A stretch of 64,000 nucleotides of DNA from a virus: IMG/VR virus record IMGVR_UViG_3300025875_000621, positions 30,638 through 94,637 of that record. One strand, written 5' to 3'. How positions within the stretch are numbered: position 1 is the first letter of the stretch; each line of letters starts with the position of its first letter. Shown here one piece after another: positions 1 through 64,000 of this stretch. A program made the translations under genes and the position numbers. Below the pieces are notes generated by a model. It did not search any database. It was not told the DNA's origin and saw nothing but the letters and a program-made list of their open reading frames with translations.

Positions 1-1
1 C

Positions 2-271
2 GTGCGGCAGCCCTGGGCGGACGCCCGGGGCGTGGACCAGCTGTGGCGCCGGATGCTGCGGGACGGCGGCCTGGACCCGGTGTCCGCGCTGGTCCTGTGG
101 GCCGCGGTCCGCTGGGGCGCCCTGGGCTCCCGGTACCGGTGGGCCGGGTGGTGGCGGGACCTGCCCGTCCTCCTCCCCATCACCGCCCTGCTGCTGAGCC
201 TGGTCTTGGCGCTGGTACTCCTGGTGGCCGTGGCGTCACAGGGCGTGGCGCTGGCGCTCCTGCTGGCGTAG
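2..271 (+). CDS. DUF1353-like protein, C-terminal part (5' truncated)
   Basis: DxLWRRMLR...LWAAVRWGAL...GWWRD followed by a TM helix resembles actinobacterial DUF1353 C-termini. Confidence 0.55.
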   Translation: MRQPWADARGVDQLWRRMLRDGGLDPVSALVLWAAVRWGALGSRYRWAGWWRDLPVLLPITALLLSLVLALVLLVAVASQGVALALLLA

Positions 272-290
272 CTCCACGACACTGACGCCC

Positions 291-965
291 GTGCCCGAAG
301 CCCCCACCGCCACCACCGCGGAGCCCCGCCTGCCCTCCGTCTCCGTCCACGTGGACAACCTGGAGACCCACCCCCAGAACGCGCGCCGCGGTGACGTCCA
401 GAAGATCACCGCCAGCCTGCGCCGGCACGGCCAGTACCGGCCCATCGTGGTCCAGCGCCGCACCGGCTACGTCCTGGCCGGGAACCACACCCTGATGAGC
501 GCCCGCCGCCTGGGCTGGGAGCACCTAGACGTGGTGTACGTGGACGTGGACGACGAGGAGGCGCGGCGCATCCTCCTGGCGGACAACCGGACCAGTGACC
601 TGGCCGCGTACGAGGACGGGGCGCTGGCGCTGCTGCTGGCGGAGGTCCCGGACCTGGAGGGCACCGGCTACGACGGGGAGAACGTGGACGTGCTGCTGGC
701 GCAGCTGGCCCCCGCACCGTCCGGCGGGGCTACCATCCTGGGTCTGGAGCAGTTGACGGCGGAGGCGATCCGGGGCACCGCGGAGAGCGCGCCGGCCACC
801 GCCCCCGCTCCCCCGCCGCCCGCGCGGGAGGAGCGGCCGCTGCCCCCGCCCGTGGAGGACCCGCCGCCGCCGGCGGACCCGCCGCGGCCGCGCGCCACCC
901 TGGTCACGGACTGCCCGCAGTGCGGGCACACCTGGCACCCGGAGCTGCGGAGCGCGGACCAGTGA
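291..965 (+). CDS. ParB/Srx-like N-terminal domain protein with C-terminal CxxC
   Basis: HPQNAR...SLRRHGQYRPIVV...VLAGNHT...LADNRT; CPQCGH at the C-terminus. Confidence 0.85.
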   Translation: MPEAPTATTAEPRLPSVSVHVDNLETHPQNARRGDVQKITASLRRHGQYRPIVVQRRTGYVLAGNHTLMSARRLGWEHLDVVYVDVDDEEARRILLADNRTSDLAAYEDGALALLLAEVPDLEGTGYDGENVDVLLAQLAPAPSGGATILGLEQLTAEAIRGTAESAPATAPAPPPPAREERPLPPPVEDPPPPADPPRPRATLVTDCPQCGHTWHPELRSADQ

Positions 966-1588
966 CCACCCCGGACACCACGCCCGTCCGCCCCCTCCCC
1001 CAGGCGCAGCAGCTGCCGGTCACGGAGGTGCGGGAGGCGGAGAAGAACCCGCGCCGCATCCCGGAGCGCGCCGTGGAGCTGGTGGCCCAGTCCATCCGGC
1101 GCTTCGGCTGGCAGCAGCCCCTGGTGGTGGACCGGGACCGGTACCTCATCGTGGGCCACACCCGGTACCGGGCCGCGCAGTCCATGGGCCTCACCCACGT
1201 GCCCGTGGTCATCGCGGAGGATCTGACCCCGGAGGAGGTCCGCGCCTACCGGATCGCGGACAACCGCACGCACGACTTCACCAGCTGGGACCTGCCCGGC
1301 CTGGCGCAGGAGCTGGAGGACCTGTCCGCGGAGTTCGGGGACGTCCTGGCCCTGGCGGACTGGGAGGTGGTCTCCGCCCGCATGGAGGAGGCCGCGGAGC
1401 GCGCCGGCGGAGACGCCGGGGACGTGGAGGACGGGCTGCCGGAGCTGGACCTGCCGCGGGACGTGAAGGACGCCCTGGACGGCGGGTTCCAGGTCAACGT
1501 CTGTTTCCACACGAAGGAGCAGGCCCTGGCCGCACAGCTGGCCCTGATGGAGCTGCCGGGGGTGTTCGATGTACGTCACGACTTCTGA
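962..1588 (+). CDS. ParB/Srx-like N-terminal domain protein
   Basis: NPRRI...SIRRFGWQQPLVVD...IVGHTRY...YRIADNRT; GTGA overlap with the upstream gene. Confidence 0.85.
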   Translation: MTTPDTTPVRPLPQAQQLPVTEVREAEKNPRRIPERAVELVAQSIRRFGWQQPLVVDRDRYLIVGHTRYRAAQSMGLTHVPVVIAEDLTPEEVRAYRIADNRTHDFTSWDLPGLAQELEDLSAEFGDVLALADWEVVSARMEEAAERAGGDAGDVEDGLPELDLPRDVKDALDGGFQVNVCFHTKEQALAAQLALMELPGVFDVRHDF

Positions 1589-2594
1589 GCAGCGCGGCGG
1601 CATCCTGGTGGCCGTCATCACCGGTGGCCGGCCGGAGCTGCGGCAGCGGCCCGTCCGCCACCTCCTGCCCGTCCTCCAGGACGCCGGGGTGCAGGACGTC
1701 ACCTGGGTGGTGTCAGACCAGGACGCCCCCGGCTACGAACCGGACCAGCACCCGCAGGTCATCTACCCCCGCGCCTGGGCGGAGGAGTACGCGGCCGCGC
1801 ACTGGATGAACCCGGCCCCGCCGGAGCCCGGCGCGTTCCTGGGCGCGTTCCCCGGCCGGGAGTGGGCCTGCCAGGAGGCGGAGCGCCGCGGCTGCTGGGC
1901 CGTCCTCCAGTTGGACGACAACATCGACACCCTGGAGTTCCTGCGCCGCAGCGGGGCGTCCATGCGCTACACGCTGGAGCACGGCGGCATGGCCCTGTTC
2001 CTGGACTGCCTGGCCGGGGTGATGCTGTCCACGAACGCGCGCACCGTGGGCGGGCAGCTGTCCTCCGTGGCCCCCAGCAGCAAGCAGGCCGCGCAGGTGG
2101 CCCGCGCCGGCTTCCCCTACTCCCTGTTCCTGGAGCGCGTGGGAGAGGGCCGGGAGGAGTGGTACGGCCCGTTTGAGGACGACATCACCCACTCCCTGCA
2201 GTACGGGTCACGCTGGGACGGCGCCACCGCCGCGGTGGTCCCCAGCCTCCGGTACCACAAGGAACCGGGGAGTAAGTCCGGGATGCGCTCCCACTACAGC
2301 GGCACCCGCGCCGTCCAACTGCAGCGCCTGTTCCCGCAGTCCGCGAACATCGGGGTGCGCGCCACGCGGTCCAACGGCCGCGGAGAGGGCCGGGTGTTCC
2401 ACACCATGCCGCCGGGTGCCGTCCGGAACCCGCTGGTGGTCCGGGACCGCGCCCTGTTCAGCGCCGTCCGGGACCGGCTGCAGGAGCTGACCGTGGGCTG
2501 GTTCGCGGTGGAGCTGGAGGCCAACCAGGACAAGGCCCGCCGCCGCGCCGCCCAGGCGGAGAAGATGAGCGGCGGGCAGCCGGTCAACGGGTGA
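1569..2594 (+). CDS. GT-A glycosyltransferase, TET-associated/GREB1-like; probable DNA modification enzyme
   Basis: VAVITGGRP start, QLDDNI acidic motif, FEDD motif; follows two ParB-like genes. Confidence 0.6.
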   Translation: MYVTTSEQRGGILVAVITGGRPELRQRPVRHLLPVLQDAGVQDVTWVVSDQDAPGYEPDQHPQVIYPRAWAEEYAAAHWMNPAPPEPGAFLGAFPGREWACQEAERRGCWAVLQLDDNIDTLEFLRRSGASMRYTLEHGGMALFLDCLAGVMLSTNARTVGGQLSSVAPSSKQAAQVARAGFPYSLFLERVGEGREEWYGPFEDDITHSLQYGSRWDGATAAVVPSLRYHKEPGSKSGMRSHYSGTRAVQLQRLFPQSANIGVRATRSNGRGEGRVFHTMPPGAVRNPLVVRDRALFSAVRDRLQELTVGWFAVELEANQDKARRRAAQAEKMSGGQPVNG

Positions 2595-2814
2595 TGACGG
2601 TCTGGCTGCCCGGGGTGAAGTGCATGAGCCGGCACACCTTCCCCTCCGGGCACGCCGCCCACGCGGCCGCTTCCGTGGCGTGCATGCCGTTGACCGGCTT
2701 CCACACGGACATGCCGGGCTGGAACACCTGCACCTTGTAGTACGGCTGGAAGCGGGTGGTGCGGCCGGGCCGGCGGGGGGCGGGCGTACGGCGGGCGGGG
2801 ACGGTGGCGCTCAT
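2584..2814 (-). CDS. small hypothetical protein
   Basis: ATG at 2814 preceded by CCAGCTGAGGAGCTGACC and a GTAC palindrome. Confidence 0.7.
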   Translation of the reverse strand: MSATVPARRTPAPRRPGRTTRFQPYYKVQVFQPGMSVWKPVNGMHATEAAAWAACPEGKVCRLMHFTPGSQTVITR

Positions 2815-2864
2815 GGTCAGCTCCTCAGCTGGGGCGTGTCTGCTGTACACCGGGAGAGTACACG
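2812..2864 (-). promoter_or_regulatory. promoter-operator (GTACT-N7-TGTAC) plus extended RBS
   Basis: minus strand reads GTGTACTCTCCCGGTGTACA...CCAGCTGAGGAGCTGACCATG. Confidence 0.65.
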
Positions 2865-2880
2865 TGCCATGGTCTGCGGC

Positions 2881-3312
2881 ATGACCGGACGCGCCCTCAT
2901 CACCCCCCGCTCCGCCACCCTGCTGGGCATCTACCGCGGAGAGGGCACCGCCTGTGACGCGTGCGGCCGGGAGCTGTCCGCCCGCCAGTTCCGCTGCACC
3001 ACGGCGGACGGCAGCCTGCTGGTCCTGGGCCGCCGCTGCGCCGCCCGCGCCACCGGCTACCCCACCACCCGCCTGGAGCACCTGGCCGCGGCGCTGGAGC
3101 GCCGGCAGGCGTGGGAGCGGGAGGTGGCCACCAGTTGGACGGTGGAGCAGCTGGCCGCGCACTACCGGGAGGTGGTGGTGACATACCCGGACGGCACCCT
3201 GGACACCTGGCTGCCCGCGGAGGAGGGACAGCCAGCACGGACCACCCGCCGCCCCGTGCTGGAGGTGGCCACGGAGGAGCTGACACGCCTGCAGGCCCAG
3301 TACGCCAACTGA
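2881..3312 (+). CDS. hypothetical Zn-finger protein
   Basis: CDACGR...GRRCA; divergent from the 2814 gene. Confidence 0.6.
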   Translation: MTGRALITPRSATLLGIYRGEGTACDACGRELSARQFRCTTADGSLLVLGRRCAARATGYPTTRLEHLAAALERRQAWEREVATSWTVEQLAAHYREVVVTYPDGTLDTWLPAEEGQPARTTRRPVLEVATEELTRLQAQYAN

Positions 3313-3316
3313 CCCC

Positions 3317-3371
3317 GCAGTGCGTACACTCCTGGTGTACGCACTGCAGACCAGCTGAGGAGCTGACCGTG
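3317..3371 (+). promoter_or_regulatory. promoter-operator palindrome plus extended RBS
   Basis: perfect inverted repeat GCAGTGCGTACAC-TCCTG-GTGTACGCACTGC containing a TACACT -10 hexamer, then CCAGCTGAGGAGCTGACCGTG. Confidence 0.75.
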
Positions 3372-3659
3372 ACCCAACCCAGCGTCCTGCTCACCGGACG
3401 GCCCATGTGGCACGCCGGCACCTGCCACATCTCCACGGACGGCGGCCAGACCGCCCTCTGCGGCATCACCCCGCAGGACCCCTCCACCACCACTGACCCC
3501 GGCTGCGGCACCTGCCTCCAGCTGGCGGAGGCCGCGGACTCCACCCCCCGGCCCGTGAACTGCCACTGCGGCCGCACCGTCTCCACCCTCCCGGGCGGGG
3601 ACGGCCTCCACTGCGCAGAGCACGACCTGCCCGTCAGCACCCCCCGGCGCACCCGGTGA
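3369..3659 (+). CDS. Cys-rich small hypothetical protein
   Basis: GTG after a strong RBS; CG/CxxC motifs; GTGA coupling to the next gene. Confidence 0.65.
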   Translation: MTQPSVLLTGRPMWHAGTCHISTDGGQTALCGITPQDPSTTTDPGCGTCLQLAEAADSTPRPVNCHCGRTVSTLPGGDGLHCAEHDLPVSTPRRTR

Positions 3660-4114
3660 CCGCCTCCCTGGGCATGCGCCTGGCCGTGACCGGCACCTCC
3701 GGCCGCTGGCAGGCCGCCCTCCGCTCCGGCCACCGCCGCACCCTGGCGGAGTGCGGCCACGGCCACCGAAACAGGGACGGCGGACAGGCCAACGCCCGCC
3801 AGTGCGGTGAGCTGCTGATCCGCGCCGCACGCAACCCGCACGCCGCCGCCGCGTTCCGTGCGCACGCCGTGGAGTCCGCGGCCGCCGCCCAGCGCGCCGG
3901 AGCCCGCATCACCCTGGAGGAGGCCAGCGCCCGCGCCACGGCCACCCTGGACACCTGGCGCACCGTGGTCCTGGACGGGGACCTGCACGTCCCCAGCCGG
4001 GCCTGGGGCGCGGACCGCCCCGCCTGCGGCTGCTGCATCCCAGAGCCGTCCCCGGGGGAGCAGGAGCGGGCAGCGCGCCGGGCGGCTCACCGGGCACCCT
4101 GGAGCGCCCCGTGA
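3656..4114 (+). CDS. hypothetical protein
   Basis: coupled at both ends by GTGA overlaps; CGHGH motif. Confidence 0.6.
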   Translation: MTASLGMRLAVTGTSGRWQAALRSGHRRTLAECGHGHRNRDGGQANARQCGELLIRAARNPHAAAAFRAHAVESAAAAQRAGARITLEEASARATATLDTWRTVVLDGDLHVPSRAWGADRPACGCCIPEPSPGEQERAARRAAHRAPWSAP

Positions 4115-4776
4115 CCGTCCTACACCTGGCCGTCCTGGTCTGTGACGGCTGTGGCACAGCCAGCCGCCACGTTCAGGGCACCGCAGAGGAGGCCCGGGTG
4201 CTTCTCTGGCAGGACGGCTGGCGGCGGAACGGCGGCCAGGGTGACCGCTGCCCCACCTGCTCCCCCGGGCGCGTGCAGCGCAACTACCTTCCCGGCGCAG
4301 CACCCGGCCTGTGTGACTGCGGCTGTGGGCGCACCACGCCGGTGGCTGACCGCAGCCGTGCCCGTTCCGGCTGGGTGAAGGGACAGCCTCTCCCCCGCAT
4401 CCCCGGTCACCGCACCCCAGCCCCGCTGCGCGTGGACTCCGGCTGCCTGCTCTGGCAGGGCCGCGTGGACCCGGAGACCGGGTACGGCCGCCTGGGCGCT
4501 GGGCAGGCACACCGGGTGCTCTGGGAGCGGACCCGCGGGCCCATCCCGCCGGAACATGAGCTGGACCACCTGTGCCAGACGCCGCTCTGCGTGGAGCTGA
4601 CCCACCTGGACTGCATCACCGCCGTGGAGCACTACGCCCGGACGCACCCGCGCGGTGAGACCTGCGGCCGTGGCCACACGGACTGGCGTCCCCGCCGAGA
4701 CGGCGGGCGCTACTGCTGGCAGTGCAACCGGGACCGTGACGCGGAGCGCCGCCAGCTGCTTACCACGACCCCCTGA
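4111..4776 (+). CDS. HNH endonuclease with N-terminal Zn-binding segments
   Basis: CLLWQG...GYG...AHR...GPIP...LDHLC...CV...HL; N-terminal CDGCG and CDCGCG. Confidence 0.8.
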   Translation: MTVLHLAVLVCDGCGTASRHVQGTAEEARVLLWQDGWRRNGGQGDRCPTCSPGRVQRNYLPGAAPGLCDCGCGRTTPVADRSRARSGWVKGQPLPRIPGHRTPAPLRVDSGCLLWQGRVDPETGYGRLGAGQAHRVLWERTRGPIPPEHELDHLCQTPLCVELTHLDCITAVEHYARTHPRGETCGRGHTDWRPRRDGGRYCWQCNRDRDAERRQLLTTTP

Positions 4777-4808
4777 CCGCTCGCCACCCCCACTGCTGAG
4801 GAGCAGCC

Positions 4809-5153
4809 ATGACCACCGCCACCAGCCCCACCGTGGGGTACGTGCAGACCAGCACCATCCACGCCGTGCACGCCTCCATCAGCGGCGCGGACGTCATCCG
4901 GGACCACATGGGCCGCCTGTTCCTGCCCGGCCGCGTGGAGCTGCGCTGGATGGACGGCGTGCTCACCCAGGCGTCCGTCCGCGGCGTCCGCGTCACCGCC
5001 TCCGGGGACCCGTACGCCAACGGGGCCACCACCGCCCGCACGTACCTCAGCGCGGCCGGCACGCTGCTGCAGCCCAGCGTGCAGGAGCCTGGCGCGCCGG
5101 CCTGGCTGCAGGACCTGGTGAACCTGCACGCCCCCGCGGAGGCCCGGCCGTGA
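4809..5153 (+). CDS. hypothetical protein
   Basis: ATG after GCTGAGGAG RBS. Confidence 0.65.
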   Translation: MTTATSPTVGYVQTSTIHAVHASISGADVIRDHMGRLFLPGRVELRWMDGVLTQASVRGVRVTASGDPYANGATTARTYLSAAGTLLQPSVQEPGAPAWLQDLVNLHAPAEARP

Positions 5154-5581
5154 AGCGCCTGCAGGACCCCAGTGCGCGCATCAGCGCGCGTATGGCGGAG
5201 CTGGGCCACCGGCCCCACCTGGACGGCTACCACCACCGGCACACGTGCGGCCGCTGCGGGCGCGCAGGGCTGAACGCGGGCGGCCCGGACTACGGGTCCG
5301 CGCTGCAGGAGCCGTGCCCCGGGCGGGAGGCGCGCCTGTGGCCCGCCGGCTGGGACTACTACCGGCCCCCGCGGCTGACGGAGGCCAACACCCGCGCCGC
5401 CCGGCTCTCCGCCTACCGGCACCAGGTGGGCCGCATCAGGGACGCCCGCCTCCTCCAGGACCAGCCCCTGCTGGCGGCCGCCCGCTGGCACGCCGCCCAG
5501 CACCGCGCGCACCTCATCGCACAGCACCGTGACCTGTCCACCCGCACCACCCCCACCCAGGAGACCCACCGTGGCCGCTGA
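5150..5581 (+). CDS. hypothetical protein (CxxC)
   Basis: GTGA overlap; CGRCG. Confidence 0.55.
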   Translation: MKRLQDPSARISARMAELGHRPHLDGYHHRHTCGRCGRAGLNAGGPDYGSALQEPCPGREARLWPAGWDYYRPPRLTEANTRAARLSAYRHQVGRIRDARLLQDQPLLAAARWHAAQHRAHLIAQHRDLSTRTTPTQETHRGR

Positions 5582-5876
5582 CCCCTTCCGCATCCCCGCC
5601 GCCCTGCTGGAGCGCATCGCGGAGTCCCGGAACACCGTGGTGGACGCCCGCGGTGACCTGGAGCAGCTGGTGTCCCAGCTGGAGGACGTCACCTCCGGCG
5701 CCCGCGCCGTCTGGGAGGAGCGCACGGAGAAGTGGCAGGACGGTGACCGCGGCCAGGCCGCCAGCACCTGGCTGGAGAACCTGGAGGAGCTGGTGGACAA
5801 CCTGAACGAGCTGCGCTCCGCCATGGAGACCGCGGAGGAGTCCCTGCTGGACCCCGCGGCCTCCCCGGACTACTGA
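5571..5876 (+). CDS. acidic helical phage hypothetical protein
   Basis: AGGAG RBS; ERTEKWQDGDRG motif recalled from phage small proteins. Confidence 0.65.
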   Translation: MAADPFRIPAALLERIAESRNTVVDARGDLEQLVSQLEDVTSGARAVWEERTEKWQDGDRGQAASTWLENLEELVDNLNELRSAMETAEESLLDPAASPDY

Positions 5877-5877
5877 C

Positions 5878-6192
5878 ATGGCCCAGGCAGCCGCCGCGTG
5901 GGTGACCTGGCTGATGACGCTGCTGGCGGTGGTGGTCCTGCTGTGCTGGGCCCTCCGCCTGGCACTCATGCACCACGGCGGCGGACAGATGCCCTCCCTG
6001 CGCTTGCCGCGGCCCTCCCGCGTGATCCAGCGGGCGATCTACGGCGGCCACGTGGAGCCCACCGCCAGCCAGGCACCCGCCCTCCACGTACTGGAGGAGG
6101 ACGTGCACACCTACACCGCCCAGCAGGTCCTGAACACCCTGGCTGCTGACGTCCGCGCAGCCCTGGAAGCCGCACCGAAGGAGACCCCATGA
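5878..6192 (+). CDS. membrane-anchored hypothetical protein
   Basis: N-terminal hydrophobic helix. Confidence 0.6.
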   Translation: MAQAAAAWVTWLMTLLAVVVLLCWALRLALMHHGGGQMPSLRLPRPSRVIQRAIYGGHVEPTASQAPALHVLEEDVHTYTAQQVLNTLAADVRAALEAAPKETP

Positions 6193-6899
6193 CCACCCCC
6201 ACCACCGCCCCGTGGAAGCCCGGAGACCCGGACCCCACACCGCAGCTGACGGACTACACCGGCCACTGCTTCGCGGTCGCCTACCCGGCCCGCCTGGGCC
6301 GCGCCGTGCACTGCTCCTGGGAGAAGGGACCGGACCACCCGGACTGGCACGTGGCCGCGGACGTCCGTGGCCGCGTCACCCACGTCTGGGAGACCGGCAT
6401 TGACCTGCCGGACGGACGGTTCCTGTCCCCCGCGGACACCCCGCCGCTGGGCTTCCGGGACGGGGAGACGCCGGAGACCGCCACGGACCGCTGCGCCCGG
6501 GAGGGCGGCGCCCTGGGCATCCGGCGTCAGTGCTCCATCGGCTACCACGCGGAGTGCAGCAGCCCCACCGGGGACAACTGCACGTGCGCCTGCCACGTCC
6601 TCACGGAGGAGGCCCCGCCGCCCCTGTGGACCGGCCCGGATGAGGGAGACGGACCGGTGGAGCTGGTGGAGGCCGGCGCCGGGCTGCGGCTGGAGAGCGA
6701 CACCACCAGCCTGCTGGACCTGACCCGGGACAGCGCCGTCAGCCTGGGCCTGGCCCTCCTGCGCTGGGCACCCCAGTGCAGCGTCCGGTACGTGTCCCCC
6801 GGTGGCTTCTTCACCACCTGCGTCCGCCCGGACGGACACCCCATCCAGGACGTGGACGGCATCGGCCACGCAGACGCAGAGAGGCTGCAGCAGCTGTGA
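6189..6899 (+). CDS. Cys/His-rich hypothetical protein
   Basis: AAGGAG RBS, ATGA overlap; CxCxCH motif. Confidence 0.6.
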   Translation: MTTPTTAPWKPGDPDPTPQLTDYTGHCFAVAYPARLGRAVHCSWEKGPDHPDWHVAADVRGRVTHVWETGIDLPDGRFLSPADTPPLGFRDGETPETATDRCAREGGALGIRRQCSIGYHAECSSPTGDNCTCACHVLTEEAPPPLWTGPDEGDGPVELVEAGAGLRLESDTTSLLDLTRDSAVSLGLALLRWAPQCSVRYVSPGGFFTTCVRPDGHPIQDVDGIGHADAERLQQL

Positions 6900-7285
6900 C
6901 CACACCCCACGGAGACCGCCTCCAGGCCGCCCGCCGCGTCCTGGACGGACTCCCCGCAGCGAAGGACCCCGCCAGGTACCTGGCCGCCGCCATGGAGGCC
7001 CGGGAGTACGTGGCCGTTCGGCAGGCCGTGGGCGGGCCGTCCGGCCCCCGTAAGCCCGCACCGGAGCCGGAGGCCATGCGCCTGGCCGCGGAGATGACGG
7101 AGGAGGAGCGCGTGGCCCTCCCCGCGGAGTGCCACCGCCCCGTCTGGAACGGCCTGGGCACCCCGCACCTGTGGGCCTGCGCCGTCTGCTGGGGGGAGGG
7201 CACCATGACCAGCTGGCCGTGTGAGCCCGCCCGCGCCGGCGGCCTCACCCTGGCCCGCCACCTGGGCCTGGACTACCACTGGTGA
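6896..7285 (+). CDS. hypothetical protein
   Basis: GTGA coupling; CAVC...WPC motif. Confidence 0.6.
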   Translation: MTTPHGDRLQAARRVLDGLPAAKDPARYLAAAMEAREYVAVRQAVGGPSGPRKPAPEPEAMRLAAEMTEEERVALPAECHRPVWNGLGTPHLWACAVCWGEGTMTSWPCEPARAGGLTLARHLGLDYHW

Positions 7286-7587
7286 CCAGCACCCAGGCCA
7301 CCGTCTCTGAGTGGCTGCGGACGAACCGGCGCGCACCCGGCAGCCCCTGGCGGCCGGATGACCTGAGGCCGGAGCAGTTCCACGCCGGACCGTGGCACGC
7401 GATCCGCGGCGGCATGGGTGGCCGGCCACTCAGCTGGTGCGGCCGCCACCCCACCGCGGTCACCATCAACACCCGCCGCCACCCCGGCGCGGAGCCCCCC
7501 ACAGGGGAGCGCCTGTGCGCGGAGTGCGTGCGCCGCGTCCGGGACGGGGAGCCCCGGCCGTACCAGCGGAACAGGGGGCGGGGATGA
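7282..7587 (+). CDS. hypothetical Zn-finger protein
   Basis: WH...WCG...CAEC; coupled. Confidence 0.55.
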   Translation: MTSTQATVSEWLRTNRRAPGSPWRPDDLRPEQFHAGPWHAIRGGMGGRPLSWCGRHPTAVTINTRRHPGAEPPTGERLCAECVRRVRDGEPRPYQRNRGRG

Positions 7588-7916
7588 CCCCGCTGGTGCT
7601 CTGGGCGGGCGGCCTGGCGCTGCGCCGCTGGGGCCGGGACTGGGCGCGCTACGGCACCCCCGTCATCATCACCGGCTGGCTGTACCTCACCTGCCAGAAC
7701 GCGGCCGCCCGCGGCGTCAGCTACTTCACGGACCTGCTGTACCTGGTGCTCACCGTGACCACCTTCCTGCTGGCCGCCAGGTGGTTCATGCGCACCAGTG
7801 CCCAGCTTCTCCGGGACACCCTCGCCTGCCCCTGCGGGGAGACCCTGACCAGCCCACAGGAACTGGCGGACCACCGCCGCGTCATGCACCCCAACGACAC
7901 AGAGGAGACCCCATGA
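7584..7916 (+). CDS. membrane protein with C-terminal C2H2-like finger
   Basis: two hydrophobic segments, CPCG...HRRVMH. Confidence 0.6.
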   Translation: MTPLVLWAGGLALRRWGRDWARYGTPVIITGWLYLTCQNAAARGVSYFTDLLYLVLTVTTFLLAARWFMRTSAQLLRDTLACPCGETLTSPQELADHRRVMHPNDTEETP

Positions 7917-8473
7917 GCATCCCCCACCTGGTGTACCGGAACACCCGCCCAGAGCTGCTGGCCTGGCGTGAGGACGTCCAGGCCCGGCTCCGCGCCTGCG
8001 GTGACGCCCGGGACGCGTTCCTGGACCGCTTCTGCACGGAGCACGGCGGGCCCCCGCAGGGAGAGCGCGGCACCTTCTCCCGCGGCACGGAGTGCACCGG
8101 GGTGGCCTGGCCGCAGGACACCCCAGTGCCGAAGGGGTGGCGGCGGCCGGCTGATGACCCACGGCTCATCCGGCCCCACCTCAGCACCCGCATCGGCAAG
8201 GCCGCCCAGTTGGAGCTGGACCAGCTCCGCTGGCCGGACGTCCAGGAGGAGCTGTCCCGCCTCCACGGCATGCGCTCATGGGCCGCGCCGCCCATGACCG
8301 GCCGGTACTACACCCCCGGCGTCCGCCTGGAGGAGGACGCCGTGTGGGCCACCTGGGGCACCCAGGACGTGGCCGCGGACGTGGAGCCGGACGCCACCGG
8401 ACACGGCTGGGAGCGGGTCTCCCTGGTGGAGTACCTGCAGCGGTTCGGGGAGGGAGACAGCACCACCTCCTGA
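7913..8473 (+). CDS. hypothetical protein
   Basis: GAGGAG RBS, ATGA overlap. Confidence 0.65.
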   Translation: MSIPHLVYRNTRPELLAWREDVQARLRACGDARDAFLDRFCTEHGGPPQGERGTFSRGTECTGVAWPQDTPVPKGWRRPADDPRLIRPHLSTRIGKAAQLELDQLRWPDVQEELSRLHGMRSWAAPPMTGRYYTPGVRLEEDAVWATWGTQDVAADVEPDATGHGWERVSLVEYLQRFGEGDSTTS

Positions 8474-8562
8474 CCCACCTGGCGGGCGCGCCACCGCGCC
8501 CGCCAGGCCCACCCACTGCACACTGCTGACGCACACCACCCCACCTGAGGAGACCCGCGCAC

Positions 8563-8907
8563 GTGATGAACACCCGCACCCGCCGCACCGCCACCGCCCT
8601 GGCCCTGGCCGGCGCCGTCATGGTCACCGGCGCTGGCTGCGCGAAACGGAACATCGACCCCGCCGCCACCGGCTCCGCCCGCGTGGAGGGCACCGGCGGA
8701 GAGCACGCCCTGCAGAAGTTCTGCGACGGGCCGACGCTCATCTACTGGACCCCCGGGTACTCCGGGGAGGAGGACGAGTACGAGGCGTTCATCTACGAGT
8801 CCCCCGCGTGCACGGATGACGGAGACCCGGCCACCATCCCCGCCGGGGTCGTGGGCGCCGGACCGCAGCAGCCCCGTGACGCGGGCGTGCAGGACGACGA
8901 CGAGTGA
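8563..8907 (+). CDS. predicted lipoprotein
   Basis: basic N-terminus, hydrophobic core, lipobox-like GAGC; CTGAGGAG RBS. Confidence 0.7.
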   Translation: MMNTRTRRTATALALAGAVMVTGAGCAKRNIDPAATGSARVEGTGGEHALQKFCDGPTLIYWTPGYSGEEDEYEAFIYESPACTDDGDPATIPAGVVGAGPQQPRDAGVQDDDE

Positions 8908-9119
8908 AAGCCGTCATGCTGGCCGTGGTCAGCGTCCTGGGCTACGTGCTGGTGGCCGCCCTCAGCGCGGTCATGCTGTTCTGGCCCGTGATGATCCTGC
9001 TGGGCGCCGTCCACTCCCAGCCGGGTCTGGAGTGGGTCCCCGCACTGGGCTGGTGGCCCACCCTCCTGGTGGTCCTCCTGCTCCACTGCCTCATCCCCAG
9101 CAGGTCCAGCGACGACTGA
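8904..9119 (+). CDS. small membrane protein
   Basis: two hydrophobic segments; GTGA overlap. Confidence 0.65.
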   Translation: MKAVMLAVVSVLGYVLVAALSAVMLFWPVMILLGAVHSQPGLEWVPALGWWPTLLVVLLLHCLIPSRSSDD

Positions 9120-9133
9120 CCCAGCACACACAG

Positions 9134-9166
9134 GAGGGCCCCCACCGCGCTGCGGTGGGGGCCCTC
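9134..9166. terminator. bidirectional GC hairpin terminator
   Basis: GAGGGCCCCCACCGC-gct-GCGGTGGGGGCCCTC between convergent genes. Confidence 0.75.
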
Positions 9167-9226
9167 TGCCGTATCCGCGGGAGCGACCCGCAGCCTCTCA
9201 TCAAACGGCCGTGACTGGACGGCACG

Positions 9227-9418
9227 CTACTCCGTGGCCAGCGCGTTCACCGCATGCTGCACCAGCACTGACGCGCGCCCCTGAGCCCGCGCGTACCAGG
9301 CCATGAGCCCGGCCGCGTCCACGGGCTCCGTGACCGTCCGGGACACCGCGCCCAGCTCCTTCCCGTTCCCGTCCAGCACGCGGGCCATGACCGTCACCTC
9401 TACGCGCGCCGCCCTCAC
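9227..9418 (-). CDS. small hypothetical protein
   Basis: GGAGGAG RBS plus GTG overlapping the upstream stop. Confidence 0.55.
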   Translation of the reverse strand: MRAARVEVTVMARVLDGNGKELGAVSRTVTEPVDAAGLMAWYARAQGRASVLVQHAVNALATE

Positions 9419-9735
9419 GGCTGCTCCTCCCGCGCGCTGCCCCGCTGCGCCTGCGGCGGCCGCATCTTCCACTGGCCGGGCGCGCGCCTCCCCAGCTCCT
9501 GGAACAGAGCCGCCACCGCGTCATCCCGGGTAGCGGTCTCCGGGAGAGCGCGGACCAGCTCCCAGGCCACGCCGACGCCACGCGCCACGCCGGCGGTCTC
9601 CGCACCCTCCAGGCTGGTGTACACCCGCCCCACCAGCTCCTGCTCCAGCGGCCGCGGTAGCCGCGCACCATGCGGCATGCGCACCGTCTGCAGCGCCCGC
9701 GCCCGCCGCCGGTCATCCTCCTGCGGGGAGGTCAC
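9415..9735 (-). CDS. hypothetical protein flanked by 22-bp direct repeats
   Basis: GGAGGAG RBS plus GTG; repeats at 9415-9436 and 9732-9753. Confidence 0.6.
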   Translation of the reverse strand: MTSPQEDDRRRARALQTVRMPHGARLPRPLEQELVGRVYTSLEGAETAGVARGVGVAWELVRALPETATRDDAVAALFQELGRRAPGQWKMRPPQAQRGSAREEQP

Positions 9736-9753
9736 GGCTGCTCCTCCCGCGCG
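9415..9753. repeat. 22-bp direct repeat TCACGGCTGCTCCTCCCGCGCG (two copies)
   Basis: exact copies at 9415-9436 and 9732-9753. Confidence 0.9.
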
Positions 9754-10082
9754 TTCTCCCGGTGCTCACCGTCCGCGGTGCTCACCGTCTCCGCCTGGCC
9801 CTGCCCGCGCTGCTTCCTGTTCCGCGGCCGCCCCGGCACGCGCACCTCCGGCGGGCTCACGCCCACGCGGTCCAGCTCCTGCTCCGTCCACCCAGCCCGG
9901 GTGCACGCCGCGTACGCCTCAGCGTCCTCCTTCTGCCGCTCCGTCACCACGGCCTTCGCCTCACGCAGCGCCGTCCTGGTGCGGGCCATGGCCTGCACCG
10001 TGCTCATCCGGCCGGCCAGCTGCTCCTCCAGGAGCTGCCTGGCCCGGTCCTCGTACTGCTCTGGGGTGGGTGGGGTCGCCAT
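9732..10082 (-). CDS. plasmid-type helical protein divergent from the mob operon
   Basis: AYAACTRAGWTEQELDRVG...PGRPR resembles a family recalled next to mobC/oriT in actinobacterial plasmids. Confidence 0.6.
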   Translation of the reverse strand: MATPPTPEQYEDRARQLLEEQLAGRMSTVQAMARTRTALREAKAVVTERQKEDAEAYAACTRAGWTEQELDRVGVSPPEVRVPGRPRNRKQRGQGQAETVSTADGEHRENAREEQP

Positions 10083-10124
10083 GCACGCAGCGTAGCGCTC
10101 CCTCCCCTCACTGCCACCCCACTC

Positions 10125-10250
10125 CGTCTGTCCACAGCTGGGGGGAAACCCTGTGGGTGAGTGGGTGTGAGCAAGCTAGAGGGATAGGGCCCCTAACGGC
10201 GCCCCATCCCTGGACGCCAGGGTGACGCTGTGCGACCCTGGCGTACACCG
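10125..10250. other. candidate oriT
   Basis: non-coding gap between divergent units; minus-strand CTAGCTTG^C at 10171-10179 resembles MOBP nic sites; 10-bp inverted repeat 10214-10223/10235-10244. Confidence 0.45.
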
Positions 10251-10308
10251 GTGGTTCCCCTGGCGGGGATCGCTGCGCTGGGCTGACACACGACAGACGG
10301 AGGAGCCA

Positions 10309-10806
10309 GTGCCACAGGACAGGCCGCTGACGGCGGCGGACATGATGGAGCGGCTGCCGTTCAGCGTGCGGGGCACGCCGGGCTGGATGGACCGGGAGAC
10401 GGCGGACGGGCGGACCATCGCGGCCGGCGCGATCAGCGCCGTGGAGTGGGTCCCGCTCCTGGCGCTGTACACGCGGGCCCGGGAGGGCGGTCACGCGGGT
10501 CAGAAGATGGTGGGCTGGGTGAACGTGTACCGGTCTGGGCTGGACCCGCTGGAGCTGCTGGTGTCCGGGTCGTGCGACAACATCGCGCCGGGCCGATACC
10601 CGTGCGGGCTGGACCTGGCGGAGGTGGAGGGCACGCTGGACGGCATCGACGTGGCGGCCTGGGTCCGGGGTGAGCAGACGGAGGAGGAGGTGGGCCCGGT
10701 GCGGCAGCGGATCACGTCCGCGCGGGTGATCGGCGTGACCGTGTACCTGCCCGCGTCGGGCATGACCGGGGCGTTCCCGGACGCGTACGTGGAGGTGCTG
10801 AGGTGA
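10309..10806 (+). CDS. prohead-protease-like protein (stand-alone, displaced)
   Basis: ETADGRTIAAGAI...PLL...GH.G...VG and ITSARVIGVT...AFPDA resemble actinophage capsid maturation protease domains. Confidence 0.45.
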   Translation: MPQDRPLTAADMMERLPFSVRGTPGWMDRETADGRTIAAGAISAVEWVPLLALYTRAREGGHAGQKMVGWVNVYRSGLDPLELLVSGSCDNIAPGRYPCGLDLAEVEGTLDGIDVAAWVRGEQTEEEVGPVRQRITSARVIGVTVYLPASGMTGAFPDAYVEVLR

Positions 10807-11609
10807 CGGAGCTGGACGCCACGCGGCTGTGGCTCTCTGAGAACGGGGACCGGACGGCGCGGGACCGTGAGGTGCTGCGGACGGTGGTGGGTTCCGGGGT
10901 GCACGGGATCGCGCTGGAGGGGCAGGACGACCACGACGAGATGGGTGTGTTCGTGGAGTCCCCGCAGCAGGTGCTGGGCATCCGGGAGGACGCGCAGCAC
11001 TACGTGGCGCGGACGGTCCCGGAGGGGCACCGGTCCCGGCATGGGGACACGGACCTGACGCTGTACTCCCTGCGGAAGTACCTGGCGCTGGTGGCCACGG
11101 GGAACCCCACGGCGCTGCTGCCTCTGTTCACGCCGCGGGAGCAGGTGCTGCTGTCCACGCCGCTGGGTGAGCAGCTGCGCCTGTTCGGTCCCAGCCTGTT
11201 GTCTCAGCAGGCTGGCCGGCGGTTCCTGGGGTACATGACGGCGCAGCGTCAGCGGATCACGGGGGAGGACACGCGGCACACCCCGAACCGGCCGGAGCTG
11301 GTGGCCGCGCACGGCTTTGACACGAAGTACGCCAGCCACGCGCTGCGGCTGTGCATCCAGGGCCTGGAGGTGATGCAGACGGGGCGGCTGACGCTGCCGC
11401 TGCCGGACGGGCACAGGGAGCTGGTGCTGGAGGTGAAGCGCGGGGAGGTGCCGCTGGAGCAGGTGCTGGACCTGATCGACGTGCGCGCGGTGTTCCTGCA
11501 GTCCCTGCTGGACAGCGGGCGGTCTCCTCTGCCGGAGCGGCCGGACCTGGACGCGGTGAACACGTGGTCCACGGCCGCGCACCTGGGCTACTGGACGGCG
11601 GAGTCCTGA
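10803..11609 (+). CDS. Pol-beta superfamily nucleotidyltransferase (RlaP/PF10127-like)
   Basis: VGSGVHG...DDHDEMGV, GNPT, FDTKYASHALRL motifs. Confidence 0.85.
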   Translation: MTELDATRLWLSENGDRTARDREVLRTVVGSGVHGIALEGQDDHDEMGVFVESPQQVLGIREDAQHYVARTVPEGHRSRHGDTDLTLYSLRKYLALVATGNPTALLPLFTPREQVLLSTPLGEQLRLFGPSLLSQQAGRRFLGYMTAQRQRITGEDTRHTPNRPELVAAHGFDTKYASHALRLCIQGLEVMQTGRLTLPLPDGHRELVLEVKRGEVPLEQVLDLIDVRAVFLQSLLDSGRSPLPERPDLDAVNTWSTAAHLGYWTAES

Positions 11610-11761
11610 TGGACGTGCTGCTGGTGGTCCTGGCGGTGGTGGTCCTGGTCCTGTCCATGGCGTGCGGCTATCTGGGGCGCATGTTGCAGGTGGCTCTGCG
11701 GGAGCAGCGTGCGGACGCCGCGCGCATCCTGCAGGAGTGCGGAGGAGGACCGCTCCGGTGA
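11609..11761 (+). CDS. small membrane protein
   Basis: TGATG overlap, hydrophobic N-terminus. Confidence 0.55.
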   Translation: MDVLLVVLAVVVLVLSMACGYLGRMLQVALREQRADAARILQECGGGPLR

Positions 11762-12066
11762 GTGCGCCGTGGCCGGGCCGGGAGCATCTGCGGGACTGCC
11801 CGGCTGACACCGGGTGGGACGCCGTGGACTGTGACTGCGGTGGCCGGTCACGGCAGCGGGTGGGGGCGGTGCGCGCCCTGTCCGGTGCGGAGTGGATGCG
11901 GCGCATGCCGGAGGTGGAGGCCGCCTGGTGGCGGGACGTGCGGCGGCGGTTCATCGCGGAGTACCGGGCGCAGGGTCTGCGGCAGGTGCGGCCGCCGGAG
12001 GAGACCACGGAGTACGACGAGGAGGGTCGGATGGTGCGGCTGATCGTGGAGGGGTGGGCGGCGTGA
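11758..12066 (+). CDS. hypothetical protein
   Basis: GGAGGA RBS, GTGA coupling; H..DC...CDC. Confidence 0.55.
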   Translation: MSAPWPGREHLRDCPADTGWDAVDCDCGGRSRQRVGAVRALSGAEWMRRMPEVEAAWWRDVRRRFIAEYRAQGLRQVRPPEETTEYDEEGRMVRLIVEGWAA

Positions 12067-12179
12067 GGCGGCGTCACTGTGGGGCGTTCCACGTGGAGAG
12101 CGGCAGGTGGTGCGGCCGGTGGCGGTGGCACTTCGGGCGGCACCGGCTGGGGCGACGGTACGGGGAGGTGGGGAGGTGA
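12063..12179 (+). CDS. very small Cys/His protein
   Basis: coupled GTGA at both ends. Confidence 0.4.
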   Translation: MRRRHCGAFHVESGRWCGRWRWHFGRHRLGRRYGEVGR

Positions 12180-12583
12180 GGGAGCCGGGGCGGGAGCTGT
12201 CCCGGGAGCGCCGCGCGAACGTGCCGGGTGGCCGTCCTGGGCGGCACAAGGTGACCACTTCCCCGGAGGAGGAGGCGCAGCTGCTGCTGCTGGCTGGGGA
12301 GCTGCGGGTGACGGTGCCGCGGCTGCTGGTGGAGTCCACGCTGTCCCGGGACGGGGTGCTGCCGGCGGAGCGTAAGCAGCTGATGGTGGACCTGTTCGCG
12401 GTGCGCCGTCAGCTGTCTGGAGTGGCCACGAACCTGAACCAGCTGGCGCGGCGGGCGAACGTGGGGGAGCTGCCGGTGGTGGAGGTGCGGGAGGAGTTGC
12501 GTCACCTGCGGGAGGTGGCCGGTCCGGGTGGCCGGATTGACCAGGCGCTGGAGGCGCTGGCGGCTGCGGGGGTGGGCGGGTGA
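12176..12583 (+). CDS. mobC: relaxosome accessory protein MobC
   Basis: RRANVPGGR...VTVPRLLVES...LSGVATNLNQLARRAN. Confidence 0.9.
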   Translation: MREPGRELSRERRANVPGGRPGRHKVTTSPEEEAQLLLLAGELRVTVPRLLVESTLSRDGVLPAERKQLMVDLFAVRRQLSGVATNLNQLARRANVGELPVVEVREELRHLREVAGPGGRIDQALEALAAAGVGG

Positions 12584-12816
12584 CCACGCCGGAGCGTCAG
12601 GAGCTGCCGGTGGCTCTGACGACGGACGCGGGGGCGGTCATGGCGGCCACGCTGGACCTGCTGCGCGCCGGTGGCGTGGGGGTGGCCACGGCGCGGGAGC
12701 GGGCGTGGCTGGAGCTGTGCGGGGCGGCCACCCAGCTGGGGACGGCACTGGCCCGCTGGGACATGGCCATGGAGGCGTACAAGGACGCGCGGCGCGCTGA
12801 GGAGGCGGGGAGCTGA
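12580..12816 (+). CDS. hypothetical protein
   Basis: GTGA coupling to mobC. Confidence 0.55.
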   Translation: MTTPERQELPVALTTDAGAVMAATLDLLRAGGVGVATARERAWLELCGAATQLGTALARWDMAMEAYKDARRAEEAGS

Positions 12817-13010
12817 TGGGGACCGTGGAGGCGGAGCCGCCGTACGGGCCGGGCGCGCTGTGTGAGGAGTGCGGGCACTTCGCTGCCCGGCACGGCGCCG
12901 GTGGGTGCACCGGCGTGACCGCGAGCTGCGGGTGTGCAGGGATGCGCTGGCTGGGTGTGCTGTGGCCGCGGCCGTGGCTGCCCGCGCCGGACGGGCTGGT
13001 GGCGCAGTGA
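12816..13010 (+). CDS. small Cys-rich protein
   Basis: CEECGH...H...C...CGC, a phage-type motif; TGATG overlap. Confidence 0.6.
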   Translation: MGTVEAEPPYGPGALCEECGHFAARHGAGGCTGVTASCGCAGMRWLGVLWPRPWLPAPDGLVAQ

Positions 13011-13558
13011 GCGGGGAGCCGGACCCGCAGTACCAGGTGCAGCTGCGCCGGCCTGGGGAGCAGGCGTGGCAGGCGGCCACGACGTGGCAGCGGTGCGGGC
13101 GGAGCAACGCGCGGCAGCAGGCGCAGGTGTTCGCGGACGGCTACCCGGTGGGCGGTGCGGTGCGCGTGATGATGCGGGACGCGGTGGACGCCACCCCGGT
13201 GGAGGTGTTCCTGGAGGTGAAGGAGCCGGTGCGGAAGTGTCCGGCGTTGGACTGCGTGTGGGACACCCGCGGGACGGGTCACGGCGCCGGGATGCCGGTG
13301 TGCTGGCCGGACACCGGGAAGCTGGAGGGGTGCCTGCTGGGGAAGCGGCAGGAGGAGGCGGAGACCCCGGAGACGGACGACGCGGCGGCGGTGAAGCGGG
13401 TGCGCGCGTACTGCCAGGAGGTCAGCGCGCAGAGCATGGCGGCGGTACCCGCGGAGAGCCCGGAGGAGGGCAACCCGGAGGAGGCGGCCGCGGAGGCGCG
13501 GGCGGTGCGGTACTTCATGGCGCAGCGGGTGCTGAGGCTGCTGCGGGGGCCGGTGTGA
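13007..13558 (+). CDS. hypothetical protein
   Basis: GTGA coupling. Confidence 0.55.
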   Translation: MSGEPDPQYQVQLRRPGEQAWQAATTWQRCGRSNARQQAQVFADGYPVGGAVRVMMRDAVDATPVEVFLEVKEPVRKCPALDCVWDTRGTGHGAGMPVCWPDTGKLEGCLLGKRQEEAETPETDDAAAVKRVRAYCQEVSAQSMAAVPAESPEEGNPEEAAAEARAVRYFMAQRVLRLLRGPV

Positions 13559-13761
13559 CGGCGGCGCAGCGGCGGGAGCTGGTGGTGGCCCACGCGCTGT
13601 CCCTGGGGCTGTGCGGGGAGCGGTTCGGGCACCACGGGGTGTGCGACATGCCGCCCGGTCACCCGCCCATCGCGGAGGTCATGGGCTGGCTGCACGGTGA
13701 GGACGTGGGCGGTCCGCTGGACGCGTACCGGAGGCAGCTACTGGAGGAGGAGCGGACATGA
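13555..13761 (+). CDS. small Cys/His protein
   Basis: CG...CD.PPGH...H; coupled. Confidence 0.5.
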   Translation: MTAAQRRELVVAHALSLGLCGERFGHHGVCDMPPGHPPIAEVMGWLHGEDVGGPLDAYRRQLLEEERT

Positions 13762-14123
13762 GCGTGAGCCCAGAGGCGCGGGACTGGCTGGGTCGCCGTG
13801 TGCAGGTGCACCCGGCGTACGACACGGAGATGAAGCACCGGCCCATGGCGGAGGGCGTGGTGGTGGGGTTCTCCCCCGCTCCCAGCATCCTGGTGCGCGC
13901 GGAGGACGGGACGCAGACGGACTGGCAGGTGACGCTGCCCATCCGTGTGGTGGAGCAGTTTGCCGCCGCGCCGGCGTACGTGTCCCAGGAGGAGCGGGAC
14001 CGGGACCTGATCGCGCGGCACCTGCGCGCGGCGGCGTCCGCGACCAACATCACGGACTGGCCGGCGTACTTGCAGCGCGTGGCTGACGGGCACCGCACCG
14101 GCACCTCCTGGTACCGCCCGTGA
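13758..14123 (+). CDS. hypothetical protein
   Basis: GGAG RBS, ATGA overlap. Confidence 0.6.
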   Translation: MSVSPEARDWLGRRVQVHPAYDTEMKHRPMAEGVVVGFSPAPSILVRAEDGTQTDWQVTLPIRVVEQFAAAPAYVSQEERDRDLIARHLRAAASATNITDWPAYLQRVADGHRTGTSWYRP

Positions 14124-14248
14124 GGGCGTGGTGGCACCGGCGGCTGGGCCACACCGTGACGGTGCGGCGCGTGTCCGTGCCGATGTGGGACCCGTCCGCC
14201 CGGGGGGAGCTGATCGACTGCTCCTGCGGGAAGCGGTGGGCACGGTGA
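14120..14248 (+). CDS. 42-aa protein coupled to the relaxase
   Basis: GTG overlaps the upstream stop and its TGA overlaps the relaxase ATG; MRAWWHRRLGH...DCSCGKRWAR. Confidence 0.5.
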   Translation: MRAWWHRRLGHTVTVRRVSVPMWDPSARGELIDCSCGKRWAR

Positions 14249-15828
14249 TGCCGAACATCACCCGGGGCACCCGGCCGGGTGGGCTCATGGCGTACCTGGT
14301 GGGGCCAGGCCGGTCTAACGAGCACACGGAGCCGCACCTGGTGGCGGGGTCCTCCAGCATCATGGCCTGGTTCGATGAGGAGGAGCTGTCCCACGACGCG
14401 GCGCTGAGCATCGCGCGTGAGCTGGACGCCCCGCACCGGTTGTACGGGGTGGACGTCCCCGGCGGGCACATCTGGCACTGCTCCCTGTCCCTCCGCGCGG
14501 AGGAGGGGCAGCTGACGGATGAGCGGTGGGCAGAGATCGCCACGGACTTCATGGAGCGCATGGGCTTCTCCGGTGGCGGGGATGAGACGGAGCCCGGCGG
14601 GAAGGCCCCGGTGCGCTGGGTGGCGGTCCGGCACGGCCTGTCCAAGGCGGGGAACGATCACGTCCACCTGGTGGTGGACCTGGTGCGTGAGGACGGCACC
14701 CGGGCGGACGTGTGGCGTGACCAGGTGCGCGCGCAGAAGGTGTCCGGGGAGTTGGAGAAGAAGTACGGGCTGGAGGTGCTGGAGTCCCGCAGTCGTGGCC
14801 GTGGGGAGCGCGGGGTGAAGCCGTCGGAGCTGGCGCGGGCGCGGACCGCGGGTGCCCCGGAGACGGAGCGGGAGACGCTGGCGCGGACGGTGCGCGCCGC
14901 GGCCGCCGCCGCGGGGGATGAAGCGGAGTTCGTGCGCCGGCTGAGGGCGGAGCGGGTGCTGGTGCGGCCGCGGTACGCCACGGGCACGGACCAGGTGGTG
15001 GCCGGGTACTCCGTGGCCGTCCGTCCGTCCGGGACCGGGCAGCGGCCGGTGTGGTACGGCGGCGGGCACCTGGCCAAGGACCTGACGCTGCCGCGGCTGC
15101 GGGAGGACTGGGCGGACAGCCCGGAGGCTGCGCAGGGCGCGGTGGCGGAGTGGCAGGCAGCGCGCACGCAGCGGCGGCCGGCGGCGCCGGGCCGGGAGAC
15201 GCGGGTGCCTACCGCGGACGTGTGGGAGCAGGTGAACGCGGAGCTGGAGCAGGTGCAGGAGCGGCTGGGCCGCGTGCCCGTGGATGACGTGGCGGAGTGG
15301 GCGCGGGTGGCCCGTGAGACGTCCGGCGCGTTCGCCGCCTGGTCCCGGCGGGTGGAGACCACCCCAGGGCCGCTGGCGGCCACCGCGGACGCCCTGGCCC
15401 GGTCCGCGCACGTGCCTGCGTGGCAAACGCGTGGCCGGCGCCCGTCCGGGCCGTCCGCGCGGGGTGCTGCGCTGCTGCTGGCGTCCGCGGCGCACGGCGG
15501 GCGGGGCCCGGTGGCGGAGGCGGTGCTGCTGCGTCAGCTGACCAACATGGCGCGGGCGCTGCATGACGCGCATCTGGCGGTGGGGGATGCGCAGCGGGCC
15601 GCGCAGATCGCGTCCGCGGTGCGGCAGGACCTGGAGCGGGTGCGGCAGGTGCTGCCTGCCCCGGAGACGGCGCTGGCCCCAGCTGGGACGGTGCAGGAGG
15701 TGGCCCGGCCAGCGCCGCGGCCGCCCGCTCCCCCGGTGCGCCGGGTGGGGGACGTGCTGCCCGCGGACCTGGAGAGGGCCCGGCGGGTGCAGGACACCAC
15801 CGCAGAGCGCGGTGGCGCGGAGCGATGA
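14248..15828 (+). CDS. MOBP-family relaxase
   Basis: MPNITRG...LMAYL, HIWHCSLSL, VRHG...DHVHLVV (HUH). Confidence 0.92.
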   Translation: MPNITRGTRPGGLMAYLVGPGRSNEHTEPHLVAGSSSIMAWFDEEELSHDAALSIARELDAPHRLYGVDVPGGHIWHCSLSLRAEEGQLTDERWAEIATDFMERMGFSGGGDETEPGGKAPVRWVAVRHGLSKAGNDHVHLVVDLVREDGTRADVWRDQVRAQKVSGELEKKYGLEVLESRSRGRGERGVKPSELARARTAGAPETERETLARTVRAAAAAAGDEAEFVRRLRAERVLVRPRYATGTDQVVAGYSVAVRPSGTGQRPVWYGGGHLAKDLTLPRLREDWADSPEAAQGAVAEWQAARTQRRPAAPGRETRVPTADVWEQVNAELEQVQERLGRVPVDDVAEWARVARETSGAFAAWSRRVETTPGPLAATADALARSAHVPAWQTRGRRPSGPSARGAALLLASAAHGGRGPVAEAVLLRQLTNMARALHDAHLAVGDAQRAAQIASAVRQDLERVRQVLPAPETALAPAGTVQEVARPAPRPPAPPVRRVGDVLPADLERARRVQDTTAERGGAER

Positions 15829-15837
15829 GGAGGCACC

Positions 15838-16674
15838 GTGGCTGAGGACGATGGAGTGGACGAGGAGCTGCAGGCCGCCATGCGGCTGGGGGCCACCGCG
15901 GTGGCGGCCCTGCGGGAGCGGCGCGCCCGGGAGGTGCAGGCCGCCGCCCGTCAGGCGGAGGAGGAGTCCCGGCGGGCGGCCGGGCAGGACGGCACGCGCG
16001 GTGAGGCCACCAGGCAGGTGAAGGAGGCGGTGCGGCCGCAGGACCGGGAGCGGGGGGACCTGGGGGTGCTGCCGGAGGACCTGGCGCGGCAGCGGCAGGA
16101 GCGGGCGGCCGCGGAGGCGGTGGTGGCGGCGGACCTGGCGCGGAAGCAGCTGGAGCAGCGGTACGGGGCGGAGTGGGCGGGCCGGGAGGACCTGCCGGAG
16201 GTGGTGACCGTGGAGACCAGCCACGAGTTCTTCACGGCCGTGTCCGTGGCGGAGCTGGTGCAGGAGGAGCGGGACCTGCCGCTGGTGATGCCGGCGCGGG
16301 AGGTGCTGCACCCGGAGATGAAGCCGCTGCTGGACCTGCAGCGGGAGGCGGACGTGGCCGCTGGGCGGCCGCCGGTGCCGCTGGAGTGGTTGTCCCCGAA
16401 GGACGTGGAGGGGAACCCGGCGCTGGCGGACCAGTGGCTGCAGCAGCAGGTGGACTCCGGGGTGTTGTCCCCGCGCGTTCAGGAGCGGGCGCAGCGGTCC
16501 CTGGACGCCAGGCGGGCGGGCCTGAGCCCGGAGGCGGTGACCGCGGTGCAGCTGACGGAGGCCGCGCAGCGGACGCCGGGGTCTGCTGCCGTGGCGAAGT
16601 CGCCGGCCAGCGCGCCGCGGGCCCGGAAGTTCCTGGGCCGCGGGGGCGGGAAGGAGCAGGAGCGCAGCCGGTAG
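15838..16674 (+). CDS. helical protein downstream of the relaxase
   Basis: GAGGAGG RBS; DGVDEELQAAMR N-terminus typical of post-relaxase genes. Confidence 0.65.
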   Translation: MAEDDGVDEELQAAMRLGATAVAALRERRAREVQAAARQAEEESRRAAGQDGTRGEATRQVKEAVRPQDRERGDLGVLPEDLARQRQERAAAEAVVAADLARKQLEQRYGAEWAGREDLPEVVTVETSHEFFTAVSVAELVQEERDLPLVMPAREVLHPEMKPLLDLQREADVAAGRPPVPLEWLSPKDVEGNPALADQWLQQQVDSGVLSPRVQERAQRSLDARRAGLSPEAVTAVQLTEAAQRTPGSAAVAKSPASAPRARKFLGRGGGKEQERSR

Positions 16675-16706
16675 CGTGCACGGGGCCACCGTGACCCCGT
16701 GACGCA

Positions 16707-16740
16707 CAGAGCCCCCCACCCGTCTGGGTGGGGGGCTCTG
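16707..16740. terminator. bidirectional hairpin terminator
   Basis: CAGAGCCCCCCACCC-gtct-GGGTGGGGGGCTCTG between the convergent mob and tra operons. Confidence 0.8.
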
Positions 16741-16748
16741 CTGCGTGC

Positions 16749-17204
16749 TCAGCTGAACAGACCGTCCGGTGGCTTCCCCACAGGCAGGGGCTCCGGGCGG
16801 TCCTGGTGCCGCTCCGGTGTGCAGGAGCGCATGGGCCCGTCCGGGTCCGTCAGGGCGTCCATGTGCGGGCGGTAGTGGTCCCGCAGCCACACGGACATGC
16901 CGGTGGCCCCGTCCAGGCCCAGGTGCTCCCAGGCGCGCCACAGGGCGTCCAGGGTCAGGACGGCCTCCGGGTGCTCCCACCAGGTCTGGCACCACACGCG
17001 GTTCTGCCCGAACGCGCGCCGGTAGAAGGGCGCCAGCCAGTCCTGGACCCAGGTGGGGGAGTCCGGGAACTGGAGGGCGGGGGGCTCCTCCGGTGGCGGT
17101 GGTGGCTGCCGGGGGCGGGGCTTCACGGACGCGGCCAGGGCCTCCAGGGCCGGGTCTGTGCGGTCCTGCACAGACCCGGCCCAGGCGTCCGGGGGGACGA
17201 TCAC
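16749..17204 (-). CDS. DUF4913 family protein
   Basis: WC..WWEHPEA..LDALWRAWEHL...GMSVWLRDH...DGP. Confidence 0.85.
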   Translation of the reverse strand: MIVPPDAWAGSVQDRTDPALEALAASVKPRPRQPPPPPEEPPALQFPDSPTWVQDWLAPFYRRAFGQNRVWCQTWWEHPEAVLTLDALWRAWEHLGLDGATGMSVWLRDHYRPHMDALTDPDGPMRSCTPERHQDRPEPLPVGKPPDGLFS

Positions 17205-18994
17205 GGGGTGACCCAGGGGCTGCGGGCCCGCACCTCAGCCACGGGCGGCACGTCCGGCTCATGCTTGACGGCCGGGGGACGGGCGCCGCCGGCGGGGTCG
17301 TGGGCGGCCTGGGAGGCGCGTACGGCGTCCGCGTGGGGGCCGTCCATCCACGGGACGGTGCGGACCAGGGTGGGCGGGGCGCCGGAGGAGAACACCAGCG
17401 CCCTACCCTTCGCCAGGCTGGACAGCTCCTGCACGTCCAGCAGGCGCTCCGCGTGGGTGGAGCGGCTGGTGGTCCGCTGCCCCTTGGCGTAGGAGGTGGA
17501 GACGGTGGTGGGCCGCCACTCCGGGAGCAGCTGGGACAGCTCCTGCAGCCACTCCGTCTCCCGGACGCCGCCGCCGTAGATGAGCACGTTCGCCGCGGAC
17601 AGCAGCTTGCGCATGCCGTCCCGGCCCCACACCTCCACGCCCTGGGAGTAGGACTGCAGGATGGTCAGGATCAGGATGCCGCGGGAGCCGTAGTGGCTGT
17701 ACATGTCCGGGAGGTCCTTCCACCGGCACACGTTCGCAGCCTCGTCCAGGACGCACACACCGGGGATGGGGAGCCGGCCGCCGGGGCTCTCCTTGGCGTA
17801 CGCCTCCGCGGCCTCCGTGATCGACACGGTGAGCGCGGTGACCAGGGGGCCGGTGGAGCCCTCCCCCTCCCGGGACAGCAGGTGCAGGGTGTCCGCGGAG
17901 CGCACGAAGCGGGCGGGGGAGAACTGGCGGCGCCGGTCCCCCGCGGCGGGGGTGACCCAGCGGGCCGCGGCCCGGGAGGTCAGGAAGGAGCACATGCCCT
18001 TCGCGCCGCCGTACACGCCGTCCCGCTGCTTCGGGTTCAGGTTCACCATGCCCTCCAGGGCGGCGGCCTGCAGCGTGTAGCCCTGCCCGGACTTCCGGAG
18101 GATGACGGCGGGCTCATCGTCGGCGGGGGTGGTGAGCCACAGGTACACCTGGGTGATGGGCCGCTGGGCCACGGCGCAGGCCAGCAGCAGGTTCCCCAGC
18201 AGCTCCATGGCCGCGTTGTCGAAGTACGCGTCCGTGCGGGCGCCGACGTCCCGTGAGCTGGTGGCCCAGAGGCGGGCCAGCTTCTGGGCCTGCACCTCGT
18301 CCGTGACGTAGCTCAGCGGGTCCCACCACCAGGTGGGCTGCTCCCCCGCGATGCCCTGCGGATCGAACACCCAGACGTGGCCGTGCTCTCCGCGGGGGTC
18401 CCGGGTGGCGTCGCACAGGTCCCGCTTGTTACTGGTGGCCACCACCCAGCCGGGGGCGTTCAGCACCCAGGGGATGCCGTAGGCGGAGGACTTCACGGTG
18501 CGGGGCCCGGCGACCAGCAGGGCCACGTCCTCCACCCCGGCGTACAGGGGCTGCCCGCCGGCCACGGTGACGCCCAGGGGCTGGCCCACGTAGCCGTCCA
18601 CGCCCAGGCGGCGGGCGGTGGCGGTGGCGCCCTTACGGCTGAGGGCGCGGAGGTCCTTCCCGCGGCCCAGGTGTGCACCGGCGCGGTCCACGCTGGGCTT
18701 CTGGCCGCGGCGGGCCCACATGGTGAGAAGCAGCCCGCCCGCGCCCAGCAGCAGGGCGGCCAGGCCGATGCCCAGGGCCAGGGCGCGGGGCGGCCACGGG
18801 ACGGCGCCCTGGATGACGCCCAGGAGCAGGGCCACGGGGTTCCCGGGGAGCGCGGGCCCGCCGGGGGTGATCCACCAGCCCACGCGGGTCACCAGGTTCA
18901 CGCCCCCGACGACCAGGACCACCAGGCTGATGCCCGCCCAGAGCAGGACGGCCTCCGTGTTGCTGGCGCCGGAGCGGCGGCTGGTGACGCTCAC
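17201..18994 (-). CDS. virD4: type IV coupling protein (VirD4/TraG-like)
   Basis: N-terminal TMs, AGPRTVKS Walker A-like, TSNK, VFDPQ, VLDEAANV, LQSYSQG. Confidence 0.9.
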   Translation of the reverse strand: MSVTSRRSGASNTEAVLLWAGISLVVLVVGGVNLVTRVGWWITPGGPALPGNPVALLLGVIQGAVPWPPRALALGIGLAALLLGAGGLLLTMWARRGQKPSVDRAGAHLGRGKDLRALSRKGATATARRLGVDGYVGQPLGVTVAGGQPLYAGVEDVALLVAGPRTVKSSAYGIPWVLNAPGWVVATSNKRDLCDATRDPRGEHGHVWVFDPQGIAGEQPTWWWDPLSYVTDEVQAQKLARLWATSSRDVGARTDAYFDNAAMELLGNLLLACAVAQRPITQVYLWLTTPADDEPAVILRKSGQGYTLQAAALEGMVNLNPKQRDGVYGGAKGMCSFLTSRAAARWVTPAAGDRRRQFSPARFVRSADTLHLLSREGEGSTGPLVTALTVSITEAAEAYAKESPGGRLPIPGVCVLDEAANVCRWKDLPDMYSHYGSRGILILTILQSYSQGVEVWGRDGMRKLLSAANVLIYGGGVRETEWLQELSQLLPEWRPTTVSTSYAKGQRTTSRSTHAERLLDVQELSSLAKGRALVFSSGAPPTLVRTVPWMDGPHADAVRASQAAHDPAGGARPPAVKHEPDVPPVAEVRARSPWVTP

Positions 18995-19875
18995 TGCCGC
19001 GCCCCGTGGTGGCGGGGGGCGTGCGCGTTCTGCCCGGACGGCCGGGCGGGGCCGGTGCCGCGGTGCAGGGCGCGGGCCCGCGGGTCCACGGGCTCCTCCT
19101 CCGGGATCACCCCAGCGTCCCGCAGCCAGTCGTGCGCGCACATGACGTGCTCCGTGACGGAGTTCATCACCTCACGCCACTGGCCCATGATGCGCTGGCC
19201 GGCGGCTTCCACCTGCTCCTGCCACGTCGGCCCCGCTGGCGGGAACGGCACGTCCAGCGCGCGGGCCAGGTACTCCTGGGTGCGCTGGCGGACCTGCTCC
19301 TGCATCTCCCACTGGACGGGGCGGGCGTACGGGACGTCCGGGCGACGGACCAGGGCGGGCAGGTCCTCCGGGATGGTCAGGGTGCCGTGGTACTCCGCAG
19401 GCAGCGGGATGGGCCGCTCTGGCTGCGTGGGGATGCGCGGCTCCGCGGCGGGCTCCAGCTGCGGCATCTGGACGGCGGGCAGGTTCTGCAGCCAGGAGTG
19501 CTGCACAGGCTCATCCACGATCAGGACGGGTGGGCGGGGCGCGGGCCGCGGCCGCCGGGGGACGGTCAGCAGCTGCAGCACCTGGCCGTCCCGGGTGAGG
19601 TAGTAGTGCGCCAGCAGCTCCCAGGAGTCCGGGCGGCGTTCCACGGATGCCAGCTCCATGCCCAGCAGGGGCCACGGGCGGTGCGGCGGCCGGTCCCATG
19701 CGGTCACCAGCGGGTTCCCGTAGGAGTCCACGTCCACCGGCCGGTCATCCTCAGCCAGGGCGGGGGTCCAGGTGGCCGCGTCGTACGTGGCGTCCCAGTC
19801 CGGGTCCGGCTGCTCTCCCTCCGCCAGCAGGGCGTCCAGCTCCGCCAGCAGGTCCTCCGTGCGGTCCGCGCTCAC
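18991..19875 (-). CDS. phage-type hypothetical protein between virB4 and virD4
   Basis: AAGGAGG RBS, GTGA coupling at both ends. Confidence 0.55.
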   Translation of the reverse strand: MSADRTEDLLAELDALLAEGEQPDPDWDATYDAATWTPALAEDDRPVDVDSYGNPLVTAWDRPPHRPWPLLGMELASVERRPDSWELLAHYYLTRDGQVLQLLTVPRRPRPAPRPPVLIVDEPVQHSWLQNLPAVQMPQLEPAAEPRIPTQPERPIPLPAEYHGTLTIPEDLPALVRRPDVPYARPVQWEMQEQVRQRTQEYLARALDVPFPPAGPTWQEQVEAAGQRIMGQWREVMNSVTEHVMCAHDWLRDAGVIPEEEPVDPRARALHRGTGPARPSGQNAHAPRHHGARQ

Positions 19876-21419
19876 GCCGCGGCCTCCTTCTGTAGCTGCA
19901 CCGGGGCGGTGGTCCACCGGTGGTTCGTGTTGTTCAGGGCCAGCTCCGTCCGGGTGAGCACCACCTGCACGGGGATGCCCGGCCGGCCGCCCACCTTCAC
20001 CAGGAACTTCCCGCGGCCGGGCGGGGGCTCCTCCCGGCCCGCGGCCTGGTTCCAGGCCGGGGGGTCCGTCCAAGAGACCAGCACCTCCTCCTCCGCGGCG
20101 GAGAGCCCCACCACGTTCCGCAGCATGGGCATCTCACTGGCGGGGAGCCCGGCGCAGACGACCATGCCGGAGGCGGCCACCAGCTGGCGGGCCATGGCGC
20201 GGTCTGCCTCATCCGGCAGGGTCTCCAGGTCCTCCATGCTGTGGGTGATGGACAGCTGGCCGGTGCCCCGCTGGCGGTTCAGCTTGGACAGGGCGCTGAC
20301 GCGGCGGACCATGCCGCGGCCGGCGCGCAGCGGGCGCCACAGTTCGTCCTGGACGGTGAAGTAGCGGCGCTGGGGCTCCAGCCCGGCGTCCGCCAGGGCG
20401 TGCGCGATGTTGACCATCCCGAACCCGGCGGACCAGCACGCCAGGAGGAGCGCGGCCTGCAGGTCCTCCTGGGAGTCATCCACGCTGGACACGTCGAACA
20501 CCAGGGGCCGGTCACGGCGCAGCGGGGTGGTGGTCTGCTGGGAGAACACCTCCCCGAACACGCCGCCGCACAGGCCCACCAGGGTGGCCTCCAGCGGCTC
20601 CGTGATCTGCAGGTACCGCTCCGTGCTGCCTCTGTCGATCGCCACCTCCCGCACCTCCGGGGGTGCGGACCGGATGACGCGGAGCAGGTCGTGCAGGGTG
20701 GGGATGCCCTGGTGGTCCCGGTCCAGGACGCGCAGCGCCCGGTCCACGATGGACTCCTCACGGTCTGTGGGGGGCGCGGACCGCCGGATGGTGACCAGGG
20801 CGGAGACCATGGTGACGCGGCGGCCGTGCGCGTCCGCCACGATCTGGGCGCGGTACTGGCGCAGCTCCGCGGCGCGGGCGGTGTCCCCGTCTGTCTCCGC
20901 GGCCGCGGCGGCGGTCTCCAGCAGCTCCGCCGCGGCGGTGGCCTCTCCGGGGTCCAGGACGTTGATGCTGCCGCGGCCCAGGCCCAGGGACAGGACCTGG
21001 CCGCCCATGGCCCGGATGGGCGCCACGTAGTCCGGTTTCAGGTCTCCCAGCACCAGGGGGATGACCCCGCACGCGTCCAGGCCGATGATCCAGCGGCGGC
21101 CCACGGTGGACTTCCCCAGGCCGGGCTTCCCCAGGATGAACGCGGACGGGTTGCTGATGAGGTTGGCCCGCTGGAACCAGGCGATGGGGTCACAGCAGAC
21201 GGTGGCGCCTCCACCGCCGCCCAGGTGACGGCCCAGGGGCACGCCGATGAGGGGGGTGCCGGCGCCCACGGACCAGGGGTACAGGCCGTTCACCTGGACG
21301 GTGGTGCCGCGGAACTCGTCCGCGGGCTGCAGGTAGGTGGCCTCTCCGCGGCCGTGGCCCTTCCAGCCGCGGGGGCCGGGCAGGGGGGCGGTGGCGGGCT
21401 TCTTCTTCCGGCCGATCAC
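19872..21419 (-). CDS. virB4: VirB4-like conjugation ATPase
   Basis: GKPGLGKST Walker A, GDLKPDY, QDELWR, ITHS. Confidence 0.88.
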   Translation of the reverse strand: MIGRKKKPATAPLPGPRGWKGHGRGEATYLQPADEFRGTTVQVNGLYPWSVGAGTPLIGVPLGRHLGGGGGATVCCDPIAWFQRANLISNPSAFILGKPGLGKSTVGRRWIIGLDACGVIPLVLGDLKPDYVAPIRAMGGQVLSLGLGRGSINVLDPGEATAAAELLETAAAAAETDGDTARAAELRQYRAQIVADAHGRRVTMVSALVTIRRSAPPTDREESIVDRALRVLDRDHQGIPTLHDLLRVIRSAPPEVREVAIDRGSTERYLQITEPLEATLVGLCGGVFGEVFSQQTTTPLRRDRPLVFDVSSVDDSQEDLQAALLLACWSAGFGMVNIAHALADAGLEPQRRYFTVQDELWRPLRAGRGMVRRVSALSKLNRQRGTGQLSITHSMEDLETLPDEADRAMARQLVAASGMVVCAGLPASEMPMLRNVVGLSAAEEEVLVSWTDPPAWNQAAGREEPPPGRGKFLVKVGGRPGIPVQVVLTRTELALNNTNHRWTTAPVQLQKEAAA

Positions 21420-22978
21420 AGGGACTCCCGGATGACGGAGGGCAGGGCCAGGTGGTCCGGCAGGACCAGGCCCAGGGGCAGGGCGGCGGAGAACGCGGAG
21501 TCCTGGGAGCCGGTGACGGGGCGGAGGGTGATGCGGGCGGTGGCGGACAGGTTGTCCACCGCGGCGCGGGCGTCCTCCACGCGGAGCGCCAGGTGCTCCT
21601 CCGGGGTGCGCCAGGACTCCTGCTCCTCCCAGCGCCAGCGGGCGGGGGTGTCCAGGATGGTGGCGGTCACGACCAGCCCGAAGTTCACCAGGCCGGCGCC
21701 GCGCGCCTCCTCCTTCGCGGACTTGTCCGCGGACTCCTTCGCCGCCAGGTTCCGGGCGGAGGGCCGTTCCACGCTGGCGCGGGCGTCCGCGTTCTGCTTG
21801 TCCAGCTCCACGATGCGGGCGGCGCGGGCGGAGTCCATGGGCCGGTACAGCAGGGTGACGCGCTTCCGGTCCACGGACGTGTGCGGGGACAGCAGCTCCT
21901 GCAGCACGGAGTCATACACCTCTCCGCGGGGGGCCTGGGACATGGACCAGGTGACGGACACGGCGCCGTCGTGCCGGTAGTAGGGGACGGCGGCGTGGTG
22001 TCCGGCGGGGCCCACGTCCTGCCAGCGCAACTCCACGGGCTCACCGCTGGCGCGGGCCTCATCGAACACGGGCCCGGACCGGGGGTCGTACGCCGTGCGG
22101 ATCACCTCGCACAGCTCCGCGGCGGAGAGGGGCCGCGCTGCGCCGGCGCCGGTGGTGTGGAGCCCGGCGGCCAGGTTCGGGATGCGGGACGCCAGGTCCC
22201 GGGCCACCTCCTCCGCGTTCCGGCGCTTCCCCCCGGTGCGGGTGGCGGCGGTGAACGTGAGCGCCACCCAGGCCCGGGTGCTGGCCTGCCCCGCCGGGTA
22301 GCTGGTGACGATCTCCTCCAGGACGGTGTGGGACAGCCGCGGCGGGCCCTGCAGGTTGCTGCGCACCTCCGTGCGGAGGCGGGTGCCGGTGTCCGGGGCG
22401 GTCTCCACGGTGACGGAGGCCGCGGTCAGGCCGGGCTCATCACCCAGGCTGGCCATGTAGCCGCCCCAGTTGGCCACGTACCGGGTGACCTGCTCCCGGT
22501 CCACCAGCTGCGCGCCGTTCGGTTCGCACTCCAGCACCACGGTGAAGTGGCCGGTGGCGGGGACGTGGAGGAGTGCGAACGGGTGGCCGTAGGAGTCCCG
22601 GCCCTCTGAGAGGCGGGACGGGGCGGCCAGGCCGGGCAGCTGGAAGGTGCCCCAGTCCGTGCGTCCCAGCGGGCCGGAGCGGTACAGGTGGGAGCCGGAG
22701 CGGCGGGCGCGGCGGGAGCCCACGCTGGCGCCGATGCGCTGGAGGCCGGAGCGGTGGTGCCGGTCCCGGAGGGTGAGCGCGCCCAGGAACAGGGCCACCA
22801 GACCGGCCAGCACCAGGGCGGGGATGATGCCGGCCAGGGACAGGGTGAGGATGACCAGCACGCAGGCGCCCAGGAGGACGTAGGTGCCCAGGCGGCCCAG
22901 GTGCCCGATGCCGGGGGTCTCTGGGCGCCGGTAGTTCCCGTGGGTGGGCCGGTCCTGGACGGTGCTACTTGCTGCCAC
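21416..22978 (-). CDS. SCO6880-family conjugation membrane protein
   Basis: GNYRRP...YRSGPLG...LPGLAA...TVETAPDTG...W.DVGP...FSAALPLG. Confidence 0.85.
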   Translation of the reverse strand: MAASSTVQDRPTHGNYRRPETPGIGHLGRLGTYVLLGACVLVILTLSLAGIIPALVLAGLVALFLGALTLRDRHHRSGLQRIGASVGSRRARRSGSHLYRSGPLGRTDWGTFQLPGLAAPSRLSEGRDSYGHPFALLHVPATGHFTVVLECEPNGAQLVDREQVTRYVANWGGYMASLGDEPGLTAASVTVETAPDTGTRLRTEVRSNLQGPPRLSHTVLEEIVTSYPAGQASTRAWVALTFTAATRTGGKRRNAEEVARDLASRIPNLAAGLHTTGAGAARPLSAAELCEVIRTAYDPRSGPVFDEARASGEPVELRWQDVGPAGHHAAVPYYRHDGAVSVTWSMSQAPRGEVYDSVLQELLSPHTSVDRKRVTLLYRPMDSARAARIVELDKQNADARASVERPSARNLAAKESADKSAKEEARGAGLVNFGLVVTATILDTPARWRWEEQESWRTPEEHLALRVEDARAAVDNLSATARITLRPVTGSQDSAFSAALPLGLVLPDHLALPSVIRESL

Positions 22979-24182
22979 TGGGTCCTCCGTCGTCGTCCTG
23001 GTCGGGTGCGCCAGCGCCGCTGGCGGTGTTCTGGCCCAGCACCTGCGCCACGGCGGCGCCGCGGGTGAGGGTGGCCACCCCGCCGCCTGCTGCCGTACCG
23101 CTGCCCCCGGGTCCACCGCTGGGGCCTCCGCTGGGGCCTCCGCCGCCGGCGGTGGGGGAGCCGGACGGGCCGGGGCCGCCGGGTGCGCCCGGGGCGCCAG
23201 GTCCACCGGTGCCGCCGGCTGCTGCTCCCCGGGTGGCGCCGCGGGGGACCACGGCGGAGCCGGAGGGCATGGCCATGGCCGCCACGGTGCCCGCGGCCGC
23301 TAGGCCACCGCCGCCGCCACCGGACACGGCGGACACGGCGGGCACCATCAGCCGGAGCAGGGCGGGCAGAGCCAGCAGGGACAGGAAGTGGAGCGCGATG
23401 CCGGAGGTGGACTCCGTGAGCTTGTCCCCGCCGTCCGCGTTCCCCACCATCTGGAAGCTGGCCGCGTAGATGGTGGCCGCGGTGGGCTTGTACAGCGTGA
23501 ACGCCAGCAGCCAGCCAGTGATCTTGTCGAACCAGTTACGGCCTATGGCCGTGTTCGTGGCCGCGGCGGACAGCTGCCAGGACCCGGCCAGCAGGACCAG
23601 CAGCCCCCCGCGGGCCACCAGCAGGATGATCTGCACCACGTTGATGACCAGGGCCGTGAGCGCCACCCCGATGATGATGATGACGGTCATGGTGGCGTTC
23701 TCCACGTCCCCGGGGCCCAGGTTCAGCATGGCCACCAGGTCCTCCCCGAAGTTGTCCGTGGACCGGCCCAGAATCCAGGTGGAGTACGCCTCCCCCGCGG
23801 TGATGCACAGCTGCAGCACGGTGAGCCCGGCGCCGGAGACGGCGATGAGCCGGGCCAGGGACTGCACCAGCTGCTTCCCGGGTTCCGCGCGGCGCTCCAG
23901 GGCCATGCGTATGGCGGCCACCAGGACGGAGAGCACGGCCACGGACAGGACCAGCCACCGCAGGGACCCCTCCAGGAAGTTCACCGTGCCGGAGGCGTCC
24001 CCGCCGCCGGGACCGGGGGTGGCCACCTCCGGGGTGGGGGCGCTCATCCAGAAGGTGGCCAGTGAGGTGGTGGCCTGGCCCAGGCCGGCGATGAGCTTGT
24101 TCGCCAGGTCTGTGAACGCGTCATCCAGCGCGGCGCTGGCCTTGCAGCCGAAGTCCACCAGGCCGCAGTCCGGCTCAGGCAC
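22965..24182 (-). CDS. VirB6/TrbL-like polytopic membrane protein
   Basis: multiple TMs, WLLAFTLYKP, Gly-rich tail. Confidence 0.8.
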   Translation of the reverse strand: MPEPDCGLVDFGCKASAALDDAFTDLANKLIAGLGQATTSLATFWMSAPTPEVATPGPGGGDASGTVNFLEGSLRWLVLSVAVLSVLVAAIRMALERRAEPGKQLVQSLARLIAVSGAGLTVLQLCITAGEAYSTWILGRSTDNFGEDLVAMLNLGPGDVENATMTVIIIIGVALTALVINVVQIILLVARGGLLVLLAGSWQLSAAATNTAIGRNWFDKITGWLLAFTLYKPTAATIYAASFQMVGNADGGDKLTESTSGIALHFLSLLALPALLRLMVPAVSAVSGGGGGGLAAAGTVAAMAMPSGSAVVPRGATRGAAAGGTGGPGAPGAPGGPGPSGSPTAGGGGPSGGPSGGPGGSGTAAGGGVATLTRGAAVAQVLGQNTASGAGAPDQDDDGGPSGSK

Positions 24183-24953
24183 TCAGGCCCCCCACGGCAC
24201 GTAGCCGGTCAGGGACGGCAGCTGCCCGGCGCGGCCGGCCACGTCTCCGTCTGCGGGGAGGTCCACGCGCCAGTCCCCGTCCTCCCAGATGAGGGAGAGG
24301 GGAACGGAGGCCAGGCCGGCGGAGCTGGAGCCGCGGACGGCCAGGCTGAGGCTGGCCACGTCCTCCGTGTAGGAGGTGACCCGGAACCCGGCCAGCTGGT
24401 AGCGGGCGCCGGTGCCGGTGACCCGCTGCGGGTCATCCTCCAGCTGGTCCAGCAGGGCCTGCCGGCCGGGGCCGGTGGTCATGGTGTCCACGGCCGCGGG
24501 CAGCTGACGGGCGTCCGTGGTGGCGCCCAGGAAGCTGGCCGCTGCGTACAGGGCGCCCTCCGGGGTGCGCGCGAAGCAGGAGCGGAGCCCGGTGGCCGGG
24601 TCCACCTGGCCGGGCCCGGCGGCGTCCGGGTTGCTGGGGACGGCCAGGAAGCCGACCAGCTCCCACTGCCCGCCGGCGGGCGGGGTCATGGGCACGGTCT
24701 GGGGGCCTGCGGGCTGCGCGCAGTCCCCGGGCTGGGCGTCCGGTGCGCCGGTGGCCGGGGCGGGCGCCACGGCCGTGGGCACGGGGGCGTTCTGCGGGTC
24801 CTTCCCCAGGAACACGGTGTACAGCCCCAGCAGGACCACGGCCAGGAGGACCGTGCCGGCCAGGTAGCCGGTGCCGGGGTGGTGCCAGGCGCGGCGGAGC
24901 GTGCCGGGGCGCTCCGCCTCCTTCTCCGGGGTGTCCGGCTGGGTGCGGGTCAT
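24183..24953 (-). CDS. VirB8-like conjugation protein
   Basis: single TM, CFARTPEGALYAA, LIWEDGDWRV. Confidence 0.7.
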   Translation of the reverse strand: MTRTQPDTPEKEAERPGTLRRAWHHPGTGYLAGTVLLAVVLLGLYTVFLGKDPQNAPVPTAVAPAPATGAPDAQPGDCAQPAGPQTVPMTPPAGGQWELVGFLAVPSNPDAAGPGQVDPATGLRSCFARTPEGALYAAASFLGATTDARQLPAAVDTMTTGPGRQALLDQLEDDPQRVTGTGARYQLAGFRVTSYTEDVASLSLAVRGSSSAGLASVPLSLIWEDGDWRVDLPADGDVAGRAGQLPSLTGYVPWGA

Positions 24954-25225
24954 CAGAGGAGCGCCGTCACCAGCGGGCCCGCGGAGCTGCCGATGATCGC
25001 GGCGCCCATGACCCAGCCCAGGGAGCCGGCGTGCTTACCGCCCTCCCCGTGCTTGTGCTGCAGGGCCATGAGGATGGCGGTCACGATGACGCCGATCACG
25101 CAGGCGATGGTGAGGCCCCAGGCCAGGTAGCCCAGGCCGGTGTCCACCCCCTCCATGCCGTCCGGCCGGACAGGGGTGGGCTGCTCCACAGCCAGCACGG
25201 TGAGGGTGTGCAGGGTGTCACGCAC
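24953..25225 (-). CDS. VirB2/pilin-like protein
   Basis: small, two TM helices, position in the tra operon. Confidence 0.7.
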   Translation of the reverse strand: MRDTLHTLTVLAVEQPTPVRPDGMEGVDTGLGYLAWGLTIACVIGVIVTAILMALQHKHGEGGKHAGSLGWVMGAAIIGSSAGPLVTALL

Positions 25226-25811
25226 GGGGTGCCTCCTGGGCGGTGATGGGGTTGACCAGGGCGGAGACGTCCTGGAGTAGGTGGCGGACGGGGCGTGGCT
25301 GGGTGCGGGGCTGCTCACCCACGCGCCACTCCTCCATCCACGGGAGCCGCCAGACCCGGGGGACTCCCCCGGTGATGAGGGCGGCCAGCTCCTGCAGCGG
25401 CCGCGGGAGGCGGCCGGGGGCGTCTGCCAGCAGGACCAGGCCCAGCAGGTCCTGCTGCAGGGCCGGGACGCCGCGCCCGGCCCACTGGCGGGCGGCGGCC
25501 TGGGCGGCGGTGAGCCCGGCCAGACTGGTGCGGGCCACCAACAGGGTGGGGACCGGGATGCCGGGCCAGGTGCGCTCCCCGTCGTAGCCGTCCAGCAGGC
25601 CGGAGAGAGTGGTGACCCCGGCTCCGCCGTGCGCGCCGGTGAGCCACAGCCTCACGGGCTCCTGGTGGAACACCTGCTGGACGCGCAGCGGGCCGGGCAT
25701 GGTGACCAGCGGACCGTGCGGCGTGGTGGGGCCGGTGGCGGGGGCCGCGGGGGGCTCCTCCGCCACCGGCTCTACCGTCTCTGCTGGGCGGGTCAGCCAC
25801 GGGTTCGTCAT
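25218..25811 (-). CDS. DUF6668-like protein
   Basis: GAHGGAGVTTL, LVART..GL.AAQ, DAPGRLPRPL, LPW..EWR. Confidence 0.75.
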   Translation of the reverse strand: MTNPWLTRPAETVEPVAEEPPAAPATGPTTPHGPLVTMPGPLRVQQVFHQEPVRLWLTGAHGGAGVTTLSGLLDGYDGERTWPGIPVPTLLVARTSLAGLTAAQAAARQWAGRGVPALQQDLLGLVLLADAPGRLPRPLQELAALITGGVPRVWRLPWMEEWRVGEQPRTQPRPVRHLLQDVSALVNPITAQEAPRA

Positions 25812-25831
25812 GCCGCGCTCCCCCCGGTTAG

Positions 25832-25879
25832 CAACTGGTGACGGTCGGTGCCGCCTCCGTGACTTTATCCCAGCTAACG
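25832..25879 (-). promoter_or_regulatory. tra promoter boxes shared with 28995-29053
   Basis: ATCCCAGCTAACG at 25867-25879; CACCGACCGTCACCAGTTG on the minus strand at 25832-25850. Confidence 0.55.
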
Positions 25880-25899
25880 CCACGCGCAACAGTGCCAGC

Positions 25900-27339
25900 T
25901 CAGAGACCGCGGGAGACTTCCGCGGCCACCTGCAGCCACGCGTACCGGCTGCGCGGGCTCATCGCCTGGTAGTCGATGGGCCGGCCACCGGCCAGGGCCG
26001 CGTCCGGGGGCACCTCCACCACGGCGCGGGTGAGCTTCCCGAAGTGGGAGTGCACGCGGCGTGCCAGGTCCCGCTGCGCCCGGACCCGCTCACCGACGGC
26101 GGCGGCGGTCTCCGCGCGGACCAGGATGGTGACCGCGTTCCGCACCAGGTCCACCCGCCCGGCGTCCAGCAGCTGCTCCAGCATGAACGCGGCGTGGTCC
26201 ACCGTGTCCTCTCCCAGGGACATGGGGACCACCAGCTGGTGGGCGGCGCTGACCGCGGCCTGCCAGACGGGCGCGATGGAGGAGTTCCCGGTGTCCACGA
26301 TCACCAGGCGGTAGAAGCGGGACACCAGGCCGTGGACATGGCCGAACCCGTCCGCGTCCACGGCGTCCCGCAGGCTGGGGTCCTCCGTGGAGGCCAGGAC
26401 GTCGAAGTGCTGATCCCCCTGCGGGCGCACGTAGTTGTCCAGGTCCCCCATGCGCGCGTTCGGGCCGGTGAAGCGGGGCAGGTCCCGCAGCAGGTCCACC
26501 GCGGTGTTCTTCTGCTCCGGGTTGGCCATGGCCCGCAGTCCCAGCGTGCCCCTGTTCTCGTTGGCGTCCCAGGCCAGAACTCCGCCGCCGCGGTGCTGAC
26601 CCAGGGTGGCGGCCAGCGCCAGAACGGTGGTCGTCTTGGGCGCTCCGCCCTTCGGGTTCGCCACCACGATGGTGCGGGGCCCGTCGTAGGACCGCTGCAC
26701 GGTCTGGACGTTCCGCCTCCAGGTCATCTCTGCGCGGGAGGGGCTGGGCTTCACCAGGCCGCCGGTGCCGCGGCGGACGGCACCCTGCCAGCCCTGCTGC
26801 GCGTGCTCCGGGCGGCGGGGCGGCTGGGTGGCCTGCCAGTCCCGGTGGGTGGGGAGCGCGTCCGGGGCGGTCTCCGCGGGTGCCGGTGCCGGCTCCTCCT
26901 CCGGCGCGTGGCGGGGGCGGCCCACCAGGGGGTCCAGCTCCCCCAGCGTGGAGTGCCGGGTCCCCGGGGCCTGGTCACCGGCCCGCCAGACGGGCTCCTG
27001 GGGCAGCGGGTCTGTGCGAACTCGCACAGACCCGGCGGCCTCCGCCGTCCCCGGCCGGGCTGGGGGCTCCAGCCCGGCCTCCTCCACGCGGCCGTCCGGG
27101 TGCACGTACAGCACCCAGGCGCCGGCCGGGTCGTAGGTGTCCACGCGGACGGCGCGCTGCAGCTCCACGGCCACGTCCTTCACGTGGTCCAGGGCGCTGG
27201 TGCGGGCGGTGGCCACGTCCGGCGCTGCCACCGGGCGGTCCGGGCGGCCGGGCATGCTCACCTCACCGGTGCCGTCCTCCCGGACGGTGGCGGTGATGCG
27301 CGGCCAGGTGGGGATGGTGGCGGGGGTGGGCGTGGGCAT
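25900..27339 (-). CDS. MinD/ParA-like ATPase
   Basis: ANPKGGAPKTT, WDANENRGTL, IVDTGN; CTGAGGAGG RBS. Confidence 0.85.
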   Translation of the reverse strand: MPTPTPATIPTWPRITATVREDGTGEVSMPGRPDRPVAAPDVATARTSALDHVKDVAVELQRAVRVDTYDPAGAWVLYVHPDGRVEEAGLEPPARPGTAEAAGSVRVRTDPLPQEPVWRAGDQAPGTRHSTLGELDPLVGRPRHAPEEEPAPAPAETAPDALPTHRDWQATQPPRRPEHAQQGWQGAVRRGTGGLVKPSPSRAEMTWRRNVQTVQRSYDGPRTIVVANPKGGAPKTTTVLALAATLGQHRGGGVLAWDANENRGTLGLRAMANPEQKNTAVDLLRDLPRFTGPNARMGDLDNYVRPQGDQHFDVLASTEDPSLRDAVDADGFGHVHGLVSRFYRLVIVDTGNSSIAPVWQAAVSAAHQLVVPMSLGEDTVDHAAFMLEQLLDAGRVDLVRNAVTILVRAETAAAVGERVRAQRDLARRVHSHFGKLTRAVVEVPPDAALAGGRPIDYQAMSPRSRYAWLQVAAEVSRGL

Positions 27340-27368
27340 GGGGTCCTCCTCAGGTGGGGTGATGCGGG

Positions 27369-28487
27369 TCAGGTGAGCGGGACGCCGTGGGCGCGGAGCC
27401 ACGGCACGGGGTCTGTGAACTGGCCGTCCAGCTGCACCTCAAAGTGCAGGTGTGGGCCGGTGCTGTCTCCGTAGGAGCCGATGCGGGCGATCTGCTGGCC
27501 GGCCACCACGGGGTCTCCCACGCGGACCATGAGGTCCTGGGGGTACATGTGCGCGGAGCGGGTGAGGACCTGACGGCCCTGCTCATCCCGCCCGTGGTCC
27601 ACCACGATCAGGTTTCCGTAGCCGGTGGAGGGCCCGGACCGGATGACCACGCCGGGCCCGGCCGCGTAGATGGGCTGGCCCAGGCCGGGGGCTATGTCGA
27701 TGCCGTTGTGCATGGTGCCCCAGCGGGGCCCGTACGGGGACGTCATGCGGCCCACGGCGGGCAGGGTCCAGCCCTGCGAGGACGCCCCACCGGCGGGCGG
27801 CAGCGGCGGGTTCGCACCGCAGGGCAGAGCGCCGGCGCCGTCCACCACGGGGGTGGTGATGACCTGCGCTCCGGCCAGGGCGTTCACCACCTGCGTGGCG
27901 GGGCCCCAGTAGCGCGTGTAGTGGTTCGGGTCCGCGTTCCGCTGGACGCGGTGCGCGGCCATGGTGGGCGCCATGGTCTCCCAGCCCTGGACGCTGCGGA
28001 GGCCGGGCTGTCCGCCGCGGCCGCCGGTGAAGAACATGGTGGCGCTGCCGTAGGCGTCCAGGCGTACCTCCCGCGGTCCCCACGGGTCCCGCTGCTGGAA
28101 CCAGCCCAGGGAGTCCGGCCCGGCCAGGTCCCCGTGGTCCACCGCGGTCAGGGTGGACTCCCCCATGGAGACCATGACGCCGATGGTCTGGCCCTGGACG
28201 GAGAACCCGGCGTCCGCTCCGGCCTGGATGATCGCGGCTGCTCCCACCAGCTGGGCGCCGGAGTAGCCGGCCACGGAGCCGGTGGGCACGCCGGACACGG
28301 ACACGGAGACGCTACCGCCAGTGGCAGCGCAGGGGGTCTGCTGGTCCGCGTCATCCTGGGCCATGACGGTCAGGAAGATCAGCAGGAGGATCAGGAAAAA
28401 CACGGGGCTGGCCACCAGCATGGCGCCCAGGGCGGGGAGCGCGTACCGGGCCGCGGCGCTCCTGGTCACGCCTCCTGCGGTGCTCAC
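27369..28487 (-). CDS. M23 peptidase / conjugation cell-wall hydrolase
   Basis: N-terminal TM, MGES...DSLGWFQQR, HNGID, STGPHLHFEV. Confidence 0.9.
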   Translation of the reverse strand: MSTAGGVTRSAAARYALPALGAMLVASPVFFLILLLIFLTVMAQDDADQQTPCAATGGSVSVSVSGVPTGSVAGYSGAQLVGAAAIIQAGADAGFSVQGQTIGVMVSMGESTLTAVDHGDLAGPDSLGWFQQRDPWGPREVRLDAYGSATMFFTGGRGGQPGLRSVQGWETMAPTMAAHRVQRNADPNHYTRYWGPATQVVNALAGAQVITTPVVDGAGALPCGANPPLPPAGGASSQGWTLPAVGRMTSPYGPRWGTMHNGIDIAPGLGQPIYAAGPGVVIRSGPSTGYGNLIVVDHGRDEQGRQVLTRSAHMYPQDLMVRVGDPVVAGQQIARIGSYGDSTGPHLHFEVQLDGQFTDPVPWLRAHGVPLT

Positions 28488-28981
28488 CGGGCCGGTGGGG
28501 TGATGCGCTCCACCCGCCAGGGGCTGGCGCCGTCCTCCCGGACCATCAGCACGGCGTAGGTGCCGCCGTCCGTGTCCACCTGGGCGGTGGCCAGGTACGC
28601 GGAGGGGGAGGTGACCGTGGCGTCCCGCACGGTGCGGGCGGTGATGGTGGTGGGGTCCGTGCCGTACTGCTCTGCCTGGCCGGTGGCGGTGAGGTGCCCG
28701 GCCAGCACCTCATACCAGGTCTGCGGGTCCCGGTCCGGCTGGGCGTAGGCGCGCATGGCGTCCAGGGCCAGCAGGCGGGCGTCCTGCTCCGCGGCCGCAT
28801 CCCAGGTGGGCGCGGGCTGGGGGGTGCCCAGCCCGGCGTGCTCATCTGAGGGCCCGTCCGCGGGGGACGGCGCCGGGACGGTCACGGTGACCGGGGCGGC
28901 AGCGTCCGGTGGGGGCGGGCTGGAGCAGCCGGCCAGGACGGCAGTCGCCAGCAGTGCGGCAGCGGTGGTGGGGTAGCGCAC
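28484..28981 (-). CDS. conjugation-associated lipoprotein
   Basis: lipobox LAGC; GGAGGAGG RBS. Confidence 0.75.
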   Translation of the reverse strand: MRYPTTAAALLATAVLAGCSSPPPPDAAAPVTVTVPAPSPADGPSDEHAGLGTPQPAPTWDAAAEQDARLLALDAMRAYAQPDRDPQTWYEVLAGHLTATGQAEQYGTDPTTITARTVRDATVTSPSAYLATAQVDTDGGTYAVLMVREDGASPWRVERITPPAR

Positions 28982-28994
28982 GGGGTCCTCCTCC

Positions 28995-29053
28995 ATCCCA
29001 GCTAACGGGGCGCACCCATCGAACCACGGAGTGCCACCGTCCGTCACCAGCTG
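28995..29053. promoter_or_regulatory. divergent tra/regulator promoter boxes
   Basis: ATCCCAGCTAACG 28995-29007; CACCGTCCGTCACCAGCTG 29035-29053. Confidence 0.55.
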
Positions 29054-29144
29054 GCGCGGAGACCAGCGCGCCCTGTAGTCAACTAGCGTGGACTCCGGCA
29101 AGAATGGGCCAGCGTCATCAGGGGCGCGGTGAGAGGAGCTGGAC

Positions 29145-29600
29145 GTGGCGGAGCAGGACGACCAGCCGGTACCGCACACCCTGGCGGAGAAGCTGGACCG
29201 CCTGTTCCGCACGGTGCACCCCGCTGGCCGCGGCCCGTACAGCAGTGAGGAGGTGGCCACCGCTCTCCGCACCCAGGAGCTGCCCACCATCTCCGCCACC
29301 TACCTGTGGCAGCTGCGGAACGGGGCGCGGGACAACCCCACGAAGCGGCACCTGGAGGGGCTGGCCACCTTCTTCGGGGTGGACCCCGGGTACTTCTTCG
29401 ACGCGGAGGCCAGTGCGCGGATCACCGCGGAGCTGGAGCTGCTGGCCGCCATGCGGGATCAGGACGTGCGGTCCGTGGCGCTGCGTGCCGCGGACCTGTC
29501 CCCGGAGTCCCTGGCCGCCGTCCGCTGCATGATCGAACACACCCGGCGCCTGGAGGGCCTACCCGCTGAGCCCGGAACCCCCGCGGCTGCGGTGGTCTGA
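29145..29600 (+). CDS. XRE-family HTH regulator, EspR-like
   Basis: LAEKLDRLF.TVHP.GRGP...ISATYLWQLR.G.RDNPT...LA.FFGV...YF. Confidence 0.88.
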   Translation: MAEQDDQPVPHTLAEKLDRLFRTVHPAGRGPYSSEEVATALRTQELPTISATYLWQLRNGARDNPTKRHLEGLATFFGVDPGYFFDAEASARITAELELLAAMRDQDVRSVALRAADLSPESLAAVRCMIEHTRRLEGLPAEPGTPAAAVV

Positions 29601-29613
29601 CCCACCACCCTCC

Positions 29614-29663
29614 CGTACATTCCTGGTGTACGTACACGCACCAGCTGAGGAGCTGAGACCATG
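29614..29663 (+). promoter_or_regulatory. promoter-operator plus extended RBS
   Basis: CGTACA-TTCCTGG-TGTACG then CCAGCTGAGGAGCTGAGACCATG. Confidence 0.7.
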
Positions 29664-29858
29664 AGCGCACCGCAGCGCACCGTGCGGGTGTCCCTGCTGG
29701 GAGGCCCCCTGGACGGGAAGGTGGCGGAGCCCGCCTCCCTGCCGGGGACGAAGGGCCTCCGCATCCGGGGGCAGGTGTACCGGCCCACCGGCCGGGTGGA
29801 CCGGGACGGGCGGCCCATCTACGCGCACGCCAGCGTGAACTGGCCTCCCCGGTCCTGA
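29661..29858 (+). CDS. small hypothetical protein
   Basis: LLGGPLDG motif; strong RBS; followed by a hairpin at 29878-29919. Confidence 0.7.
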   Translation: MSAPQRTVRVSLLGGPLDGKVAEPASLPGTKGLRIRGQVYRPTGRVDRDGRPIYAHASVNWPPRS

Positions 29859-29931
29859 CGGACCCCTCCGCTAGAACAGCGCCCGCCCGCGTGTCGCTCA
29901 GGACACGTAGGCGGGCGCTCTGCATGTCGGT

Positions 29932-29969
29932 TACCCTCCGCAGCAGGCGTATCGCTGGCTGAGGGCCGG
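29932..29969 (+). promoter_or_regulatory. late promoter -10 plus leader hairpin
   Basis: TACCCT 29932-29937; CTGGC-TGAGG-GCCGG 29955-29969. Confidence 0.6.
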
Positions 29970-30005
29970 GCGCGTGGCACCGCACCCCCCTCAGGAGACC
30001 CCGCC

Positions 30006-31778
30006 GTGACCCGTTCCCGGTCCACCACCACCCTGCTGCCCCGCATCCCCCGGGACGTCCCCGGCTACCTGCTGACCGTGTTCACCGCGCCCGTGGCCAC
30101 GGAGCCGTTCCAGGCGCCGGAGGACCTGACCGTCCTCACGGACCAGGAGCTGGCGGACCTGGAGGCCGCGGCGGTCGCCGTCGTGGAGTCCATCGCCGGC
30201 ATGGAGCACCCCACGGACGAGGACGCGGACGAGGCGGAGCGCGTCGCCGGCGTCATCGCCAGCGTGCGTGAGGTCTCCGCCGGCCGGGAGGAGGCCGCGG
30301 AGGCACGCCGGGCCCGCATCAGCGGCGCCCGTGAGCAGGTCGTGGTCCCCGCCGTGGAGGAGCCCCCCGCGGAGGAGGTCGTGGTCCCCAACGACGCTTC
30401 TGAGCTGACGGACCCGGCGCAGGCCGTGGAGCCGCAGCCGGAGGCCGTCACCGCCTCCCCCGCCGCCCCGGCCGCGCGCACCGGTGCCACCGCCGCCACC
30501 CGGGTCCGGGCCGCGGACGTCGGCACGCGTGCGAACGCCGCCACCGCCCCGCAGCGCCGGCCGGTCTCCCTGACCGCCGCCCCGGACGCCCCCGGCGTCA
30601 CCCCGAACAGCACGTTCGACTCCATCCAGGACGTGGCGGACGTCGTGGGCCGCCGGGCCAGCGAGTACCCGGAGACGGTGGTCCCCGGCTCCGCGCGGGT
30701 GAAGATGCGCCACGGCATCGCGATCCTGCGGAAGGACGTGGACGCCAACCTGGTGGCCGCGAACACCACGGACAGCCACGTCCTGGAGTTCGCCGCCCAG
30801 GAGTCCCGGCTGCGCGGTGGGTCCCTGGTGGCCGCCGGCGGCTGGTGCGCCCCCAGCGAGACGCTGTACGACCTGGTGGAGTTGGAGGCCGCGGACGGTC
30901 TCCTGGACCTGCCGGAGATCCAGGTGCGGCGCGGCGGAATCCGGTTCACCCCCGGCCCGTCCTTCTCCGACATCTACTCCGGCGTGGGCCGCGGCTTCTC
31001 CCAGACGGAGGCCCAGGCCATCGCCGGGGACACGAAGCCCTGCTACAAGATCGACTGCCCGGACTTCACGGAGGTGCGCGCCGGGGTGGAGGGGCTGTGC
31101 ATCACCAACTCCATCCTGCAGAACACCGCGTACCCGGAGCTGACCGCCCGCGTGGTCCGCGGCGCCCTGGCCGCGCACGCCCACCGGATCAGCGCCAAGT
31201 CCATCGCGAAGATGGTGGCCGGCTCCACCGTGGTGGCCCCGTTCGCCGCGCAGGGCGGCGGCGTGGCCCCCGTCCTGAACGCCGTGGAGCTGGGCGTGGA
31301 GGACTACCGGTACAAGCACCGCATGCCCCGCGGCGCCACCCTGGAAGCCGTGTTCCCCGCGTGGGTGTTCGGCGCCCTCCGCGCGGACCTGGCGTTCCGC
31401 TCCGGCCTGGACGCCCTGGACGTCACGGACGCCATGATCCGCGCGTGGTTCACCGCCCGCGGCATCGTCCCCCAGTTCGTCTACGACTGGCAGGACACCA
31501 CCCTGGGTGCCGCCACCGCGGCCGCCGCGTGGCCCACCACCCTGCAGTTCATGCTCTACGCGGCCGGCACCTGGGTCCGCGGCATGGGCGAGGTCATCAG
31601 CCTGGACACGGTGTACGACTCCGCCGGCCTGGCCCAGAACGAGTACGTGGGCCTCTTCACGGAGGAGAAGCTGCTGGTGGCGAAGCTGGGCCACGACTCC
31701 CGCCTGTACACGGTGCCGATCAGCGCCAACGGCGTCACCGCCGCCCAGGCCACCATCCCCAGCTCCGCGGCGGCCTGA
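30006..31778 (+). CDS. major capsid protein with N-terminal scaffold region
   Basis: acidic coiled N-terminus, SLVAAGGWCAPSETLYDL, DLPEI..RGGI, QFVYDWQ, DTVYDS...NEY..LFTEE. Confidence 0.9.
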   Translation: MTRSRSTTTLLPRIPRDVPGYLLTVFTAPVATEPFQAPEDLTVLTDQELADLEAAAVAVVESIAGMEHPTDEDADEAERVAGVIASVREVSAGREEAAEARRARISGAREQVVVPAVEEPPAEEVVVPNDASELTDPAQAVEPQPEAVTASPAAPAARTGATAATRVRAADVGTRANAATAPQRRPVSLTAAPDAPGVTPNSTFDSIQDVADVVGRRASEYPETVVPGSARVKMRHGIAILRKDVDANLVAANTTDSHVLEFAAQESRLRGGSLVAAGGWCAPSETLYDLVELEAADGLLDLPEIQVRRGGIRFTPGPSFSDIYSGVGRGFSQTEAQAIAGDTKPCYKIDCPDFTEVRAGVEGLCITNSILQNTAYPELTARVVRGALAAHAHRISAKSIAKMVAGSTVVAPFAAQGGGVAPVLNAVELGVEDYRYKHRMPRGATLEAVFPAWVFGALRADLAFRSGLDALDVTDAMIRAWFTARGIVPQFVYDWQDTTLGAATAAAAWPTTLQFMLYAAGTWVRGMGEVISLDTVYDSAGLAQNEYVGLFTEEKLLVAKLGHDSRLYTVPISANGVTAAQATIPSSAAA

Positions 31779-31808
31779 CCCTTCCCCGGGTCTGACCCAC
31801 CGCCCGTC

Positions 31809-31852
31809 TGACGTGAGGCCGGGGAGCCCACCGGCTCCCCGGCCTCACGTCA
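31809..31852 (+). terminator. 20-bp hairpin after the capsid gene
   Basis: TGACGTGAGGCCGGGGAGCC-cacc-GGCTCCCCGGCCTCACGTCA. Confidence 0.75.
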
Positions 31853-31871
31853 TGGAAGGAGCACCAGCAGC

Positions 31872-32702
31872 ATGACCACCCCCCTGTTCGGCCAGCGGCT
31901 CATCGTGGAGGAGCCCGTCCCGGAGTCCACCGGCTACGGGCTGTACTCCGCGGCCACCGTGGTGGACTCCACGGACAAGCGGGCCTCCATGGGCGTGCAG
32001 TGGGAGTCCAGCTCCTGCGGTGTGGCCGGGACGTACCCGATCAACTGCCCCGGGGACTTCACCCTCCCGCTGACGGACGGCATCCCGTGGGTGGACGCCG
32101 CCCCGTTCGGTGTCGCCGCCGGGCAGCAGTGCAAGCCGGTGGGCGTGGAGCTGGAGCGCATCCAGGAGCTGGCGCAGGTCCGGTTCCAGCTCTCTGAGCA
32201 GTACGCCGTGGAGCGCGCCTACTGGACCGGGGACGTGTTCCCGGACGGTGTGGAGTCCCCGTACCTGACGGACCCCTCCGCGGAGGTCCTGCACGGCACG
32301 GACCCGGTGAAGCCCGCGCACGCCGTGGGCCTGCTGGAGGCGTGGCTGGGCCACCAGTCCGGCGCCGTGGGCGTCATCCACGCGCCCCGCGTCCTGGCCC
32401 CCGTCCTGGCCGGCATGGCGGACTCCGCCGGCGGGAAGCTCCGCACGAAGGTGGGGACCCGGCTGGCGCTGGGCACCGGCTACCTGGGCACCGGCCCCGG
32501 CGGCAGCGCGCCCCCGGCGGACACCGTGTGGGTGTACGCCACCGGCCCCGTGCAGGTGGTCCGCGCGCAGGAGCGCCTGACCCCGCAGAACCCCGCAGAC
32601 GCGCTGGACCGGTCCACCAACGAGGCCCGCGCCCACGCGGTCCGCATCGTGTCCGTGGGGCACGCCTGCGGGCTGGCAGCAGTCCTGGTCACCCTGACCT
32701 GA
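31872..32702 (+). CDS. capsid-associated virion protein
   Basis: YGLYSAA...EQYAVERAYW...GTGY...WVYATG.V; position after the capsid gene. Confidence 0.65.
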   Translation: MTTPLFGQRLIVEEPVPESTGYGLYSAATVVDSTDKRASMGVQWESSSCGVAGTYPINCPGDFTLPLTDGIPWVDAAPFGVAAGQQCKPVGVELERIQELAQVRFQLSEQYAVERAYWTGDVFPDGVESPYLTDPSAEVLHGTDPVKPAHAVGLLEAWLGHQSGAVGVIHAPRVLAPVLAGMADSAGGKLRTKVGTRLALGTGYLGTGPGGSAPPADTVWVYATGPVQVVRAQERLTPQNPADALDRSTNEARAHAVRIVSVGHACGLAAVLVTLT

Positions 32703-32720
32703 CCTGAGAGAGGACCCAGC

Positions 32721-33248
32721 ATGAGCGAGTTCGTCACCGTCTACGTCAAGAACGGCGACCAGCAGGAGACCGCCCGGAAGCTCCTGGACGCCGCGGGCAC
32801 CGACCCGGACTCCGTGGAGACCGTCACCGGCGGCTTCCGCGTCCGTGAGGAGGTGGCCGTGGCCGCCGGCTACGGCCCGGGGGAGGCCACGTCCGTGGAC
32901 AGCGGGAACGTGGAGGGTGACGCGCTCCGCCAGAACGGCGGGACCGTCCACCTCCAGCACGCGATCGACACGGGGGAGGTGCCGGAGGACGCCATGCCGG
33001 CCACCACCCTCACGGACGCCGTGCAGCAGACCGTGGAGCGTGGCGCGCAGCAGGCCGTGGAGCCCCCGGCCATGAACCCGGACGGGGACACCCCGGCCGC
33101 GCCGCCCACCCTCCCGGAGCCCGCGGAGCTGCGCGGGGAGGCGCTGGACCAGGCCCTCCGGGACGCCAACCTGTCCACGGACGGCCGGGCGGACGAGAAG
33201 CGGGCCCGCCTGGCGGAGTTCCGTGCCACCCAGGCGGCGAACGCCTGA
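32721..33248 (+). CDS. acidic protein with C-terminal SAP/HeH-like motif
   Basis: LDQALRDANLSTDGRADEKRARL. Confidence 0.6.
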   Translation: MSEFVTVYVKNGDQQETARKLLDAAGTDPDSVETVTGGFRVREEVAVAAGYGPGEATSVDSGNVEGDALRQNGGTVHLQHAIDTGEVPEDAMPATTLTDAVQQTVERGAQQAVEPPAMNPDGDTPAAPPTLPEPAELRGEALDQALRDANLSTDGRADEKRARLAEFRATQAANA

Positions 33249-33266
33249 CCCCGTAGCACCACCCCT

Positions 33267-33302
33267 GCGGCCCAGGTCCCCCAACCCGGGGACCTGGGCC
33301 GC
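33267..33302 (+). terminator. hairpin terminator
   Basis: GCGGCCCAGGTCCCC-caaccc-GGGGACCTGGGCCGC. Confidence 0.7.
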
Positions 33303-33330
33303 CCCCACTCCTGCACTCAGAGGACAGCCC

Positions 33331-33777
33331 GTGCGTCTCCTGCCCCCCACCCCACCAGGGCACATGTACCCCCGCGTCACGTCAGCGCGTGTCCTGGCGT
33401 CCCTGTTCAACCTGGCCGTGGGTGTCCGGCTGCTCATGCCGGACACCATCCTGGACAACCCCGCGAACCCGTCCTACCGGCTGGCGTCCGTGCACTTCCT
33501 GGGGGACGTGCCACTGGGCGTGGGCCTGCTGGTCTACGGCGCCGCCATGGTGGCCAGCCTGTACACGGACCGCTGGGAGGTGGTCCCCAGCGTGGCCACC
33601 TGGCTGTCCCTGGTGACCTGGCTCCTGTTCGCCGTGGACCTGGCGCTGGTGAACATCTCCCAGCTGGGCACCCTGGTGTACCTCCTGGTCGCGGCGCTCA
33701 ACGGGTTCGCCTACTGGCACCTGCTGCTGTGGCACCGGAACATGCAGGACAACGCACGCCAGGCGGCCGCACTGTGA
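33331..33777 (+). CDS. 4-TM membrane protein
   Basis: four hydrophobic segments; GAGGA RBS. Confidence 0.7.
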   Translation: MRLLPPTPPGHMYPRVTSARVLASLFNLAVGVRLLMPDTILDNPANPSYRLASVHFLGDVPLGVGLLVYGAAMVASLYTDRWEVVPSVATWLSLVTWLLFAVDLALVNISQLGTLVYLLVAALNGFAYWHLLLWHRNMQDNARQAAAL

Positions 33778-34313
33778 CGGTGGAGAGCTGGGTGGCGCTG
33801 ATCGTGGCCGTGGCCGGCGCCATAGGGCTCCGGGAGCTGATCGCCTACCGGATGAAGCGCCGGGACGACCAGTCAGACGTGCGGCACGCGGAGCAGACGA
33901 AGCGCAGCAACGAACTGTCCGTGGTGGAGGCGGGTGCGAACGCCGCGATCCTGCAGACCCTGCTGACGGAGATGCGCGGCCGCATCGACTCCTACGAGGC
34001 GTCCATCCGGGACATGCGGGACATGCACGTGAAGGACATGGCGGAGGTGAAGGCGGAGAACAGGCAGCTGGACCGGCAGGTGCAGGACCTGCGCGCCTCC
34101 CTGCGGGACTACCAGCTGGGCAACCGGGTGCCCCGCGGTCAGGTCCTCCTGCCGCTGCGGGAGGTGCGGCGGCTCCGGGAGAAGTACGCCGGCGCCCTGG
34201 ACGCCTCCTGGTACCCCGGTGAGGACCTGGACCCGGAGGACCCCGCGTCCTCCATCGTGGCCCGCATCACGCCCATGCAGCAGCAGGGCCCGGAGCAGAG
34301 GGTGCAGGAGTGA
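33774..34313 (+). CDS. membrane-anchored coiled-coil protein
   Basis: N-terminal TM then heptads; GTGA coupling. Confidence 0.7.
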   Translation: MTVESWVALIVAVAGAIGLRELIAYRMKRRDDQSDVRHAEQTKRSNELSVVEAGANAAILQTLLTEMRGRIDSYEASIRDMRDMHVKDMAEVKAENRQLDRQVQDLRASLRDYQLGNRVPRGQVLLPLREVRRLREKYAGALDASWYPGEDLDPEDPASSIVARITPMQQQGPEQRVQE

Positions 34314-34702
34314 GCAGCGCAGCAGGTGAGCATGAGGACCACCTGGACACCATCCGGGAGCTGATGGACCGGCTGGACGTGGTGGACAGCCTGTTCACGG
34401 AGGACCGGCTGGCCCGGGACCTGGCGGAGAGGCTGGCGGACGCGGCCGCGGACGCCGCGGAGGACGCGGCGGAGACCGCGCACACGAACAGGCGGCTGCT
34501 GACCGGCATCGCCGCCGTCCTCACCACGGGCCTGCTGCTGTGGACCCCGGTGGTGGCCTACGGTGCCGTCTGGGGCCACGAACGGGTGCGGAACACCTGC
34601 TACCCGGCCGCGGGCGCCCAGCAGGAGACCGTGGAGGACCCGTACTGGTACTGCGGCATCTTCCCTGGCACCGGCCGGCCGGACCCCGCACGCCACCCGT
34701 AG
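34310..34702 (+). CDS. single-TM protein
   Basis: central hydrophobic helix; coupled. Confidence 0.6.
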   Translation: MSSAAGEHEDHLDTIRELMDRLDVVDSLFTEDRLARDLAERLADAAADAAEDAAETAHTNRRLLTGIAAVLTTGLLLWTPVVAYGAVWGHERVRNTCYPAAGAQQETVEDPYWYCGIFPGTGRPDPARHP

Positions 34703-34743
34703 CCGCACCGCCCGCCTGAACGGCTCCGGCCCCCCTCAGGCGG

Positions 34744-34782
34744 TACCCTCCGGATCGAAACACGCTGCTGGCCGCGGGCCGG
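34744..34782 (+). promoter_or_regulatory. late promoter -10 plus leader hairpin
   Basis: TACCCT 34744-34749; CTGGC-CGCGG-GCCGG 34768-34782. Confidence 0.6.
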
Positions 34783-34815
34783 GCGCTCGCAACCTGAGAC
34801 GCCCAGGAGCATCCC

Positions 34816-35508
34816 GTGGCAGCTGGTAAGACCTTCGCCCCGATCCGCGGCCGCCGCATGCGGATCACCCGTCTGGACGAGTGCGGCGCCCCCGTGGTGG
34901 GGCCCACCTCCGTCCGCGTGTCCAAGGGCTTCGTGACCGTGGGCCTCAGCCCGCAGTACGAGGACGCGGACGCGATCAGCGTGACGAACGCCGCGGGGGA
35001 GGTGGACTTCAACGAGCAGGGTGACTCCACCCTCACCTCCATGCAGGCGGAAGTGGCGTTCACGCGCGTGGACCCGGACCTCATCTCCCTCATCACCGGC
35101 AGCCAGACCGTGGTGGACAAGGCCGCCGCCGCGGTCGGCTTCCGCATGTCCGGCGGCGCTCCCATCCTGGGCGGCTGGGCGCTGGAGGTGTGGTCCGACC
35201 TGGGTGGTCAGGCGTGCGCCGGCGGCCGCTCCTACGGCTACTTCCTGCTCCCGTTCCTGCGCGGCGGGAAGCTGGGGGACTTCACCATCGAGAACGGGGC
35301 GGCCAGCTTCTCCGTCACGTCCAACACCCGGGAGGGCAGCCAGTGGGGCGTGGGGCCCTACGACGTGGCGCTCACCGGCGGCACCGCGGAGGCCCCGGTC
35401 CCCGGTCCGCTGCTTGCTGAGGTGGGGGAGCGGGACCACTTCCACATGGAGGCCGTCCAGGTGGCCCCGCCGGCGGAGACCGCCGGGCTGGTCGCACTCG
35501 CCGCCTGA
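34816..35508 (+). CDS. major tail protein
   Basis: IRGRRMRITRLDECG...SKGFV...ALEVW...YGYFLLPF...WGVGPY. Confidence 0.85.
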   Translation: MAAGKTFAPIRGRRMRITRLDECGAPVVGPTSVRVSKGFVTVGLSPQYEDADAISVTNAAGEVDFNEQGDSTLTSMQAEVAFTRVDPDLISLITGSQTVVDKAAAAVGFRMSGGAPILGGWALEVWSDLGGQACAGGRSYGYFLLPFLRGGKLGDFTIENGAASFSVTSNTREGSQWGVGPYDVALTGGTAEAPVPGPLLAEVGERDHFHMEAVQVAPPAETAGLVALAA

Positions 35509-35510
35509 CC

Positions 35511-36263
35511 GTGACCGCCCCCGCACCCCAGGTGCCTCCTGGCTGGGCCCCGGACGTCTCCGCGTTCGGGGCCCAGTGGGATGCCCTGCCCGCTGAGGTG
35601 CAGGCGGCGGCGGCGTCCTGGGCGGCGCGGTCTCTCTGGGCGCTGTCCGGGCGCCGGTTCGGGACCAGTGAGCTGGTGGTGGCGCCATTCATCACCCCGC
35701 CGCGGCCCAGCTTCTACGACCCGCGGGGCGGCCGGTACGCGGTCAGCACCGCCGGGGTGTCCGGCGGCCTGGCCGGGTGCGCCGCGCAGCGTGCGTTCCG
35801 GCTGCCGTGGGGGCCAGTGAAGGAGGTGGCGCTGGTCATCCTGGACGGGGTGGCCATGCCGGGGGACCGGTGGCTGCTGGACCCGGACGGCACCCTGGTG
35901 CGCACGGACGGCGGGGGGTGGCCCGTGGCTCAGGACGTGTACGCGCCCCGGTGGACCGTGCAGTACACCCGCGGGCAGGAGGCGCCACGGGACGCCAACC
36001 TGGCGGCCGGCCGGTACGCGCTGGAGCTGGCCAAGGCGATGACGGCGGACGCGTCCTGCAAGCTGCCGTCCCGCACGCGGGACGTGGCCCGGCAGGGCAT
36101 CGGCCTGTCCCTGGCCGCACCTGAGGACCTGGCGGACGCCGGGCTGACCGGTGTGACGCTGGTGGACCAGTGGCTGCGGGCGGTGAACCCCGCGGGCCTG
36201 CCGGAGGCGCCCAGCTTCTGGAGCCCGTCCGCGGCCCGTCACCGCGTGCTGGCCGTCCTGTGA
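35511..36263 (+). CDS. head-to-tail adaptor
   Basis: LWALSGRRFG...ELAKA...CKLP...RQG...TG...VDQWL..VNP. Confidence 0.8.
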   Translation: MTAPAPQVPPGWAPDVSAFGAQWDALPAEVQAAAASWAARSLWALSGRRFGTSELVVAPFITPPRPSFYDPRGGRYAVSTAGVSGGLAGCAAQRAFRLPWGPVKEVALVILDGVAMPGDRWLLDPDGTLVRTDGGGWPVAQDVYAPRWTVQYTRGQEAPRDANLAAGRYALELAKAMTADASCKLPSRTRDVARQGIGLSLAAPEDLADAGLTGVTLVDQWLRAVNPAGLPEAPSFWSPSAARHRVLAVL

Positions 36264-36814
36264 GCACCACCCTGTGCGTCACGCAGTCCACCGTGGCGGA
36301 CCCAGTGGCCGCGCCCGTCCTGGCCGCGGTCCTGGACTGCGTGCTGGACCTGTACGACGAGCTCCAGCCACAGGGCATCACCACACCCTGCGCGGCCGCC
36401 GTGGTGTCCGGTGGCGCGCCGGCGCTGGACCGGGGGATGGACCAGGCGGACGGCTGCTGCGGGCAGCTGTGGGTGCGGCTGGTCAGCCTCTACCCCTCCG
36501 CCGCGTTCCCGGAGCAGGACGCCCTCCCCCGCGCGCTGGAGGACATGGCGTGGGCCGTGGTCCTGGAGGTGGGCGTGGTCCGGCCGGCGCCGGTCATCCA
36601 GGAGGTGGCCGGGGAGGCGGTGCTGCCGCCCATGGAGGAGGAGCAGGAAGCCGCAGCCGTGGCGGTCACTGATGCCGCGATCATCCGGCAGGCGTTGATG
36701 AGCAACTACGCGCAGGACCAGGACGTGGCCGTGGTCCTGGGCGCGTACCCCCCCCTGGGCCCTGACGGCGGGATCGTCGGCGGGGCCACCACTGTCACTG
36801 TCCAGGTCGTGTGA
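36260..36814 (+). CDS. neck / tail terminator protein
   Basis: CGQLWVRL...YPS..FP...LEVGVVR...P.GP.GG..GG. Confidence 0.7.
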   Translation: MSTTLCVTQSTVADPVAAPVLAAVLDCVLDLYDELQPQGITTPCAAAVVSGGAPALDRGMDQADGCCGQLWVRLVSLYPSAAFPEQDALPRALEDMAWAVVLEVGVVRPAPVIQEVAGEAVLPPMEEEQEAAAVAVTDAAIIRQALMSNYAQDQDVAVVLGAYPPLGPDGGIVGGATTVTVQVV

Positions 36815-36824
36815 GGAGAACCCC

Positions 36825-37142
36825 GTGGCTGATGTGCGCGTGCGCTGTGAGACCCCGATGCTGGGCCTGGCCTGGGGGGCGGAGGTCACCCTGACCCGCA
36901 CCCCCCTGGTGGAGGCCGCGCTGGCGGAAGGGCGCTTCACCCTGCTGGACGCGGAGGGTGAGGAGAAGCCGCTGGCCGGTGCGGCACTGGACCAGGCCCT
37001 GCGGGACGCGGACCTGTCCACCGCGGGGACGGCTGCGCAGAAGCGTGCCCGGCTGACGGAGTGGCAGGACGCTCAGGCCGCAGCCGCAGCTGGCCCGGAG
37101 ACGTCTGTGCAGGATCGCACGGACGGTCCCGCGGCGGACTGA
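36825..37142 (+). CDS. small protein with SAP/HeH-like motif
   Basis: LDQALRDADLSTAGTAAQKRARL. Confidence 0.6.
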   Translation: MADVRVRCETPMLGLAWGAEVTLTRTPLVEAALAEGRFTLLDAEGEEKPLAGAALDQALRDADLSTAGTAAQKRARLTEWQDAQAAAAAGPETSVQDRTDGPAAD

Positions 37143-37145
37143 CCG

Positions 37146-37625
37146 GTGCCGGCCACCGTCCGCCTGGAGATAGCGCAGGCGCAGCTGCAGCGCGCGCTCA
37201 CCGGCCCTAGCGGGTCCGTGACGCGCTACGTCATGCGGACGACCCGGCAGATCAGGAACAAGGCGGTGCTGCTGTGCCCGGTGGACACCGGGAACCTGCG
37301 GGCCTCCATCACCCACGCCGTCTCCTCTGACGTGGGCAGCCGGGGCATGGTCATCATCGGCCGCGTGGGCACCCCGGTGGAGTACGCGCTGGCCGTCCAT
37401 GAGGGGGTGACGGCCAAGACGGTGACCGTGCCCGCGCACATGGTGAAGGCCCACACGGTGAAGGCCCACACGGTGAAGCCGAAGGGCGGGCGGAAGGCGT
37501 ACACGGTCTCCGCGCACCAGGTGCGCGGGCACATGCGCGGCTCCTACACCATGGAGGTGAAGGCGCGGACGGGGCGGCCGTTCCTGCGCCGGGCCATGCA
37601 GGAGGTCATCCCCGGGTCCGGCTGA
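37146..37625 (+). CDS. HK97 gp10-like neck protein
   Basis: CPVDTGNLRASI...VEYA..VHEG...RPFLRRA. Confidence 0.85.
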   Translation: MPATVRLEIAQAQLQRALTGPSGSVTRYVMRTTRQIRNKAVLLCPVDTGNLRASITHAVSSDVGSRGMVIIGRVGTPVEYALAVHEGVTAKTVTVPAHMVKAHTVKAHTVKPKGGRKAYTVSAHQVRGHMRGSYTMEVKARTGRPFLRRAMQEVIPGSG

Positions 37626-37707
37626 TCCGGCGAGCCGCACAGTCACCGGGCGGGCACCCGCGGTTACTGTCGTCGGCGCCCGTCCCCGCACCCACCTGGA
37701 GCACCTG

Positions 37708-38100
37708 ATGACCACCCCCGTGTCCGGCCCCGTCGTCTCCGGCGGCGGCAGCATCCCGGAGTTCACGTCCAAGGCGGCCCGGGGGGAGGAGACCGACAGC
37801 ACAGGCGGGCTCCCCCCGTACCACTTCATCCTGGACGGCGTGCAGTACACGGCCAAGCGCCCGAAGGACGCGCTGGTGGCTGAGCTGGCGCCCGTGCAGT
37901 CCCGCCGGACCGCGGCGGGCACGAAGGTGAAGCTGGCCCTGAACTTCCTGGACGACTGCCTGGAGGAGCCGGGCCGCACCATCCTCTCCAGCCGCCTGCT
38001 GGACCGGGACGACCCCATGGACGTGGAGGACGTGCTGCCGATCCTGCACGCAATCGGTGACCACTGGAAGGCGCACCAGGCCGCGCAGCGCGGCCGGTGA
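37708..38100 (+). CDS. tail assembly chaperone
   Basis: F.LDG..Y.A.RPK; position before the tape measure gene. Confidence 0.7.
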   Translation: MTTPVSGPVVSGGGSIPEFTSKAARGEETDSTGGLPPYHFILDGVQYTAKRPKDALVAELAPVQSRRTAAGTKVKLALNFLDDCLEEPGRTILSSRLLDRDDPMDVEDVLPILHAIGDHWKAHQAAQRGR

Positions 38101-38669
38101 TCCCGTCCCGTCAGGCTGCCTGGCGGGACCGGCGCCTCACCCCCCTGGGCTTCCGGCTGGACGGCCGGGAGTACCTGATCCCAGACCCTCCCGCCCGGGT
38201 CTGGGTCCTGGCCGTGCTCTCAGATGAGGAGGCGGACCTGCTGCTGGACCTGCTCCAGGAGGAGGAGGCGGAGGACCTGTGGGACGCCGCGCTGGACCCG
38301 GACAGTGACGTGACCATGGACCTGCTGGTGAAGATCGGCAGGCAGATGCTCACCGCCGCGTCCGGGCGCCCGTGGTGGAAAGCCCAGATGCTGGTGGCCC
38401 AGCTGGTGGAGGACTGGGAGTACCTGGACGCCCGCGCCGCGGACCGGGCGCTGGGAGACCCGCTGTCCTGGAACCTGGAGCGGCTGTGCTCCTGGGTGTA
38501 CCTGCGGATCACGGAGCACGCCACGAAGGAGGAGCGGGCCCGCATAGACGCGCGCCTGGACACCCCGCCCATCCCCACGGAGCCGCTGGGGGAGGACGAG
38601 GTGCCGGAGGGCTGGGAGGACGAGGCGTCCGGGTGGGAGGTGGCGGCCGCGCAGCTGGGGCACGCGTAG
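38097..38669 (+). CDS. second tail assembly chaperone-like protein
   Basis: SGRPWW...L..PP; adjacent to the tape measure gene. Confidence 0.65.
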   Translation: MIPSRQAAWRDRRLTPLGFRLDGREYLIPDPPARVWVLAVLSDEEADLLLDLLQEEEAEDLWDAALDPDSDVTMDLLVKIGRQMLTAASGRPWWKAQMLVAQLVEDWEYLDARAADRALGDPLSWNLERLCSWVYLRITEHATKEERARIDARLDTPPIPTEPLGEDEVPEGWEDEASGWEVAAAQLGHA

Positions 38670-38706
38670 CACGCGCGCCTGACCAGCTCCCCCGGGCCGG
38701 TCCAGC

Positions 38707-38740
38707 TATCGTGACCCCTGCGCTGCTGGTTCTGGACCGG
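38707..38740 (+). promoter_or_regulatory. late promoter -10 plus leader hairpin variant
   Basis: TATCGT 38707-38712; CTGGT-TCTGG-ACCGG 38726-38740. Confidence 0.5.
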
Positions 38741-38769
38741 GTGCCCACCCCACGCGGAGGGCCCAGTCT

Positions 38770-41700
38770 GTGTCTGCTGCCGGCCAGAAGCTGGGTGACG
38801 CGTACATCCAGGTCACCGCGGACGCCAGCAAGACCGGTGAGGAGCTGTCCCGGAAGGTCTCCCGGGACCTGGAGGCAGCAGCCCGCCGCGTAGGTGAGAC
38901 GTTCGATGAGGCCCTGACGGAGGCCGTGGAGAACTCCACGGAGGGCGTCGGGGACGCGCTGGGTGAGGAGCTGGAGCGGGCCTCCCGCCGGGCCGGTGGC
39001 CGGTTCGCGGAGGACTTCTCCAAGCAGCTGGGCAGCGCCCTCAGCGGGCTGCCGGACGTCCAGCTGGAAGCGGACAGCACGGAGACGGACCGGGCGCTGG
39101 ATGAGGTGCGGCGCCGCATCGCGGCCCTGCGCACGCAGCGCATCGGGATTGACGTCAGCGCGGGCGCGGCCACCACGGAGCTGGGGCTGCTGCAGGAGCG
39201 GCTGCACGAACTGGGCCGGGGCACCACGGACGTCACGCTGCGCGCGGACACCGCGGCGGCGGCCGCGGAGCTGGCGGCCGCGGAGGCGGAGGTTCGGCGG
39301 CTGGACGGCCAGACCGCCAACGTGGACGTGCGGGTGAACGACTCCGGGCTCCGCGGGATCAGCGGCACCGCCGGGAATGCCATGGGCGGGCTGTCCCTGG
39401 TGACCGCCGCCGCCCTGGCCGTCTCCCCCGCCCTCATCCCCATCGGCGCCGCCGCCCTGGCCGGGCTGGGCGCTATTGGCCCCCTGGCCGCCTCCGCCGG
39501 CGCCGGGCTGGCCGTCCTGGGCCTGGGCTTCTCCGGGGTCTCTGACACCGTGAGCCTGCTGGGGAAGCGGCAGGACACCGCGGCGCTGCAGGCCGCCACC
39601 TCCGCGGGCTCCCAGGTGTCCTCCGCCAACCAGGTGGCCCAGGCCACGGCGGCGCTGGCGAACACGCAGCAGAACGCGGCGGACTCCGCCGTGCGCGCCG
39701 CGGAGACCATCAGCCGCAGCCAGGAGGACCTGCAGGACGCGGTGACGTCCGCGGCCAAGGACGTGATCCGCAGCCAGCAGGAGCTGGAGTCCGCGGTCAC
39801 GGACGCGGCCCGGGAGGTGGCCCGCGCGGAGCAGTCCGCCGCGGACGCCGTGGCCGCCGCCCTGCGCCGCCAGGAGGGCGCAGAGGACTCCCTGACCCGG
39901 GCCCTGCGCACCCAGCAGCAGGCGCAGCTGGACCTGACGTCCGCCCGTCGCACCGCAGAGCAGCAGATCGAAGACCTGGCCAGCTCCGTGGTGAGCAACA
40001 CCAACGCGCAGCGGCAGGCCGCCCTGGACGTGGCGGAGGCGGAGCTGTACCTGGGGAAGGTCCGGCGCTCCTCCAGGGCGAAGCCCGCGGACCTGGAGGC
40101 CGCGCAGCTGGCCTACGACGTGGAGCTGCAGCGGCAGAAGGACCTGCAGACCCAGGGCCGGCGGCTGGCGGAGCAGCAGGAGGAGACGGCCGCCAAGGGC
40201 GTGGACGGCTCAGACGTGGTGGTGGACGCCCAGCAGCGGCTGGTGGACGCCAACGAGCGGGTGCAGGACGCGCAGGAGAGCGCCGCTGACGCGGCCGCTC
40301 AGCTGGACCGGGCGCGCCTGGACGGCGCGGAGGCGGTGGCGCGCGCCCAGGAGGAGGGCACTGCCCGCGTGCAGCGCGCGCAGGAGAGCCTGGTGGAGTC
40401 CCAGGAGAAGGGGCAGGACCGGGTGGAACGCGCCACCCGGGCCGTCAGCGATGCGATCCGGGACCAGGAGCAGCAGGCCCGGCAGTCCGCGTTCTCCATC
40501 AGCCAGGCCATGGCCGCCGTGTCCGCCGCCGGCGCGTCCGCCGGAGCGGCCGGAGGCTCCGCCCTGGCCGGGATCGACCAGCAGCTGGCCAAGGTGAACC
40601 CGGCCACCCTCCGGTTCGCGCAGTACGTGCAGGACACCCTGCAGCCGGCCTGGGAGCGCATGAAGGGCGCGGCCGCGGCCGGGCTCCTGCCTGGCGCTGA
40701 GGACGCGATCAACAAGCTGCTGCCGCTGCTGCCCCAGGTGGAGGGCTTCCTGGGCTCCCTGGGCACCACCCTGGGCGGCATCCTGGGAGACGCGGCCACG
40801 GAGCTGTCCTCCCCCTTCTGGGTGGACTTCTTCACGAACCTGCAGACGGTGGCCGGGCCCGCCCTGGAGGACATGTCCCAGGCGCTGCTGGACGTCCTCC
40901 ACGGGCTGGGCGGGATCGTGGAAGCGTTCTTCCCGTTCACCGATGACGTCGGCGGCGGGATCACAGACCTGACCGGGAAGTTCGCCGCCTGGGGTGAGCA
41001 GCTGGGGTCCTCTGAGGGCTTCCACGAGTTCATCGCCTACGTCCAGGAGAACTGGCCGAAGGTCCAGCAGATCATCAGTGACCTGGCCACCGTGGTGGGC
41101 ACCCTGGTGGACGCTGGGGACGAGGCCGGCGGCGGCATCCTCACGTTCATGCAGGACCTGACCGGGTTCCTGGCCGGGCTCAGCGCCGGGGAGCTGCAGG
41201 CGGTGGTGGCCGGGTTCCTGGGGTTCCAGGCCGTGGCTGGTGTCACCTCCACCCTGGGTGACGCGGTGGAGAAGGCGAAGCAGGCGAAGGAGACCTACAC
41301 GTCCCTGCGGGACGGCGTGACGGCCGTGAAGGACGCCTACGACGGGCTCCCGGCGAAGCTGTCCACGGTGGGCACCAGCCTGAAGAACGCGGCCAGCTCC
41401 GCGGGCAGCGCAGCCTCCAGCGCGGCCAGCACCGCCGGCCGGTGGGTGAGCATGGCCGCCTCCGCCACGGTGAGCGCCGCGAAGGTGGCGGGGCAGTGGG
41501 CGCTCTCCGCGGCCCGCACCATCGGCTCCCTGGTCCTCATGGCCGGCCAGTTCGTGGTCCAGGGCGCCGCCATGGCCGCCTCCGCCGCAGTGTCCGCCGC
41601 GCGGGTGGTGGCTTCCTGGGTGCTCATGGGCGCGCAGTCCCTCATCCAGGCCGCCCGCATGGCCGCCGCCTGGCTGATCGCCATGGGCCCCATCGGGCTG

Positions 41701-42651
41701 GCCATAGCCGCGGTGGTCGGCATCGTGGCCCTGGTCGTGGCGAACTGGGACAAGATCAAAGAGTTCACGATCCAGGCGTGGGAGGCCGTGTCCGGCGCCG
41801 TCTCCGGCGCCATAGACGCGGTGGTGGGGTTCGTGAAGGGCCTCCCGCAGCGGGCCCTGGACGCCCTGTCCTCCTTCGGCTCCATGCTGGCCAGCGGGGC
41901 GCGGGCGGCCTGGCAGTTCTACTACGACAACGTGATCGAGCGGGCCCTGGCCGTGGTCGGCTGGGTGGCCGGGCTGCCGGGCCGGGTGATCGGCGCCCTG
42001 TCCTCCCTGGGCTCCTCCATCGCCGGCGTGGCGCGCTCCGCCTGGCAGTGGTTCAACGACACGGTGGTGGAGCGGGCGAACTCCCTGGTCTCCTGGGTGA
42101 CCGGGCTCCCCGGCTCCATCGCGGGCGCGATCGGCAACCTGGGCTCCCTGCTGTACAGCAAGGGCCTGGACCTGATGCAGGGCCTGGTGAATGGTATTAG
42201 CGCGGCCGCTTCATTCGTGGGGAATGTGGGCCGTAACATCGTGAACTCCGTTATCGGATTCGTGAACTCGCAGGTCATCGGCCGGGTGAATGATCTGCTG
42301 GAGTTCAGCATCGCGGGCGTGAGGATTGACCCGCCGGACATTCCGCGGATTCCGCTGCTGGCGGACGGTGCCATTGTTCAGCGCGCCACGCTGGCAGTGG
42401 TGGGTGAGGCCGGGCCGGAGGCAGTCATCCCGCTGTCCCCGTCCCGCTCCCGTCAGCGGCGCGCCCTCATGGAGGAGTCCGGGCTGGCCGGGAACGGCGG
42501 CGGAGCTGGCATCCACGTGGACGCCAGCCAGACGTACATCGTGCGGGACACGCAGACCGCGCAGGAGGTGGGCGCCGTGGTCGGCCAGCGGGTGGTCCGT
42601 GACATTCGCCAGGGCGTCTCCGGCGCCTACACCGCCGGGAGCGCAGCATGA
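38770..42651 (+). CDS. tape measure protein
   Basis: 1293 aa Ala-rich helical; LGDAYIQVTAD start; NWDKIK; LADGAIV...VGEAGPEAVIPL. Confidence 0.93.
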   Translation: MSAAGQKLGDAYIQVTADASKTGEELSRKVSRDLEAAARRVGETFDEALTEAVENSTEGVGDALGEELERASRRAGGRFAEDFSKQLGSALSGLPDVQLEADSTETDRALDEVRRRIAALRTQRIGIDVSAGAATTELGLLQERLHELGRGTTDVTLRADTAAAAAELAAAEAEVRRLDGQTANVDVRVNDSGLRGISGTAGNAMGGLSLVTAAALAVSPALIPIGAAALAGLGAIGPLAASAGAGLAVLGLGFSGVSDTVSLLGKRQDTAALQAATSAGSQVSSANQVAQATAALANTQQNAADSAVRAAETISRSQEDLQDAVTSAAKDVIRSQQELESAVTDAAREVARAEQSAADAVAAALRRQEGAEDSLTRALRTQQQAQLDLTSARRTAEQQIEDLASSVVSNTNAQRQAALDVAEAELYLGKVRRSSRAKPADLEAAQLAYDVELQRQKDLQTQGRRLAEQQEETAAKGVDGSDVVVDAQQRLVDANERVQDAQESAADAAAQLDRARLDGAEAVARAQEEGTARVQRAQESLVESQEKGQDRVERATRAVSDAIRDQEQQARQSAFSISQAMAAVSAAGASAGAAGGSALAGIDQQLAKVNPATLRFAQYVQDTLQPAWERMKGAAAAGLLPGAEDAINKLLPLLPQVEGFLGSLGTTLGGILGDAATELSSPFWVDFFTNLQTVAGPALEDMSQALLDVLHGLGGIVEAFFPFTDDVGGGITDLTGKFAAWGEQLGSSEGFHEFIAYVQENWPKVQQIISDLATVVGTLVDAGDEAGGGILTFMQDLTGFLAGLSAGELQAVVAGFLGFQAVAGVTSTLGDAVEKAKQAKETYTSLRDGVTAVKDAYDGLPAKLSTVGTSLKNAASSAGSAASSAASTAGRWVSMAASATVSAAKVAGQWALSAARTIGSLVLMAGQFVVQGAAMAASAAVSAARVVASWVLMGAQSLIQAARMAAAWLIAMGPIGLAIAAVVGIVALVVANWDKIKEFTIQAWEAVSGAVSGAIDAVVGFVKGLPQRALDALSSFGSMLASGARAAWQFYYDNVIERALAVVGWVAGLPGRVIGALSSLGSSIAGVARSAWQWFNDTVVERANSLVSWVTGLPGSIAGAIGNLGSLLYSKGLDLMQGLVNGISAAASFVGNVGRNIVNSVIGFVNSQVIGRVNDLLEFSIAGVRIDPPDIPRIPLLADGAIVQRATLAVVGEAGPEAVIPLSPSRSRQRRALMEESGLAGNGGGAGIHVDASQTYIVRDTQTAQEVGAVVGQRVVRDIRQGVSGAYTAGSAA

Positions 42652-44231
42652 CCAGCAGCACCACGCTGACCGAACTGCGCCGCCAGCTCGTCGCCAACCC
42701 CCGCGGGGCCGGAGGGATCGCGGGCTGGACCGGCTCCTACGGCACCGGGGGCGCCGGCACGCGGGTTGCTGCCGTCAACGACCCGGAAGTCCTCGGCGGC
42801 ACGTACGTCCGACAGACCTGGACCACCGCGCCGACGGCTTACAACGGGGGACTCGCGGCCGGTGTCACTGGCAGCACATCGAGCTTCTACGTCATCCCCG
42901 TCACAGGCGGGCAGCCCCTCGCGGTTGCCGCCCTGACGCGGGTTTCCCGCGACCAGCGCCTCGGGCTGCAGCTGTTTTGGTACAACGCCGCGGGCGTCAG
43001 CCTCGCAGGCCCCAGCCTCACCGCCTCCGCTGAGATCATCCCCGGTGGCACCTGGCACCGTCTCAGCGCCGTCGTTACCGCACCCGCCGATGCCGTCCGC
43101 GTCGTCCCCCAGATCACTGGCTACTCCGGCGCGGGAGCCTCCCTGTGGGCCGTGGGCGACTACCTCGACGTGACCGCGGTCCTGGTAGAGCAGGCGTCCA
43201 CGGTCGGGGAATACTTCGACGGGGGGCAGGACGACAGTCCCCCGCTCTACTACAGCTGGGGTGGCGTGCCGCACGCCTCTCAGAGCCTGCTGCAGCGGAT
43301 TGACTACCGCACCGCTCCCTTCTCCACTTCCCGCGGGGTGTTCACCCCGCGGTCCCGCCGCGTCTGGAGCATCGGTGACCCGGACGCCCCCGCCGTGTCC
43401 CTGAACGGCGTGGACGGGGACGGGGTGACCTGGGTGTGCGCGGACCCGGTGGGCTGGTACGCCTCCCCGCCCACGGAGCTGGGGCTGACGGACCGCGCCA
43501 CGCATGGCTCCAACTACGGGCGGGGCGCGTACAAGGCCAGGGTGCTCACCCTGTCCGGGGCGTTCCGCACCTGCACCGCTGACCCGGACCTGCTGGACGA
43601 CATCGCGGAGCGGCTGCAGGACTGCCTGGACCCCATGGTGGACACGCTGCTGTCCGTCACGGAGCGCATCCCGAAGCAGCTCACGGTGCGGCCCTCCAGT
43701 GAGGTCAGCGTGCTGCCCGTCCCTGGGCACCGGAACGCCCGTACCTTCTCCGTGGTCCTCACCGCCGGGGACCCGTTTAAGTACGCGGCGGGCGCGGCCG
43801 GGCTGACCACGGTGGAGCTGGCGCTGCTGGACCCCAGCACCGTCCGCGGCTTCACCCACCCCATGGAGCACCCGCTGGACCACGGCGGTGCACCCCTGGA
43901 GGCCCCGGACCGGAAGAACGCAGCCAACCCCGGACAGCTGCCGGTGGACGTGATCCTGCGGTTCGTGGGCCCCGCCGTCCGGCCGGTCATCACGAACGCC
44001 AGCACCGGGGAGTTCTTCGCCCTGAACCGTGAGCTGCTGATCGGTGAGGAGGTGGTGGTGGACACGGAGCTGCGCACCGTCTTGGTGAACGGAGCCTCCA
44101 GCACCGCGATCCGCCAGCCCCGCTCCACCTTCTGGCAGCTGGCCCGCGGCGTGAACGACCTGAGGTTCACCGCGGACTTCTACCAGTCCACCGCCCGCGC
44201 CTACGTGTCCTACCGCCCCCGCTGGAAGTGA
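42648..44231 (+). CDS. distal tail protein (Dit) with N-terminal carbohydrate-binding-like domain
   Basis: LVANP...GEYFDG N-domain; GW...G.Y.ARVLTLSG...AGDPFKY...L..GVN Dit domain. Confidence 0.75.
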   Translation: MTSSTTLTELRRQLVANPRGAGGIAGWTGSYGTGGAGTRVAAVNDPEVLGGTYVRQTWTTAPTAYNGGLAAGVTGSTSSFYVIPVTGGQPLAVAALTRVSRDQRLGLQLFWYNAAGVSLAGPSLTASAEIIPGGTWHRLSAVVTAPADAVRVVPQITGYSGAGASLWAVGDYLDVTAVLVEQASTVGEYFDGGQDDSPPLYYSWGGVPHASQSLLQRIDYRTAPFSTSRGVFTPRSRRVWSIGDPDAPAVSLNGVDGDGVTWVCADPVGWYASPPTELGLTDRATHGSNYGRGAYKARVLTLSGAFRTCTADPDLLDDIAERLQDCLDPMVDTLLSVTERIPKQLTVRPSSEVSVLPVPGHRNARTFSVVLTAGDPFKYAAGAAGLTTVELALLDPSTVRGFTHPMEHPLDHGGAPLEAPDRKNAANPGQLPVDVILRFVGPAVRPVITNASTGEFFALNRELLIGEEVVVDTELRTVLVNGASSTAIRQPRSTFWQLARGVNDLRFTADFYQSTARAYVSYRPRWK

Positions 44232-44238
44232 GCCCCCC

Positions 44239-45267
44239 ATGACGAAGCGCAAGCTGTCCTACCTGCAGGGCACGGACGCCGCGAAGTACACCCTGCCCGC
44301 GGAGGACCACCGGCTGAACCACGCCGGGCTCTGGACCCCAGACGCCACCGCCGGCACGCCCGCGCTCTCCACCCGCAGCGGGTTCGTGCCCGGACCGGGG
44401 AACCCGGGTGCCGTGTTCTCCGGCGCCGGGGGAGTGACGATCAACCCGTTCCAGTTCGTGCTGTGGGGCACCGTCACCACCACGTCCGGGGTGTACGAGG
44501 GCGTCTCAGACGCCGTGGAGTTCCTGCCCATCACCGCGGCGTCCTCCACGGAGTTCCGGCGGGGCCGCATCGTCGTCCGCGTCTATGACCAGCTGGCGGC
44601 CGCGGCTAAGGACGATTGGGGACTGGAGGTCATCTACGGTCCCGCGGCGGCCACCGCTGGTGCGGCGCAGCTGCCTGCCCTGCCGGCCAACGCGTTCCAG
44701 GTGCGGGAGTTCTCCGTGTCCAACACCGGCGTGATCGTCACCGGCGGGTACGTGCCCTGGGTGGGGTCCCGCACCGGCATCACCCCCATGTCCGACCCGA
44801 ACGACGCCACACCCGGCGGGTTCGTGGGCCAGTACCGGGACCACCCCACCCGCAGCCTGGAGCGGTGGGACGGGAACGCCTGGCGCACCATGTTCCACCA
44901 GCTGGGGGCCACCAACCGGCAGCCGGTCCAGCCGTGGCTGGCCGCGGGCTGGTCACCCGGCGGTGACGGCGCCACCTACGAGGTGAAGAACGGGTGGGGG
45001 AACCTCTCCGTCCACCTGGTCCGCGCCTCCGGCGGCACCTACCCCGCCGCCACCGCGATCCTCACCCTGCCCGCGACCATGACGTACACGAACGGGCTGG
45101 TCGTGCCAGCCCGGCCCACGCAGATGCAGTGGCCGGCTGGGCTCAAGTTCGGCGGCATCCTGGGTGAGTTCAAGGTCGCCCCGTCCGGCGTGGTGTCCAT
45201 GGGGCTGGCCGTGGAGCAGGGCTCCGGCATCGTTGCCACCGCCAGCTTCCCCGTGGGGAACCCCTGA
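44239..45267 (+). CDS. minor tail / baseplate protein
   Basis: R...IVVRVYD...G.AA..P.LPAN; C-terminal LP...RP beta-rich domain. Confidence 0.7.
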   Translation: MTKRKLSYLQGTDAAKYTLPAEDHRLNHAGLWTPDATAGTPALSTRSGFVPGPGNPGAVFSGAGGVTINPFQFVLWGTVTTTSGVYEGVSDAVEFLPITAASSTEFRRGRIVVRVYDQLAAAAKDDWGLEVIYGPAAATAGAAQLPALPANAFQVREFSVSNTGVIVTGGYVPWVGSRTGITPMSDPNDATPGGFVGQYRDHPTRSLERWDGNAWRTMFHQLGATNRQPVQPWLAAGWSPGGDGATYEVKNGWGNLSVHLVRASGGTYPAATAILTLPATMTYTNGLVVPARPTQMQWPAGLKFGGILGEFKVAPSGVVSMGLAVEQGSGIVATASFPVGNP

Positions 45268-45315
45268 TCTGACACGCCCCACCTGAGTGCCGCCGTCTCA
45301 GGTGGCCGGACCGGG

Positions 45316-45346
45316 CACACTGGAGCTGCTGCTGGCCGCGGGCCGG
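45316..45346 (+). promoter_or_regulatory. late promoter plus leader hairpin before the endolysin
   Basis: CACACT 45316-45321; CTGGC-CGCGG-GCCGG 45332-45346. Confidence 0.55.
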
Positions 45347-45375
45347 GCGTACCTCCGCTACGCCCTGGAGAACCC

Positions 45376-46791
45376 ATGCCCCCCACCACCGCCCGCCAGC
45401 TGCAGATCATCGACGCAGGCTGGTCCGCCAGTGACGTGGACCCCGCAGAACTGGTGGATGACGCCTGGATCGCGGCCAACACCAGCCCCGGCCGCCCGTT
45501 CTCCCAGACCCGGCACCTGGGGCAGCGCACCCTGCAGGCCGTCCGCACCATCGGCGTGGACCCGTACGAGGGGGCGGACCGGTACGCACGCGCCATGTCC
45601 GGCACCCGGACCGCGAAGCTGCCCCGCAGCATCCGGCGCACCCTCATCCAGAAGGGCGGCCTGACGCAGGAGCAGATGCGCCGCATCGCGCAGCGCACCG
45701 GTTACCCCGTGGTGGAGGCGTGGTCCTCCCGCACCGCTGGCGGCGCCATGCGCGGCGTGTGGGGTGCGCTCATCCACCACACCGGCACTGCCTGGTCCGC
45801 CGCCGGGGACTACCCCACCCTGCGGATCGTGCGGGACGGCCGCAGTGACCTGGCCAACTCCCTGTCCGCGTTCGGGCTGGGGAAGTCCGGGACCATCTAC
45901 CTGGTGTCCGCCCGGACGTCCTGGCACGCCGGAGCGGGGAACTGGAACGGGTGCACGGACGGGAACGGCTACCTGCTGGGCATCGAAGCGGAGAGTGACG
46001 GGAAGAACTGGACGGACCAGGAGCGGGACGCCTACCCCCGCCTGGTGGCCAGCATCCTGATCGAGATCGGGCAGGACGACCGGTTCACCACACGGCACGC
46101 CTCCTACGCGCTGCCGAAGGGCCGGAAGGTGGACGCCGGTGGTCTGGACATGGACCGCTTCTGGCGGGAGGTGTACGCCTACCTGGCGCACCCGGAGACC
46201 ATCAGCCGGAACAGCGCCAGCCCCGCCCCGGCGCCCGCGCCCGGTGCTCTCAGCCACGTGGTGGCCGCGGGAGACACCCTGTACTCCATCGCCCGCCGGT
46301 TCGGGGTCACGGTGGAGAACCTGACCGCCTGGAACGGCCTGTCCTCCACCGCGCTGTCCGTGGGTCAGGTCCTGCGCGTGGCCGCCGGCCAGACCCCGGC
46401 CCCCGCCCCGGCTCCGGCTCCGGCGCCCGCTCCGGCGCCCGCCCCGCGGCCGCCGGTGATCCCCGCGTTCACGGAGGCCGCGCCGTCCTGGCCCACCCGG
46501 CTCCGGATGCCCGCCACCCACTACTTCGGGGACGTGAACGGGCCCGCCCAGTCCCACGGTGGCTGGGCGGCCTGGGAGAAGCCGTACGTGCGCTGGGTGC
46601 AGCGCAAGCTCATCGTGCTGGGGTTTGTCCCCGGCGTCACGGACTGGCGCTCCGGCTGGGCGGACGGCGTGTGGGGCCCGGCCACCACCACCGCCATGGC
46701 CGCCTACCAGCGGCGGTGGCTGCCCAGCACCACCCGCTTCGGCCGCTGTTACGCGGACGACTACCGGCTGCTGGTGGCCGCCCGCGCCTGA
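45376..46791 (+). CDS. endolysin: amidase_2 + LysM + PG-binding-like domain
   Basis: IHHTG, WHAG, GIEAE, RH...GRKVD; HVVAAGDTLYSIARRFGV LysM; DGVWGPAT. Confidence 0.9.
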   Translation: MPPTTARQLQIIDAGWSASDVDPAELVDDAWIAANTSPGRPFSQTRHLGQRTLQAVRTIGVDPYEGADRYARAMSGTRTAKLPRSIRRTLIQKGGLTQEQMRRIAQRTGYPVVEAWSSRTAGGAMRGVWGALIHHTGTAWSAAGDYPTLRIVRDGRSDLANSLSAFGLGKSGTIYLVSARTSWHAGAGNWNGCTDGNGYLLGIEAESDGKNWTDQERDAYPRLVASILIEIGQDDRFTTRHASYALPKGRKVDAGGLDMDRFWREVYAYLAHPETISRNSASPAPAPAPGALSHVVAAGDTLYSIARRFGVTVENLTAWNGLSSTALSVGQVLRVAAGQTPAPAPAPAPAPAPAPAPRPPVIPAFTEAAPSWPTRLRMPATHYFGDVNGPAQSHGGWAAWEKPYVRWVQRKLIVLGFVPGVTDWRSGWADGVWGPATTTAMAAYQRRWLPSTTRFGRCYADDYRLLVAARA

Positions 46792-46799
46792 CCCCTTCC

Positions 46800-46827
46800 G
46801 CCCCGGCCCTGACTGCAGGGCCGGGGC
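46800..46827 (+). terminator. hairpin after the endolysin
   Basis: GCCCCGGCCCTG-actg-CAGGGCCGGGGC. Confidence 0.65.
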
Positions 46828-46863
46828 GCGCCCACCCACCCCCGTCAGCAGGAGCGCAGCCCG

Positions 46864-48009
46864 GTGAGTGACACCCCCTGGACGTACACGTTCTACGACA
46901 TGCGGACCCGTGAGGAGCTGGCCGTGCTCCCGCTCACCGGCGTCAGCTACACGCGCGCCATTCGGGGTGTCGGTGGCCTGAACGCCTCCCTGGACCTGGG
47001 GCCGGACAAGACGCGGAAGCTGAACCCGTGGCGGGCCACCCGCGGCCGCCGCACCGCCCTGTACGTGGAGTACGGGGAGGACATGGTGTGGGGCGGCCCG
47101 GTCACCTTCCGGGAGCGCAGCGACACCTCAGAGGTCATGTCCATCAGTGGAGTGACCTGGGAGGGCTGGCTGCACCGGCAGCGCCTGATGAGCACCATCC
47201 CCCTGCAGCGCCTGCCCCTCCCGTTCGCGCTTCGCCTGCTGCTGGTGAACGCGCAGCAGGTGACGAACGTGGGCCTGGAGCTATTCGACTACATCAGGGG
47301 CGGCATCACCTTCCCGGGCGGGGACCTGTGGAACCGCCTGGAGGACGTGGGCCCCTACCCCGCGGAGGAGGTGAAGCCCGTGCTGGAGCTGATGGAGGAG
47401 TACCCCACCTCCGTGGACCGGGAAGCGGAGTTCGCGATCCGTCCCCGGCGGAACGCCACCACCGGCCGGGTGGAGCTGCCCATGATGGTGGGCATCCCCA
47501 CCCTGGGCCGCCGGTACGAGGACACGGGCCTGAACTTCTCCTGGCCGCAGGGAGACCTGCTGCACTGGAAGCTGGTGGAGGACGGCTCCGGGGCGGACAA
47601 CGTGATGCCGCTGCTGGGCGCCGGCAGCGGACCCACCCAGCCGTTTGAGACCATCAGGGACCAGGACGCCGGGGTGGATGAGCTGGCGTCCGGCTACCCG
47701 TCCTGGATGCGGGACTACCGCGCGCAGGACGTGGACGATGAGCTGGCGCTGCGGCGGCGGGGTGTGGCTGAGATGCGCACCGGCCTGGCCAGTGAGTACG
47801 TGTTCACCGGGGTGGAGGTGAACCCCACCGCCTACATCGGCCGCGTGGACCCGGGGGATGACGTGGGCCTCCAGATCACGTCCAAGGCGCTGGAGGAGTG
47901 GCCGGCCGCGGTCACCACCATCACCCGGGTGCTGGGGGAGAGCGTCACCGTGGGGGACGGCGGCGCCGGGGACAGCGTGAAGCTGACCGTGGGCGGGGTG
48001 GCCGCGTGA
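46864..48009 (+). CDS. minor tail protein (ReqiPepy6 Gp37-like / Tal)
   Basis: LPL.GVSY...VWGGPV...GAGSG...PGDDV. Confidence 0.75.
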   Translation: MSDTPWTYTFYDMRTREELAVLPLTGVSYTRAIRGVGGLNASLDLGPDKTRKLNPWRATRGRRTALYVEYGEDMVWGGPVTFRERSDTSEVMSISGVTWEGWLHRQRLMSTIPLQRLPLPFALRLLLVNAQQVTNVGLELFDYIRGGITFPGGDLWNRLEDVGPYPAEEVKPVLELMEEYPTSVDREAEFAIRPRRNATTGRVELPMMVGIPTLGRRYEDTGLNFSWPQGDLLHWKLVEDGSGADNVMPLLGAGSGPTQPFETIRDQDAGVDELASGYPSWMRDYRAQDVDDELALRRRGVAEMRTGLASEYVFTGVEVNPTAYIGRVDPGDDVGLQITSKALEEWPAAVTTITRVLGESVTVGDGGAGDSVKLTVGGVAA

Positions 48010-48650
48010 GCAGTGACCCGGAGGTCGCATCCCTCACCGCCATGGTGGCGCGCATGCAGCGGGAGCTGCGGGAGCTGGCCACCGGTAATCCCCTGAACCG
48101 CGGGTCCGTGCAGCACGCGAACGGCGGGTACGTGTCCCTGTCCTCCATCGCCTTCGGGCAGGTGACCTATGAGTCGCCGAACGATGGGCAGTCCGCCACC
48201 CTGACCCAGGCCCAGGACGTCAGCGGGTTCGGCACCGGGTTCCGTGACATAGGCCCCCCCGTGACCCTGGACGTGCTCGTCACCGGAGGCGCCCTGCGGG
48301 TGGACATCAGCACCAGCATCTTCCTGCGCATGAACAGCGGCACGGACCCCCTCTCAGAGATCAACGGGACGATGAGCTACGCGCTGCTGGGGCCCGTGGA
48401 GTCCCAGGAACTGCTGAACCCGGGGTCCCCCGTGGCCGTCCCCCCGGACTCGTTCTCCGCGGTCTCCGTGTCCTGCGCGGCGCCCGCGCCACGCATCCAG
48501 CTGACCGCCGGCAACTTCGCCACGCACGCTGGCCTCCGGCCCGGCTGGTACCGGATCGCCGCCCGGTACTCCCTGACCTACGCGGCGTCTGCCAAGGCGT
48601 CCGCGTTCGCTGACTTCTACGGCCAGCGGCTGGCCGCCACACCCCTGTGA
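48006..48650 (+). CDS. minor tail protein
   Basis: N-terminal coiled coil then beta-rich domain; GTGA coupling. Confidence 0.65.
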   Translation: MSSDPEVASLTAMVARMQRELRELATGNPLNRGSVQHANGGYVSLSSIAFGQVTYESPNDGQSATLTQAQDVSGFGTGFRDIGPPVTLDVLVTGGALRVDISTSIFLRMNSGTDPLSEINGTMSYALLGPVESQELLNPGSPVAVPPDSFSAVSVSCAAPAPRIQLTAGNFATHAGLRPGWYRIAARYSLTYAASAKASAFADFYGQRLAATPL

Positions 48651-48669
48651 CGAACCCGAAGGAGACCCC

Positions 48670-48936
48670 GTGAGTGACACCGCACTGCCCGTGGATCAGC
48701 CCAGCGCCGCGCCCACCAGGAAGTGGGTGGCCGGGACCAGTACCGGCGGCGGCACCCTGGTGCTGGTGTGGGCGGCTGGGCAGCTGGGCGTGGACATGCC
48801 GCCGGAGGTGGCGGGCGCGCTGGTGCTGGCCGCTGGGGCGGCCGCGGCGTGGCTGCGGCGGAACAAGGCGGTGCTGGTGCGGGAGACCGGCGGCCGCCAC
48901 ACGGACGCGGACGGGGACGGCTTCCCGGACCGCTGA
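48670..48936 (+). CDS. holin-like protein
   Basis: PTRKW, two TMs flanking DMPPEVAGA; ends the tail module. Confidence 0.65.
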   Translation: MSDTALPVDQPSAAPTRKWVAGTSTGGGTLVLVWAAGQLGVDMPPEVAGALVLAAGAAAAWLRRNKAVLVRETGGRHTDADGDGFPDR

Positions 48937-48941
48937 CGCAG

Positions 48942-48980
48942 CAGGGCCCCCTCACCGCGCGGCTGGTGGAGGGGGCCCTG
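48942..48980 (+). terminator. late operon terminator hairpin
   Basis: CAGGGCCCCCTC...GAGGGGGCCCTG. Confidence 0.7.
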
Positions 48981-49052
48981 TGCTGTCCCGGGTAGAGCCG
49001 GGACCGGAGGGGAGCGTACCTCCGCGGGCGGCGGCGTGCATCACCGGTGCAC

Positions 49053-49100
49053 GGTGCGTACACTCCCCATGTACGCACCCCACCTGAGGAGACCCCCATG
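49053..49100 (+). promoter_or_regulatory. promoter-operator plus CTGAGGAG RBS
   Basis: GGTGCGTACA-CTCCCCA-TGTACGCACC then CACCTGAGGAGACCCCCATG. Confidence 0.75.
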
Positions 49101-49739
49101 ACGTCAGCCATGCCACCGCGCCGGCCAGAGGAGGAGACCGCGGCCGCGTACCGCAGACTCTCCGCCCAGGGAGCGTGCTGCGGCCACACCCGCAGCGTGC
49201 ACGCACCGGACGGCTGCCGCGTCTGCCAGCTGCAGCCCCGCTCCACCACCCCGCTGTGCCCCGGCTGGCAGGCCCCGGATGAGCAGGACGCCCGGTACGC
49301 CCAGTACGCCCGCGGCGGCACCCCGGACCCCGGCCAGACCCAGGAGCAGGTGGGCTGCCCGGACAGCGCCCGCTGCCACTACGAGTGCCGGACTAACTGC
49401 TGGCGGGTCCTGAACGTGAGCCCCATGGCCGGGGTGTTCCAGGGGGACCGGTGGCCCGCTGGGATCACCGCCGCGCACAGCGTGGCCCGCGCGCACGGCC
49501 ACACCCCGCCGGATGACGGCGTGGTGGACGCGGAGGTGCTGGAGCCCTGGGCGTGGCTGGAGCAGGAGGACCCGGACCGCCTGGTGCCGCTGGCCGCCGT
49601 CCGGGCCGCCTTCATGGCGGGGCACGATGCCGGGACCAGCTGGACGGTGCCCGCGGAGGGAGAGGCCCAGGCGGAGCCGGACTGGCTGGCCTGGGGCCAG
49701 GAGCACGGCTACTACCCGGCCACCGGGGAGCTGTCGTGA
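49098..49739 (+). CDS. Cys-rich hypothetical protein
   Basis: CCGH..H..C..C; strong RBS. Confidence 0.65.
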   Translation: MTSAMPPRRPEEETAAAYRRLSAQGACCGHTRSVHAPDGCRVCQLQPRSTTPLCPGWQAPDEQDARYAQYARGGTPDPGQTQEQVGCPDSARCHYECRTNCWRVLNVSPMAGVFQGDRWPAGITAAHSVARAHGHTPPDDGVVDAEVLEPWAWLEQEDPDRLVPLAAVRAAFMAGHDAGTSWTVPAEGEAQAEPDWLAWGQEHGYYPATGELS

Positions 49740-50257
49740 GCCACGTGCCGGACCGGCTGACCGGCGCTCCGCTGCCCACGGAGCCGCCTACCCCGGAGCA
49801 GGCGGCCGCGGAGCAGGCCGCCCTGAACGTCCCCGTGGGCAGCGGCGGACCTGGTGCCTGCACGGACCCGCGCTGCCCCACGCACCGGTTCGGCCGTCAC
49901 GTGCACACCGCCAGCCGAACCTGGCTCCTGCCCCCGGAGACGGCGCCGGTGCCGGACCCGGAGGACGCCGGGTGGGTGGACCGGTACAGCCGGGGCTTCA
50001 CCTGCGTGCCGTGCCGGGGGACTGGCCGGACCATCCACCACGACCTGCCGGACGGCAGCGCCCGCGCTCAGAGTTGCCTGACCTGCAGCGGCAGCGGCCG
50101 CCAGCCACATAAGCGCCTGCAGGAGGTGGTGGCGTTCGGGGAGGAGCTGGCGGAGCTGGCGCTGAACCTGGAGGACGACGCGGCGGCCGCCCGGCTGGTG
50201 CACATCGCAGCCCGGCTGCGCGCGCTCCCGGTCAACCTGGCGGGGGAGCAGCTGTGA
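49736..50257 (+). CDS. protein with DnaJ-type CxxCxGxG motifs
   Basis: CVPCRGTG and CLTCSGSG. Confidence 0.6.
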   Translation: MSHVPDRLTGAPLPTEPPTPEQAAAEQAALNVPVGSGGPGACTDPRCPTHRFGRHVHTASRTWLLPPETAPVPDPEDAGWVDRYSRGFTCVPCRGTGRTIHHDLPDGSARAQSCLTCSGSGRQPHKRLQEVVAFGEELAELALNLEDDAAAARLVHIAARLRALPVNLAGEQL

Positions 50258-50280
50258 CCGCCGCTGCACTGGACGGCCCC

Positions 50281-50299
50281 CGTACCCTGGGGGTGTACA
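50281..50299 (+). promoter_or_regulatory. operator/promoter copy upstream of the HTH gene
   Basis: CGTACC-CTGGGGG-TGTACA with TACCCT. Confidence 0.55.
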
Positions 50300-50322
50300 T
50301 CATCGACGCAGAGGAGGAGCCA

Positions 50323-50643
50323 GTGGCCGCCAGGCGCACGCCAGAGAAGCCGCCCGTGGGGCTGCCGGAGGTGGCCGCCATGTTCGGCGTGTCCGCCAAG
50401 ACGCCCGTGCGGTGGGGGTACCGCTCCCGGCTGGGTGAGATGCCCGTGCCGTTCCCGGAGCCGGACTTCACGATCAGCCGCGGCGTGCCCGGCTGGTACC
50501 GGTCCACCATCGACCGCTGGGCGCAGGAGAGCGGCCGCCCCATCGTGGCGGAGCCGCAGTACGTGCGCCGGGCCGGTGCGGAGGACGCTGTGGACAGCGC
50601 GGAGGAGACCCCGGAGGGTGCCCTGGTCACCGCGGGTAGCTGA
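50323..50643 (+). CDS. AlpA/Xis-like HTH DNA-binding protein
   Basis: VGLPEVAAMFGVS...FPEPD...W..STI.RWA; GAGGAGGAG RBS (alternative start 50254). Confidence 0.75.
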   Translation: MAARRTPEKPPVGLPEVAAMFGVSAKTPVRWGYRSRLGEMPVPFPEPDFTISRGVPGWYRSTIDRWAQESGRPIVAEPQYVRRAGAEDAVDSAEETPEGALVTAGS

Positions 50644-50782
50644 GGCCAGGGCGGTCCTCCCACCCGGGGGGCCGCCCTTCGGCGCGTGATCCGGCGGGTG
50701 CATAGAGTCACCTGCCTGCCCTAGACGTACTGCACCCCCGCACCGCTGGCAGGCGGCCGGGGGCATGGACTGAGGAGTCCCG

Positions 50783-50845
50783 ATGATCGTAGCGGCATGC
50801 CCTGACAGGAACCAGCGCGCTCACCCCATCGGGTGGTGCTGCTGA
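50783..50845 (+). CDS. putative 20-aa leader peptide coupled to rep
   Basis: CTGAGGAG RBS at 50770-50777; MIVAACPDRNQRAHPIGWCC; TGA directly abuts the rep GTG. Confidence 0.55.
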   Translation: MIVAACPDRNQRAHPIGWCC

Positions 50846-51811
50846 GTGGCCGTCCACTACACGGAGCGGGCGGCAGTGCTGCCGCTCCAGCCAGGTAAGA
50901 AGCTGGTGCTGATGTGCGTGGCGGACTCCGCCAACGCGGACAACCGGGTGGGGTTCCCCGGGTTCGATGCTCTCCAGAAGTGGTCCGGGCTGGCCCGCTC
51001 CACGGTGTACAAGGTGCTGGAGCAGCTGGTGGAGGACGGCTGGCTGGCGCGGTACGGCGCCGGCGGCCGCGGGAAGCGCGCGGAGTTCCTGGTGTTCCCG
51101 CACGGGGACTGCTGCCCTATGCACGGACCGCTCCCTGGCTACGCAGAGCGACGTCCGGGTGACCACTCCTCAGGGTCCAGCCCAGTGGACCCTGAGGAGG
51201 ACGGTGCAGATGGGGCGGAAACCTGTGCACAGACCCCTGTGGAAACTGTGGATACAGACCCTAAAGCTGAACTCCAGGGTCCACAGCAGGGTCCACCCCA
51301 GGGTGGACCCCTTCCCAGCTCCCCTACTAGGACTACTTCTAGGGGGTCTCTTACGGAAGTAGGGGCGGGGCCAGCTGTGGACAGCCCCCCTCCCTCATCC
51401 CCTCCAGCCGCCGGGGCTGCGCCCCTGGCGGAGACGGACCCGGAGCCCGGCTCCCGCTGCCACGTCCACCTGGTCTACCCCGCCACCGGCCCGTGCCAGG
51501 ACTGCGGGGACGCCCGACTGCGGCACCGGGCCTGGGAGGAGCGGCAGGTGCAGCGCCGGCGCGCGGCGGACGCCCAGGAGCGGGCCGCCGCCGCGGAGAC
51601 CCGCGCGCTGACCCGCGCCGCGGTGGCCGCCTGCCGCCTGTGCACCGCGCACGGCCGGGTGACGCTGGAGGGCGTCACCGTGGCCTGCCAGCACGACACG
51701 GCGCGGAACCTGCGCGCTGTGCGCTCTCGGGCGGAGGCGCGGCGCGCGGCTGGGCTGGACCAGGACCCGCCGGACGCTGAGGGTCCACCCGCGGAGACCG
51801 CCACCGGCTGA
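50846..51811 (+). CDS. replication initiator (N-terminal wHTH, C-terminal Cys cluster)
   Basis: KLVLMCVADSAN...FPG...L...SGL.RSTV...L..L...GW; CRLC..HG...CQH. Confidence 0.75.
   Translation: MAVHYTERAAVLPLQPGKKLVLMCVADSANADNRVGFPGFDALQKWSGLARSTVYKVLEQLVEDGWLARYGAGGRGKRAEFLVFPHGDCCPMHGPLPGYAERRPGDHSSGSSPVDPEEDGADGAETCAQTPVETVDTDPKAELQGPQQGPPQGGPLPSSPTRTTSRGSLTEVGAGPAVDSPPPSSPPAAGAAPLAETDPEPGSRCHVHLVYPATGPCQDCGDARLRHRAWEERQVQRRRAADAQERAAAAETRALTRAAVAACRLCTAHGRVTLEGVTVACQHDTARNLRAVRSRAEARRAAGLDQDPPDAEGPPAETATG
51171..51384. repeat. candidate replication origin within rep (iterons and DnaA-box-like motifs)
   Basis: CAGGGTCCA(C) at 51171, 51275, 51287 and inverted at 51185; TGTGGAAAC, TGTGGATAC, TGTGGACAG; AT-richer patch 51325-51361. 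Confidence 0.55.
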
Positions 51812-51919
51812 CCCGGACACGCAGCGCGACCGCCTGTTGGCGGACTGTCACTGGACACTGCTACTGTCCACCAGGGGAGTACACCTGTACCCCCGCACCT
51901 CGTAGAGGAGGACCTGCAC

Positions 51920-53200
51920 GTGAGCACTGAACTAGCAGTCCGGGGCGGCGCGTCCGCCCTGACCATCCAGGACGGCCAGACCACCTGGACCCCGCAGCAG
52001 CTGGCCACGCTAGAGCAGCTGGGCGTGGCCGGAGCCAGTGAGGGTGACCTGGCGGTGTTCTTCCACCAGTCCGTCCGTACCGGGCTGGACCCGTTCGCTA
52101 AGCAGCTGTACATGATCGCCCGGAAGGACCGGGCCAACGTGAACGGCCAGTGGGTGGACGTCCTGAAATGGACCATCCAGACCGGGATCGACGGCTACCG
52201 CCTGGTGGCCCGCCGCGCCGCGGACCGCGCTGGCCAGCAGCTGACGTACGACGACACGCTGTGGTGCGGCCCGGACGGCGTGTGGCGTGACGTCTGGCTG
52301 CAGCCGCAGGCGCCGCTGGCGGCGAAGGTGGTGGTGTACCGCGGCGCGGAACGGTTCTCCGCGGTGGCGCACTGGCCGGAGTACGTGCAGACGAAGCGCA
52401 CCGCGGACGGAGACGTGCCGAACAGCATGTGGGCCCGCATGGGCCGGAACCAGCTGGCGAAGTGCGCGGAGGCCCTGGCCCTGCGTAAGGCGTTCCCGCA
52501 GGACCTGTCCGGCATCTACACGGACGACGAGATGGGGCAGGCGGACTCCCAGGCTGAGCGGCAGGCGGAGGAGACCCGGCAGCGGGAGGAGCAGCGCGCC
52601 GCCCAGCGCGTGGCCTCCACCCGCGGCCAGGCCCAGCCCAGCCAGGCCGCGCAGACCGTGGAGGGGGAGGTGGCCGCGGAGCCCGTGGACGCCCGGCCCG
52701 CCCGCGCCGCCCGGGTGGAGCGCACCGCGGAGCAGTGGCTGCAGGCCGTGGCGGACGCCCACACCCTGGACGCCTGCCACCGCCTGTTCCATGAGGCCCG
52801 CGCCGCGGGCTGGGAGAACCGGGACGTGGACGGCACGGACCTGGGAGACCGGATCAAGGCCCGCGCGGAGCAGCTGCAGCAGCGGCCGCAGACCGCCGCG
52901 CAGAAGGAGGCGGCCGCGGCGGCGCCGGAGCAGCCTGCCGCGGAGACCCCGGCGGAGCCCGCCGCCCCGGCCGCCCCCCAGGTGGACCCGGAGGACATGT
53001 GCCGGGACACCCCGGTCCGCCGCGGCGTGATGCTGGCCTTGGTGGAGCTGCTGGCCTCTGACGCTCCCACCCCGGAGCTGGCCACCGCCATGGTGGCTGA
53101 CGCCGCCCAGGAGGAGTACGGCGTCCCCGTGGAGCAGATCAGCACGAAGCGGCTCCGGGACTGGCTGACGCAGCGCACCCGCGGCATCAGCGCCGCCTGA
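51920..53200 (+). CDS. bet: single-strand annealing recombinase (Bet/RecT family)
   Basis: TGLDPFAKQLY, IQTGIDGYR, QLAKCAEALALRKAFP, SGIYT.DEM. Confidence 0.92.
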   Translation: MSTELAVRGGASALTIQDGQTTWTPQQLATLEQLGVAGASEGDLAVFFHQSVRTGLDPFAKQLYMIARKDRANVNGQWVDVLKWTIQTGIDGYRLVARRAADRAGQQLTYDDTLWCGPDGVWRDVWLQPQAPLAAKVVVYRGAERFSAVAHWPEYVQTKRTADGDVPNSMWARMGRNQLAKCAEALALRKAFPQDLSGIYTDDEMGQADSQAERQAEETRQREEQRAAQRVASTRGQAQPSQAAQTVEGEVAAEPVDARPARAARVERTAEQWLQAVADAHTLDACHRLFHEARAAGWENRDVDGTDLGDRIKARAEQLQQRPQTAAQKEAAAAAPEQPAAETPAEPAAPAAPQVDPEDMCRDTPVRRGVMLALVELLASDAPTPELATAMVADAAQEEYGVPVEQISTKRLRDWLTQRTRGISAA

Positions 53201-53213
53201 CCCGCATCACCGC

Positions 53214-53247
53214 CCGGGGGTCTGTGCAGCCCTGCACAGACCCCCGG
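53214..53247 (+). terminator. intergenic hairpin
   Basis: CCGGGGGTCTGTGCA-gccc-TGCACAGACCCCCGG. Confidence 0.55.
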
Positions 53248-53291
53248 CGCGCACCCACCAGCCAGCACACCCACGGGGGAGACCCAGCACC

Positions 53292-54506
53292 ATGACCATG
53301 ACGGACACCACCCATGACCTGACGGCCGCGATCCGGCGCGTGGACGCACGCCGCACCCGCAGCCGCCAGAAGAAGATCGGCGCCAGTGACGTGGGCACCT
53401 GCCGCCGCCGGACCGGCTACAAGCTGGCCGGGACGAAGCCCACGAACGCGGAGACCGGCCTGCAGGCAGCCATGGGCACCATGCTGCATAAGGGCGTGCT
53501 GGCCGTCCTCCGCCAGGAGTACGGCGCGCTCACGGAGGTGCGCCTGGACAGTGACATGGTGCGTGGCCACACGGACGCCCTGTACTGGTACCCCCCGGAG
53601 CAGGTCCTGCGGTACGGCGGCACCGGGGTGTGGTTCTCCTCTCTGCGCCCCATCGACGTGCAGCGGCTGCAGATGCGCGCCGCCCTCATCGCGGCCGGAG
53701 AGGACCCGGACTCCGCCACCGTGGAGGACGTCAAGACGAAGGGGCTGTACGCCTACCAGCAGGTGGAGGACGCCGGGCCCCGGCTCTCTGAGTGGTTCCA
53801 GGTCCACATCTACGCGTGGCTGCTGCGCACCGGCCAGACCGTGGACCCCCGCCGCGGCTACCCCACCGGCGTGAAGGTCCCCGTGGACACCGTGCGCCTG
53901 CGCTTCCTGAACCGGGACAACGGCCAGAGCTTCCCCCGGGAGGCGCCCTACGATCCGGCGATCACCGCGGAGGCCCTGGGCTGGATCGCGGAGGTGCTGG
54001 AGCAGCTGGAGGCCGGTGGCCCGGAGAACGTCACCCGGGACGGGTACGGCCCCTCCACGTCCATCATCTGCAAGTCCTGCCCGTTCCTGGACGCCTGCTG
54101 GGGCCCGCAGCCCCTGGGCCCGGAGGGCTTCACCCGGGAGTCTGAGGTGATCCGGGAGGACGCGGACGTGGAGCTGGCCCTGATGGAGTACGACCGCGGC
54201 CGCGCCCTGGAGCGGGACGGTAAGCAGATCAAGGACCGGAGCCGGGCAGCACTGGACGCCGCGGCCCCGGGTATCTACGGGGACAACCAGCTGTCCTGGA
54301 AGCGGTCAGACGCAAAGTACGTGCTGGATGCTGACCAGGCCCTCATCATGCTGGAGGAGGCCGGGCTGGAGCCGCCCATGAAGTGGAAGGACCCCAGCCG
54401 GTCCATCAGTGTCCGCCCCCGCCCCGTGGCCACCCAGCCCGCGGCCCAGAAGAAGAAGCCGGCACGGAAGCCGGTCACGGAGACCACGGAGACCAGCGGA
54501 GGCTGA
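53292..54506 (+). CDS. Cas4-like PD-(D/E)xK exonuclease
   Basis: IGASDVGTCRR, GT.LH, GH.D, DVKT, QVHIY, CKSCPFLDAC. Confidence 0.85.
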   Translation: MTMTDTTHDLTAAIRRVDARRTRSRQKKIGASDVGTCRRRTGYKLAGTKPTNAETGLQAAMGTMLHKGVLAVLRQEYGALTEVRLDSDMVRGHTDALYWYPPEQVLRYGGTGVWFSSLRPIDVQRLQMRAALIAAGEDPDSATVEDVKTKGLYAYQQVEDAGPRLSEWFQVHIYAWLLRTGQTVDPRRGYPTGVKVPVDTVRLRFLNRDNGQSFPREAPYDPAITAEALGWIAEVLEQLEAGGPENVTRDGYGPSTSIICKSCPFLDACWGPQPLGPEGFTRESEVIREDADVELALMEYDRGRALERDGKQIKDRSRAALDAAAPGIYGDNQLSWKRSDAKYVLDADQALIMLEEAGLEPPMKWKDPSRSISVRPRPVATQPAAQKKKPARKPVTETTETSGG

Positions 54507-54507
54507 C

Positions 54508-54825
54508 ATGACCCGGACGCGCGTACTCCTGGAGCTGGTGGCGGCTGACGGCCGCCTGGACCCGGAGGCGTGGCGCCTGGCGCACCGTGACCGGACCCCC
54601 GTGGCTGTCTGCAGCTGCGGGGGTCCGGTGTACACGGACGACGACGGGCCGGAGTACGTGGTGCACTTCGGCGTCCGCTGGCACTCCCTGCGCTGCAGCA
54701 GCTGCCACTCCACCAGTGAGCTGCCGGCCACCCGCGTCCTGCCCACGGTGGAGCACCGGCCGTCCACCGCCCGCGTGGCTGCCGCGGCCGCGCTGGAGCG
54801 CCGGAAGCTGGCGGACCACCTGTGA
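54508..54825 (+). CDS. Zn-ribbon protein
   Basis: CSCGG...CSSC. Confidence 0.6.
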   Translation: MTRTRVLLELVAADGRLDPEAWRLAHRDRTPVAVCSCGGPVYTDDDGPEYVVHFGVRWHSLRCSSCHSTSELPATRVLPTVEHRPSTARVAAAAALERRKLADHL

Positions 54826-54992
54826 CCTGGCAGAGCGCGGAGCAGGAGCTGCTGGACCTGGAGCGCACGGACCCGGAGGTGCGCGCCGCGGCCGCCAGCC
54901 TGGACCGCGCAGTGGAGCACGTCCTGCGCGGCGTGCCCGTGACCCGCTTCCGTAAGAGCACGCCGGACCGGCCCGTGGAGGTGCTGAGGTGA
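54822..54992 (+). CDS. small hypothetical protein
   Basis: coupled GTGA at both ends; DPEVRAAAASLD. Confidence 0.55.
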   Translation: MTWQSAEQELLDLERTDPEVRAAAASLDRAVEHVLRGVPVTRFRKSTPDRPVEVLR

Positions 54993-55516
54993 GAGACCCG
55001 GACGAGTGGCCCGTGCCGGAGCGGATCACCTGGGCCCTGGACATGCCGCAGGCCCCCGGCGCGGAGGGCCCACTGGAGGGCCCGGGGGTGGACGAGTTCT
55101 GCGGCGTCCAGGAGCCCACGGTGGACCTGTGGGAGACGGGGGAGGTGATTCCCTCAGAGGAGGAGCTGGCCCGGCTGGCGGAGCTGACCGGCTACTCGCT
55201 GGAGTGGTTCTACCGGCCGGTGCTGGACCTGTCCGGGCCGGGCACGTTCATGTGCGTGGGGGACGGGCCGCGGCACGGCTGCTACCACCCGGATGACCCG
55301 GCGCTGCTGACCGCACTGGCGCTGGCGGACGTGGGGGAGGTGTCCCGCGTGCCTCGCCCGGCGCCCCGCCCGCAGCCCTCCACTCCCCGGGCAGAGCCCC
55401 GCCGGCGCACGGTCACCGTCACCACCGCGTCCATGCCGGAGTGCCTGGGCTGCCAGGCGCCCATGCGGCGGACCGTCTGGGTGACCCGGCACGGCCGCTG
55501 CTCCAGCTGCAGCTGA
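54989..55516 (+). CDS. XRE-like HTH protein
   Basis: VD..CGV.EPTVDLWETG...PS.EEL..LAELTG....WF. Confidence 0.65.
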   Translation: MRDPDEWPVPERITWALDMPQAPGAEGPLEGPGVDEFCGVQEPTVDLWETGEVIPSEEELARLAELTGYSLEWFYRPVLDLSGPGTFMCVGDGPRHGCYHPDDPALLTALALADVGEVSRVPRPAPRPQPSTPRAEPRRRTVTVTTASMPECLGCQAPMRRTVWVTRHGRCSSCS

Positions 55517-55554
55517 CGTCCCGGCGTGTCCACCCTTCCCACCACGGCACCCGT

Positions 55555-55707
55555 GTGCGTACACTCCCCATGTACGGCACGGACGGGACCCCCTCCACTG
55601 GGGGCCGACACCGGCGAGGCAGAACACCACCGGGGCGCTGGAACGCCACCAGCGAACTGACCGCCGCACGCAGGAGCCCCAGCCGCACACCAGCGGCTGG
55701 GGCTCCT
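55555..55707 (+). ncRNA. candidate small RNA behind an operator-promoter
   Basis: GTGCGTACACTCCCCATGTACG copy with no RBS after it; internal hairpins; closing hairpin 55672-55707. Confidence 0.35.
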
Positions 55708-55721
55708 CCAGTCAGACAGCA

Positions 55722-55757
55722 CAGAGCCCCCCCACCCAGACGGGTGAGGGGGCTCTG
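55722..55757. terminator. bidirectional terminator, inverted copy of 16707-16740
   Basis: CAGAGCCCCCCCACCC-agac-GGGTGAGGGGGCTCTG. Confidence 0.75.
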
Positions 55758-55769
55758 CTGCGTACGCGG

Positions 55770-56285
55770 TCAGCCCTGGGTGGGCTGGCCCTCCACGTCA
55801 CCGCTGGCGTCGGACGCCGGGACGTCCTCCGCAGGGACCGGCTCCGGCTCCACGGGCGCCGGGTCCGCCGGGGCGGGCTCCTCCGGGGCGGGCTCCACCG
55901 GCGGTGCCGGCTCCTCCGCGGCCGGGTCCGCGCCCACCTGGTTCAGCTGCGCGGCCAGGCTGTCCAGCCGGGTGGAGGCGGACCGAGCGTCCTCCAGCGC
56001 GGCGTCCGTGGTGGACCGCAGCTCCGCCAGCGCCGCGTCCTGCTCCACGTCCTCCGCGGCCTCCGCACTGGCCGTGGCGTCGTACCGGGCGCGCTCCGCG
56101 GCCAGGGCCTCCTGGGCGGCGGCCAGCTTCTCCGCGCTCCGGGCGCCCACCTCCTCCACGGCGGTGGCGATGCGGTCCACGGACTCCTGCAGTGCACTCA
56201 TGCTGTGCTCCAGACGCTTGACGACGGTGAGAATCTTCCGGGCCGTCCCCGTGCCACGGGTCCGGATGGTGAGCAGCAGGGACAT
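55770..56285 (-). CDS. coiled-coil protein with Pro/Glu-rich tail
   Basis: heptad pattern; start uncertain. Confidence 0.6.
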   Translation of the reverse strand: MSLLLTIRTRGTGTARKILTVVKRLEHSMSALQESVDRIATAVEEVGARSAEKLAAAQEALAAERARYDATASAEAAEDVEQDAALAELRSTTDAALEDARSASTRLDSLAAQLNQVGADPAAEEPAPPVEPAPEEPAPADPAPVEPEPVPAEDVPASDASGDVEGQPTQG

Positions 56286-56358
56286 GGCGTGATCGTAGGA
56301 CCACACGCGGTGAGCGCGCCTCCGTTCCGGCGCGGCGCCACGCGGTGATGATCTGCCC

Positions 56359-56541
56359 GTGTGTCCCAGCGGGAAGCTCTCCTACGTCAGCGCGGCGAAG
56401 GCCCACGCCGCCGTCCGCGCGATAGCCACCGGCCGCCACCGGCGGGGGGACAAGGCGGCGGTGGAGCCCTACCGCTGCAGCCTCTGCCCGCACTGGCACC
56501 TGATGGGTAAGGACCCGGCGCGGCGCAGGCGGCGGCGGTGA
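56359..56541 (+). CDS. small Zn-finger protein
   Basis: CPSGK..Y.S...YRC..C..WHL. Confidence 0.65.
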   Translation: MCPSGKLSYVSAAKAHAAVRAIATGRHRRGDKAAVEPYRCSLCPHWHLMGKDPARRRRRR

Positions 56542-56765
56542 CCGCGCCCGCCCCGGTCTCCGTGCTGGCCGGGCAGCAGGAGGACCCGGTGCACATCGCG
56601 TGCGCCACCACGGAGCGCACCTGGTGCGGAGAGCCGGCGGAGGACGTCTGGGTGGAGCACGTGGACGTAGACGAGGTGTGCCGGGTCTGCGTCCTGGTAC
56701 TGGAGCTGCTGCACGCCGGTGACCCGTGCCCGGTGTGCGGCAGCCGCGCCTGCCTGACCCGCTGA
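56538..56765 (+). CDS. small Cys-rich protein
   Basis: H..C...WCG...CRVC...CPVC. Confidence 0.6.
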   Translation: MTAPAPVSVLAGQQEDPVHIACATTERTWCGEPAEDVWVEHVDVDEVCRVCVLVLELLHAGDPCPVCGSRACLTR

Positions 56766-56858
56766 CGTGAATGCCGATAACGATTCTTATGTCAAGTAGC
56801 GGCGGCGATTGTGCTGGTCAGCCTGCAGTGAGAAGCGGCACGTGTTTGAGTTGCAGGT

Positions 56859-57362
56859 ATGGACACATGGCACCCCACTCCCCCACCTGCCGCTTTGCCT
56901 GTCCGTTACGCGGACCGCGTAGAAGTACAGGAGGACGGCTGCTGGTACTGGACGGGGACCGTGCTGGACAACGGGTACGGGCAGGTGAGCTACCAGGGCC
57001 GGCCGTGGCTGGTGCACCGGCTGGTCCGGACGCTCCTGGTCGGGCCCATTCCCGCCGGTCTCACGCTGGACCACCGATGCCACGACCGGACCTGCGTACC
57101 CCGCGGTCCGGTCTGTCAGCACCGGCGCTGCTGCAACCCCGCCCACACGGAGCACAGCACGCGTGGGAAGAACTCCGCCCGCCACCACCGGGAGAAGGAG
57201 AAGTGCCCGGCGGGGCACATGTACGACCGGACGGACCGGCGGGGTTGGCGCAGTTGCAGCACGTGTGCCAACACCCGGAAGCGGAAGCGCAGAGCCGGTG
57301 GTGAGCTGGACGTTCGCCGCGGGGGCGGAGGTGGTCCGGGGCAGGTCTCACGGGTTCTGTGA
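56859..57362 (+). CDS. HNH homing-type endonuclease
   Basis: CWYWTG...NGYG...VHR...GPIP.G..LDH.C...CCNPAH; CPAGH...CSTC. Confidence 0.85.
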   Translation: MDTWHPTPPPAALPVRYADRVEVQEDGCWYWTGTVLDNGYGQVSYQGRPWLVHRLVRTLLVGPIPAGLTLDHRCHDRTCVPRGPVCQHRRCCNPAHTEHSTRGKNSARHHREKEKCPAGHMYDRTDRRGWRSCSTCANTRKRKRRAGGELDVRRGGGGGPGQVSRVL

Positions 57363-57699
57363 AATCTGTGGTAGCCGGAAGGGGCAGGCCGTCCAGACTC
57401 ATCACCGGCAGCCGCGCGGCATGGGCGGGGTGTCCGGCGTGGGCTTGGCCGTGAACGCCCCGTCCGCCCTGCTGCGCGTCTGCCTGGACTGTCACGGCTG
57501 GCTGGAGACCCAGGAGCGCGGCGCCGCCCGGGACGCCGGGCTGCTGGTTCCCCGGCCGCTGGTCCCCGCGGAGACCCCGGTGTACCTGACGCCCATCTAC
57601 GGGCCGGGCTGGTACACGCTGGACGATGAGGGCTCCTACGCCTGGTGGCACGGCGAGACCCCGGCCGTACCACGGCAGCTGCTGCTCCACCTCATGTAG
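57301..57699 (+). CDS. HNH nuclease (McrA-like fold)
   Basis: RS.G.CEICG...HHRQPRGMGG...VCLDCHG. Confidence 0.75.
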   Translation: MSWTFAAGAEVVRGRSHGFCEICGSRKGQAVQTHHRQPRGMGGVSGVGLAVNAPSALLRVCLDCHGWLETQERGAARDAGLLVPRPLVPAETPVYLTPIYGPGWYTLDDEGSYAWWHGETPAVPRQLLLHLM

Positions 57700-57725
57700 C
57701 AGGCCCCACCCGCGTATCCTGGTCT

Positions 57726-57780
57726 CAGCAGGGGCTCCGCGCGTGCAACCTCCTCAGCTGGGCGCGCGGGGCCCCTGCTG
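57726..57780 (+). ncRNA. candidate antisense hairpin sRNA targeting the CCAGCUGAGGAG RBS
   Basis: TATCCT -10 at 57715-57720; 19-bp stem with two G-U pairs; loop GCAACCUCCUCAGCUGG. Confidence 0.6.
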
Positions 57781-57825
57781 CATGCCCGGCCCGTCCACTC
57801 TCAGTGCACGCGACGGCGCGGACCC

Positions 57826-57876
57826 GCGTACACTGTCCGTGCACGCACACCCCAGCCAGCTGAGGAGCTGACCGTG
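57826..57876 (+). promoter_or_regulatory. promoter-operator plus extended RBS
   Basis: GCGTACA-CTGTCCG-TGCACGC then CCAGCTGAGGAGCTGACCGTG. Confidence 0.7.
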
Positions 57877-58290
57877 ACCCAGAGTCCGCAGACGCCCGCG
57901 GAGCGCATCGCCTCCGCCCAGACCGTCACCACCCCCACGCCCATCCCGGCCGGTCCCCACGTGGAGGCCATGGCCGCGCAGGAGGCGCTGGAGGCCGCAC
58001 GCGCGGACTTCCGTGCACGCCTGGCCGCGGCCGCCCAGAAGGTGGTCAGCGTGGACGGCACGGTGAACGCCGGGCTGATGGTGGGCGGGACGTGGCTGTA
58101 CGACCGCTGGCGGTACCACGCCGGGGTGGGCGCCTGGCTGTCCCCCGGCGGGCTCATCGTCTACTCGGAGGACGTGCAGGCGCGCATGGCCATGCCCAGC
58201 GAGGCGGTGAAGCTGTACGCCTTCCTCCTGGAGGAGGGGGACGCGGCGGTGGCCGCGGAGCTGGCCGCCCAGAAGCCCACCACCCCGTAG
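57874..58290 (+). CDS. hypothetical protein
   Basis: GTG after the extended RBS. Confidence 0.7.
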   Translation: MTQSPQTPAERIASAQTVTTPTPIPAGPHVEAMAAQEALEAARADFRARLAAAAQKVVSVDGTVNAGLMVGGTWLYDRWRYHAGVGAWLSPGGLIVYSEDVQARMAMPSEAVKLYAFLLEEGDAAVAAELAAQKPTTP

Positions 58291-58437
58291 ACCCGCACCG
58301 CCCCCTCCGCCCAGGTGTGTCGTCCCCGCGGCGCACCTGGGCGGAGCTGTACCGTCCGCCGTGACCGCCCGCAGTCCCCCGCCTGCTCCCGGTCACCACC
58401 AGCCAGCCGCCCCCACCGGCCACCCGTCTGGAGCCCT

Positions 58438-58731
58438 GTGCACCCCGCCCTCATCTACCTGGCCGCCGCCGTGGCGCTGCTCCTATGGGCCCGCGCCGCC
58501 CTCCGCTGCCACCGTGAGGTGAGCGGCATGCGGACCCGGGCCCGCACCCGCGCGCAGGCGCTGCGCCTGGTGGAGCAGGCCCGCTACCGCTGGGATGCGG
58601 GCACCGCCGCCATGGCCGCCGGCCTGGCGCCGCTGCAGCACATGGCCGGCACCACCGGGTTCGGGGATCAGCTCATCGCGGAGGAGCGGCTGCGGAACGC
58701 CACCGCGGCCGCGGCGGAGGCATCCCGGTGA
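58438..58731 (+). CDS. membrane-anchored hypothetical protein
   Basis: GGAG RBS, hydrophobic N-terminus, coupled to rusA. Confidence 0.5.
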   Translation: MHPALIYLAAAVALLLWARAALRCHREVSGMRTRARTRAQALRLVEQARYRWDAGTAAMAAGLAPLQHMAGTTGFGDQLIAEERLRNATAAAAEASR

Positions 58732-59177
58732 CCGTCCTGACCTTCCACGTCCCCGGCGTCCCCATCCCCCAGGCGGAGGTGCGGCCCGGGAACGTGAAGC
58801 CCAGCGGGAAGCGGGCGCCGTCCTACTACGCCAACGGGAAGGACCTGCACCCCTGGCGGGACGCCGTGACCACCGTGGCCCGGCACGCCGCGGCCCGCGC
58901 CCGCGCGCACTACCCGAAGGAGCAGGCCGTCCGCCTGGACCTGGTGTTCTACCTCCCCAGGCCCCGCACCGTGACCCGCCCGCTGCCGAACGTGAAGCCG
59001 GACGTGCAGCACCTGGTCCGCGCCATAGAGGACGCCCTGACGAAGGCCGGGGTGTGGGTGGACGACGGGCAGGTCACGGACGGCTCCGCGTACAAGCGGT
59101 ACGCGGACACCCACCCCGCCGGTGTGGCCGTCCGCGTCTCCCCCGTCACCCCGGACGGCCCGGAGACCAGCCAGTGA
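58728..59177 (+). CDS. rusA: RusA-like Holliday junction resolvase
   Basis: F.VPG.P.PQ, WR..V, F.LPRP, KPD..L.RA..DAL..AGVW.DD.QV. Confidence 0.85.
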   Translation: MTVLTFHVPGVPIPQAEVRPGNVKPSGKRAPSYYANGKDLHPWRDAVTTVARHAAARARAHYPKEQAVRLDLVFYLPRPRTVTRPLPNVKPDVQHLVRAIEDALTKAGVWVDDGQVTDGSAYKRYADTHPAGVAVRVSPVTPDGPETSQ

Positions 59178-59659
59178 CCGCGGCCCATCCCCGGTCCGGC
59201 ACGGACCTGGTGGCGGAGTGCACCCTGCTGGGCCTCCGCCTGGCCGCCGCCCTCCGGCACGGTGACCGCGCCCAGGTGAACCAGCTGCTGGAGGAGGTCC
59301 CCGGCGGCCGCATGGACGTCCTGGCCCTCTCCCTGGCCGCCCTGGTGAACCCGGACCTGGAGCTGTCCACCACCACCGGGCAGGTCATCAGCGGCAGCCG
59401 CCGCCCACCGCTCACCGGCGGCCCGGAGCCCCTGCCCCGGGAGCACGGCACCCGCCGCGGCTACCGGCAGCACCGGGACCGGGAGGAGCAGCCCTGCCCG
59501 GACTGCACCGCCGCGTGGGCCGTGGCCCGCCGGCCAGCCGCCTGCCAGGTGGAGTACGCCCGCCTGCGCTCCCTGCACGTCTCCGTCCTGGCCGCCGCGG
59601 AGCTGTCCCGCGCCGTCCACGTCCTGTCCCGCCCCACCCCTCCTGAGGAGTCACCGTGA
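59174..59659 (+). CDS. hypothetical protein with HGT..GY..H...PC..C motif
   Basis: EHGTRRGYRQH...PCPDC; coupled. Confidence 0.65.
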   Translation: MTAAHPRSGTDLVAECTLLGLRLAAALRHGDRAQVNQLLEEVPGGRMDVLALSLAALVNPDLELSTTTGQVISGSRRPPLTGGPEPLPREHGTRRGYRQHRDREEQPCPDCTAAWAVARRPAACQVEYARLRSLHVSVLAAAELSRAVHVLSRPTPPEESP

Positions 59660-59898
59660 GACCAGCCCCAGCCACCACGCACCTGCCCGCGCACGTGCCC
59701 GCCAGCGCGCAGCGCATCCCCACCCGGGAGCTGGCCGCGCAGCAGCCAGCCGCCCCCGTCCCGCCCACGCAGCCCCTGCGCCGCGTCTGCGGGCAGACCG
59801 CCGCCAGCGGGGAGCCGTGCATGCTGCTCCACCCGCACTGGGGCAGCTACCACCTGCCGGTCCCCCGGCGCCGCCCCCTCCAGGTGCGCGGCCAGTGA
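59656..59898 (+). CDS. small hypothetical protein
   Basis: CTGAGGAG RBS; CG...C...H...H. Confidence 0.55.
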   Translation: MRPAPATTHLPAHVPASAQRIPTRELAAQQPAAPVPPTQPLRRVCGQTAASGEPCMLLHPHWGSYHLPVPRRRPLQVRGQ

Positions 59899-60170
59899 GC
59901 GGCCAGCACGCAGCGCCCCCGCCCCACCCCGGGCACCGGCCCGTGCAGCATCGAGACGGACGCCCCCCGTGGTGCCGGGAGTGCGGCCTGGACGCCACCG
60001 GCCGCGCCCCGGCGTCCCGCCTGCCCGGCCAGCGCCCGCCCACGGCCGCCAGCCAGCCCGTGACCGCGGACGCCGTGGTCACCACCGGGGACGCCGCACC
60101 CCGCGTCCCACCCGTCACGTTCCTGGAGCCACCCCCGGCTCCGCAGCCCCCTGAGGAGGACACCCCGTGA
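59895..60170 (+). CDS. small hypothetical protein
   Basis: GTGA coupling; WCRECG. Confidence 0.5.
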   Translation: MSGQHAAPPPHPGHRPVQHRDGRPPWCRECGLDATGRAPASRLPGQRPPTAASQPVTADAVVTTGDAAPRVPPVTFLEPPPAPQPPEEDTP

Positions 60171-60427
60171 GCGACACCCAGCAGGACCCCCGGCCCGTCA
60201 GCCAGCCCTCCACCGTCACCGTGCAGCTGCCCTGGTCCTGGTTCCAGTACAGCGAGCACGGCGGCCCGCCCGTGGGCAGCACCCTGGGCGTGGCCGGCCA
60301 GCAGGGCACCGTGACCGGCTTCCGCCGCCAGGGGGAGGACATGCTGTCCATCGACCTGGAGCTGCCGGAACTGCCCTCCGCCCTGGTCGGCCTGCCTGGC
60401 TCCTACTCCATGGACGGCGGCCAGTGA
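60167..60427 (+). CDS. small hypothetical protein
   Basis: CTGAGGAGG RBS. Confidence 0.6.
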   Translation: MSDTQQDPRPVSQPSTVTVQLPWSWFQYSEHGGPPVGSTLGVAGQQGTVTGFRRQGEDMLSIDLELPELPSALVGLPGSYSMDGGQ

Positions 60428-60783
60428 CCACCACAGGCCAGGCTCCGCCCTGGGCGCTGCAGCTGGTCCATGACCTGCAGCAGGCGGAGGAGATGCACCC
60501 CCAGTTCTACGTGGACCGCGGCATGGGGGAGTACGTCCGCGTCGGCTGCCCCATCACCGTGGCCCTGGAGCGCGTCCCCGCAGAGGTCCGCGTGGCCGTG
60601 GAGCTGGCCGCCCGCTGGCAGCCGGAGCCACCGCCGGAGGAGCCCCCCGCCACCACGGAAACGGCACGGCAGGGCGTGGTCATCAACGTGGCCCCCGGCC
60701 AGAACGCGCAGGACGTCGGGGAGCAGACCGCCCGCGCCCTCACCCACCACCAGCAGACCCACGGGGAGGACCACCGTGCCTGA
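60424..60783 (+). CDS. hypothetical protein
   Basis: GTGA coupling. Confidence 0.55.
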   Translation: MTTTGQAPPWALQLVHDLQQAEEMHPQFYVDRGMGEYVRVGCPITVALERVPAEVRVAVELAARWQPEPPPEEPPATTETARQGVVINVAPGQNAQDVGEQTARALTHHQQTHGEDHRA

Positions 60784-61078
60784 GCCGGAGAAGCCCTGCG
60801 TGCTGCCCGCCGTCCTGGGCTGGTCCAACACCGGGCCGGACAGCCTGCAGCTGTACGCCCTGGACGCCGGGCCGTCACCTCGCTGGATGGACCCGCCCCA
60901 CGGCCGCCGGCTGGAGACTGCCCTGCGGGAGCAGGGGGCCGTCATGGACAGCAGCCCCTACGTGGAGGGAGACCGCTTCCTGCTGGTCCACGTGGGCCGC
61001 GCACAGGACGTCACGGAGGACCGGCTGCAGAGCCTCCGGCGCACCGTGGAGCAGGCCCTGGAGGACCACCGTGGCTGA
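60776..61078 (+). CDS. hypothetical protein, paralog of the next gene
   Basis: VLPA...FLLVHVGRAQDVT...VEQAL. Confidence 0.6.
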   Translation: MPEPEKPCVLPAVLGWSNTGPDSLQLYALDAGPSPRWMDPPHGRRLETALREQGAVMDSSPYVEGDRFLLVHVGRAQDVTEDRLQSLRRTVEQALEDHRG

Positions 61079-61643
61079 GGAGAAGCAGTCGTACGTCCTG
61101 CCCGCCTTGATGCAGGCCGTGAGCCGCACCGGCCACGTCACGGACAGCACCCTCCGCCTGTTCGCCGTCCAGGAGCCCCGCGCGGACCAGCTGCTGGAGC
61201 GCGTCCTGCAGGAGCACGGCAGGGCAGAGCTGGGGGGCTACTTCCTGGTGGCCCACGTCGGCCACGCCCGAGACGTCACCACGGAGGAGCTGGCCTCAGC
61301 GCAGCGCGCCGTGGAGCACGCCCTGACCCCGGCCCGTGCCACAGAGCAGGCCACCCTGCCAGTGGGGACCCAGCGCGGCGGGTACGTGTGGGACGGCTCC
61401 CAGTTCGTCCCTGGCCCGGATCAGCCCCTCAGCCCGCAGGACGAGGACGACCCACCGCCGGTGGGCCTCACCGCCCAGCAGGCCGCCTGGGTCATCCGGC
61501 GCCTGACCCGGCACCTGGGAGAGGCGGAGCACGAACACCTCCCCCTCCGCGGCGGCCAGCACGTCTCGGTCATCGCCACGGACCTGGTGGAGGACTGGCT
61601 GCAGGGGTTCGCCGTCCGGGTTCAGCACGGGGAGCCCCTGTGA
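61071..61643 (+). CDS. hypothetical protein, paralog of the previous gene
   Basis: VLPA...FLVAHVGHARDVT...VEHAL. Confidence 0.6.
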   Translation: MAEEKQSYVLPALMQAVSRTGHVTDSTLRLFAVQEPRADQLLERVLQEHGRAELGGYFLVAHVGHARDVTTEELASAQRAVEHALTPARATEQATLPVGTQRGGYVWDGSQFVPGPDQPLSPQDEDDPPPVGLTAQQAAWVIRRLTRHLGEAEHEHLPLRGGQHVSVIATDLVEDWLQGFAVRVQHGEPL

Positions 61644-61858
61644 CCCGGCCACCGGCGCACATGTGGGTGATGGAGCTGGACGGCCTCACCCAGGAGACCG
61701 CCACGTACCGGTGGGCCAACCAGCAGGCCGGACCGGACGCCACGCTGACCATCACCCGGCAGCAGTACGAGGACACCGGGCGGCTGGCCACCGCGCACGT
61801 CCACCTGGGCGTCTCCGGCGCCGTGGGCTTCCTGCCCCAGCCCGGGAGCGCCACGTGA
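61640..61858 (+). CDS. small hypothetical protein
   Basis: GTGA coupling at both ends. Confidence 0.5.
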   Translation: MTRPPAHMWVMELDGLTQETATYRWANQQAGPDATLTITRQQYEDTGRLATAHVHLGVSGAVGFLPQPGSAT

Positions 61859-62232
61859 CCGGCCCCGTGGCGCACGTCAGCGCCAGCCCCGTGGTCCATG
61901 ACGGGCCCGGCCACGCTGCCGCAGACCCCGGCTGGTGCGGCGGCTGCTGGTGGGAGCAGCGCGGCCAGTACGCCCCGCCCTCCCTCACCCAGCTACCGGA
62001 CCACGCCCCGGACTGTCCGGCCTGCTGCGTCCGCCCCCCGGTCGGGTACGCGGTCCGCGTCTCCCAGGCGGTCAGCGACCCGTGGCACGGCACCGTGGTG
62101 AAGGGCCACCGGGACCTGCCCCGGCACCAGGTGAACGTGATGGAGCACCCCACCGGCCGGGTGGTCACCGTCCGCCTGGACCAGCTGGTGGAGGTCTGGG
62201 ACCCCTTCTCCACGGACAGGAGCACGACGTGA
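61855..62232 (+). CDS. hypothetical protein (CxxC)
   Basis: coupled; CGGC, CPAC. Confidence 0.5.
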   Translation: MTGPVAHVSASPVVHDGPGHAAADPGWCGGCWWEQRGQYAPPSLTQLPDHAPDCPACCVRPPVGYAVRVSQAVSDPWHGTVVKGHRDLPRHQVNVMEHPTGRVVTVRLDQLVEVWDPFSTDRSTT

Positions 62233-62777
62233 CCGCGCGCCGGGCGCCTCACAGCACCGTGCGGCTACTCCTCGTCGGTGCCGTAGTGGGGGTGAGCGGA
62301 GTACGCCACCTCCGTACGGTGCGCGCCCTCCGCCAGGCACGCAGGGAGGCCCAGTGGCTCCAGGCCCGTCTCCAGAACACGGAGACGGAGCGGGACATGG
62401 CGGAGAGCACCCTGCGGGACACCCAGGAGGAGGCCAGCCTGCTCCGCTCCACCGTCTCCACCCTGCTGGACAGCGGCCTCCCCCTCCCCCCGCAGGTCAT
62501 CCCCCCGCAGGTGCGCACCCTGCAGGCCGGCGGCCTCATCCAGGGAGACGCGGGCTGGCAGTTCCACCTGGACCAGCCACCCACGGACGGCGTGATCCTC
62601 ACCGTGGAGCACCGCGGCGCGGGAGACCCCCCGTTCATCACCCCGCCGGACCAGGGCGCGGAACCCCTCCCCGGCGGGTTCACCGTCCACCTGACGCTCC
62701 GTCTCACCACCCGGGAGGAGCCCCTGCACGTGTGGCTGGTGGAGCACGCCACCGTCCAGATCACCCAGCCCACCTGA
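62229..62777 (+). CDS. membrane-anchored coiled-coil protein
   Basis: AGGAG RBS; hydrophobic N-terminus then coil. Confidence 0.55.
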   Translation: MTARRAPHSTVRLLLVGAVVGVSGVRHLRTVRALRQARREAQWLQARLQNTETERDMAESTLRDTQEEASLLRSTVSTLLDSGLPLPPQVIPPQVRTLQAGGLIQGDAGWQFHLDQPPTDGVILTVEHRGAGDPPFITPPDQGAEPLPGGFTVHLTLRLTTREEPLHVWLVEHATVQITQPT

Positions 62778-62930
62778 CCCACCGGCTGCCCCGCGGACCC
62801 CACCCGCGGGGCAGCCCCACACCCCACTCCCGGGCAGACACGCCCACCACCCCCACCCAACCCACACGCCCAGTCACCGTGAGCCACACTGGACCGCAGC
62901 CAGTAACCAGTCAGACACGCGGGGGAACCA

Positions 62931-63476
62931 GTGGCAGAACCGTGGGAGCGCCTGGTAGGCGAGGGCACCAAGCGGTTCGAAGCGTTCGCCAAGTACCGGG
63001 ACATGGGCCCGGAACGCAGTCTGGCGAAGGTGGCGCAGGCGTTGGGCAAGACCACCAGTCTCATGGAGCGGTGGTCCGCGGAGGATTCCTGGGTCCACCG
63101 GGTCACCGCGTGGGATGAGGAGCAGGACCGCATCTGGCGGGGCCAGCAGGTCTCCTACCGCCGGGAGGTGGGCCGCCGTCAGCTCCGGATCGCGAACGCC
63201 ATGCAGGGCCAGCTGGTGAACCGGCTGGCGGAGCTGGACGTGTCCACCCTGGGCCCGGCTGACCTGGCCCGGTGGCTGGAGGTCACGTCGAAGGTGCAGC
63301 GGCAGGCCCTGGGCCAGGGGGACCGCACGGAGCTGACCGGGGCGGACGGTGGCCCCGTCCAGCTGGAGGCCCTGTCCCCGGACCAGGCGCGTGCCCGGCT
63401 GCGGGACCTGGCCGCGGAGATAGCGCGGCGCACGCAGGCGGACCCGGACGCCGTGCCCCTGGCCGGTGCCCTGTGA
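62931..63476 (+). CDS. terminase small subunit-like protein
   Basis: PWER..GE....FEAF..YRDMG..RSL.KVA..LGK....ERWS....W..R..AWD; C-terminal ELTGADGGPVQ. Confidence 0.7.
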   Translation: MAEPWERLVGEGTKRFEAFAKYRDMGPERSLAKVAQALGKTTSLMERWSAEDSWVHRVTAWDEEQDRIWRGQQVSYRREVGRRQLRIANAMQGQLVNRLAELDVSTLGPADLARWLEVTSKVQRQALGQGDRTELTGADGGPVQLEALSPDQARARLRDLAAEIARRTQADPDAVPLAGAL

Positions 63477-64000
63477 CCGCCCCGGGCGGGAAGGTCAGCG
63501 TGGACCGTGCGCTGCTCCGCCAGGTCCTGGAGCGGCTGGGCCAGAACCCGGCGTCCTCAGAGTTCGGCATCGTGTCCCAGCTCCGGGACGCCGTGGCCCC
63601 GCGCCCTGAGCCGGAGTACGCGGGGCGCATCCCCGCGGAGGTGCGGGAGCGGCACTTGCTGAACGTGCTGGCCCGGGTGCTGGCCCATCACCTGACGGAG
63701 CGCAGCGCGGGGCGGACCGTGACCGGCTGCTCCTGTGGACAGCTGCGGCTGGGTGAGTCCTGGGCCATGCACGTGGCCGGCCACCTCCGCCGCTCCATCT
63801 GGGAGGAGCCGCTGGTGCAGCTGCCGGTGGACGTGCAGGCCGCGGTCATGGCGGCCATGGGCATCACCCTGGTGGCGGAGCAGCCCCAGGCAGGACAGGA
63901 CGGGGACCAGGTGGACGGGGACCAGGCGGACGTGCGGCCGGTGTGGCTGCAGCAGGCGGAGGAGCGGGAGGCGCGGGCCGCGGAGCACGCGCGCATCGCG
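63473..64000 (+). CDS. ORF open at the window edge (possibly the N-terminus of TerL)
   Basis: GTGA coupling to terS; no stop before 64000; CSCG...H..GH motif. Confidence 0.45.
   Translation, partial: MTAPGGKVSVDRALLRQVLERLGQNPASSEFGIVSQLRDAVAPRPEPEYAGRIPAEVRERHLLNVLARVLAHHLTERSAGRTVTGCSCGQLRLGESWAMHVAGHLRRSIWEEPLVQLPVDVQAAVMAAMGITLVAEQPQAGQDGDQVDGDQADVRPVWLQQAEEREARAAEHARIA

Follow-up and report, generated by a model that had tools for sequence, protein, structure and literature searches.

We suggest, with moderate confidence, that the 94.6-kb IMG/VR virus record IMGVR_UViG_3300025875_000621 is one real phage element that took up a whole conjugation module, kept it and can spread both ways, that is, its DNA may travel in virions and by cell-to-cell DNA transfer. 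A first-pass annotation, made from the letters alone, had read this DNA as a single replicon able to spread by virion and by mating, and that reading is supported on every point that sequence can address. The window analysed here spans the record's final 64 kb (record positions 30,638-94,637); coordinates below are window positions unless marked "contig", and genes were called by a GC3-based method.

The record carries genes for TerL, portal, MuF/protease, capsid, tail and endolysin. The element is a tailed phage of siphovirus type, and its host is a very high-GC actinobacterium, probably of the family Kineosporiaceae or a neighbouring one. TerL and portal, which the first-pass annotation had expected outside the window, lie with MuF/protease upstream of it at contig 4.6-14.6 kb, and the capsid-neck-tail-lysis module that it had described was recovered as a run of genes, capsid to endolysin, all on the plus strand as far as 48936. 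This run opens with a 590-aa major capsid protein (30006-31778, +; phrog_777, E 1e-160) that is 82% identical to that of the related contig L013 and 42% identical to the capsid hexamer protein of Microbacterium phage Rasputia. Head-tail joining and tail genes follow (31872-38669, +), assigned from phrog_792, phrog_783, phrog_5 and PF23781 and from synteny with related phage contigs, including a major tail protein (34858-35508, +), a head-tail adaptor (35598-36263, +), a tail completion/Neck1 protein (37146-37625, +) and tail assembly chaperones (37708-38669, +). The next stretch (38770-45267, +) holds a 1293-aa tape measure protein matching tape measure genes of Streptomyces phages, a Dit-type distal tail protein (42648-44231, +; PF22768) and a 342-aa tail-tip candidate for which no match was found. 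The late module ends with an endolysin of amidase_2, LysM and PG_binding domains (PF01510, PF01476, PF01471) and proteins of 381, 214 and 81 aa (45376-48936, +), the first of which is minor-tail-like, with weak matches to minor tail proteins of Streptomyces phages.

The transfer module begins with three small genes of 63, 106 and 116 aa (9227-10082, -; GC3-based gene calls) that read away from a candidate oriT and belong to the same G-ending codon island as the mob operon; a homologue of the 116-aa protein sits divergent beside mobC in the bacterial locus L100. The candidate oriT (10165-10295) consists of a AGCAAGCTA box, inverted repeats, a short hairpin and then the 14-mer TCGCTGCGCTGGGC (10270-10283), present in exactly one copy in the contig. 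This order of box, hairpin and 14-mer recurs immediately upstream of mobC in the bacterial loci L100 and L054, the latter from Quadrisphaera, and is kept although the proteins share only ~47-59% identity with those of the two loci; the hairpin stems vary in sequence yet still pair, and the DNA fold has a z-score of -2.0. We infer from this layout that the region may act as an origin of transfer. Between it and mobC, where L054 and L100 have none of these genes, lie a 165-aa protein resembling part of the MuF/protease gene of related phages (L004/L006), an RlaP-family nucleotidyltransferase (10803-11609, +; PF10127, 84.5 bits), a 50-aa membrane peptide and a 68-aa protein (together 10309-12066, +). 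The MobC relaxosome accessory protein (12176-12583, +), already named in the first-pass annotation, is confirmed by a match over the cut-off to PF05713 (34 bits) and is 47-48% identical to MobC of L100 and L054. In those loci mobC adjoins the relaxase gene, whereas here four small genes of 78, 183, 68 and 107 aa (12580-14123, +) are inserted between the two; of these, the 183-aa and 107-aa products match no Pfam or NCBIfam family. The relaxase itself (14236-15828, +) is of the MobA/VirD2 type (PF03432, 47.1 bits), is 59% identical to the Quadrisphaera enzyme and conserves the N-terminal Tyr motif and the GNDH-x-H histidine motif; the earlier call of a relaxase holds, and its MOBP class is suggested by sub-threshold NCBIfam matches to MobB and TraI_MobP. 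A 272-aa repeat-containing protein (15856-16674, +), with internal 54-nt repeats in its gene and no family match in profile searches, closes the operon. The mob sub-module as a whole (9227-16674) has its own G-ending codon usage, distinct from the rest.

The T4SS operon runs on the minus strand toward the mob operon, and every component that the first-pass annotation had listed was borne out, at or close to the position given. Its final gene encodes a DUF4913 protein (16749-17204, -; PF16259, 121 bits), found at the same position in 76 of the 80 actinobacterial T4SS loci that formed our bacterial comparison set. Next is the expected VirD4-type coupling protein, or T4CP (17201-18994, -; PF12696, 99.7 bits; PF02534, 65 bits; CD1115-family match), with two N-terminal membrane helices by hydropathy and homologues in 78/80 loci, and then a 294-aa lineage-specific protein (18991-19875, -) with no family match and no homologue among the 80 loci. 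VirB4 is present as had been claimed, not as a single gene but split over two, with both halves confirmed by fold in structure models. The C-terminal ATPase half (19872-21419, -; model pLDDT 79.6) best matches the VirB4 C-domain 4ag5 in the PDB (E 2e-14, TM 0.76), has invariant Walker A and B motifs and occurs in 80/80 loci. The VirB3/VirB4-N equivalent is the SCO6880-family protein (21416-22978, -; NF042935, E 5e-150), also foreseen, which combines two membrane helices by hydropathy with a VirB4 N-terminal-like domain; R388 TrwK/VirB4 chains make up all ten of the best fold matches to its model (E 2.5e-9 to 1e-7). Three membrane proteins (22965-25225, -) have colinear homologues in 59-72/80 loci, and their topology and position fit the proposed analogues, the 405-aa polytopic protein being VirB6-like, the 256-aa bitopic protein VirB8-like and the 90-aa protein with two helices pilin/VirB2-3-like. 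A DUF6668 protein (PF20373, 56.6 bits) and a 479-aa ParA/MinD-like ATPase (AAA_31/CbiA matches) follow (25218-27339, -), found in 70-71/80 loci; the latter is the contig's sole CbiA match and its only ParA-family gene. The operon starts at 27369-28996 (-) with a 170-aa lipoprotein bearing an LAGC lipobox and the M23 peptidoglycan hydrolase noted earlier, membrane-anchored and a VirB1 analogue (27369-28469, -; PF01551, 91.5 bits); homologues of this pair lie beside the T4SS in 10/80 loci, Kineococcus and Quadrisphaera among them. Divergent from the operon, an HTH regulator (29145-29600, +; weak HTH_31 match) forms the right edge of the module, and a 56% identical homologue is similarly divergent in Quadrisphaera L054.

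Gene order in the core follows that of the standard actinobacterial plasmid/ICE T4SS locus (59-80 of 80 loci, depending on the gene), and the VirB4 ATPase family of the core is carried by 471 actinobacterial plasmids, 149 of them conjugative according to MOB-suite. These comparisons support a complete transfer gene set, equal to that standard locus plus oriT, MobC and relaxase, in line with the apparently complete conjugation system first proposed. The 294-aa protein of the T4SS operon and seven small genes of the mob operon are confined to the phage lineage and absent from the bacterial loci.

The first-pass annotation had also noticed motif avoidance, a ribosome-binding site and a terminator shared between tra and phage genes, and each of these signals proved real, the avoidance being very strong. 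The frequency of CGA/TCG is ~5 per 1000 trinucleotides throughout, whether in the mob, the T4SS or the phage part, vs 27.6 in bacterial homologues, an element-wide depletion of about five-fold. Codons before GAN are G-ending in 99-100% of cases vs 31% in Kineococcus/Quadrisphaera tra genes, a rule that holds in L013 too, and ten restriction palindromes have 3 sites in total in the transfer block vs ~98 expected from homologues. To the left of this block sits a TAGT/ParB_N DNA-modification cluster. The sequence CTGAGGAG is present in 16 copies (3.3 expected), one of them at 27346-27353 (-), 6 nt before the start codon of the ParA-like gene, which is preceded by a 16-nt phage-type ribosome-site leader common to tra and phage genes. 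Between the convergent mob and T4SS operons lies a bidirectional terminator-like hairpin (16700-16745) whose twin at 55715-55765, between convergent phage genes, has a near-identical stem and an inverted loop; neither leader nor hairpin was found in the 80 bacterial loci. Beyond the HTH gene, 29601-29858 (+) carries an operator of the phage type (GTACATTCCTGGTGTAC, 29615-29631) together with a CCAGCTGAGGAG ribosome site and a 65-aa gene; the pattern GTACA-N7-TGTAC occurs 7 times vs 0.3 expected, whereas L013 lacks the operator cassette and couples the 65-aa gene straight to the HTH gene. Because the tra genes share the CGA/TCG depletion, the palindrome purge and the 16-nt leader with the phage, the block has been assimilated and fully recoded to the virus's own sequence rules and is very unlikely to be a recent insertion.

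The record comes from a metagenome as a viral contig that lacks end repeats, and such an origin could point to an assembly chimera or to the recent insertion of an ICE or plasmid into a prophage or phage. This explanation is close to refuted by the recoding, which sets the tra genes apart from the 80 bacterial loci, by the phage-type leader and terminator inside the block, and by L013, an independently assembled metagenome contig with 79-86% DNA identity that shows the synteny sought in relatives, with the same tra/HTH/capsid junction and 64-91% aa identity of the proteins around it. No tyrosine or serine recombinase was found in the whole contig and no att-like repeats flank the transfer block, in agreement with the first reading. 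These data show that the right junction is contiguous and not chimeric; the left side is backed by internal evidence from a single contig. Between the element and L013, the dS of tra genes (0.33-0.50) is comparable with that of phage genes (0.21-0.49), and the VirB4 ATPase copies carried by the two phages group in a 100/100 clade with a long stem. That the tra genes are an inert passenger heading for decay is highly doubtful: there are just two carriers among billions of proteins searched, both metagenome contigs, and dN/dS of tra genes (0.18-0.64) lies somewhat above that of structural genes, several reaching 0.5-0.64, but these values are inflated because high GC3 compresses dS. Every compared tra ORF is intact in both lineages across dS ~0.4, with Walker and relaxase motifs conserved, and as judged from substitution patterns the comparison shows long co-evolution and purifying selection of the tra block.

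It is also distinctly unlikely that the element is a conjugative plasmid with a phage-derived defective or GTA-like head-tail set, unpackageable at 94.6 kb and spread by conjugation only. In IMG/VR, the closest relatives that have terminal repeats measure just 48.9 and 58.8 kb, the element carries ~46 kb extra between the protease and capsid genes relative to them, which puts capsid capacity in question, and phage-plasmids that outgrow their capsid can persist as plasmids (PMC10879196). However, two lineages keep the head, tail, packaging and lysis genes all intact, with purifying selection acting on them; CheckV completeness of 91% implies nearest complete references of ~100 kb, and contigs with full-length capsid relatives measure 87-97 kb and Rasputia 97 kb. 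Strong restriction-site avoidance and DNA-modification genes likewise fit DNA that enters as an injected duplex. Possible but unlikely is that the module is real and maintained and serves the phage otherwise than by moving its own genome, for example in delivering protein or other DNA to neighbours, mobilising host or satellite DNA, forming contacts between cells in hosts that aggregate or keeping out competing plasmids. The lineage-only genes would suit such a role, and recruitment of T4SSs to secrete proteins is established; bar the ParA-like gene inside the tra operon, no plasmid replication or partition system was recognised in the contig, and no repressor-integrase switch or other sign of a stable carrier state was found. 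Against this, the element retains beside its T4SS the cis-acting oriT-like site, MobC and a relaxase whose catalytic motifs are conserved, a set that is required for self-transfer and that T4SSs devoted to protein secretion have usually lost.

Under the preferred reading of a phage that spreads both ways, the sequence supports that a phage ancestor acquired a whole actinobacterial plasmid/ICE conjugation module in the variable gap between the head protease and capsid genes. This brought in oriT, MobC, a MobA/VirD2-type relaxase, VirD4, split VirB3/4, VirB6/8/2-like proteins, the M23 cell-wall hydrolase, the lipoprotein, the ParA-like ATPase and the module's own HTH regulator, and the module has stayed intact since, evolving together with the rest of the phage. 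In IMG/VR the record is entered as linear, and one ORF that closes across the contig ends is the sole basis for circularity; the genome would be circular once it has infected a cell or while it is carried without integration. MobC and the relaxase may then nick the hairpin-plus-TCGCTGCGCTGGGC site near 10270-10283, and the T4CP would hand the relaxase-bound single strand of the entire 94.6-kb genome to the T4SS for delivery into a cell in contact with the donor, while virions would package the whole genome. If this is true, the phage can spread by a second route in addition to its virions, one that is non-lytic and needs no receptor. The first-pass remark that phage-plasmids rarely carry full conjugation systems agrees with published surveys; precedents are pZL12, with TraB-type transfer, and an E. 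coli cointegrate. In one population study of Streptomyces ICEs, no transfer was obtained for the single T4SS-type ICE. Expression of the minus-strand T4SS operon would be controlled by the HTH regulator, which is the tra-module protein best conserved relative to L013 (91% aa identity, dN/dS 0.18).

We detected conjugation genes directly upstream of the capsid-tail-lysis module, an arrangement proposed in the first-pass annotation and borne out here by profile matches, predicted folds and colinearity with bacterial loci. The transfer module occupies positions 9227–29600 of the window, with a mob part (9227–16674) followed by a T4SS operon. Profile matches identified MobC, a MobA/VirD2-type relaxase, DUF4913, a VirD4-type coupling protein (T4CP), an SCO6880-family protein (E 5e-150), DUF6668, a ParA/MinD-like ATPase, and an M23 peptidase. 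The relaxase matched PF03432 at 47.1 bits against a cut-off of 24.6, and its N-terminal tyrosine motif and GNDH-x-H motif are conserved with bacterial homologues, so the earlier call of a relaxase stands, while its assignment to the MOBP class is only suggested by the sequence. The T4CP has two N-terminal membrane helices and matched PF12696 (99.7 bits) and PF02534 (65 bits), both over cut-off. The 515-aa ATPase adjoining SCO6880 is weakly VirB4-like by sequence, with VirB4 profiles falling below cut-off, and PDB sequence searches with this protein and with an SCO6880 profile returned noise or nothing, so that fold searches were required. Its model (pLDDT 79.6) had as best fold match 4ag5, the C-terminal domain of Thermoanaerobacter VirB4 (E 2e-14), and the ten best fold matches of the SCO6880 model were all TrwK/VirB4 chains of the R388 T4SS. 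These matches show that VirB4 is indeed present, not as the single gene first described but split in two, with SCO6880 as a membrane-anchored N-half and the adjoining ATPase (VirB4-C) as the C-half.

Hydropathy revealed a polytopic 405-aa protein, a bitopic 256-aa protein, a two-helix 90-aa protein, a membrane anchor on the M23 peptidase, and a lipoprotein. By topology and position only, the first three and the M23 peptidase would be the usual monoderm analogues of VirB6, VirB8, VirB2/3, and VirB1, respectively. Following CONJscan logic, with the FATA-like monoderm type as frame, the relaxase, T4CP, VirB4, and M23 cell-wall hydrolase components are all present. A palindrome with a 10-bp stem (GGGTCTGTGC, short loop, GCACAGACCC) occurs in two copies, at 17149–17178 and 27007–27036, within the DUF4913 and ParA-like coding sequences, at the two ends of the T4SS operon; these copies could be protein-binding sites.

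A genome scan for bacterial relatives of the module returned nothing with a single-protein query and 80 actinobacterial loci with an alignment query. The core from DUF6668 through DUF4913 is colinear with 59–80 of the 80 loci, and the VirB6-, VirB8-, and pilin-like genes have colinear homologues in 59–72 of them; the ParA-like gene was found in 70 of the 80, and the M23 and lipoprotein genes in 10. Examples of these SCO6880-type loci are those of Quadrisphaera sp. INWT6 (NZ_VUOH01000008.1) and Kineococcus xinjiangensis (NZ_PTJD01000011.1), and examples on plasmids are those of Glutamicibacter arilaitensis Re117 (NC_014549.1) and Miniimonas sp. S16 (NZ_CP029051.1). The order that they have in common with the phage is DUF6668, a small 2-TM protein, a bitopic protein, a polytopic protein, SCO6880, the VirB4-C ATPase, T4CP, and DUF4913, together with ParA-like, M23, and lipoprotein genes, a divergent HTH regulator, and a MobC–relaxase pair with an oriT-like layout upstream, at 45–63% amino acid identity. 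The VirB4-C ATPase family occurs on 471 actinobacterial plasmids. Such plasmids are experimentally conjugative in Rhodococcus equi and Clavibacter. The phage module differs from the SCO6880-type loci in that it has no integrase or plasmid backbone and abuts a capsid gene, in that it is recoded (CGA/TCG and palindrome avoidance) and has a phage-type leader and terminator, and in seven small genes added to the mob operon and a 294-aa gene added to the T4SS operon. None of the phage genes of this contig (the whole IMG/VR record) was found in the 80 bacterial loci. The HTH gene at 29145–29600 has a 56% homologue in Quadrisphaera in the same divergent position, and is therefore part of the module, which thus ends less than 400 bp from the capsid gene.

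In two of the bacterial loci (the Quadrisphaera locus L054 and a second locus, L100), the DNA directly upstream of mobC carries a AGCAAGCTA box along with inverted repeats, and then a short hairpin with (G/A)TCGCTGCGCTGGGC behind it. This arrangement recurs in the phage at ~10165–10295, with the 14-mer exact and occurring once in the contig; the hairpin stem differs in sequence from the bacterial loci, with the pairing kept. We regard this stretch as a candidate oriT. Four genes lie between the oriT-like site and mobC in the phage, including those for an RlaP nucleotidyltransferase and a 165-aa protein, and four more lie between mobC and the relaxase gene; none of these eight interposed genes is present in L054 or L100. 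The 165-aa protein (10309–10806), encoded by the first gene past the oriT-like site, is ~30% identical to an internal MuF/protease segment of related phage contigs (L004/L006 5721–6155), and may represent a cargo domain associated with MuF that now stands as a gene of its own. The left edge of the module at 9227 is supported by L100, in which a homologue of the 116-aa gene (9732–10082) lies divergently beside mobC.

The mob sub-module (9227–16674) also has a codon usage of its own. All 13 of its called genes, on both strands, favour G-ending codons far above any other gene of the contig (GCG 71% versus 31–43% and ACG 65% versus 19–33% elsewhere), and this bias is absent from the bacterial relaxase and mobC homologues. 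Replication or T-strand skew was rejected as the cause of this G-rich region because the bias tracks the coding strand on both sides of the oriT-like site, and avoidance of C before GAN was rejected because the bias stays before other codons (0.75 versus ~0.4).

The contig is a single sequence of 94,637 bp, of which the window covers bases 30638–94637; it is listed as linear in IMG/VR, with a CheckV completeness of 91%. Its G+C content is ~74% throughout, which made mechanical ORF lists useless; calling genes by third-position G+C gave ~140, almost all of them plus-strand. The 64-kb window yielded no tRNA gene, and Pfam gave no match for ~40 small or unknown proteins. By profile matches, the tailed-phage head set of TerL, portal, HK97-type capsid, and head protease is present. 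The large terminase (contig 4664–6235; phrog_38, E 4e-101) and portal (contig 9976–11502; phrog_776, E 4e-127), which the first-pass annotation proposed to look for beyond the window, lie upstream of it together with a 908-aa MuF/protease fusion (contig 11903–14629; phrog_859); the capsid gene is at window 30006–31778 (phrog_777, E 1e-160). It is followed by genes for the major tail protein, head-tail adaptor, Neck1, tail chaperones, and a 1293-aa tape measure, and then by those for a Dit protein, an amidase/LysM endolysin, and a minor-tail-like protein; no holin or receptor-binding protein was identified among the annotated phage genes. To the left of the tra block, at window 291–2594, genes for two ParB_N proteins and then a TET-associated glycosyltransferase (PF20691) make up a phage DNA hypermodification cluster. 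Downstream of the lysis genes we found an HTH_36 initiator-like protein (50846–51811), RecT, a PD-(D/E)XK exonuclease, an XRE regulator, and RusA. Neither a DnaB-type helicase nor PolA (family A polymerase) was detected in the whole contig, nor was a plasmid-type partition pair, the sole ParA-family gene being the one within the tra operon. Judging from this gene content, replication seems to rely on the HTH_36 initiator-like protein, RecT, and the exonuclease.

The last ORF (window 63473–64000) runs off the end of the contig; when joined to contig 1–60 it closes after 12 more codons, and its stop comes shortly before the first gene's ribosome site and GTG. The closure lends mild support to a map that is circular or circularly permuted, without assembly overlap; end repeats are absent from the contig. 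Terminal repeats are present in two IMG/VR relatives, which have lengths of 49 and 59 kb and no T4SS. Full-length capsid relatives (55–59% identity) are found on contigs of 87–97 kb, and the CheckV value implies that the nearest references are ~100 kb. A genome of 94.6 kb is thus plausible for this capsid.

An assembly artefact would place tra genes beside a capsid gene by a false join. A relative with the same synteny speaks against this: contig L013 (Ga0210040_10004613, 17.9 kb), from an independent metagenome and found with the capsid query, is 79–86% identical to the window in DNA and has the same order and orientation, running from VirB4-C through SCO6880, the membrane proteins, DUF6668, the ParA-like, M23, lipoprotein, HTH, and 65-aa genes to the capsid, major tail protein, and adaptor. 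A chimeric join could not have arisen by chance at the same place in two assemblies that diverge at one base in five. For the left junction the evidence is internal only, namely the phage-derived gene within the mob operon and the common sequence signals. No further viral contig was recovered by IMG/VR scans with the SCO6880 protein and the VirB4-C alignment, VirB4-C is absent from three related IMG/VR records, and the 50,697 deposited phage records hold no relaxase or VirB4 ATPase homologue and only three T4CP-like matches, all weak fragments. The other explanation is a recent insertion of an ICE or plasmid, as in the phage-ICE tandems of Streptococcus. The first-pass annotation recognised no integrase or att-like boundary, and this holds up: the contig has no tyrosine or serine recombinase, and a search for direct repeats flanking the tra block gave nothing att-like. 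As the block also carries the sequence signature of the contig, a recent insertion was rejected.

That the tra region follows the motif avoidance of the phage, also proposed earlier, is evident from several measures. Ten six-base restriction palindromes (including GTCGAC, CGATCG, GAGCTC, and CTCGAG) have 3 sites in total in the 20.4-kb block versus ~98 expected from the closest bacterial homologues, and they are missing to the same degree elsewhere in the phage and in the two halves of L013. The trinucleotides CGA/TCG occur at 4.9–5.3 per 1000 in mob, T4SS, and phage genes alike, compared with 27.6 per 1000 in the tra loci of Kineococcus, Quadrisphaera, and Occultella; this five-fold depletion extends over the whole contig and L013 and is not seen in the 80 bacterial tra loci. 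The serine codon TCG is almost unused in the contig, and four-fold codons before GAN end in G in 99–100% of cases in all three compartments and 95–98% in L013, versus 31% in bacterial tra genes, so the avoidance is enforced across codon boundaries. Such a rule takes hundreds of synonymous changes. The depletion could reflect a short-motif defence, or could be linked to the DNA modification genes of the element itself. Expression signals are held in common as well: the 16-mer CACCCCACCTGAGGAG lies ahead of two phage genes, the ParA-like gene of the tra operon, and the ParA-like gene of L013, and in none of the 80 bacterial loci, and a near-twin of the terminator hairpin that separates the mob and T4SS operons lies at 55.7 kb, in agreement with the terminator pair reported before. 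Comparison of the two phage lineages gave similar dS values for tra genes (0.33–0.50) and structural genes (0.21–0.49); tra dN/dS is 0.18–0.64, and every ORF compared is intact. In the VirB4-C tree, the two phage-borne copies group with 100/100 support on a long stem, with Kineosporiaceae as nearest neighbours. Together, these results indicate that the capture is older than the split of the lineages and that the genes have been kept by selection.

The junction itself differs in detail between the two lineages. In the window, a ~60-bp cassette (29601–29660) with the operator-like palindrome GTACATTCCTGGTGTAC and the ribosome site CCAGCTGAGGAG lies between the tra HTH gene and the 65-aa gene; L013 lacks it at 9650–9662, where the two genes overlap and stop and start share bases. 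Palindromes of the GTACA-N7-TGTAC family have 7 sites in the window versus 0.3 expected. The untranslated leader of the capsid gene (29860–30005, L013 9860–10000) is nearly identical by eye in the two lineages, compared with ~80–86% for coding DNA, and is probably a conserved late promoter or leader structure.

The reading of a phage with an assimilated conjugation system is thus supported for all that sequence can test. The element would be of the plasmid-phage or conjugative phage-plasmid type, with a complete, embedded, and deeply ameliorated T4SS-type system. The most likely mechanism would be relaxase-mediated transfer, in which a single strand of the circularised phage genome leaves from the oriT-like site through the T4SS that the phage itself encodes, beside spread by virions. 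We consider it quite possible, though we stop just short of calling it probable, that this lineage has made a complete relaxase/T4SS system a permanent and co-evolving part of itself, and so has two routes, virion dispersal and contact-dependent single-strand transfer of the whole genome. If so, the textbook split between capsid and conjugation fails for a T4SS-type system, and receptors alone do not set the host range of a phage. In reviews and surveys, virion transfer and conjugation figure as two alternative lifestyles, each with its own costs, host range, and size limit (PMC12282955, PMC7969092, bioRxiv 10.1101/2025.11.07.687105). A phage that keeps a full T4SS in the long term could cross receptor barriers and spread without lysis, would be mis-sorted by virome and plasmidome classifiers, and would make the trade-off between the two routes directly testable within one element. 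The recoded tra genes also offer a clean natural example of how quickly and completely a captured module adopts the anti-restriction sequence rules of a phage.

The premise that phage-plasmids rarely carry full conjugation systems agrees with surveys, which find conjugation genes only sporadically in them (PMC12282955, PMC7969092, bioRxiv 10.1101/2025.11.07.687105), and P1-like elements have been found to gain mob/oriT only after phage function is lost (PMC10879196). A 2025 review contrasts virion transfer and conjugation as alternatives, and we found in it no statement that a conjugative phage has never been seen. Precedents are on record. One is pZL12/phiZL12 of Streptomyces (Zhong et al. 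2010, J Bacteriol 192:3747, as cited in PMC3583192, PMC4487206, and PMC7157519), like the element here an actinobacterial tailed phage, ~90 kb in size; according to these citing papers, pZL12 is not integrated, and both particle formation and conjugation are reported for it. As they describe it, pZL12 has ParAB and a single-translocase system, with a major tra gene of TraB/FtsK type and two adjacent genes, that moves double-stranded DNA. The element here instead has a 20-kb relaxase/T4CP/T4SS system with a candidate oriT, and has no ParAB pair or FtsK/SpoIIIE-family gene (no PF01580 match at E <= 1 in the contig). Escherichia coli p1002-1, a 'conjugative phage-plasmid', also combines phage-plasmid-type and conjugative gene sets on one replicon, and its description is that of two recognisable parents, a conjugative plasmid and a phage-plasmid, fused in closely related strains (bioRxiv 10.1101/2025.03.14.643293); in contrast, the module here lies within the structural gene region, has no plasmid backbone left, is deeply ameliorated, and is conserved in two diverged lineages. 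In the Streptococcus phage-ICE tandems, a phage and a conjugative element also travel as a unit, which that report attributes to integrase-driven, site-specific accretion of separable parts (Sci Adv 2026, PMC13651849), whereas here there is no integrase or att site and the parts carry one sequence signature.

Among phages, Microbacterium phage Rasputia (MT639646.1, Rogerhendrixvirus, 97 kb) has homologous TerL, portal, MuF/protease, capsid, major tail, and adaptor proteins (27–42% identity), and its head and structural genes are likewise scattered among many small genes. The capsid family is also found on 59–191 kb plasmids of Streptomyces, Rhodococcus, and Micromonospora, all typed as non-mobilizable; the one inspected, pS1D4-14.2 of Streptomyces sp. 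S1D4-14 (NZ_CP041606.1), encodes ParA, ParB, portal, capsid, and tape measure and looks like a phage-plasmid. Rogerhendrixvirus-like phages and capsid-family phage-plasmids resemble the contig in size (~97–99 kb) and in ParB_N proteins; Rasputia and the capsid-family plasmids differ from it in having no relaxase, T4CP, or VirB4. The gap between protease and capsid is 2.8–6.6 kb in related phages, with variable content, and here holds ~25 kb of small plus-strand genes, including DNA-modification genes, in addition to the 20-kb transfer module. In a more distant phage relative (L011), an M23-peptidase-like gene (7822–8142, minus strand) lies directly upstream of the capsid gene. It matches the M23 gene here in position and orientation, with 34% identity over 116 aa, and could have been left behind by a transfer module or be a lysin of unrelated origin.

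Follow-up and report, generated by a model that had tools for sequence, protein, structure and literature searches.

Gating of the replication initiator by a translated leader peptide is textbook knowledge for enterobacterial plasmids. In R1 (IncFII), repA is coupled to the tap leader under CopA/CopT control, a coupling that was reportedly described by Blomberg, Nordstrom and Wagner in 1992, a study cited in PMC5304414. In the repY-repZ (RepA) systems of IncI-alpha, IncB and IncK, translation of the leader opens structure III, which sequesters the rep ribosome-binding site (RBS). Replication control in actinobacterial phages and phage-plasmids is poorly understood, and we know of no description of leader-peptide gating of an initiator in this group.

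A case of the IncK repY-repZ type is listed in PMC10724649. In REx-C of Pseudomonas pPsv48C, the repI leader is translationally coupled to repJ; the module comprises three stem-loops plus a putative antisense RNA, and replication was unaffected when the leader was deleted in frame (PMC5304414). An actinobacterial precedent for termination-reinitiation dependent on an upstream ORF (uORF) is the uPPE2-PPE2 pair of M. tuberculosis, where the uORF is led by a Shine-Dalgarno (SD) sequence, its stop touches the PPE2 start, and PPE2, having no usable SD, is strictly uORF-dependent (PMC11260477).

We analysed a stretch of 64,000 nucleotides (hereinafter, the window) from a viral record of 94.6 kb and concentrated on the start of its rep gene (Table 1). 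As read from the sequence, the SD motif CTGAGGAG is followed, after a 5-nt spacer, by the ATG of a mini-ORF that encodes 20 residues, MIVAACPDRNQRAHPIGWCC, and its TGA (50843-50845) directly abuts the rep GTG, both ORFs being in the same frame. A short ORF with its own RBS directly 5' of rep and a leader stop at the rep start are both expected under leader-coupled control, and both are present here. The SD, the ATG and the TGA-GTG junction had been reported in the preliminary description of this DNA, and the coordinates and sequences given there all proved correct. The reading that we consider somewhat probable, judging from sequence and predicted folds, is that translation of the leader would open a hairpin over the rep start and feed rep by termination-reinitiation.

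Table 1. Features around the rep start (coordinates in the window)
Feature	Position	Strand	Basis and remarks
129-aa Xis/BldC-like HTH DNA-binding protein, upstream gene	50254..50643	+	PHROG 597/1553/66; syntenic in L003
Terminator-like GC hairpin right after the upstream gene, no U-tail	50648..50678	+	inverted repeat; putative function
Candidate -10-like hexamer TAGAGT in the conserved block GTGCATAGAGT	50703..50708	+	alignment; TACAGT in L003
5'-UTR hairpin CCGCU-GGCA-GGCGG	50743..50756	+	predicted; stem identical in L003, two loop bases differ
Inverted repeat GGGCAUG...CAUGCCC around the leader SD and AUG	50761..50802	+	arms 50761-50767 and 50796-50802
Mini-hairpin GGACU-GAGG-AGUCC, part of the leader SD in the loop	50767..50780	+	predicted
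Leader SD CTGAGGAG	50770..50777	+	house RBS motif of the element; P(unpaired) 0.67
Leader mini-ORF, 20 codons and TGA	50783..50845	+	same ORF in L003
Hairpin hiding the SD-like GGGUGGUG, the leader stop UGA and bases 1-2 of the rep GUG	50811..50847	+	predicted fold
rep, 321-aa initiator with HTH_36 winged-helix N-terminus	50846..51811	+	Pfam, PHROG

Rep residues 14-67 match Pfam HTH_36 (29.8 bits against a cut-off of 25), a family with no other match in the 94.6-kb record, and Rep also matches PHROG families 3171, 1032, 2447, 6643 and 391 (O-like), which are replication-initiation families according to their annotated names (best E 1.5e-17). A search of NCBIfam with Rep yielded no match, and a search of solved structures yielded marginal HTH matches only. 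Directly 3' of rep there are genes for RecT and a PD-(D/E)XK exonuclease. By its profile matches, Rep is a phage-type replication initiator (HTH_36 / lambda O-like). Membership in the IncFII RepA or IncI RepZ families was rejected, as Rep matches only HTH_36 and the phage PHROG initiator families; on the same grounds, the Rep system is to be classed as an analogue, not a member, of the IncFII/IncI replicons. The protein encoded upstream has weak NCBIfam matches to BldC and Xis, below the cut-off. The 94.6-kb record also contains phage genes, a relaxase and a ParA-like gene, and no integrase was detectable in it.

The arrangement recurs in an independent metagenomic relative, L003, whose Rep is 65% identical and which shares with the window the synteny of the Xis-like, rep and RecT genes, the nucleotide identity in the leader region being about 80%. 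The leader of L003 extends from GTG 3938 to TGA 4000, again with 20 codons, and ends in the same TGA-GTG junction (3998-4003). The SD-containing 13-mer GGACTGAGGAGTC is identical in the two loci, and the leader start codon, which is ATG in the window and GTG in L003, adjoins a 1-nt indel.

As the leader is in frame with rep, the TGA could be a sequencing error or be read through, making the leader an N-terminal extension of Rep, a concern that the preliminary description had itself raised. However, the independent assembly L003 has the TGA at the same position, and the leader substitutions are not protein-like in their pattern (see below). The start M/V-A-x-H is observed in all 14 sequenced relatives that were read, down to approximately 35% identity; relatives within the family begin at the same M-A-x-H-Y as Rep, and most of the 150 profile matches listed align from their first residues. 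Since the relatives start at the same M/V-A-x-H, the leader is not a lost Rep N-terminus, and we assign next to no probability to an error in, or readthrough of, the TGA.

The linker of rep (51166-51310) contains a candidate origin: GGGTCCAC occurs there four times exactly and once nearly so, in both orientations, together with a perfect inverted repeat of 14 bp. The identity of this segment to L003 is 90%; as the same bases encode the conserved QGP motif, the constraint on DNA is inseparable from that on protein. Intergenic iterons were rejected, as the GGCATGGACTGA/GGCATGCCCTGA repeat is not kept in L003.

Between the window and L003, the substitutions in the leader are distributed over the three codon positions as 5/5/4, and the codon changes comprise eight non-synonymous and two synonymous ones; for rep codons 1-21, the distribution is 0/0/6, with all changes synonymous. 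Judging by this pattern, the leader peptide sequence is unconstrained and drifts freely, and a peptide whose sequence is dispensable is what leader coupling implies. Only two loci carry the arrangement, and because they are about 80% identical here, conservation of the open frame is by itself weak evidence. By our estimate, a frame of 20 codons would stay open by chance about two thirds of the time at 74% GC.

These observations may also be read differently: the mini-ORF could be incidental or weakly translated, with rep starting independently from GGGUGGUG and the GUG, and with the hairpin serving as a constitutive damper that keeps Rep low. Lack of constraint on the peptide agrees with that reading, as does the fact that open frames are common by chance, and hence cheap, at 73.8% GC. 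In a distant clade (L033-L037, L040) a 19-codon ORF ends on the rep start within a terminator hairpin and is not conserved, hence a spurious ORF of this size can arise at a rep start. On the other hand, the leader carries exactly the signal of the real genes of the element, CTGAGGAG followed at 5-6 nt by a start codon. There are 16 copies of CTGAGGAG in the element, with 3.3 expected, and 11 of them are situated 5-11 nt before start codons of ORFs of at least 64 codons; CTGAGGAG is a generic, bona fide RBS of the element's genes. Besides, the start codon of the leader survives the adjacent indel, and in both loci the leader stop falls exactly at the start of rep. In 20,000 dinucleotide shuffles of the 135 nt upstream of rep, the rep start was met or overlapped by the end of an SD-led ORF with 8-45 codons in 2.5% of cases for a 4-nt SD, and in 0.6% for an SD of at least 5 nt.

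The 5' arm of the predicted hairpin over the rep start is formed by leader codons 10-15. Its energy is -24.2 kcal/mol (z -2.7; 3 of 200 shuffles were as stable), and the rep start is the most structured among the 12 start regions checked, the other folds being at -5 to -12.6 kcal/mol (nine starts), -14.9 kcal/mol (the leader) and -19.4 kcal/mol (the Xis-like gene). The equivalent hairpin in L003 has -20.7 kcal/mol. The two hairpins share 15 consensus pairs, none of which is broken, and all seven differences are structure-neutral, comprising loop or bulge changes, G-U to A-U, and one compensatory G-C to C-G pair, which changes leader residues 12 and 19. In this alignment, therefore, the RNA structure appears to be kept across changes that alter the peptide. 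The significance of this is moderate (p about 0.05), as 5.4% of copies randomly mutated at the same density stay this stable, and the consensus comes from the same two sequences. The leader ends with the Trp/Cys codons UGG-UGC-UGC (UGG-UGG-UGC in L003), which lie within the 3' arm of the hairpin. A transcription attenuator was rejected, as the hairpin is followed neither by a U-run nor by a terminator-like site.

The preliminary description held that rep had no strong SD of its own. This has to be qualified: the interrupted SD-like element GGGUGGUG (50831-50838) is located 7 nt 5' of the rep GTG, and its predicted duplex with the anti-SD (-9.5 kcal/mol) is as good as that of the leader SD (-8.1 kcal/mol), which agrees with an independent start of rep. 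Yet this element is fully paired in the hairpin, and in the predicted ensemble it is essentially never unpaired (P(unpaired) 0.00 in the window, 0.14 in L003), which argues against such a start. The respective values for the rep GUG are 0.05 and 0.22, and for the leader SD, 0.67 and 0.57, while the leader start codon has 0.41 (AUG, window) and 0.11 (GUG, L003). Thus, sequestration of the rep initiation region in a structure that translation could open is seen in silico, and the leader's own initiation region is predicted to be only moderately open. The SD-like element of rep could initiate by itself whenever the hairpin breathes.

Under the incidental reading, the conserved blocks upstream would represent a promoter, a 5' UTR or a protein-binding palindrome, GGACT-N4-AGTCC. 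The leader SD does lie within this palindrome, a possible operator; however, the palindrome is unique in the window, being repeated nowhere else in it, and its role as an operator was rejected. The TAGAGT hexamer may be the candidate promoter of the leader-rep transcript; a consensus promoter scan of both strands found nothing. An internal promoter giving a leaderless rep mRNA was rejected, as no -10-like hexamer was seen by eye in 50803-50845. A hairpin at the place equivalent to 50648-50678 is visible in the L003 alignment. The inverted repeat GGGCATG...CATGCCC, previously said to bracket the leader RBS and start, is real, but it is indistinguishable from chance: a 300-nt stretch that includes it has 14 inverted repeats of at least 7 nt, and the segment of 56 nt containing it is no more stable than its shuffles (z +0.59). 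In L003 it is kept in part only (GGG.ACGG/CCGU.CCC). All in all, we consider a merely incidental mini-ORF with an independent rep start to be rather unlikely.

The coupling model, to which we now return, is built on what is observed, namely the arrangement of the sequence and its conservation in L003, the hairpin as predicted with its compensatory change, and the lack of constraint at the peptide level. Translation of the leader, dependence of rep on it and the transcription start site are what we infer from them. The leader-rep mRNA would probably begin slightly 3' of the conserved -10-like TAGAGT at 50703. Ribosomes would be loaded at the exposed house RBS CUGAGGAG and AUG 50783, with the rep initiation region (the SD-like GGGUGGUG and GUG 50846) locked in the hairpin of -24 kcal/mol. 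A ribosome translating the leader would melt this hairpin and terminate at the UGA (50843-45) beside GUG 50846, and then either the same ribosome would re-initiate, or a new one would enter at the transiently freed SD-like element. As the hairpin hides the rep start, the initiator would probably be made only when the mini-gene is translated. Given melting of the hairpin and termination next to the GUG, the output of Rep would in turn be set by the rate of leader initiation, and the peptide itself would be functionless.

A cis-encoded antisense RNA across the leader SD, following the CopA/RNAI logic, could block translation of the leader; this would be an extra layer on the coupling rather than an alternative to it. 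The minus strand has a -10-like TACGAT at 50791-50786 in the perfectly conserved TGATCGTAGC block, a transcript from it would start opposite the SD hairpin, and an RNA of this sort is usual in plasmid rep systems with a leader peptide (PMC5304414). However, by our estimate one TANNNT hexamer per approximately 150 nt is expected by chance, no -35 is seen, and the promoter scan was empty on both strands. An Rfam search yielded no family at E up to 1, and the rep hairpin folds better in the sense RNA (-24.2 kcal/mol) than in the antisense RNA (-19.5 kcal/mol). We regard a cis-antisense RNA at this site as improbable.

The preliminary description had further presented the leader SD as the target of a small RNA: the RNA from a hairpin at 57726 would use its CCUCCUCAG loop to pair with the leader RBS, gating Rep in trans in a CopA-like manner. 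This hairpin is indeed very stable (-45.9 kcal/mol), and its loop holds the exact complement of CTGAGGAG, but the match to the leader is limited to the generic 8-mer, shared by 15 other sites. The duplex with the leader (-15.4 kcal/mol) is the second weakest among the 15 CTGAGGAG sites outside the hairpin and is within the random-window background (5th percentile -18.3). At the same time, pairing of the loop extends over 12 nt (-24.2 to -24.5 kcal/mol) at the CCAGCUGAGGAG RBS modules at positions 3355, 29645, 57860 and 2828 (minus strand), and the hairpin itself is situated 28 nt after a stop codon, where a terminator would sit. Gating by this RNA is thus highly improbable. Of the original proposal, leader-coupled production of Rep has gained comparative and structural support from L003 and the hairpin, and the part about a small-RNA target is unsupported.

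In the search for further loci, the phage GenBank collection yielded no match with blastn and tblastn, and no homologous loci were found in genome contigs. Among metagenome contigs, L003 was the sole match, and viral contigs, queried with Rep, the Xis-like protein and profiles, produced only L004/L020 and 24 distant relatives. L004/L020 are 43% identical and have no mini-ORF. Among 15 RecT-related loci, none carried this Rep. The exact DNA pattern GGACTGAGGAGTC...TGATCGTAGC had no match, and the pattern CTGACAGGAACCAG had 116 unrelated chance matches, with 0 showing similarity to Rep or the leader. Among the distant relatives, 19 have a match extending as far as the rep start; in 8 of these, an ORF of at least 81 codons lies upstream and its stop overlaps that start, the junctions being ATGA, GTGA, TTGA or TGATG, a habit of the family that agrees with the coupling.

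What we describe is probably a control principle already known elsewhere, operating here in a host group that is new for it, a phage/plasmid-like element of actinobacteria with high GC. One may go further and see the leader as the sensing part of a genuine copy-number circuit in an actinobacterial phage-plasmid, where an unseen input would set the amount of the initiator and, through it, plasmid idling versus lytic replication; either a cis-antisense RNA spanning the SD hairpin or ribosome pausing at UGG-UGC-UGC could be this input. We give little credence to this extension. If the coupling is true, the house RBS, the 20-codon leader, the hairpin and the UGA-GUG junction would form a compact, portable module of approximately 140 nt for Rep dosage, and termination-reinitiation in high-GC bacteria could be tested cleanly on a natural case. 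For annotation, the locus indicates that rep does start at its weak-looking GTG, and that gene callers miss 20-codon cistrons such as this one. The finding has modest practical weight, as the principle is known and two metagenomic sequences make up the case.

Compared with R1 tap-repA, the locus has the same short leader ORF with its own RBS 5' of rep and the leader stop at the rep start, and a similarly structured, leader-dependent rep initiation region (predicted here), the act of translation and not the peptide being what matters. Unlike R1, Rep here is unrelated, phage-type HTH_36 instead of IncFII RepA; neither an antisense RNA nor a CopB-type repressor has been identified, the coupling is predicted from sequence, and its host is a phage/plasmid-like element of actinobacteria with high GC. 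With repY-repZ, the locus shares the leader stop adjoining the rep start and the rep-sequestering hairpin opened by leader translation, which is predicted here; those systems also need a pseudoknot and the RNAI antisense RNA, whereas here the hairpin alone is predicted. As in REx-C of pPsv48C, a short ORF is coupled to the initiator, and the leader is poorly conserved within a conserved control region, the Rep family and the host phylum being different (PMC5304414). In uPPE2-PPE2, the two ORFs overlap by four nucleotides (AUGA) out of frame, unlike the in-frame abutting UGA-GUG of the window, and the uORF is governed by a B12 riboswitch; nevertheless, this actinobacterial pair shares with the window an SD-led uORF whose stop is located at the downstream start (PMC11260477).

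The leader upstream of the rep gene is a 20-codon ORF whose TGA adjoins the rep GTG and is in frame with it; its ribosome-binding motif, start and stop all lie where the preliminary description had placed them (see the table). The same TGA-GTG junction is found at the equivalent place in L003, an independent JGI metagenome contig with a 65% identical Rep and syntenic Xis-like, rep and RecT genes, so the TGA is not an error. Only three close Rep homologues were found among 5.8 billion proteins. A profile search over 1.84 billion representatives yielded 842 relatives; most of the 150 listed match from the first residues, and all 14 that were read as sequence begin with M/V-A-x-H. Since the junction is common to both loci and the relatives share this start, the leader is distinct from the Rep N-terminus, and GTG 50846 is the correct start of rep.

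Coordinates of the leader-rep region and of other features of the element (window positions)
Feature	Position	Strand	Description
Relaxase gene	14128-15825	+	MobA/VirD2-type
ParA-like ATPase gene	25903-27402	-	
Xis/BldC-like HTH gene	50254-50643		129 aa
Terminator-like hairpin	50648-50678		
Candidate -10-like element	50703		TAGAGT (L003: TACAGT)
Leader RBS	50770-50777		CTGAGGAG
Leader ORF	50783-50845	+	ATG 50783; TGA 50843-50845; product MIVAACPDRNQRAHPIGWCC
Predicted hairpin over rep start	50811-50847		
rep ORF	50846-51811	+	321 aa, GTG start
Perfect 14-bp inverted repeat in rep	51166-51179, 51186-51199		CTCCTCAGGGTCCA/TGGACCCTGAGGAG
Repeat cluster in rep	51173-51310		GGGTCCAC/GTGGACCC
RecT-family annealing protein gene	51920-53200		
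PD-(D/E)XK exonuclease gene	53292-54506		
57726 hairpin	57726-57780		19-bp stem
RBS module of the next gene	57855-57866		CCAGCTGAGGAG

The leader motif CTGAGGAG occurs 16 times in the window compared to 3.3 expected occurrences, and 11 copies are situated 5-11 nt ahead of the starts of ORFs of at least 64 codons. Being both over-represented and placed before ORF starts, it is the house ribosome-binding site of the element, typically spaced in the leader copy. Examples are the sites at 3355, 4796, 8545, 27353(-), 29645, 49084, 57860, 59643 and 60151. Longer modules surround some of them, CCCCACCTGAGGAG being common to 8545, 49084 and 27353(-), and CCAGCTGAGGAGCTGA to 3355, 29645, 57860 and 2828(-), with an extension into CTGACC in three of these four, which suggests reused promoter/RBS cassettes. 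When the 135 nt upstream of rep were subjected to dinucleotide shuffling, 2.5% of shuffles contained an ORF of 8-45 codons that was led by a 4-nt SD and stopped on the rep start; with an SD of at least 5 nt the proportion was 0.6%.

Two features ascribed earlier to this region need qualification. The GGGCATG/CATGCCC inverted repeat around the leader RBS and start is present but not distinctive, being one of 14 such repeats within 300 nt, and its segment folds no better than shuffles. The rep gene, described as lacking a strong SD, has an SD-like GGGUGGUG 7 nt upstream of its GUG, with a predicted anti-SD duplex of -9.5 kcal/mol (interrupted) vs. -8.1 kcal/mol for the leader SD.

The mini-ORF is retained in L003, the sole close relative readable as DNA: it also has 20 codons (product MIVAVPTDRNQPSHPSGWWC), ends directly before the rep GTG and shares the identical 13-mer GGACTGAGGAGTC, its start codon being GTG where the window has ATG, with a 1-nt indel next to it. 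The 14 nucleotide differences between the two leaders are evenly spread over the codon positions (5/5/4), yielding eight non-synonymous and two synonymous codon changes. In contrast, all six differences in rep codons 1-21 are third-position and synonymous, and the distribution over codons 1-100 is 5/3/24. Given this even spread against the third-position bias of rep, the leader peptide is free of amino-acid selection, with the start, length and stop position of the ORF kept, as is expected where the act of translation matters, and not the product. We weigh this pattern cautiously, as a 20-codon frame stays open with a chance of roughly two in three at 74% GC, and the loci are ~80% identical across the leader region.

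The start of rep is predicted to be enclosed in an RNA hairpin (-24.2 kcal/mol, z = -2.7; 3 of 200 shuffles equally stable), formed both in isolation and inside the full leader, and of higher stability in the sense than in the antisense RNA. Leader codons 10-15 constitute its 5' arm; the 3' arm includes the SD-like GGGUGGUG together with two bases of each junction codon, UG from the leader stop (UGA) and GU from the rep start (GUG). The L003 counterpart has -20.7 kcal/mol, an energy reached or exceeded in only 5.4% of trials of random mutation at the same density, and none of the 15 predicted consensus pairs is broken. Of the seven differences between the hairpins, three are in the loop and one is in a bulge; one turns a G-U pair into A-U, and the remaining two form a compensatory G-C to C-G change. 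This double change replaces Arg by Pro at leader residue 12 and Cys by Trp at residue 19; hence, the RNA structure is maintained though the peptide is altered. Among 12 start regions examined in the element, that of rep (-38 to +6) is the most structured, nine others having -5 to -12.6 kcal/mol, the Xis-like gene -19.4 and the leader -14.9, and its folding energy is within the lowest 4.5% of all 45-nt windows. In the predicted ensemble, the probability of being unpaired is 0.00 for the rep GGGUGGUG (L003, 0.14), 0.05 for the rep GUG (0.22) and 0.67 for the leader SD (0.57). This predicted conserved hairpin is a new observation relative to the preliminary description. In L003, a 37-nt 5' UTR insertion (3840-3876) carries its own hairpin, CTGCAGCCCC...GGGGCTGCAG with loop AGGAGGAGGAG, leaving the leader, SD block and rep hairpin downstream intact.

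We lean towards a model in which leader translation opens the hairpin and drives the start of rep. With the house RBS exposed, ribosomes would load there and translate the leader; their passage through its 20 codons would melt the hairpin in which the rep initiation region is locked, and they would terminate at the UGA immediately beside the GUG. Rep initiation would follow in one of two ways: termination-reinitiation by the ribosome that has just finished the leader, or entry of a new 30S subunit at GGGUGGUG while this element is transiently free. Rep output would thereby depend on leader initiation. What the two loci and the thermodynamic predictions show is the layout, the fact that it is conserved, and the predicted structure; that the leader is translated, that rep depends on this translation and where the transcript begins are inferred, the -10-like element downstream of the terminator-like hairpin being a candidate promoter.

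The proposal that the 57726 hairpin RNA targets the leader RBS was not borne out, as the match is a generic 8-mer only. Of the 15 CTGAGGAG sites beyond the hairpin, the leader has the second weakest predicted duplex (-15.4 kcal/mol), a value inside the random-window background (median -11.5, 5th percentile -18.3). The hairpin (-45.9 kcal/mol, loop including CCUCCUCAG) is located 28 nt past a stop codon, as expected of a terminator, and its loop is predicted to form 12-nt duplexes of -24.2 to -24.5 kcal/mol with the CCAGCUGAGGAG modules found at 3355, 29645, 57860 and 2828(-). This loop, CTCCTCAGCTGG, is perfectly complementary over 12 nt to the RBS module of the next gene, ~100 nt downstream. 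The hairpin may act as an anti-RBS element, in cis or on multiple targets, or may be a terminator derived from an inverted RBS module, with no specific tie to rep. The real analogue of CopA is a cis-antisense RNA. One could act on the leader, though the case for it is thin: a minus-strand -10-like hexamer, TACGAT (50791-50786), is at chance level, Rfam gave no match, and a promoter scan found nothing.

In 8 of the 19 distant relatives that are matched as far as the rep start, this start overlaps the stop codon of a longer ORF lying upstream (ATGA, GTGA, TTGA or TGATG junctions); hence, coupling to an upstream cistron is a habit of the Rep family, and in the lineage of the window and L003, with its ~200-nt intergenic region, the mini-cistron occupies the place of that cistron. 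The same set also calls for caution: the loci of one distant clade of this Rep family (L033-L037 and L040, at ~2400-2502 in each) have a strong GC hairpin, GGCGGGGCGGAGC...GCTCCGCCCCCGCC, ~50 nt upstream of rep, and a 19-codon ORF beginning in its loop and ending as GTGA on the rep start. As this ORF starts inside a terminator-type hairpin, is missing from sister loci L024, L032 and L038 and is cut to five codons in L039, it probably arose by chance over a terminator.

The source record is a linear 94.6-kb IMG/VR virus, ~91% complete by estimate; the window (bases 30638-94637) has 73.8% GC. Relaxase and ParA-like genes co-occur with phage recombination and structural genes, and no tyrosine or serine integrase was detectable in the entire record. 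Thus, the element resembles a hybrid of phage and plasmid from a high-GC (actinobacterial-type) host, and the gene content points to a phage-plasmid or a mobilisable phage-like element and not to an integrating prophage; for such an element initiator dosage would matter. The Rep N-terminus is an HTH_36 domain (over the Pfam threshold), and Rep matches several PHROG families with a replication-initiator annotation, one of them "O-like". In the linker between the HTH_36 and C-terminal domains, the segment 51166-51310 contains the inverted repeat and the cluster; the latter consists of four exact copies and a fifth, near copy, with both orientations represented. This segment has 90% DNA identity in L003. 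It is a candidate for a lambda-O-style origin lying within the initiator gene, the DNA constraint being confounded with, and inseparable from, the protein one, since these bases also code for a conserved QGP-rich motif.

Plasmid leader-rep systems are defined by their antisense component. Functionally, the arrangement described here resembles R1 tap-repA, IncI/IncB/IncK repY-repZ, the Pseudomonas repI-repJ module (PMC5304414) and the uPPE2-PPE2 termination-reinitiation of Actinobacteria (PMC11260477). However, the phage-type HTH_36 Rep is unrelated to the Reps of R1, IncI-type and repI-repJ systems, and the antisense component of the plasmid systems was not found at the window locus. Thus, the leader-rep pair is outside all the replicon families compared, while the control principle itself is already known.

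Follow-up and report, generated by a model that had tools for sequence, protein, structure and literature searches.

Can a single hairpin that carries in its loop the complement of a ribosome-binding site (RBS) hold down a whole set of dispersed phage genes? This question is raised by a locus in the genome of an uncultured actinobacterial phage, whose record comprises 94,637 bp at 74% G+C. The stretch of DNA analysed here (the window, 64,000 nucleotides) corresponds to bases 30638-94637 of that record, and coordinates refer to the window unless another genome is named. It encodes a major head protein, a RecT/exonuclease pair, RusA, a WhiB-like protein, two HNH endonucleases and the small terminase (62931-63476), while the large terminase, portal and MuF/protease genes lie in the part of the record ahead of the window. 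The closest cultured relatives are Microbacterium phages of ~95 kb with a capsid identity of only ~50%; a RecT homologue with 81% identity (P0002) comes from a closer relative. A minus-strand block, 25900-28469 (-), separates the early genes from the capsid gene and includes a ParA/VirD4-like ATPase match (PHROG) and an M23-type peptidase. A blastn search of the hairpin region against GenBank phages returned zero matches. The elements of the locus are as follows.

56859-57362: second HNH endonuclease gene
57421..57699, plus strand: HNH endonuclease gene, with its stop codon 27 nt 5' of the hairpin
57715..57720, plus strand: TATCCT, a -10-like hexamer (TANNNT) 5 nt 5' of the stem and putative promoter element
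57726..57780, plus strand: hairpin with a 19-bp stem (57726-57744 with 57762-57780) and a 17-nt loop
57745-57761, plus strand: hairpin loop, GCAACCTCCTCAGCTGG
57750..57761, minus strand: the sole antisense copy in the genome of the tag CCAGCTGAGGAG, inside the hairpin loop
57829..57834, plus strand: TACACT, a -10-like hexamer within a GTGCAC/GTACAC inverted repeat
57857-57870, plus strand: mini-hairpin CAGCU[GAGG]AGCUG, formed by the tag of gene 57874
57874..58290, plus strand: ORFan of 138 aa, the first gene 3' of the hairpin

The hexamer, stem and loop had been placed at these coordinates by the initial annotation, and on re-examination all of them hold. Its assignment of the structure to the plus strand was supported, as the stem contains two G-U pairs that are possible on that strand only, the minus strand having C-A mismatches at the same places. 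The plus-strand fold reaches -51.7 kcal/mol (z -5.3, with 0/200 shuffles equally good) and the minus-strand fold -49.1 kcal/mol. Within the 17-nt loop an inner CA/UG closure is available, leaving an 11-nt open loop, ACCUCCUCAGC.

A simple terminator had been named at the outset as the alternative to a regulatory RNA. When the hairpin was compared with the criteria for intrinsic terminators, its GC-rich stem was found to fit, but it lacks both a short loop (3-8 nt) and a T-run 3' of the stem, and a terminator scan reported none at this site. Among ~50 plus-strand hairpins of the genome with stems of at least 11 bp, those that are clearly intergenic and terminator-like have loops of 4-7 nt, and the longest stem with a large loop is the one at 57726-57780, whose loop is 2-4 times longer than those of the other intergenic hairpins. 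Because the T-run is absent and the loop is oversized, the hairpin is not a textbook terminator. Searches with Rfam gave no family (the window at the gathering score, 57650-57900 up to E 10), no tRNA or tmRNA was found, and a sigma-70 consensus scan gave no promoter match at TATCCT. Two other identities for the region were considered and rejected. Coding potential over the hairpin was dismissed since codon-position GC carries no signal there, and the loop copy is not the RBS of a minus-strand gene, for the TTG 1 nt past GAGGAG opens a frame of 7 codons that is not conserved in a related phage.

The significance of the loop lies in what it matches. Across the record there are eight exact sense copies of CCAGCTGAGGAG, every one of them 5-11 nt ahead of a start codon, together with four copies bearing one mismatch. 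Each sense copy lies on the strand of its own gene, and the sole copy away from a gene start is the antisense one in the loop. In the window the exact sense copies number four and are spaced 6-9 nt from their start codons. They belong to the genes starting at 2814 (-), 3369, 29661 and 57874, for which a perfect 12-nt complement between loop and RBS had been reported correctly. The tags of the window are listed below.

2821..2832, minus strand: exact tag of the minus-strand gene 2584-2814
3351..3362, plus strand: exact tag of gene 3369-3659
29641..29652, plus strand: exact tag of gene 29661-29858
57856..57867, plus strand: exact tag of gene 57874-58290, 106 nt 3' of the loop copy
8541..8552, plus strand: one-mismatch tag CCACCTGAGGAG of gene 8563-8907
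27346..27357, minus strand: one-mismatch tag of gene 25900-27339 (-), which has a ParA-like PHROG family match
49080..49091, plus strand: one-mismatch tag of gene 49098-49739

Under a first-order Markov model, 0.025 sense and 0.016 antisense copies would be expected by chance. When one mismatch was allowed, the 12-mer had eight matches in the window against 1.03 expected, a number reached in 0/100 shuffles, and its core 8-mer CTGAGGAG occurred 16 times against 3.3 expected. The further RBS matches of 8-10 nt that the initial annotation had listed are all found among these 16 copies, although what they share amounts to little more than CTG plus the SD core. In every sense copy the GAGGAG of the tag ends 5-11 nt 5' of an ATG or GTG. 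The duplex between the loop and the tag at 57856-57867 was calculated at -24.2 kcal/mol, and when the loop was paired with 156 translation-initiation regions (median -14.2 kcal/mol), nine formed a separate class at or below -23.8 kcal/mol.

The tag is usually followed by CTG, which completes the sequence CAGCT-GAGG-AGCTG and allows it to fold as a mini-hairpin with the SD core in the tetraloop. This mini-hairpin explains why tag bases that are not complementary to the large loop are nevertheless conserved, and, as judged from the predicted fold, such an arrangement would suit loop-loop nucleation. A palindrome of the form GTACAC-N5-GTGTAC, holding TACACT, stands 5' of five tags in the window (2821 (-), 3351, 29641, 49080 and 57856). 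In the case of gene 57874, the TACACT repeat is, from its sequence, the probable promoter/operator of that gene. The genes with exact tags are small ORFans that matched nothing in Pfam or PHROG; family searches assigned the 138-aa product of gene 57874 to no family, and it had no homologue in viral contigs. Because the exact-tag genes are ORFans of this kind, the proposal that the tag defines a regulon of early, replication and tra-linked genes is not established, and the accompanying suggestion of RNA-based immunity likewise found no support.

Elsewhere in the window, a large non-coding gap ahead of RecT (50643-51548) contains a perfect 14-bp palindrome with a 6-nt loop at 51166-51199 (CTCCTCAGGGTCCA / TGGACCCTGAGGAG). 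Its 3' arm on the plus strand is an RBS of the CTGAGGAG type, 10 nt 5' of an ATG (51210), and to judge from its sequence this element resembles a hairpin that would sequester the SD in cis.

Two contigs with many copies, both from one sample, came up when IMG/VR was scanned for the tag. The first, G008 (87.2 kb), has 61 of 156 proteins in common with the phage described here, with 65-77% nucleotide identity in shared genes. It carries 14 sense tags, all on the gene strand, and exactly one antisense copy, which again lies in a hairpin loop at a syntenic position between the homologues of window genes 54822 and 58728 (RusA). In this comparison, which involves one pair of genomes sharing ancestry, the 16-nt loop CAACCTCCTCAGCTGG is identical (16/16) in both hairpins whereas the stems differ, being CAGCAGGGGCTCCGCGCGT in this phage versus GGGGCCCC/CGCGT with bulges in G008. 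Outside the loop and the downstream RBS blocks, identity in the intergenic alignment falls to 43% of columns, and the genes that flank the hairpin on both sides are unrelated between the two phages. Of the relatives in which loop and RBS were to be compared, G008 keeps both the tag and the loop despite divergence of stem and flanks. In each phage the loop is followed by a perfect sense tag, at 106 nt here and at 111 nt in G008. The G-U pairs that fit the gene strand only number two here and one in G008. The initial claim of a -10 element also fits both genomes, insofar as a -10-like TANNNT hexamer stands at the right distance in each (TACCAT 7 nt 5' of the hairpin in G008 versus TATCCT 5 nt here).

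The second contig, G010, is a 50-kb fragment that covers other parts of the genome than the hairpin region. It has 5-8 tags, and the one copy in "reverse" orientation serves a divergent gene as its RBS. The GTACAC-N5-GTGTAC block is also present ahead of several G010 tags and is absent from G008. Scans with 14-mer and 18-mer versions of the tag found multiple copies in G008 and G010 only, and the tag is absent from the capsid relatives G001-G005. When the exact loop 16-mer was searched in viral, metagenome and genome collections, G008 alone among the matches listed had it in a hairpin, the other ~250 being chance or coding matches. A pattern search combining loop and stem retrieved one chance RBS in an unrelated provirus, and inspection of 80 RecT loci and 8 TerS loci for tag/anti-tag pairs yielded nothing convincing.

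Two features were noted close to the paired hairpins. A box, CGTCCACTC, is conserved at 57792..57800 (+) and in G008 (G8rc ~84320) within otherwise diverged sequence; its TCCACT core lies exactly 29 nt 5' of a TANNNT hexamer in both phages (TACACT and TAGGGT), and a regulator of the post-hairpin gene's promoter may bind at this box. In G008 a second hairpin, with a 13-bp stem and a 13-nt loop containing TACCAT, is located just 5' of the first at 2911-2990 (G8rc 84209-84290). Its 3' arm doubles as the 5' arm of the anti-RBS hairpin, so that a read-through transcript could form only one of the two structures at a time; this phage has no counterpart of the second hairpin.

From these data we lean, on balance, towards a plus-strand RNA whose loop would mask the tagged ribosome sites in trans. 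Transcription of the plus strand across 57726-57780, started from TATCCT, would produce a hairpin RNA of ~55-65 nt; in an alternative form, the hairpin would be the 5' end of a transcript running into gene 57874. The very stable stem would keep a loop of 11-17 nt open, and that loop is the exact complement of CCAGCUGAGGAG, which comprises the SD core plus six upstream bases. On the target side, the tag would show GAGG in the loop of its mini-hairpin, where the CCUC of the large loop could nucleate, and pairing would then spread to 12 bp (~-24 kcal/mol). A duplex of this kind would cover the ribosome-binding site and so reduce translation of all tagged genes together, leaving host genes and untagged phage genes alone. 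The loop contains ACCUCCU, the core of the 16S anti-SD, and would therefore act as an anti-SD mimic that is made specific by six extra bases. There is a physical cost to this reading, as 12 bp cannot be accommodated in a closed 17-nt loop without strain or partial opening of the stem.

Masking could instead be confined to cis. Here the hairpin would sit in the leader or read-through transcript of gene 57874 and act on that RBS only, the other tags being conserved for other reasons. The perfect sense tag 106 nt (here) or 111 nt (G008) 3' of the loop fits this and is present even though the downstream genes are unrelated, and P1 c4 is likewise located upstream of its target in the same operon (PMC12197685). 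However, gene 57874 seemingly has its own TACACT promoter 3' of the hairpin, so that the main 57874 mRNA would be without the hairpin, which favours action in trans over pure masking in cis. Moreover, the loop corresponds to the consensus of 8-14 dispersed genes and to no local variant, and in the K1 phages described below no start-associated sequence follows the hairpin. We regard an effect restricted to cis as unlikely.

We judge it very unlikely that the element is purely structural, that is, a terminator, RNase III site or 5' stabiliser of the HNH/57874 transcripts with a loop that is an accident or the remnant of an inverted RBS cassette. It is true that a terminator or processing site would be expected at just this point, directly behind the HNH stop codon and ahead of a promoter, that a perfect stem of 19-20 bp resembles RNase III substrates, and that actinobacterial terminators often lack U-tails. 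Set against this are the missing T-run and the outsized loop, the low chance expectation for an antisense copy, and a loop that is identical in G008 while stem and flanks diverge. Highly improbable, too, is an account centred on a protein, in which a phage regulator that recognises DNA or RNA would bind the 12-mer, with the loop copy an extra site, or a decoy if the minus strand is transcribed. The palindrome CAGCTG and the inverted repeat CAGCT-N4-AGCTG in the tag, its conserved AGCTG bases that do not pair with the loop, and the precedent of the L5 stoperators (PMC9262239) speak for it. Against it, the constant distance between tag and start codon indicates a role in translation, the complement of the tag would go unrecognised by an RNA-binding protein, a decoy on the minus strand is at odds with the G-U pairs, and a conserved stem suits a displayed single-stranded loop and not a duplex site.

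Trans masking by a phage hairpin can be set beside several known systems. The closest characterised RNA mechanism is that of the C4 RNA of P1 (PMC12197685), the analogy drawn in the initial annotation, and it stands as an analogy of mechanism; the hairpin is not a member of the C4 family, and the Rfam covariance model for C4 matched neither the window nor 57650-57900. In the immI operon of P1/P7, C4 is a structured phage RNA with loops that pair with the ribosome-binding region of a nearby downstream gene and block its translation (PMC12197685). The present loop is likewise complementary to the RBS region of the next gene (57856-57867), with 12/12 matches, and no antirepressor was recognised 3' of the hairpin, where the 138-aa protein without a family is encoded. 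C4 has a single target operon, pairs through two short loop segments and is excised by RNase P. In contrast, one loop here matches a tag common to about a dozen dispersed genes.

Staphylococcal RsaE and actinobacterial 6C RNA are trans-acting host sRNAs whose C-rich loops pair with SD regions. They resemble the present hairpin in displaying a CCUCC-type loop on a stable stem as an anti-SD mimic for several mRNAs; unlike it, they use short seeds on an ordinary SD, whereas here a 12-nt match extends into a phage-private SD extension, and no Rfam match was obtained. The stoperators of L5-type Cluster A mycobacteriophages are dispersed, asymmetric 13-nt DNA sites bound by repressor (PMC9262239). 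Like the tag, they occupy short gaps between genes and share one orientation with respect to transcription, but they are not tied to RBSs and have no antisense copy in a hairpin.

The closest published analogue, which the initial annotation did not name, is the SAS/ESAS system of Cluster K phages. Cluster K mycobacteriophages carry start-associated sequences (SAS), and in K1 phages there is a single reverse-oriented copy that is not at a gene start; the authors left open whether the partner of SAS is "RNA or protein" (PMC3203893), which is also compatible with a protein ligand for the tag described here. SAS are found in Cluster EF Microbacterium phages as well (PMC7302621), and their role was still given as "not known" in 2024 (PMC11373665) and 2025 (PMC12699233). 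Microbacterium phage Hendrix has no SAS. Both systems consist of a 12-13 nt asymmetric motif that holds the SD core, is present in 8-19 copies per genome a few nt 5' of start codons in one orientation, and is conserved beyond what pairs with 16S. Both have an outer inverted symmetry (GGG..CCC in SAS, CAGCT..AGCTG here) and a subset of copies 3' of an inverted repeat with a promoter (ESAS in Cluster K, GTACAC-N5-GTGTAC here). By copy number, RBS position with SD core, single orientation and this promoter-linked subset, the tag falls into the functional class of SAS. The motifs themselves are unrelated (GGGATAGGAGCCC versus CCAGCTGAGGAG), as are the phages by nucleotide sequence, and the K copies are confined to the early right arm whereas those described here are dispersed. 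Since CCAGCTGAGGAG has no homology to GGGATAGGAGCCC or GGGAAAGGACCCC, the tag is an analogue of SAS and not a homologue.

The likeness extends to the reverse copy, which published SAS work has not linked to a hairpin. We found the reverse SAS of K1 phages in a 10-nt loop, CCUCCUAUCC, that belongs to a hairpin of ~19 bp, so that in K1 phages, as here, a single reverse copy away from gene starts occupies a hairpin loop. The K1 hairpin sites include the following.

Gap between gp96 and gp97 in Anaya: anti-SAS hairpin
Gap between gp92 and gp93 in Adephagia: anti-SAS hairpin

This hairpin is kept in eight of the K phages examined (Anaya, Adephagia, Angelica, Validus, Murucutumbu, Niklas, SgtBeansprout and Nikao). 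An alignment of nine K sequences has 94% of its cells paired; three pairs vary on both sides, several G-U pairs fit the plus strand only, and the shuffle control is exceeded only to a moderate degree. No SAS lies 3' of the hairpin in K1 phages. The hairpin described here is ~5 kb 5' of the small terminase gene, a position comparable to that of the K hairpin.

The wider gap was aligned in 16 Cluster K phages, where it is a conserved multi-hairpin non-coding region (Anaya 59769-59959, gp96-97 gap). Its elements are, in order, TAGACT (-10-like), a strongly covarying first hairpin (GGCCCCGGCG...GGGGCC) and, in K1, the hairpin with the anti-SAS loop; in Amohnition the corresponding loop, CCCUCCUUCCCC, is a plain anti-SD mimic.

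Subclusters other than K1 keep the hairpin without the anti-SAS loop, suggesting that the hairpin is an optional addition to SAS. SAS-like tags were also noted in capsid-related contigs: G002 and G001 have their own, (T/C)CGTGGAGGAGAC, in ~10 copies, and in G003 a tag GACAAGGGAGA occurs on both gene strands 3' of a TTGAC...TAGTCT promoter-like block. No antisense hairpin copy of the respective tag was detected in G002 or G003, and together with the non-K1 K phages these genomes suggest that such a tag works without the hairpin. Late transcripts of Adephagia begin between genes 92 and 93, which is the hairpin gap (PMC11373665). Their leader may therefore carry the anti-SAS loop and turn off the early genes that bear SAS. 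Extending this, we suggest, tentatively and as a possibility, that a private RBS tag with its anti-tag hairpin is a switch that evolved repeatedly in actinobacterial phages and could explain SAS, an anti-tag on late or middle transcripts shutting off early genes.

Looking forward, classical antisense RNAs mask one ribosome-binding site, and a tag/anti-tag pair of the kind proposed here could serve as an orthogonal translational switch in high-GC hosts. If the reading in trans is true, these phages would possess a compact form of post-transcriptional control over many unlinked genes that leaves host messages untouched. Because Cluster K phages have the same layout, the old puzzle of SAS becomes testable, and the hairpin would offer a concrete function for sequences whose annotation, since 2011, extends over hundreds of Cluster K and EF genomes.
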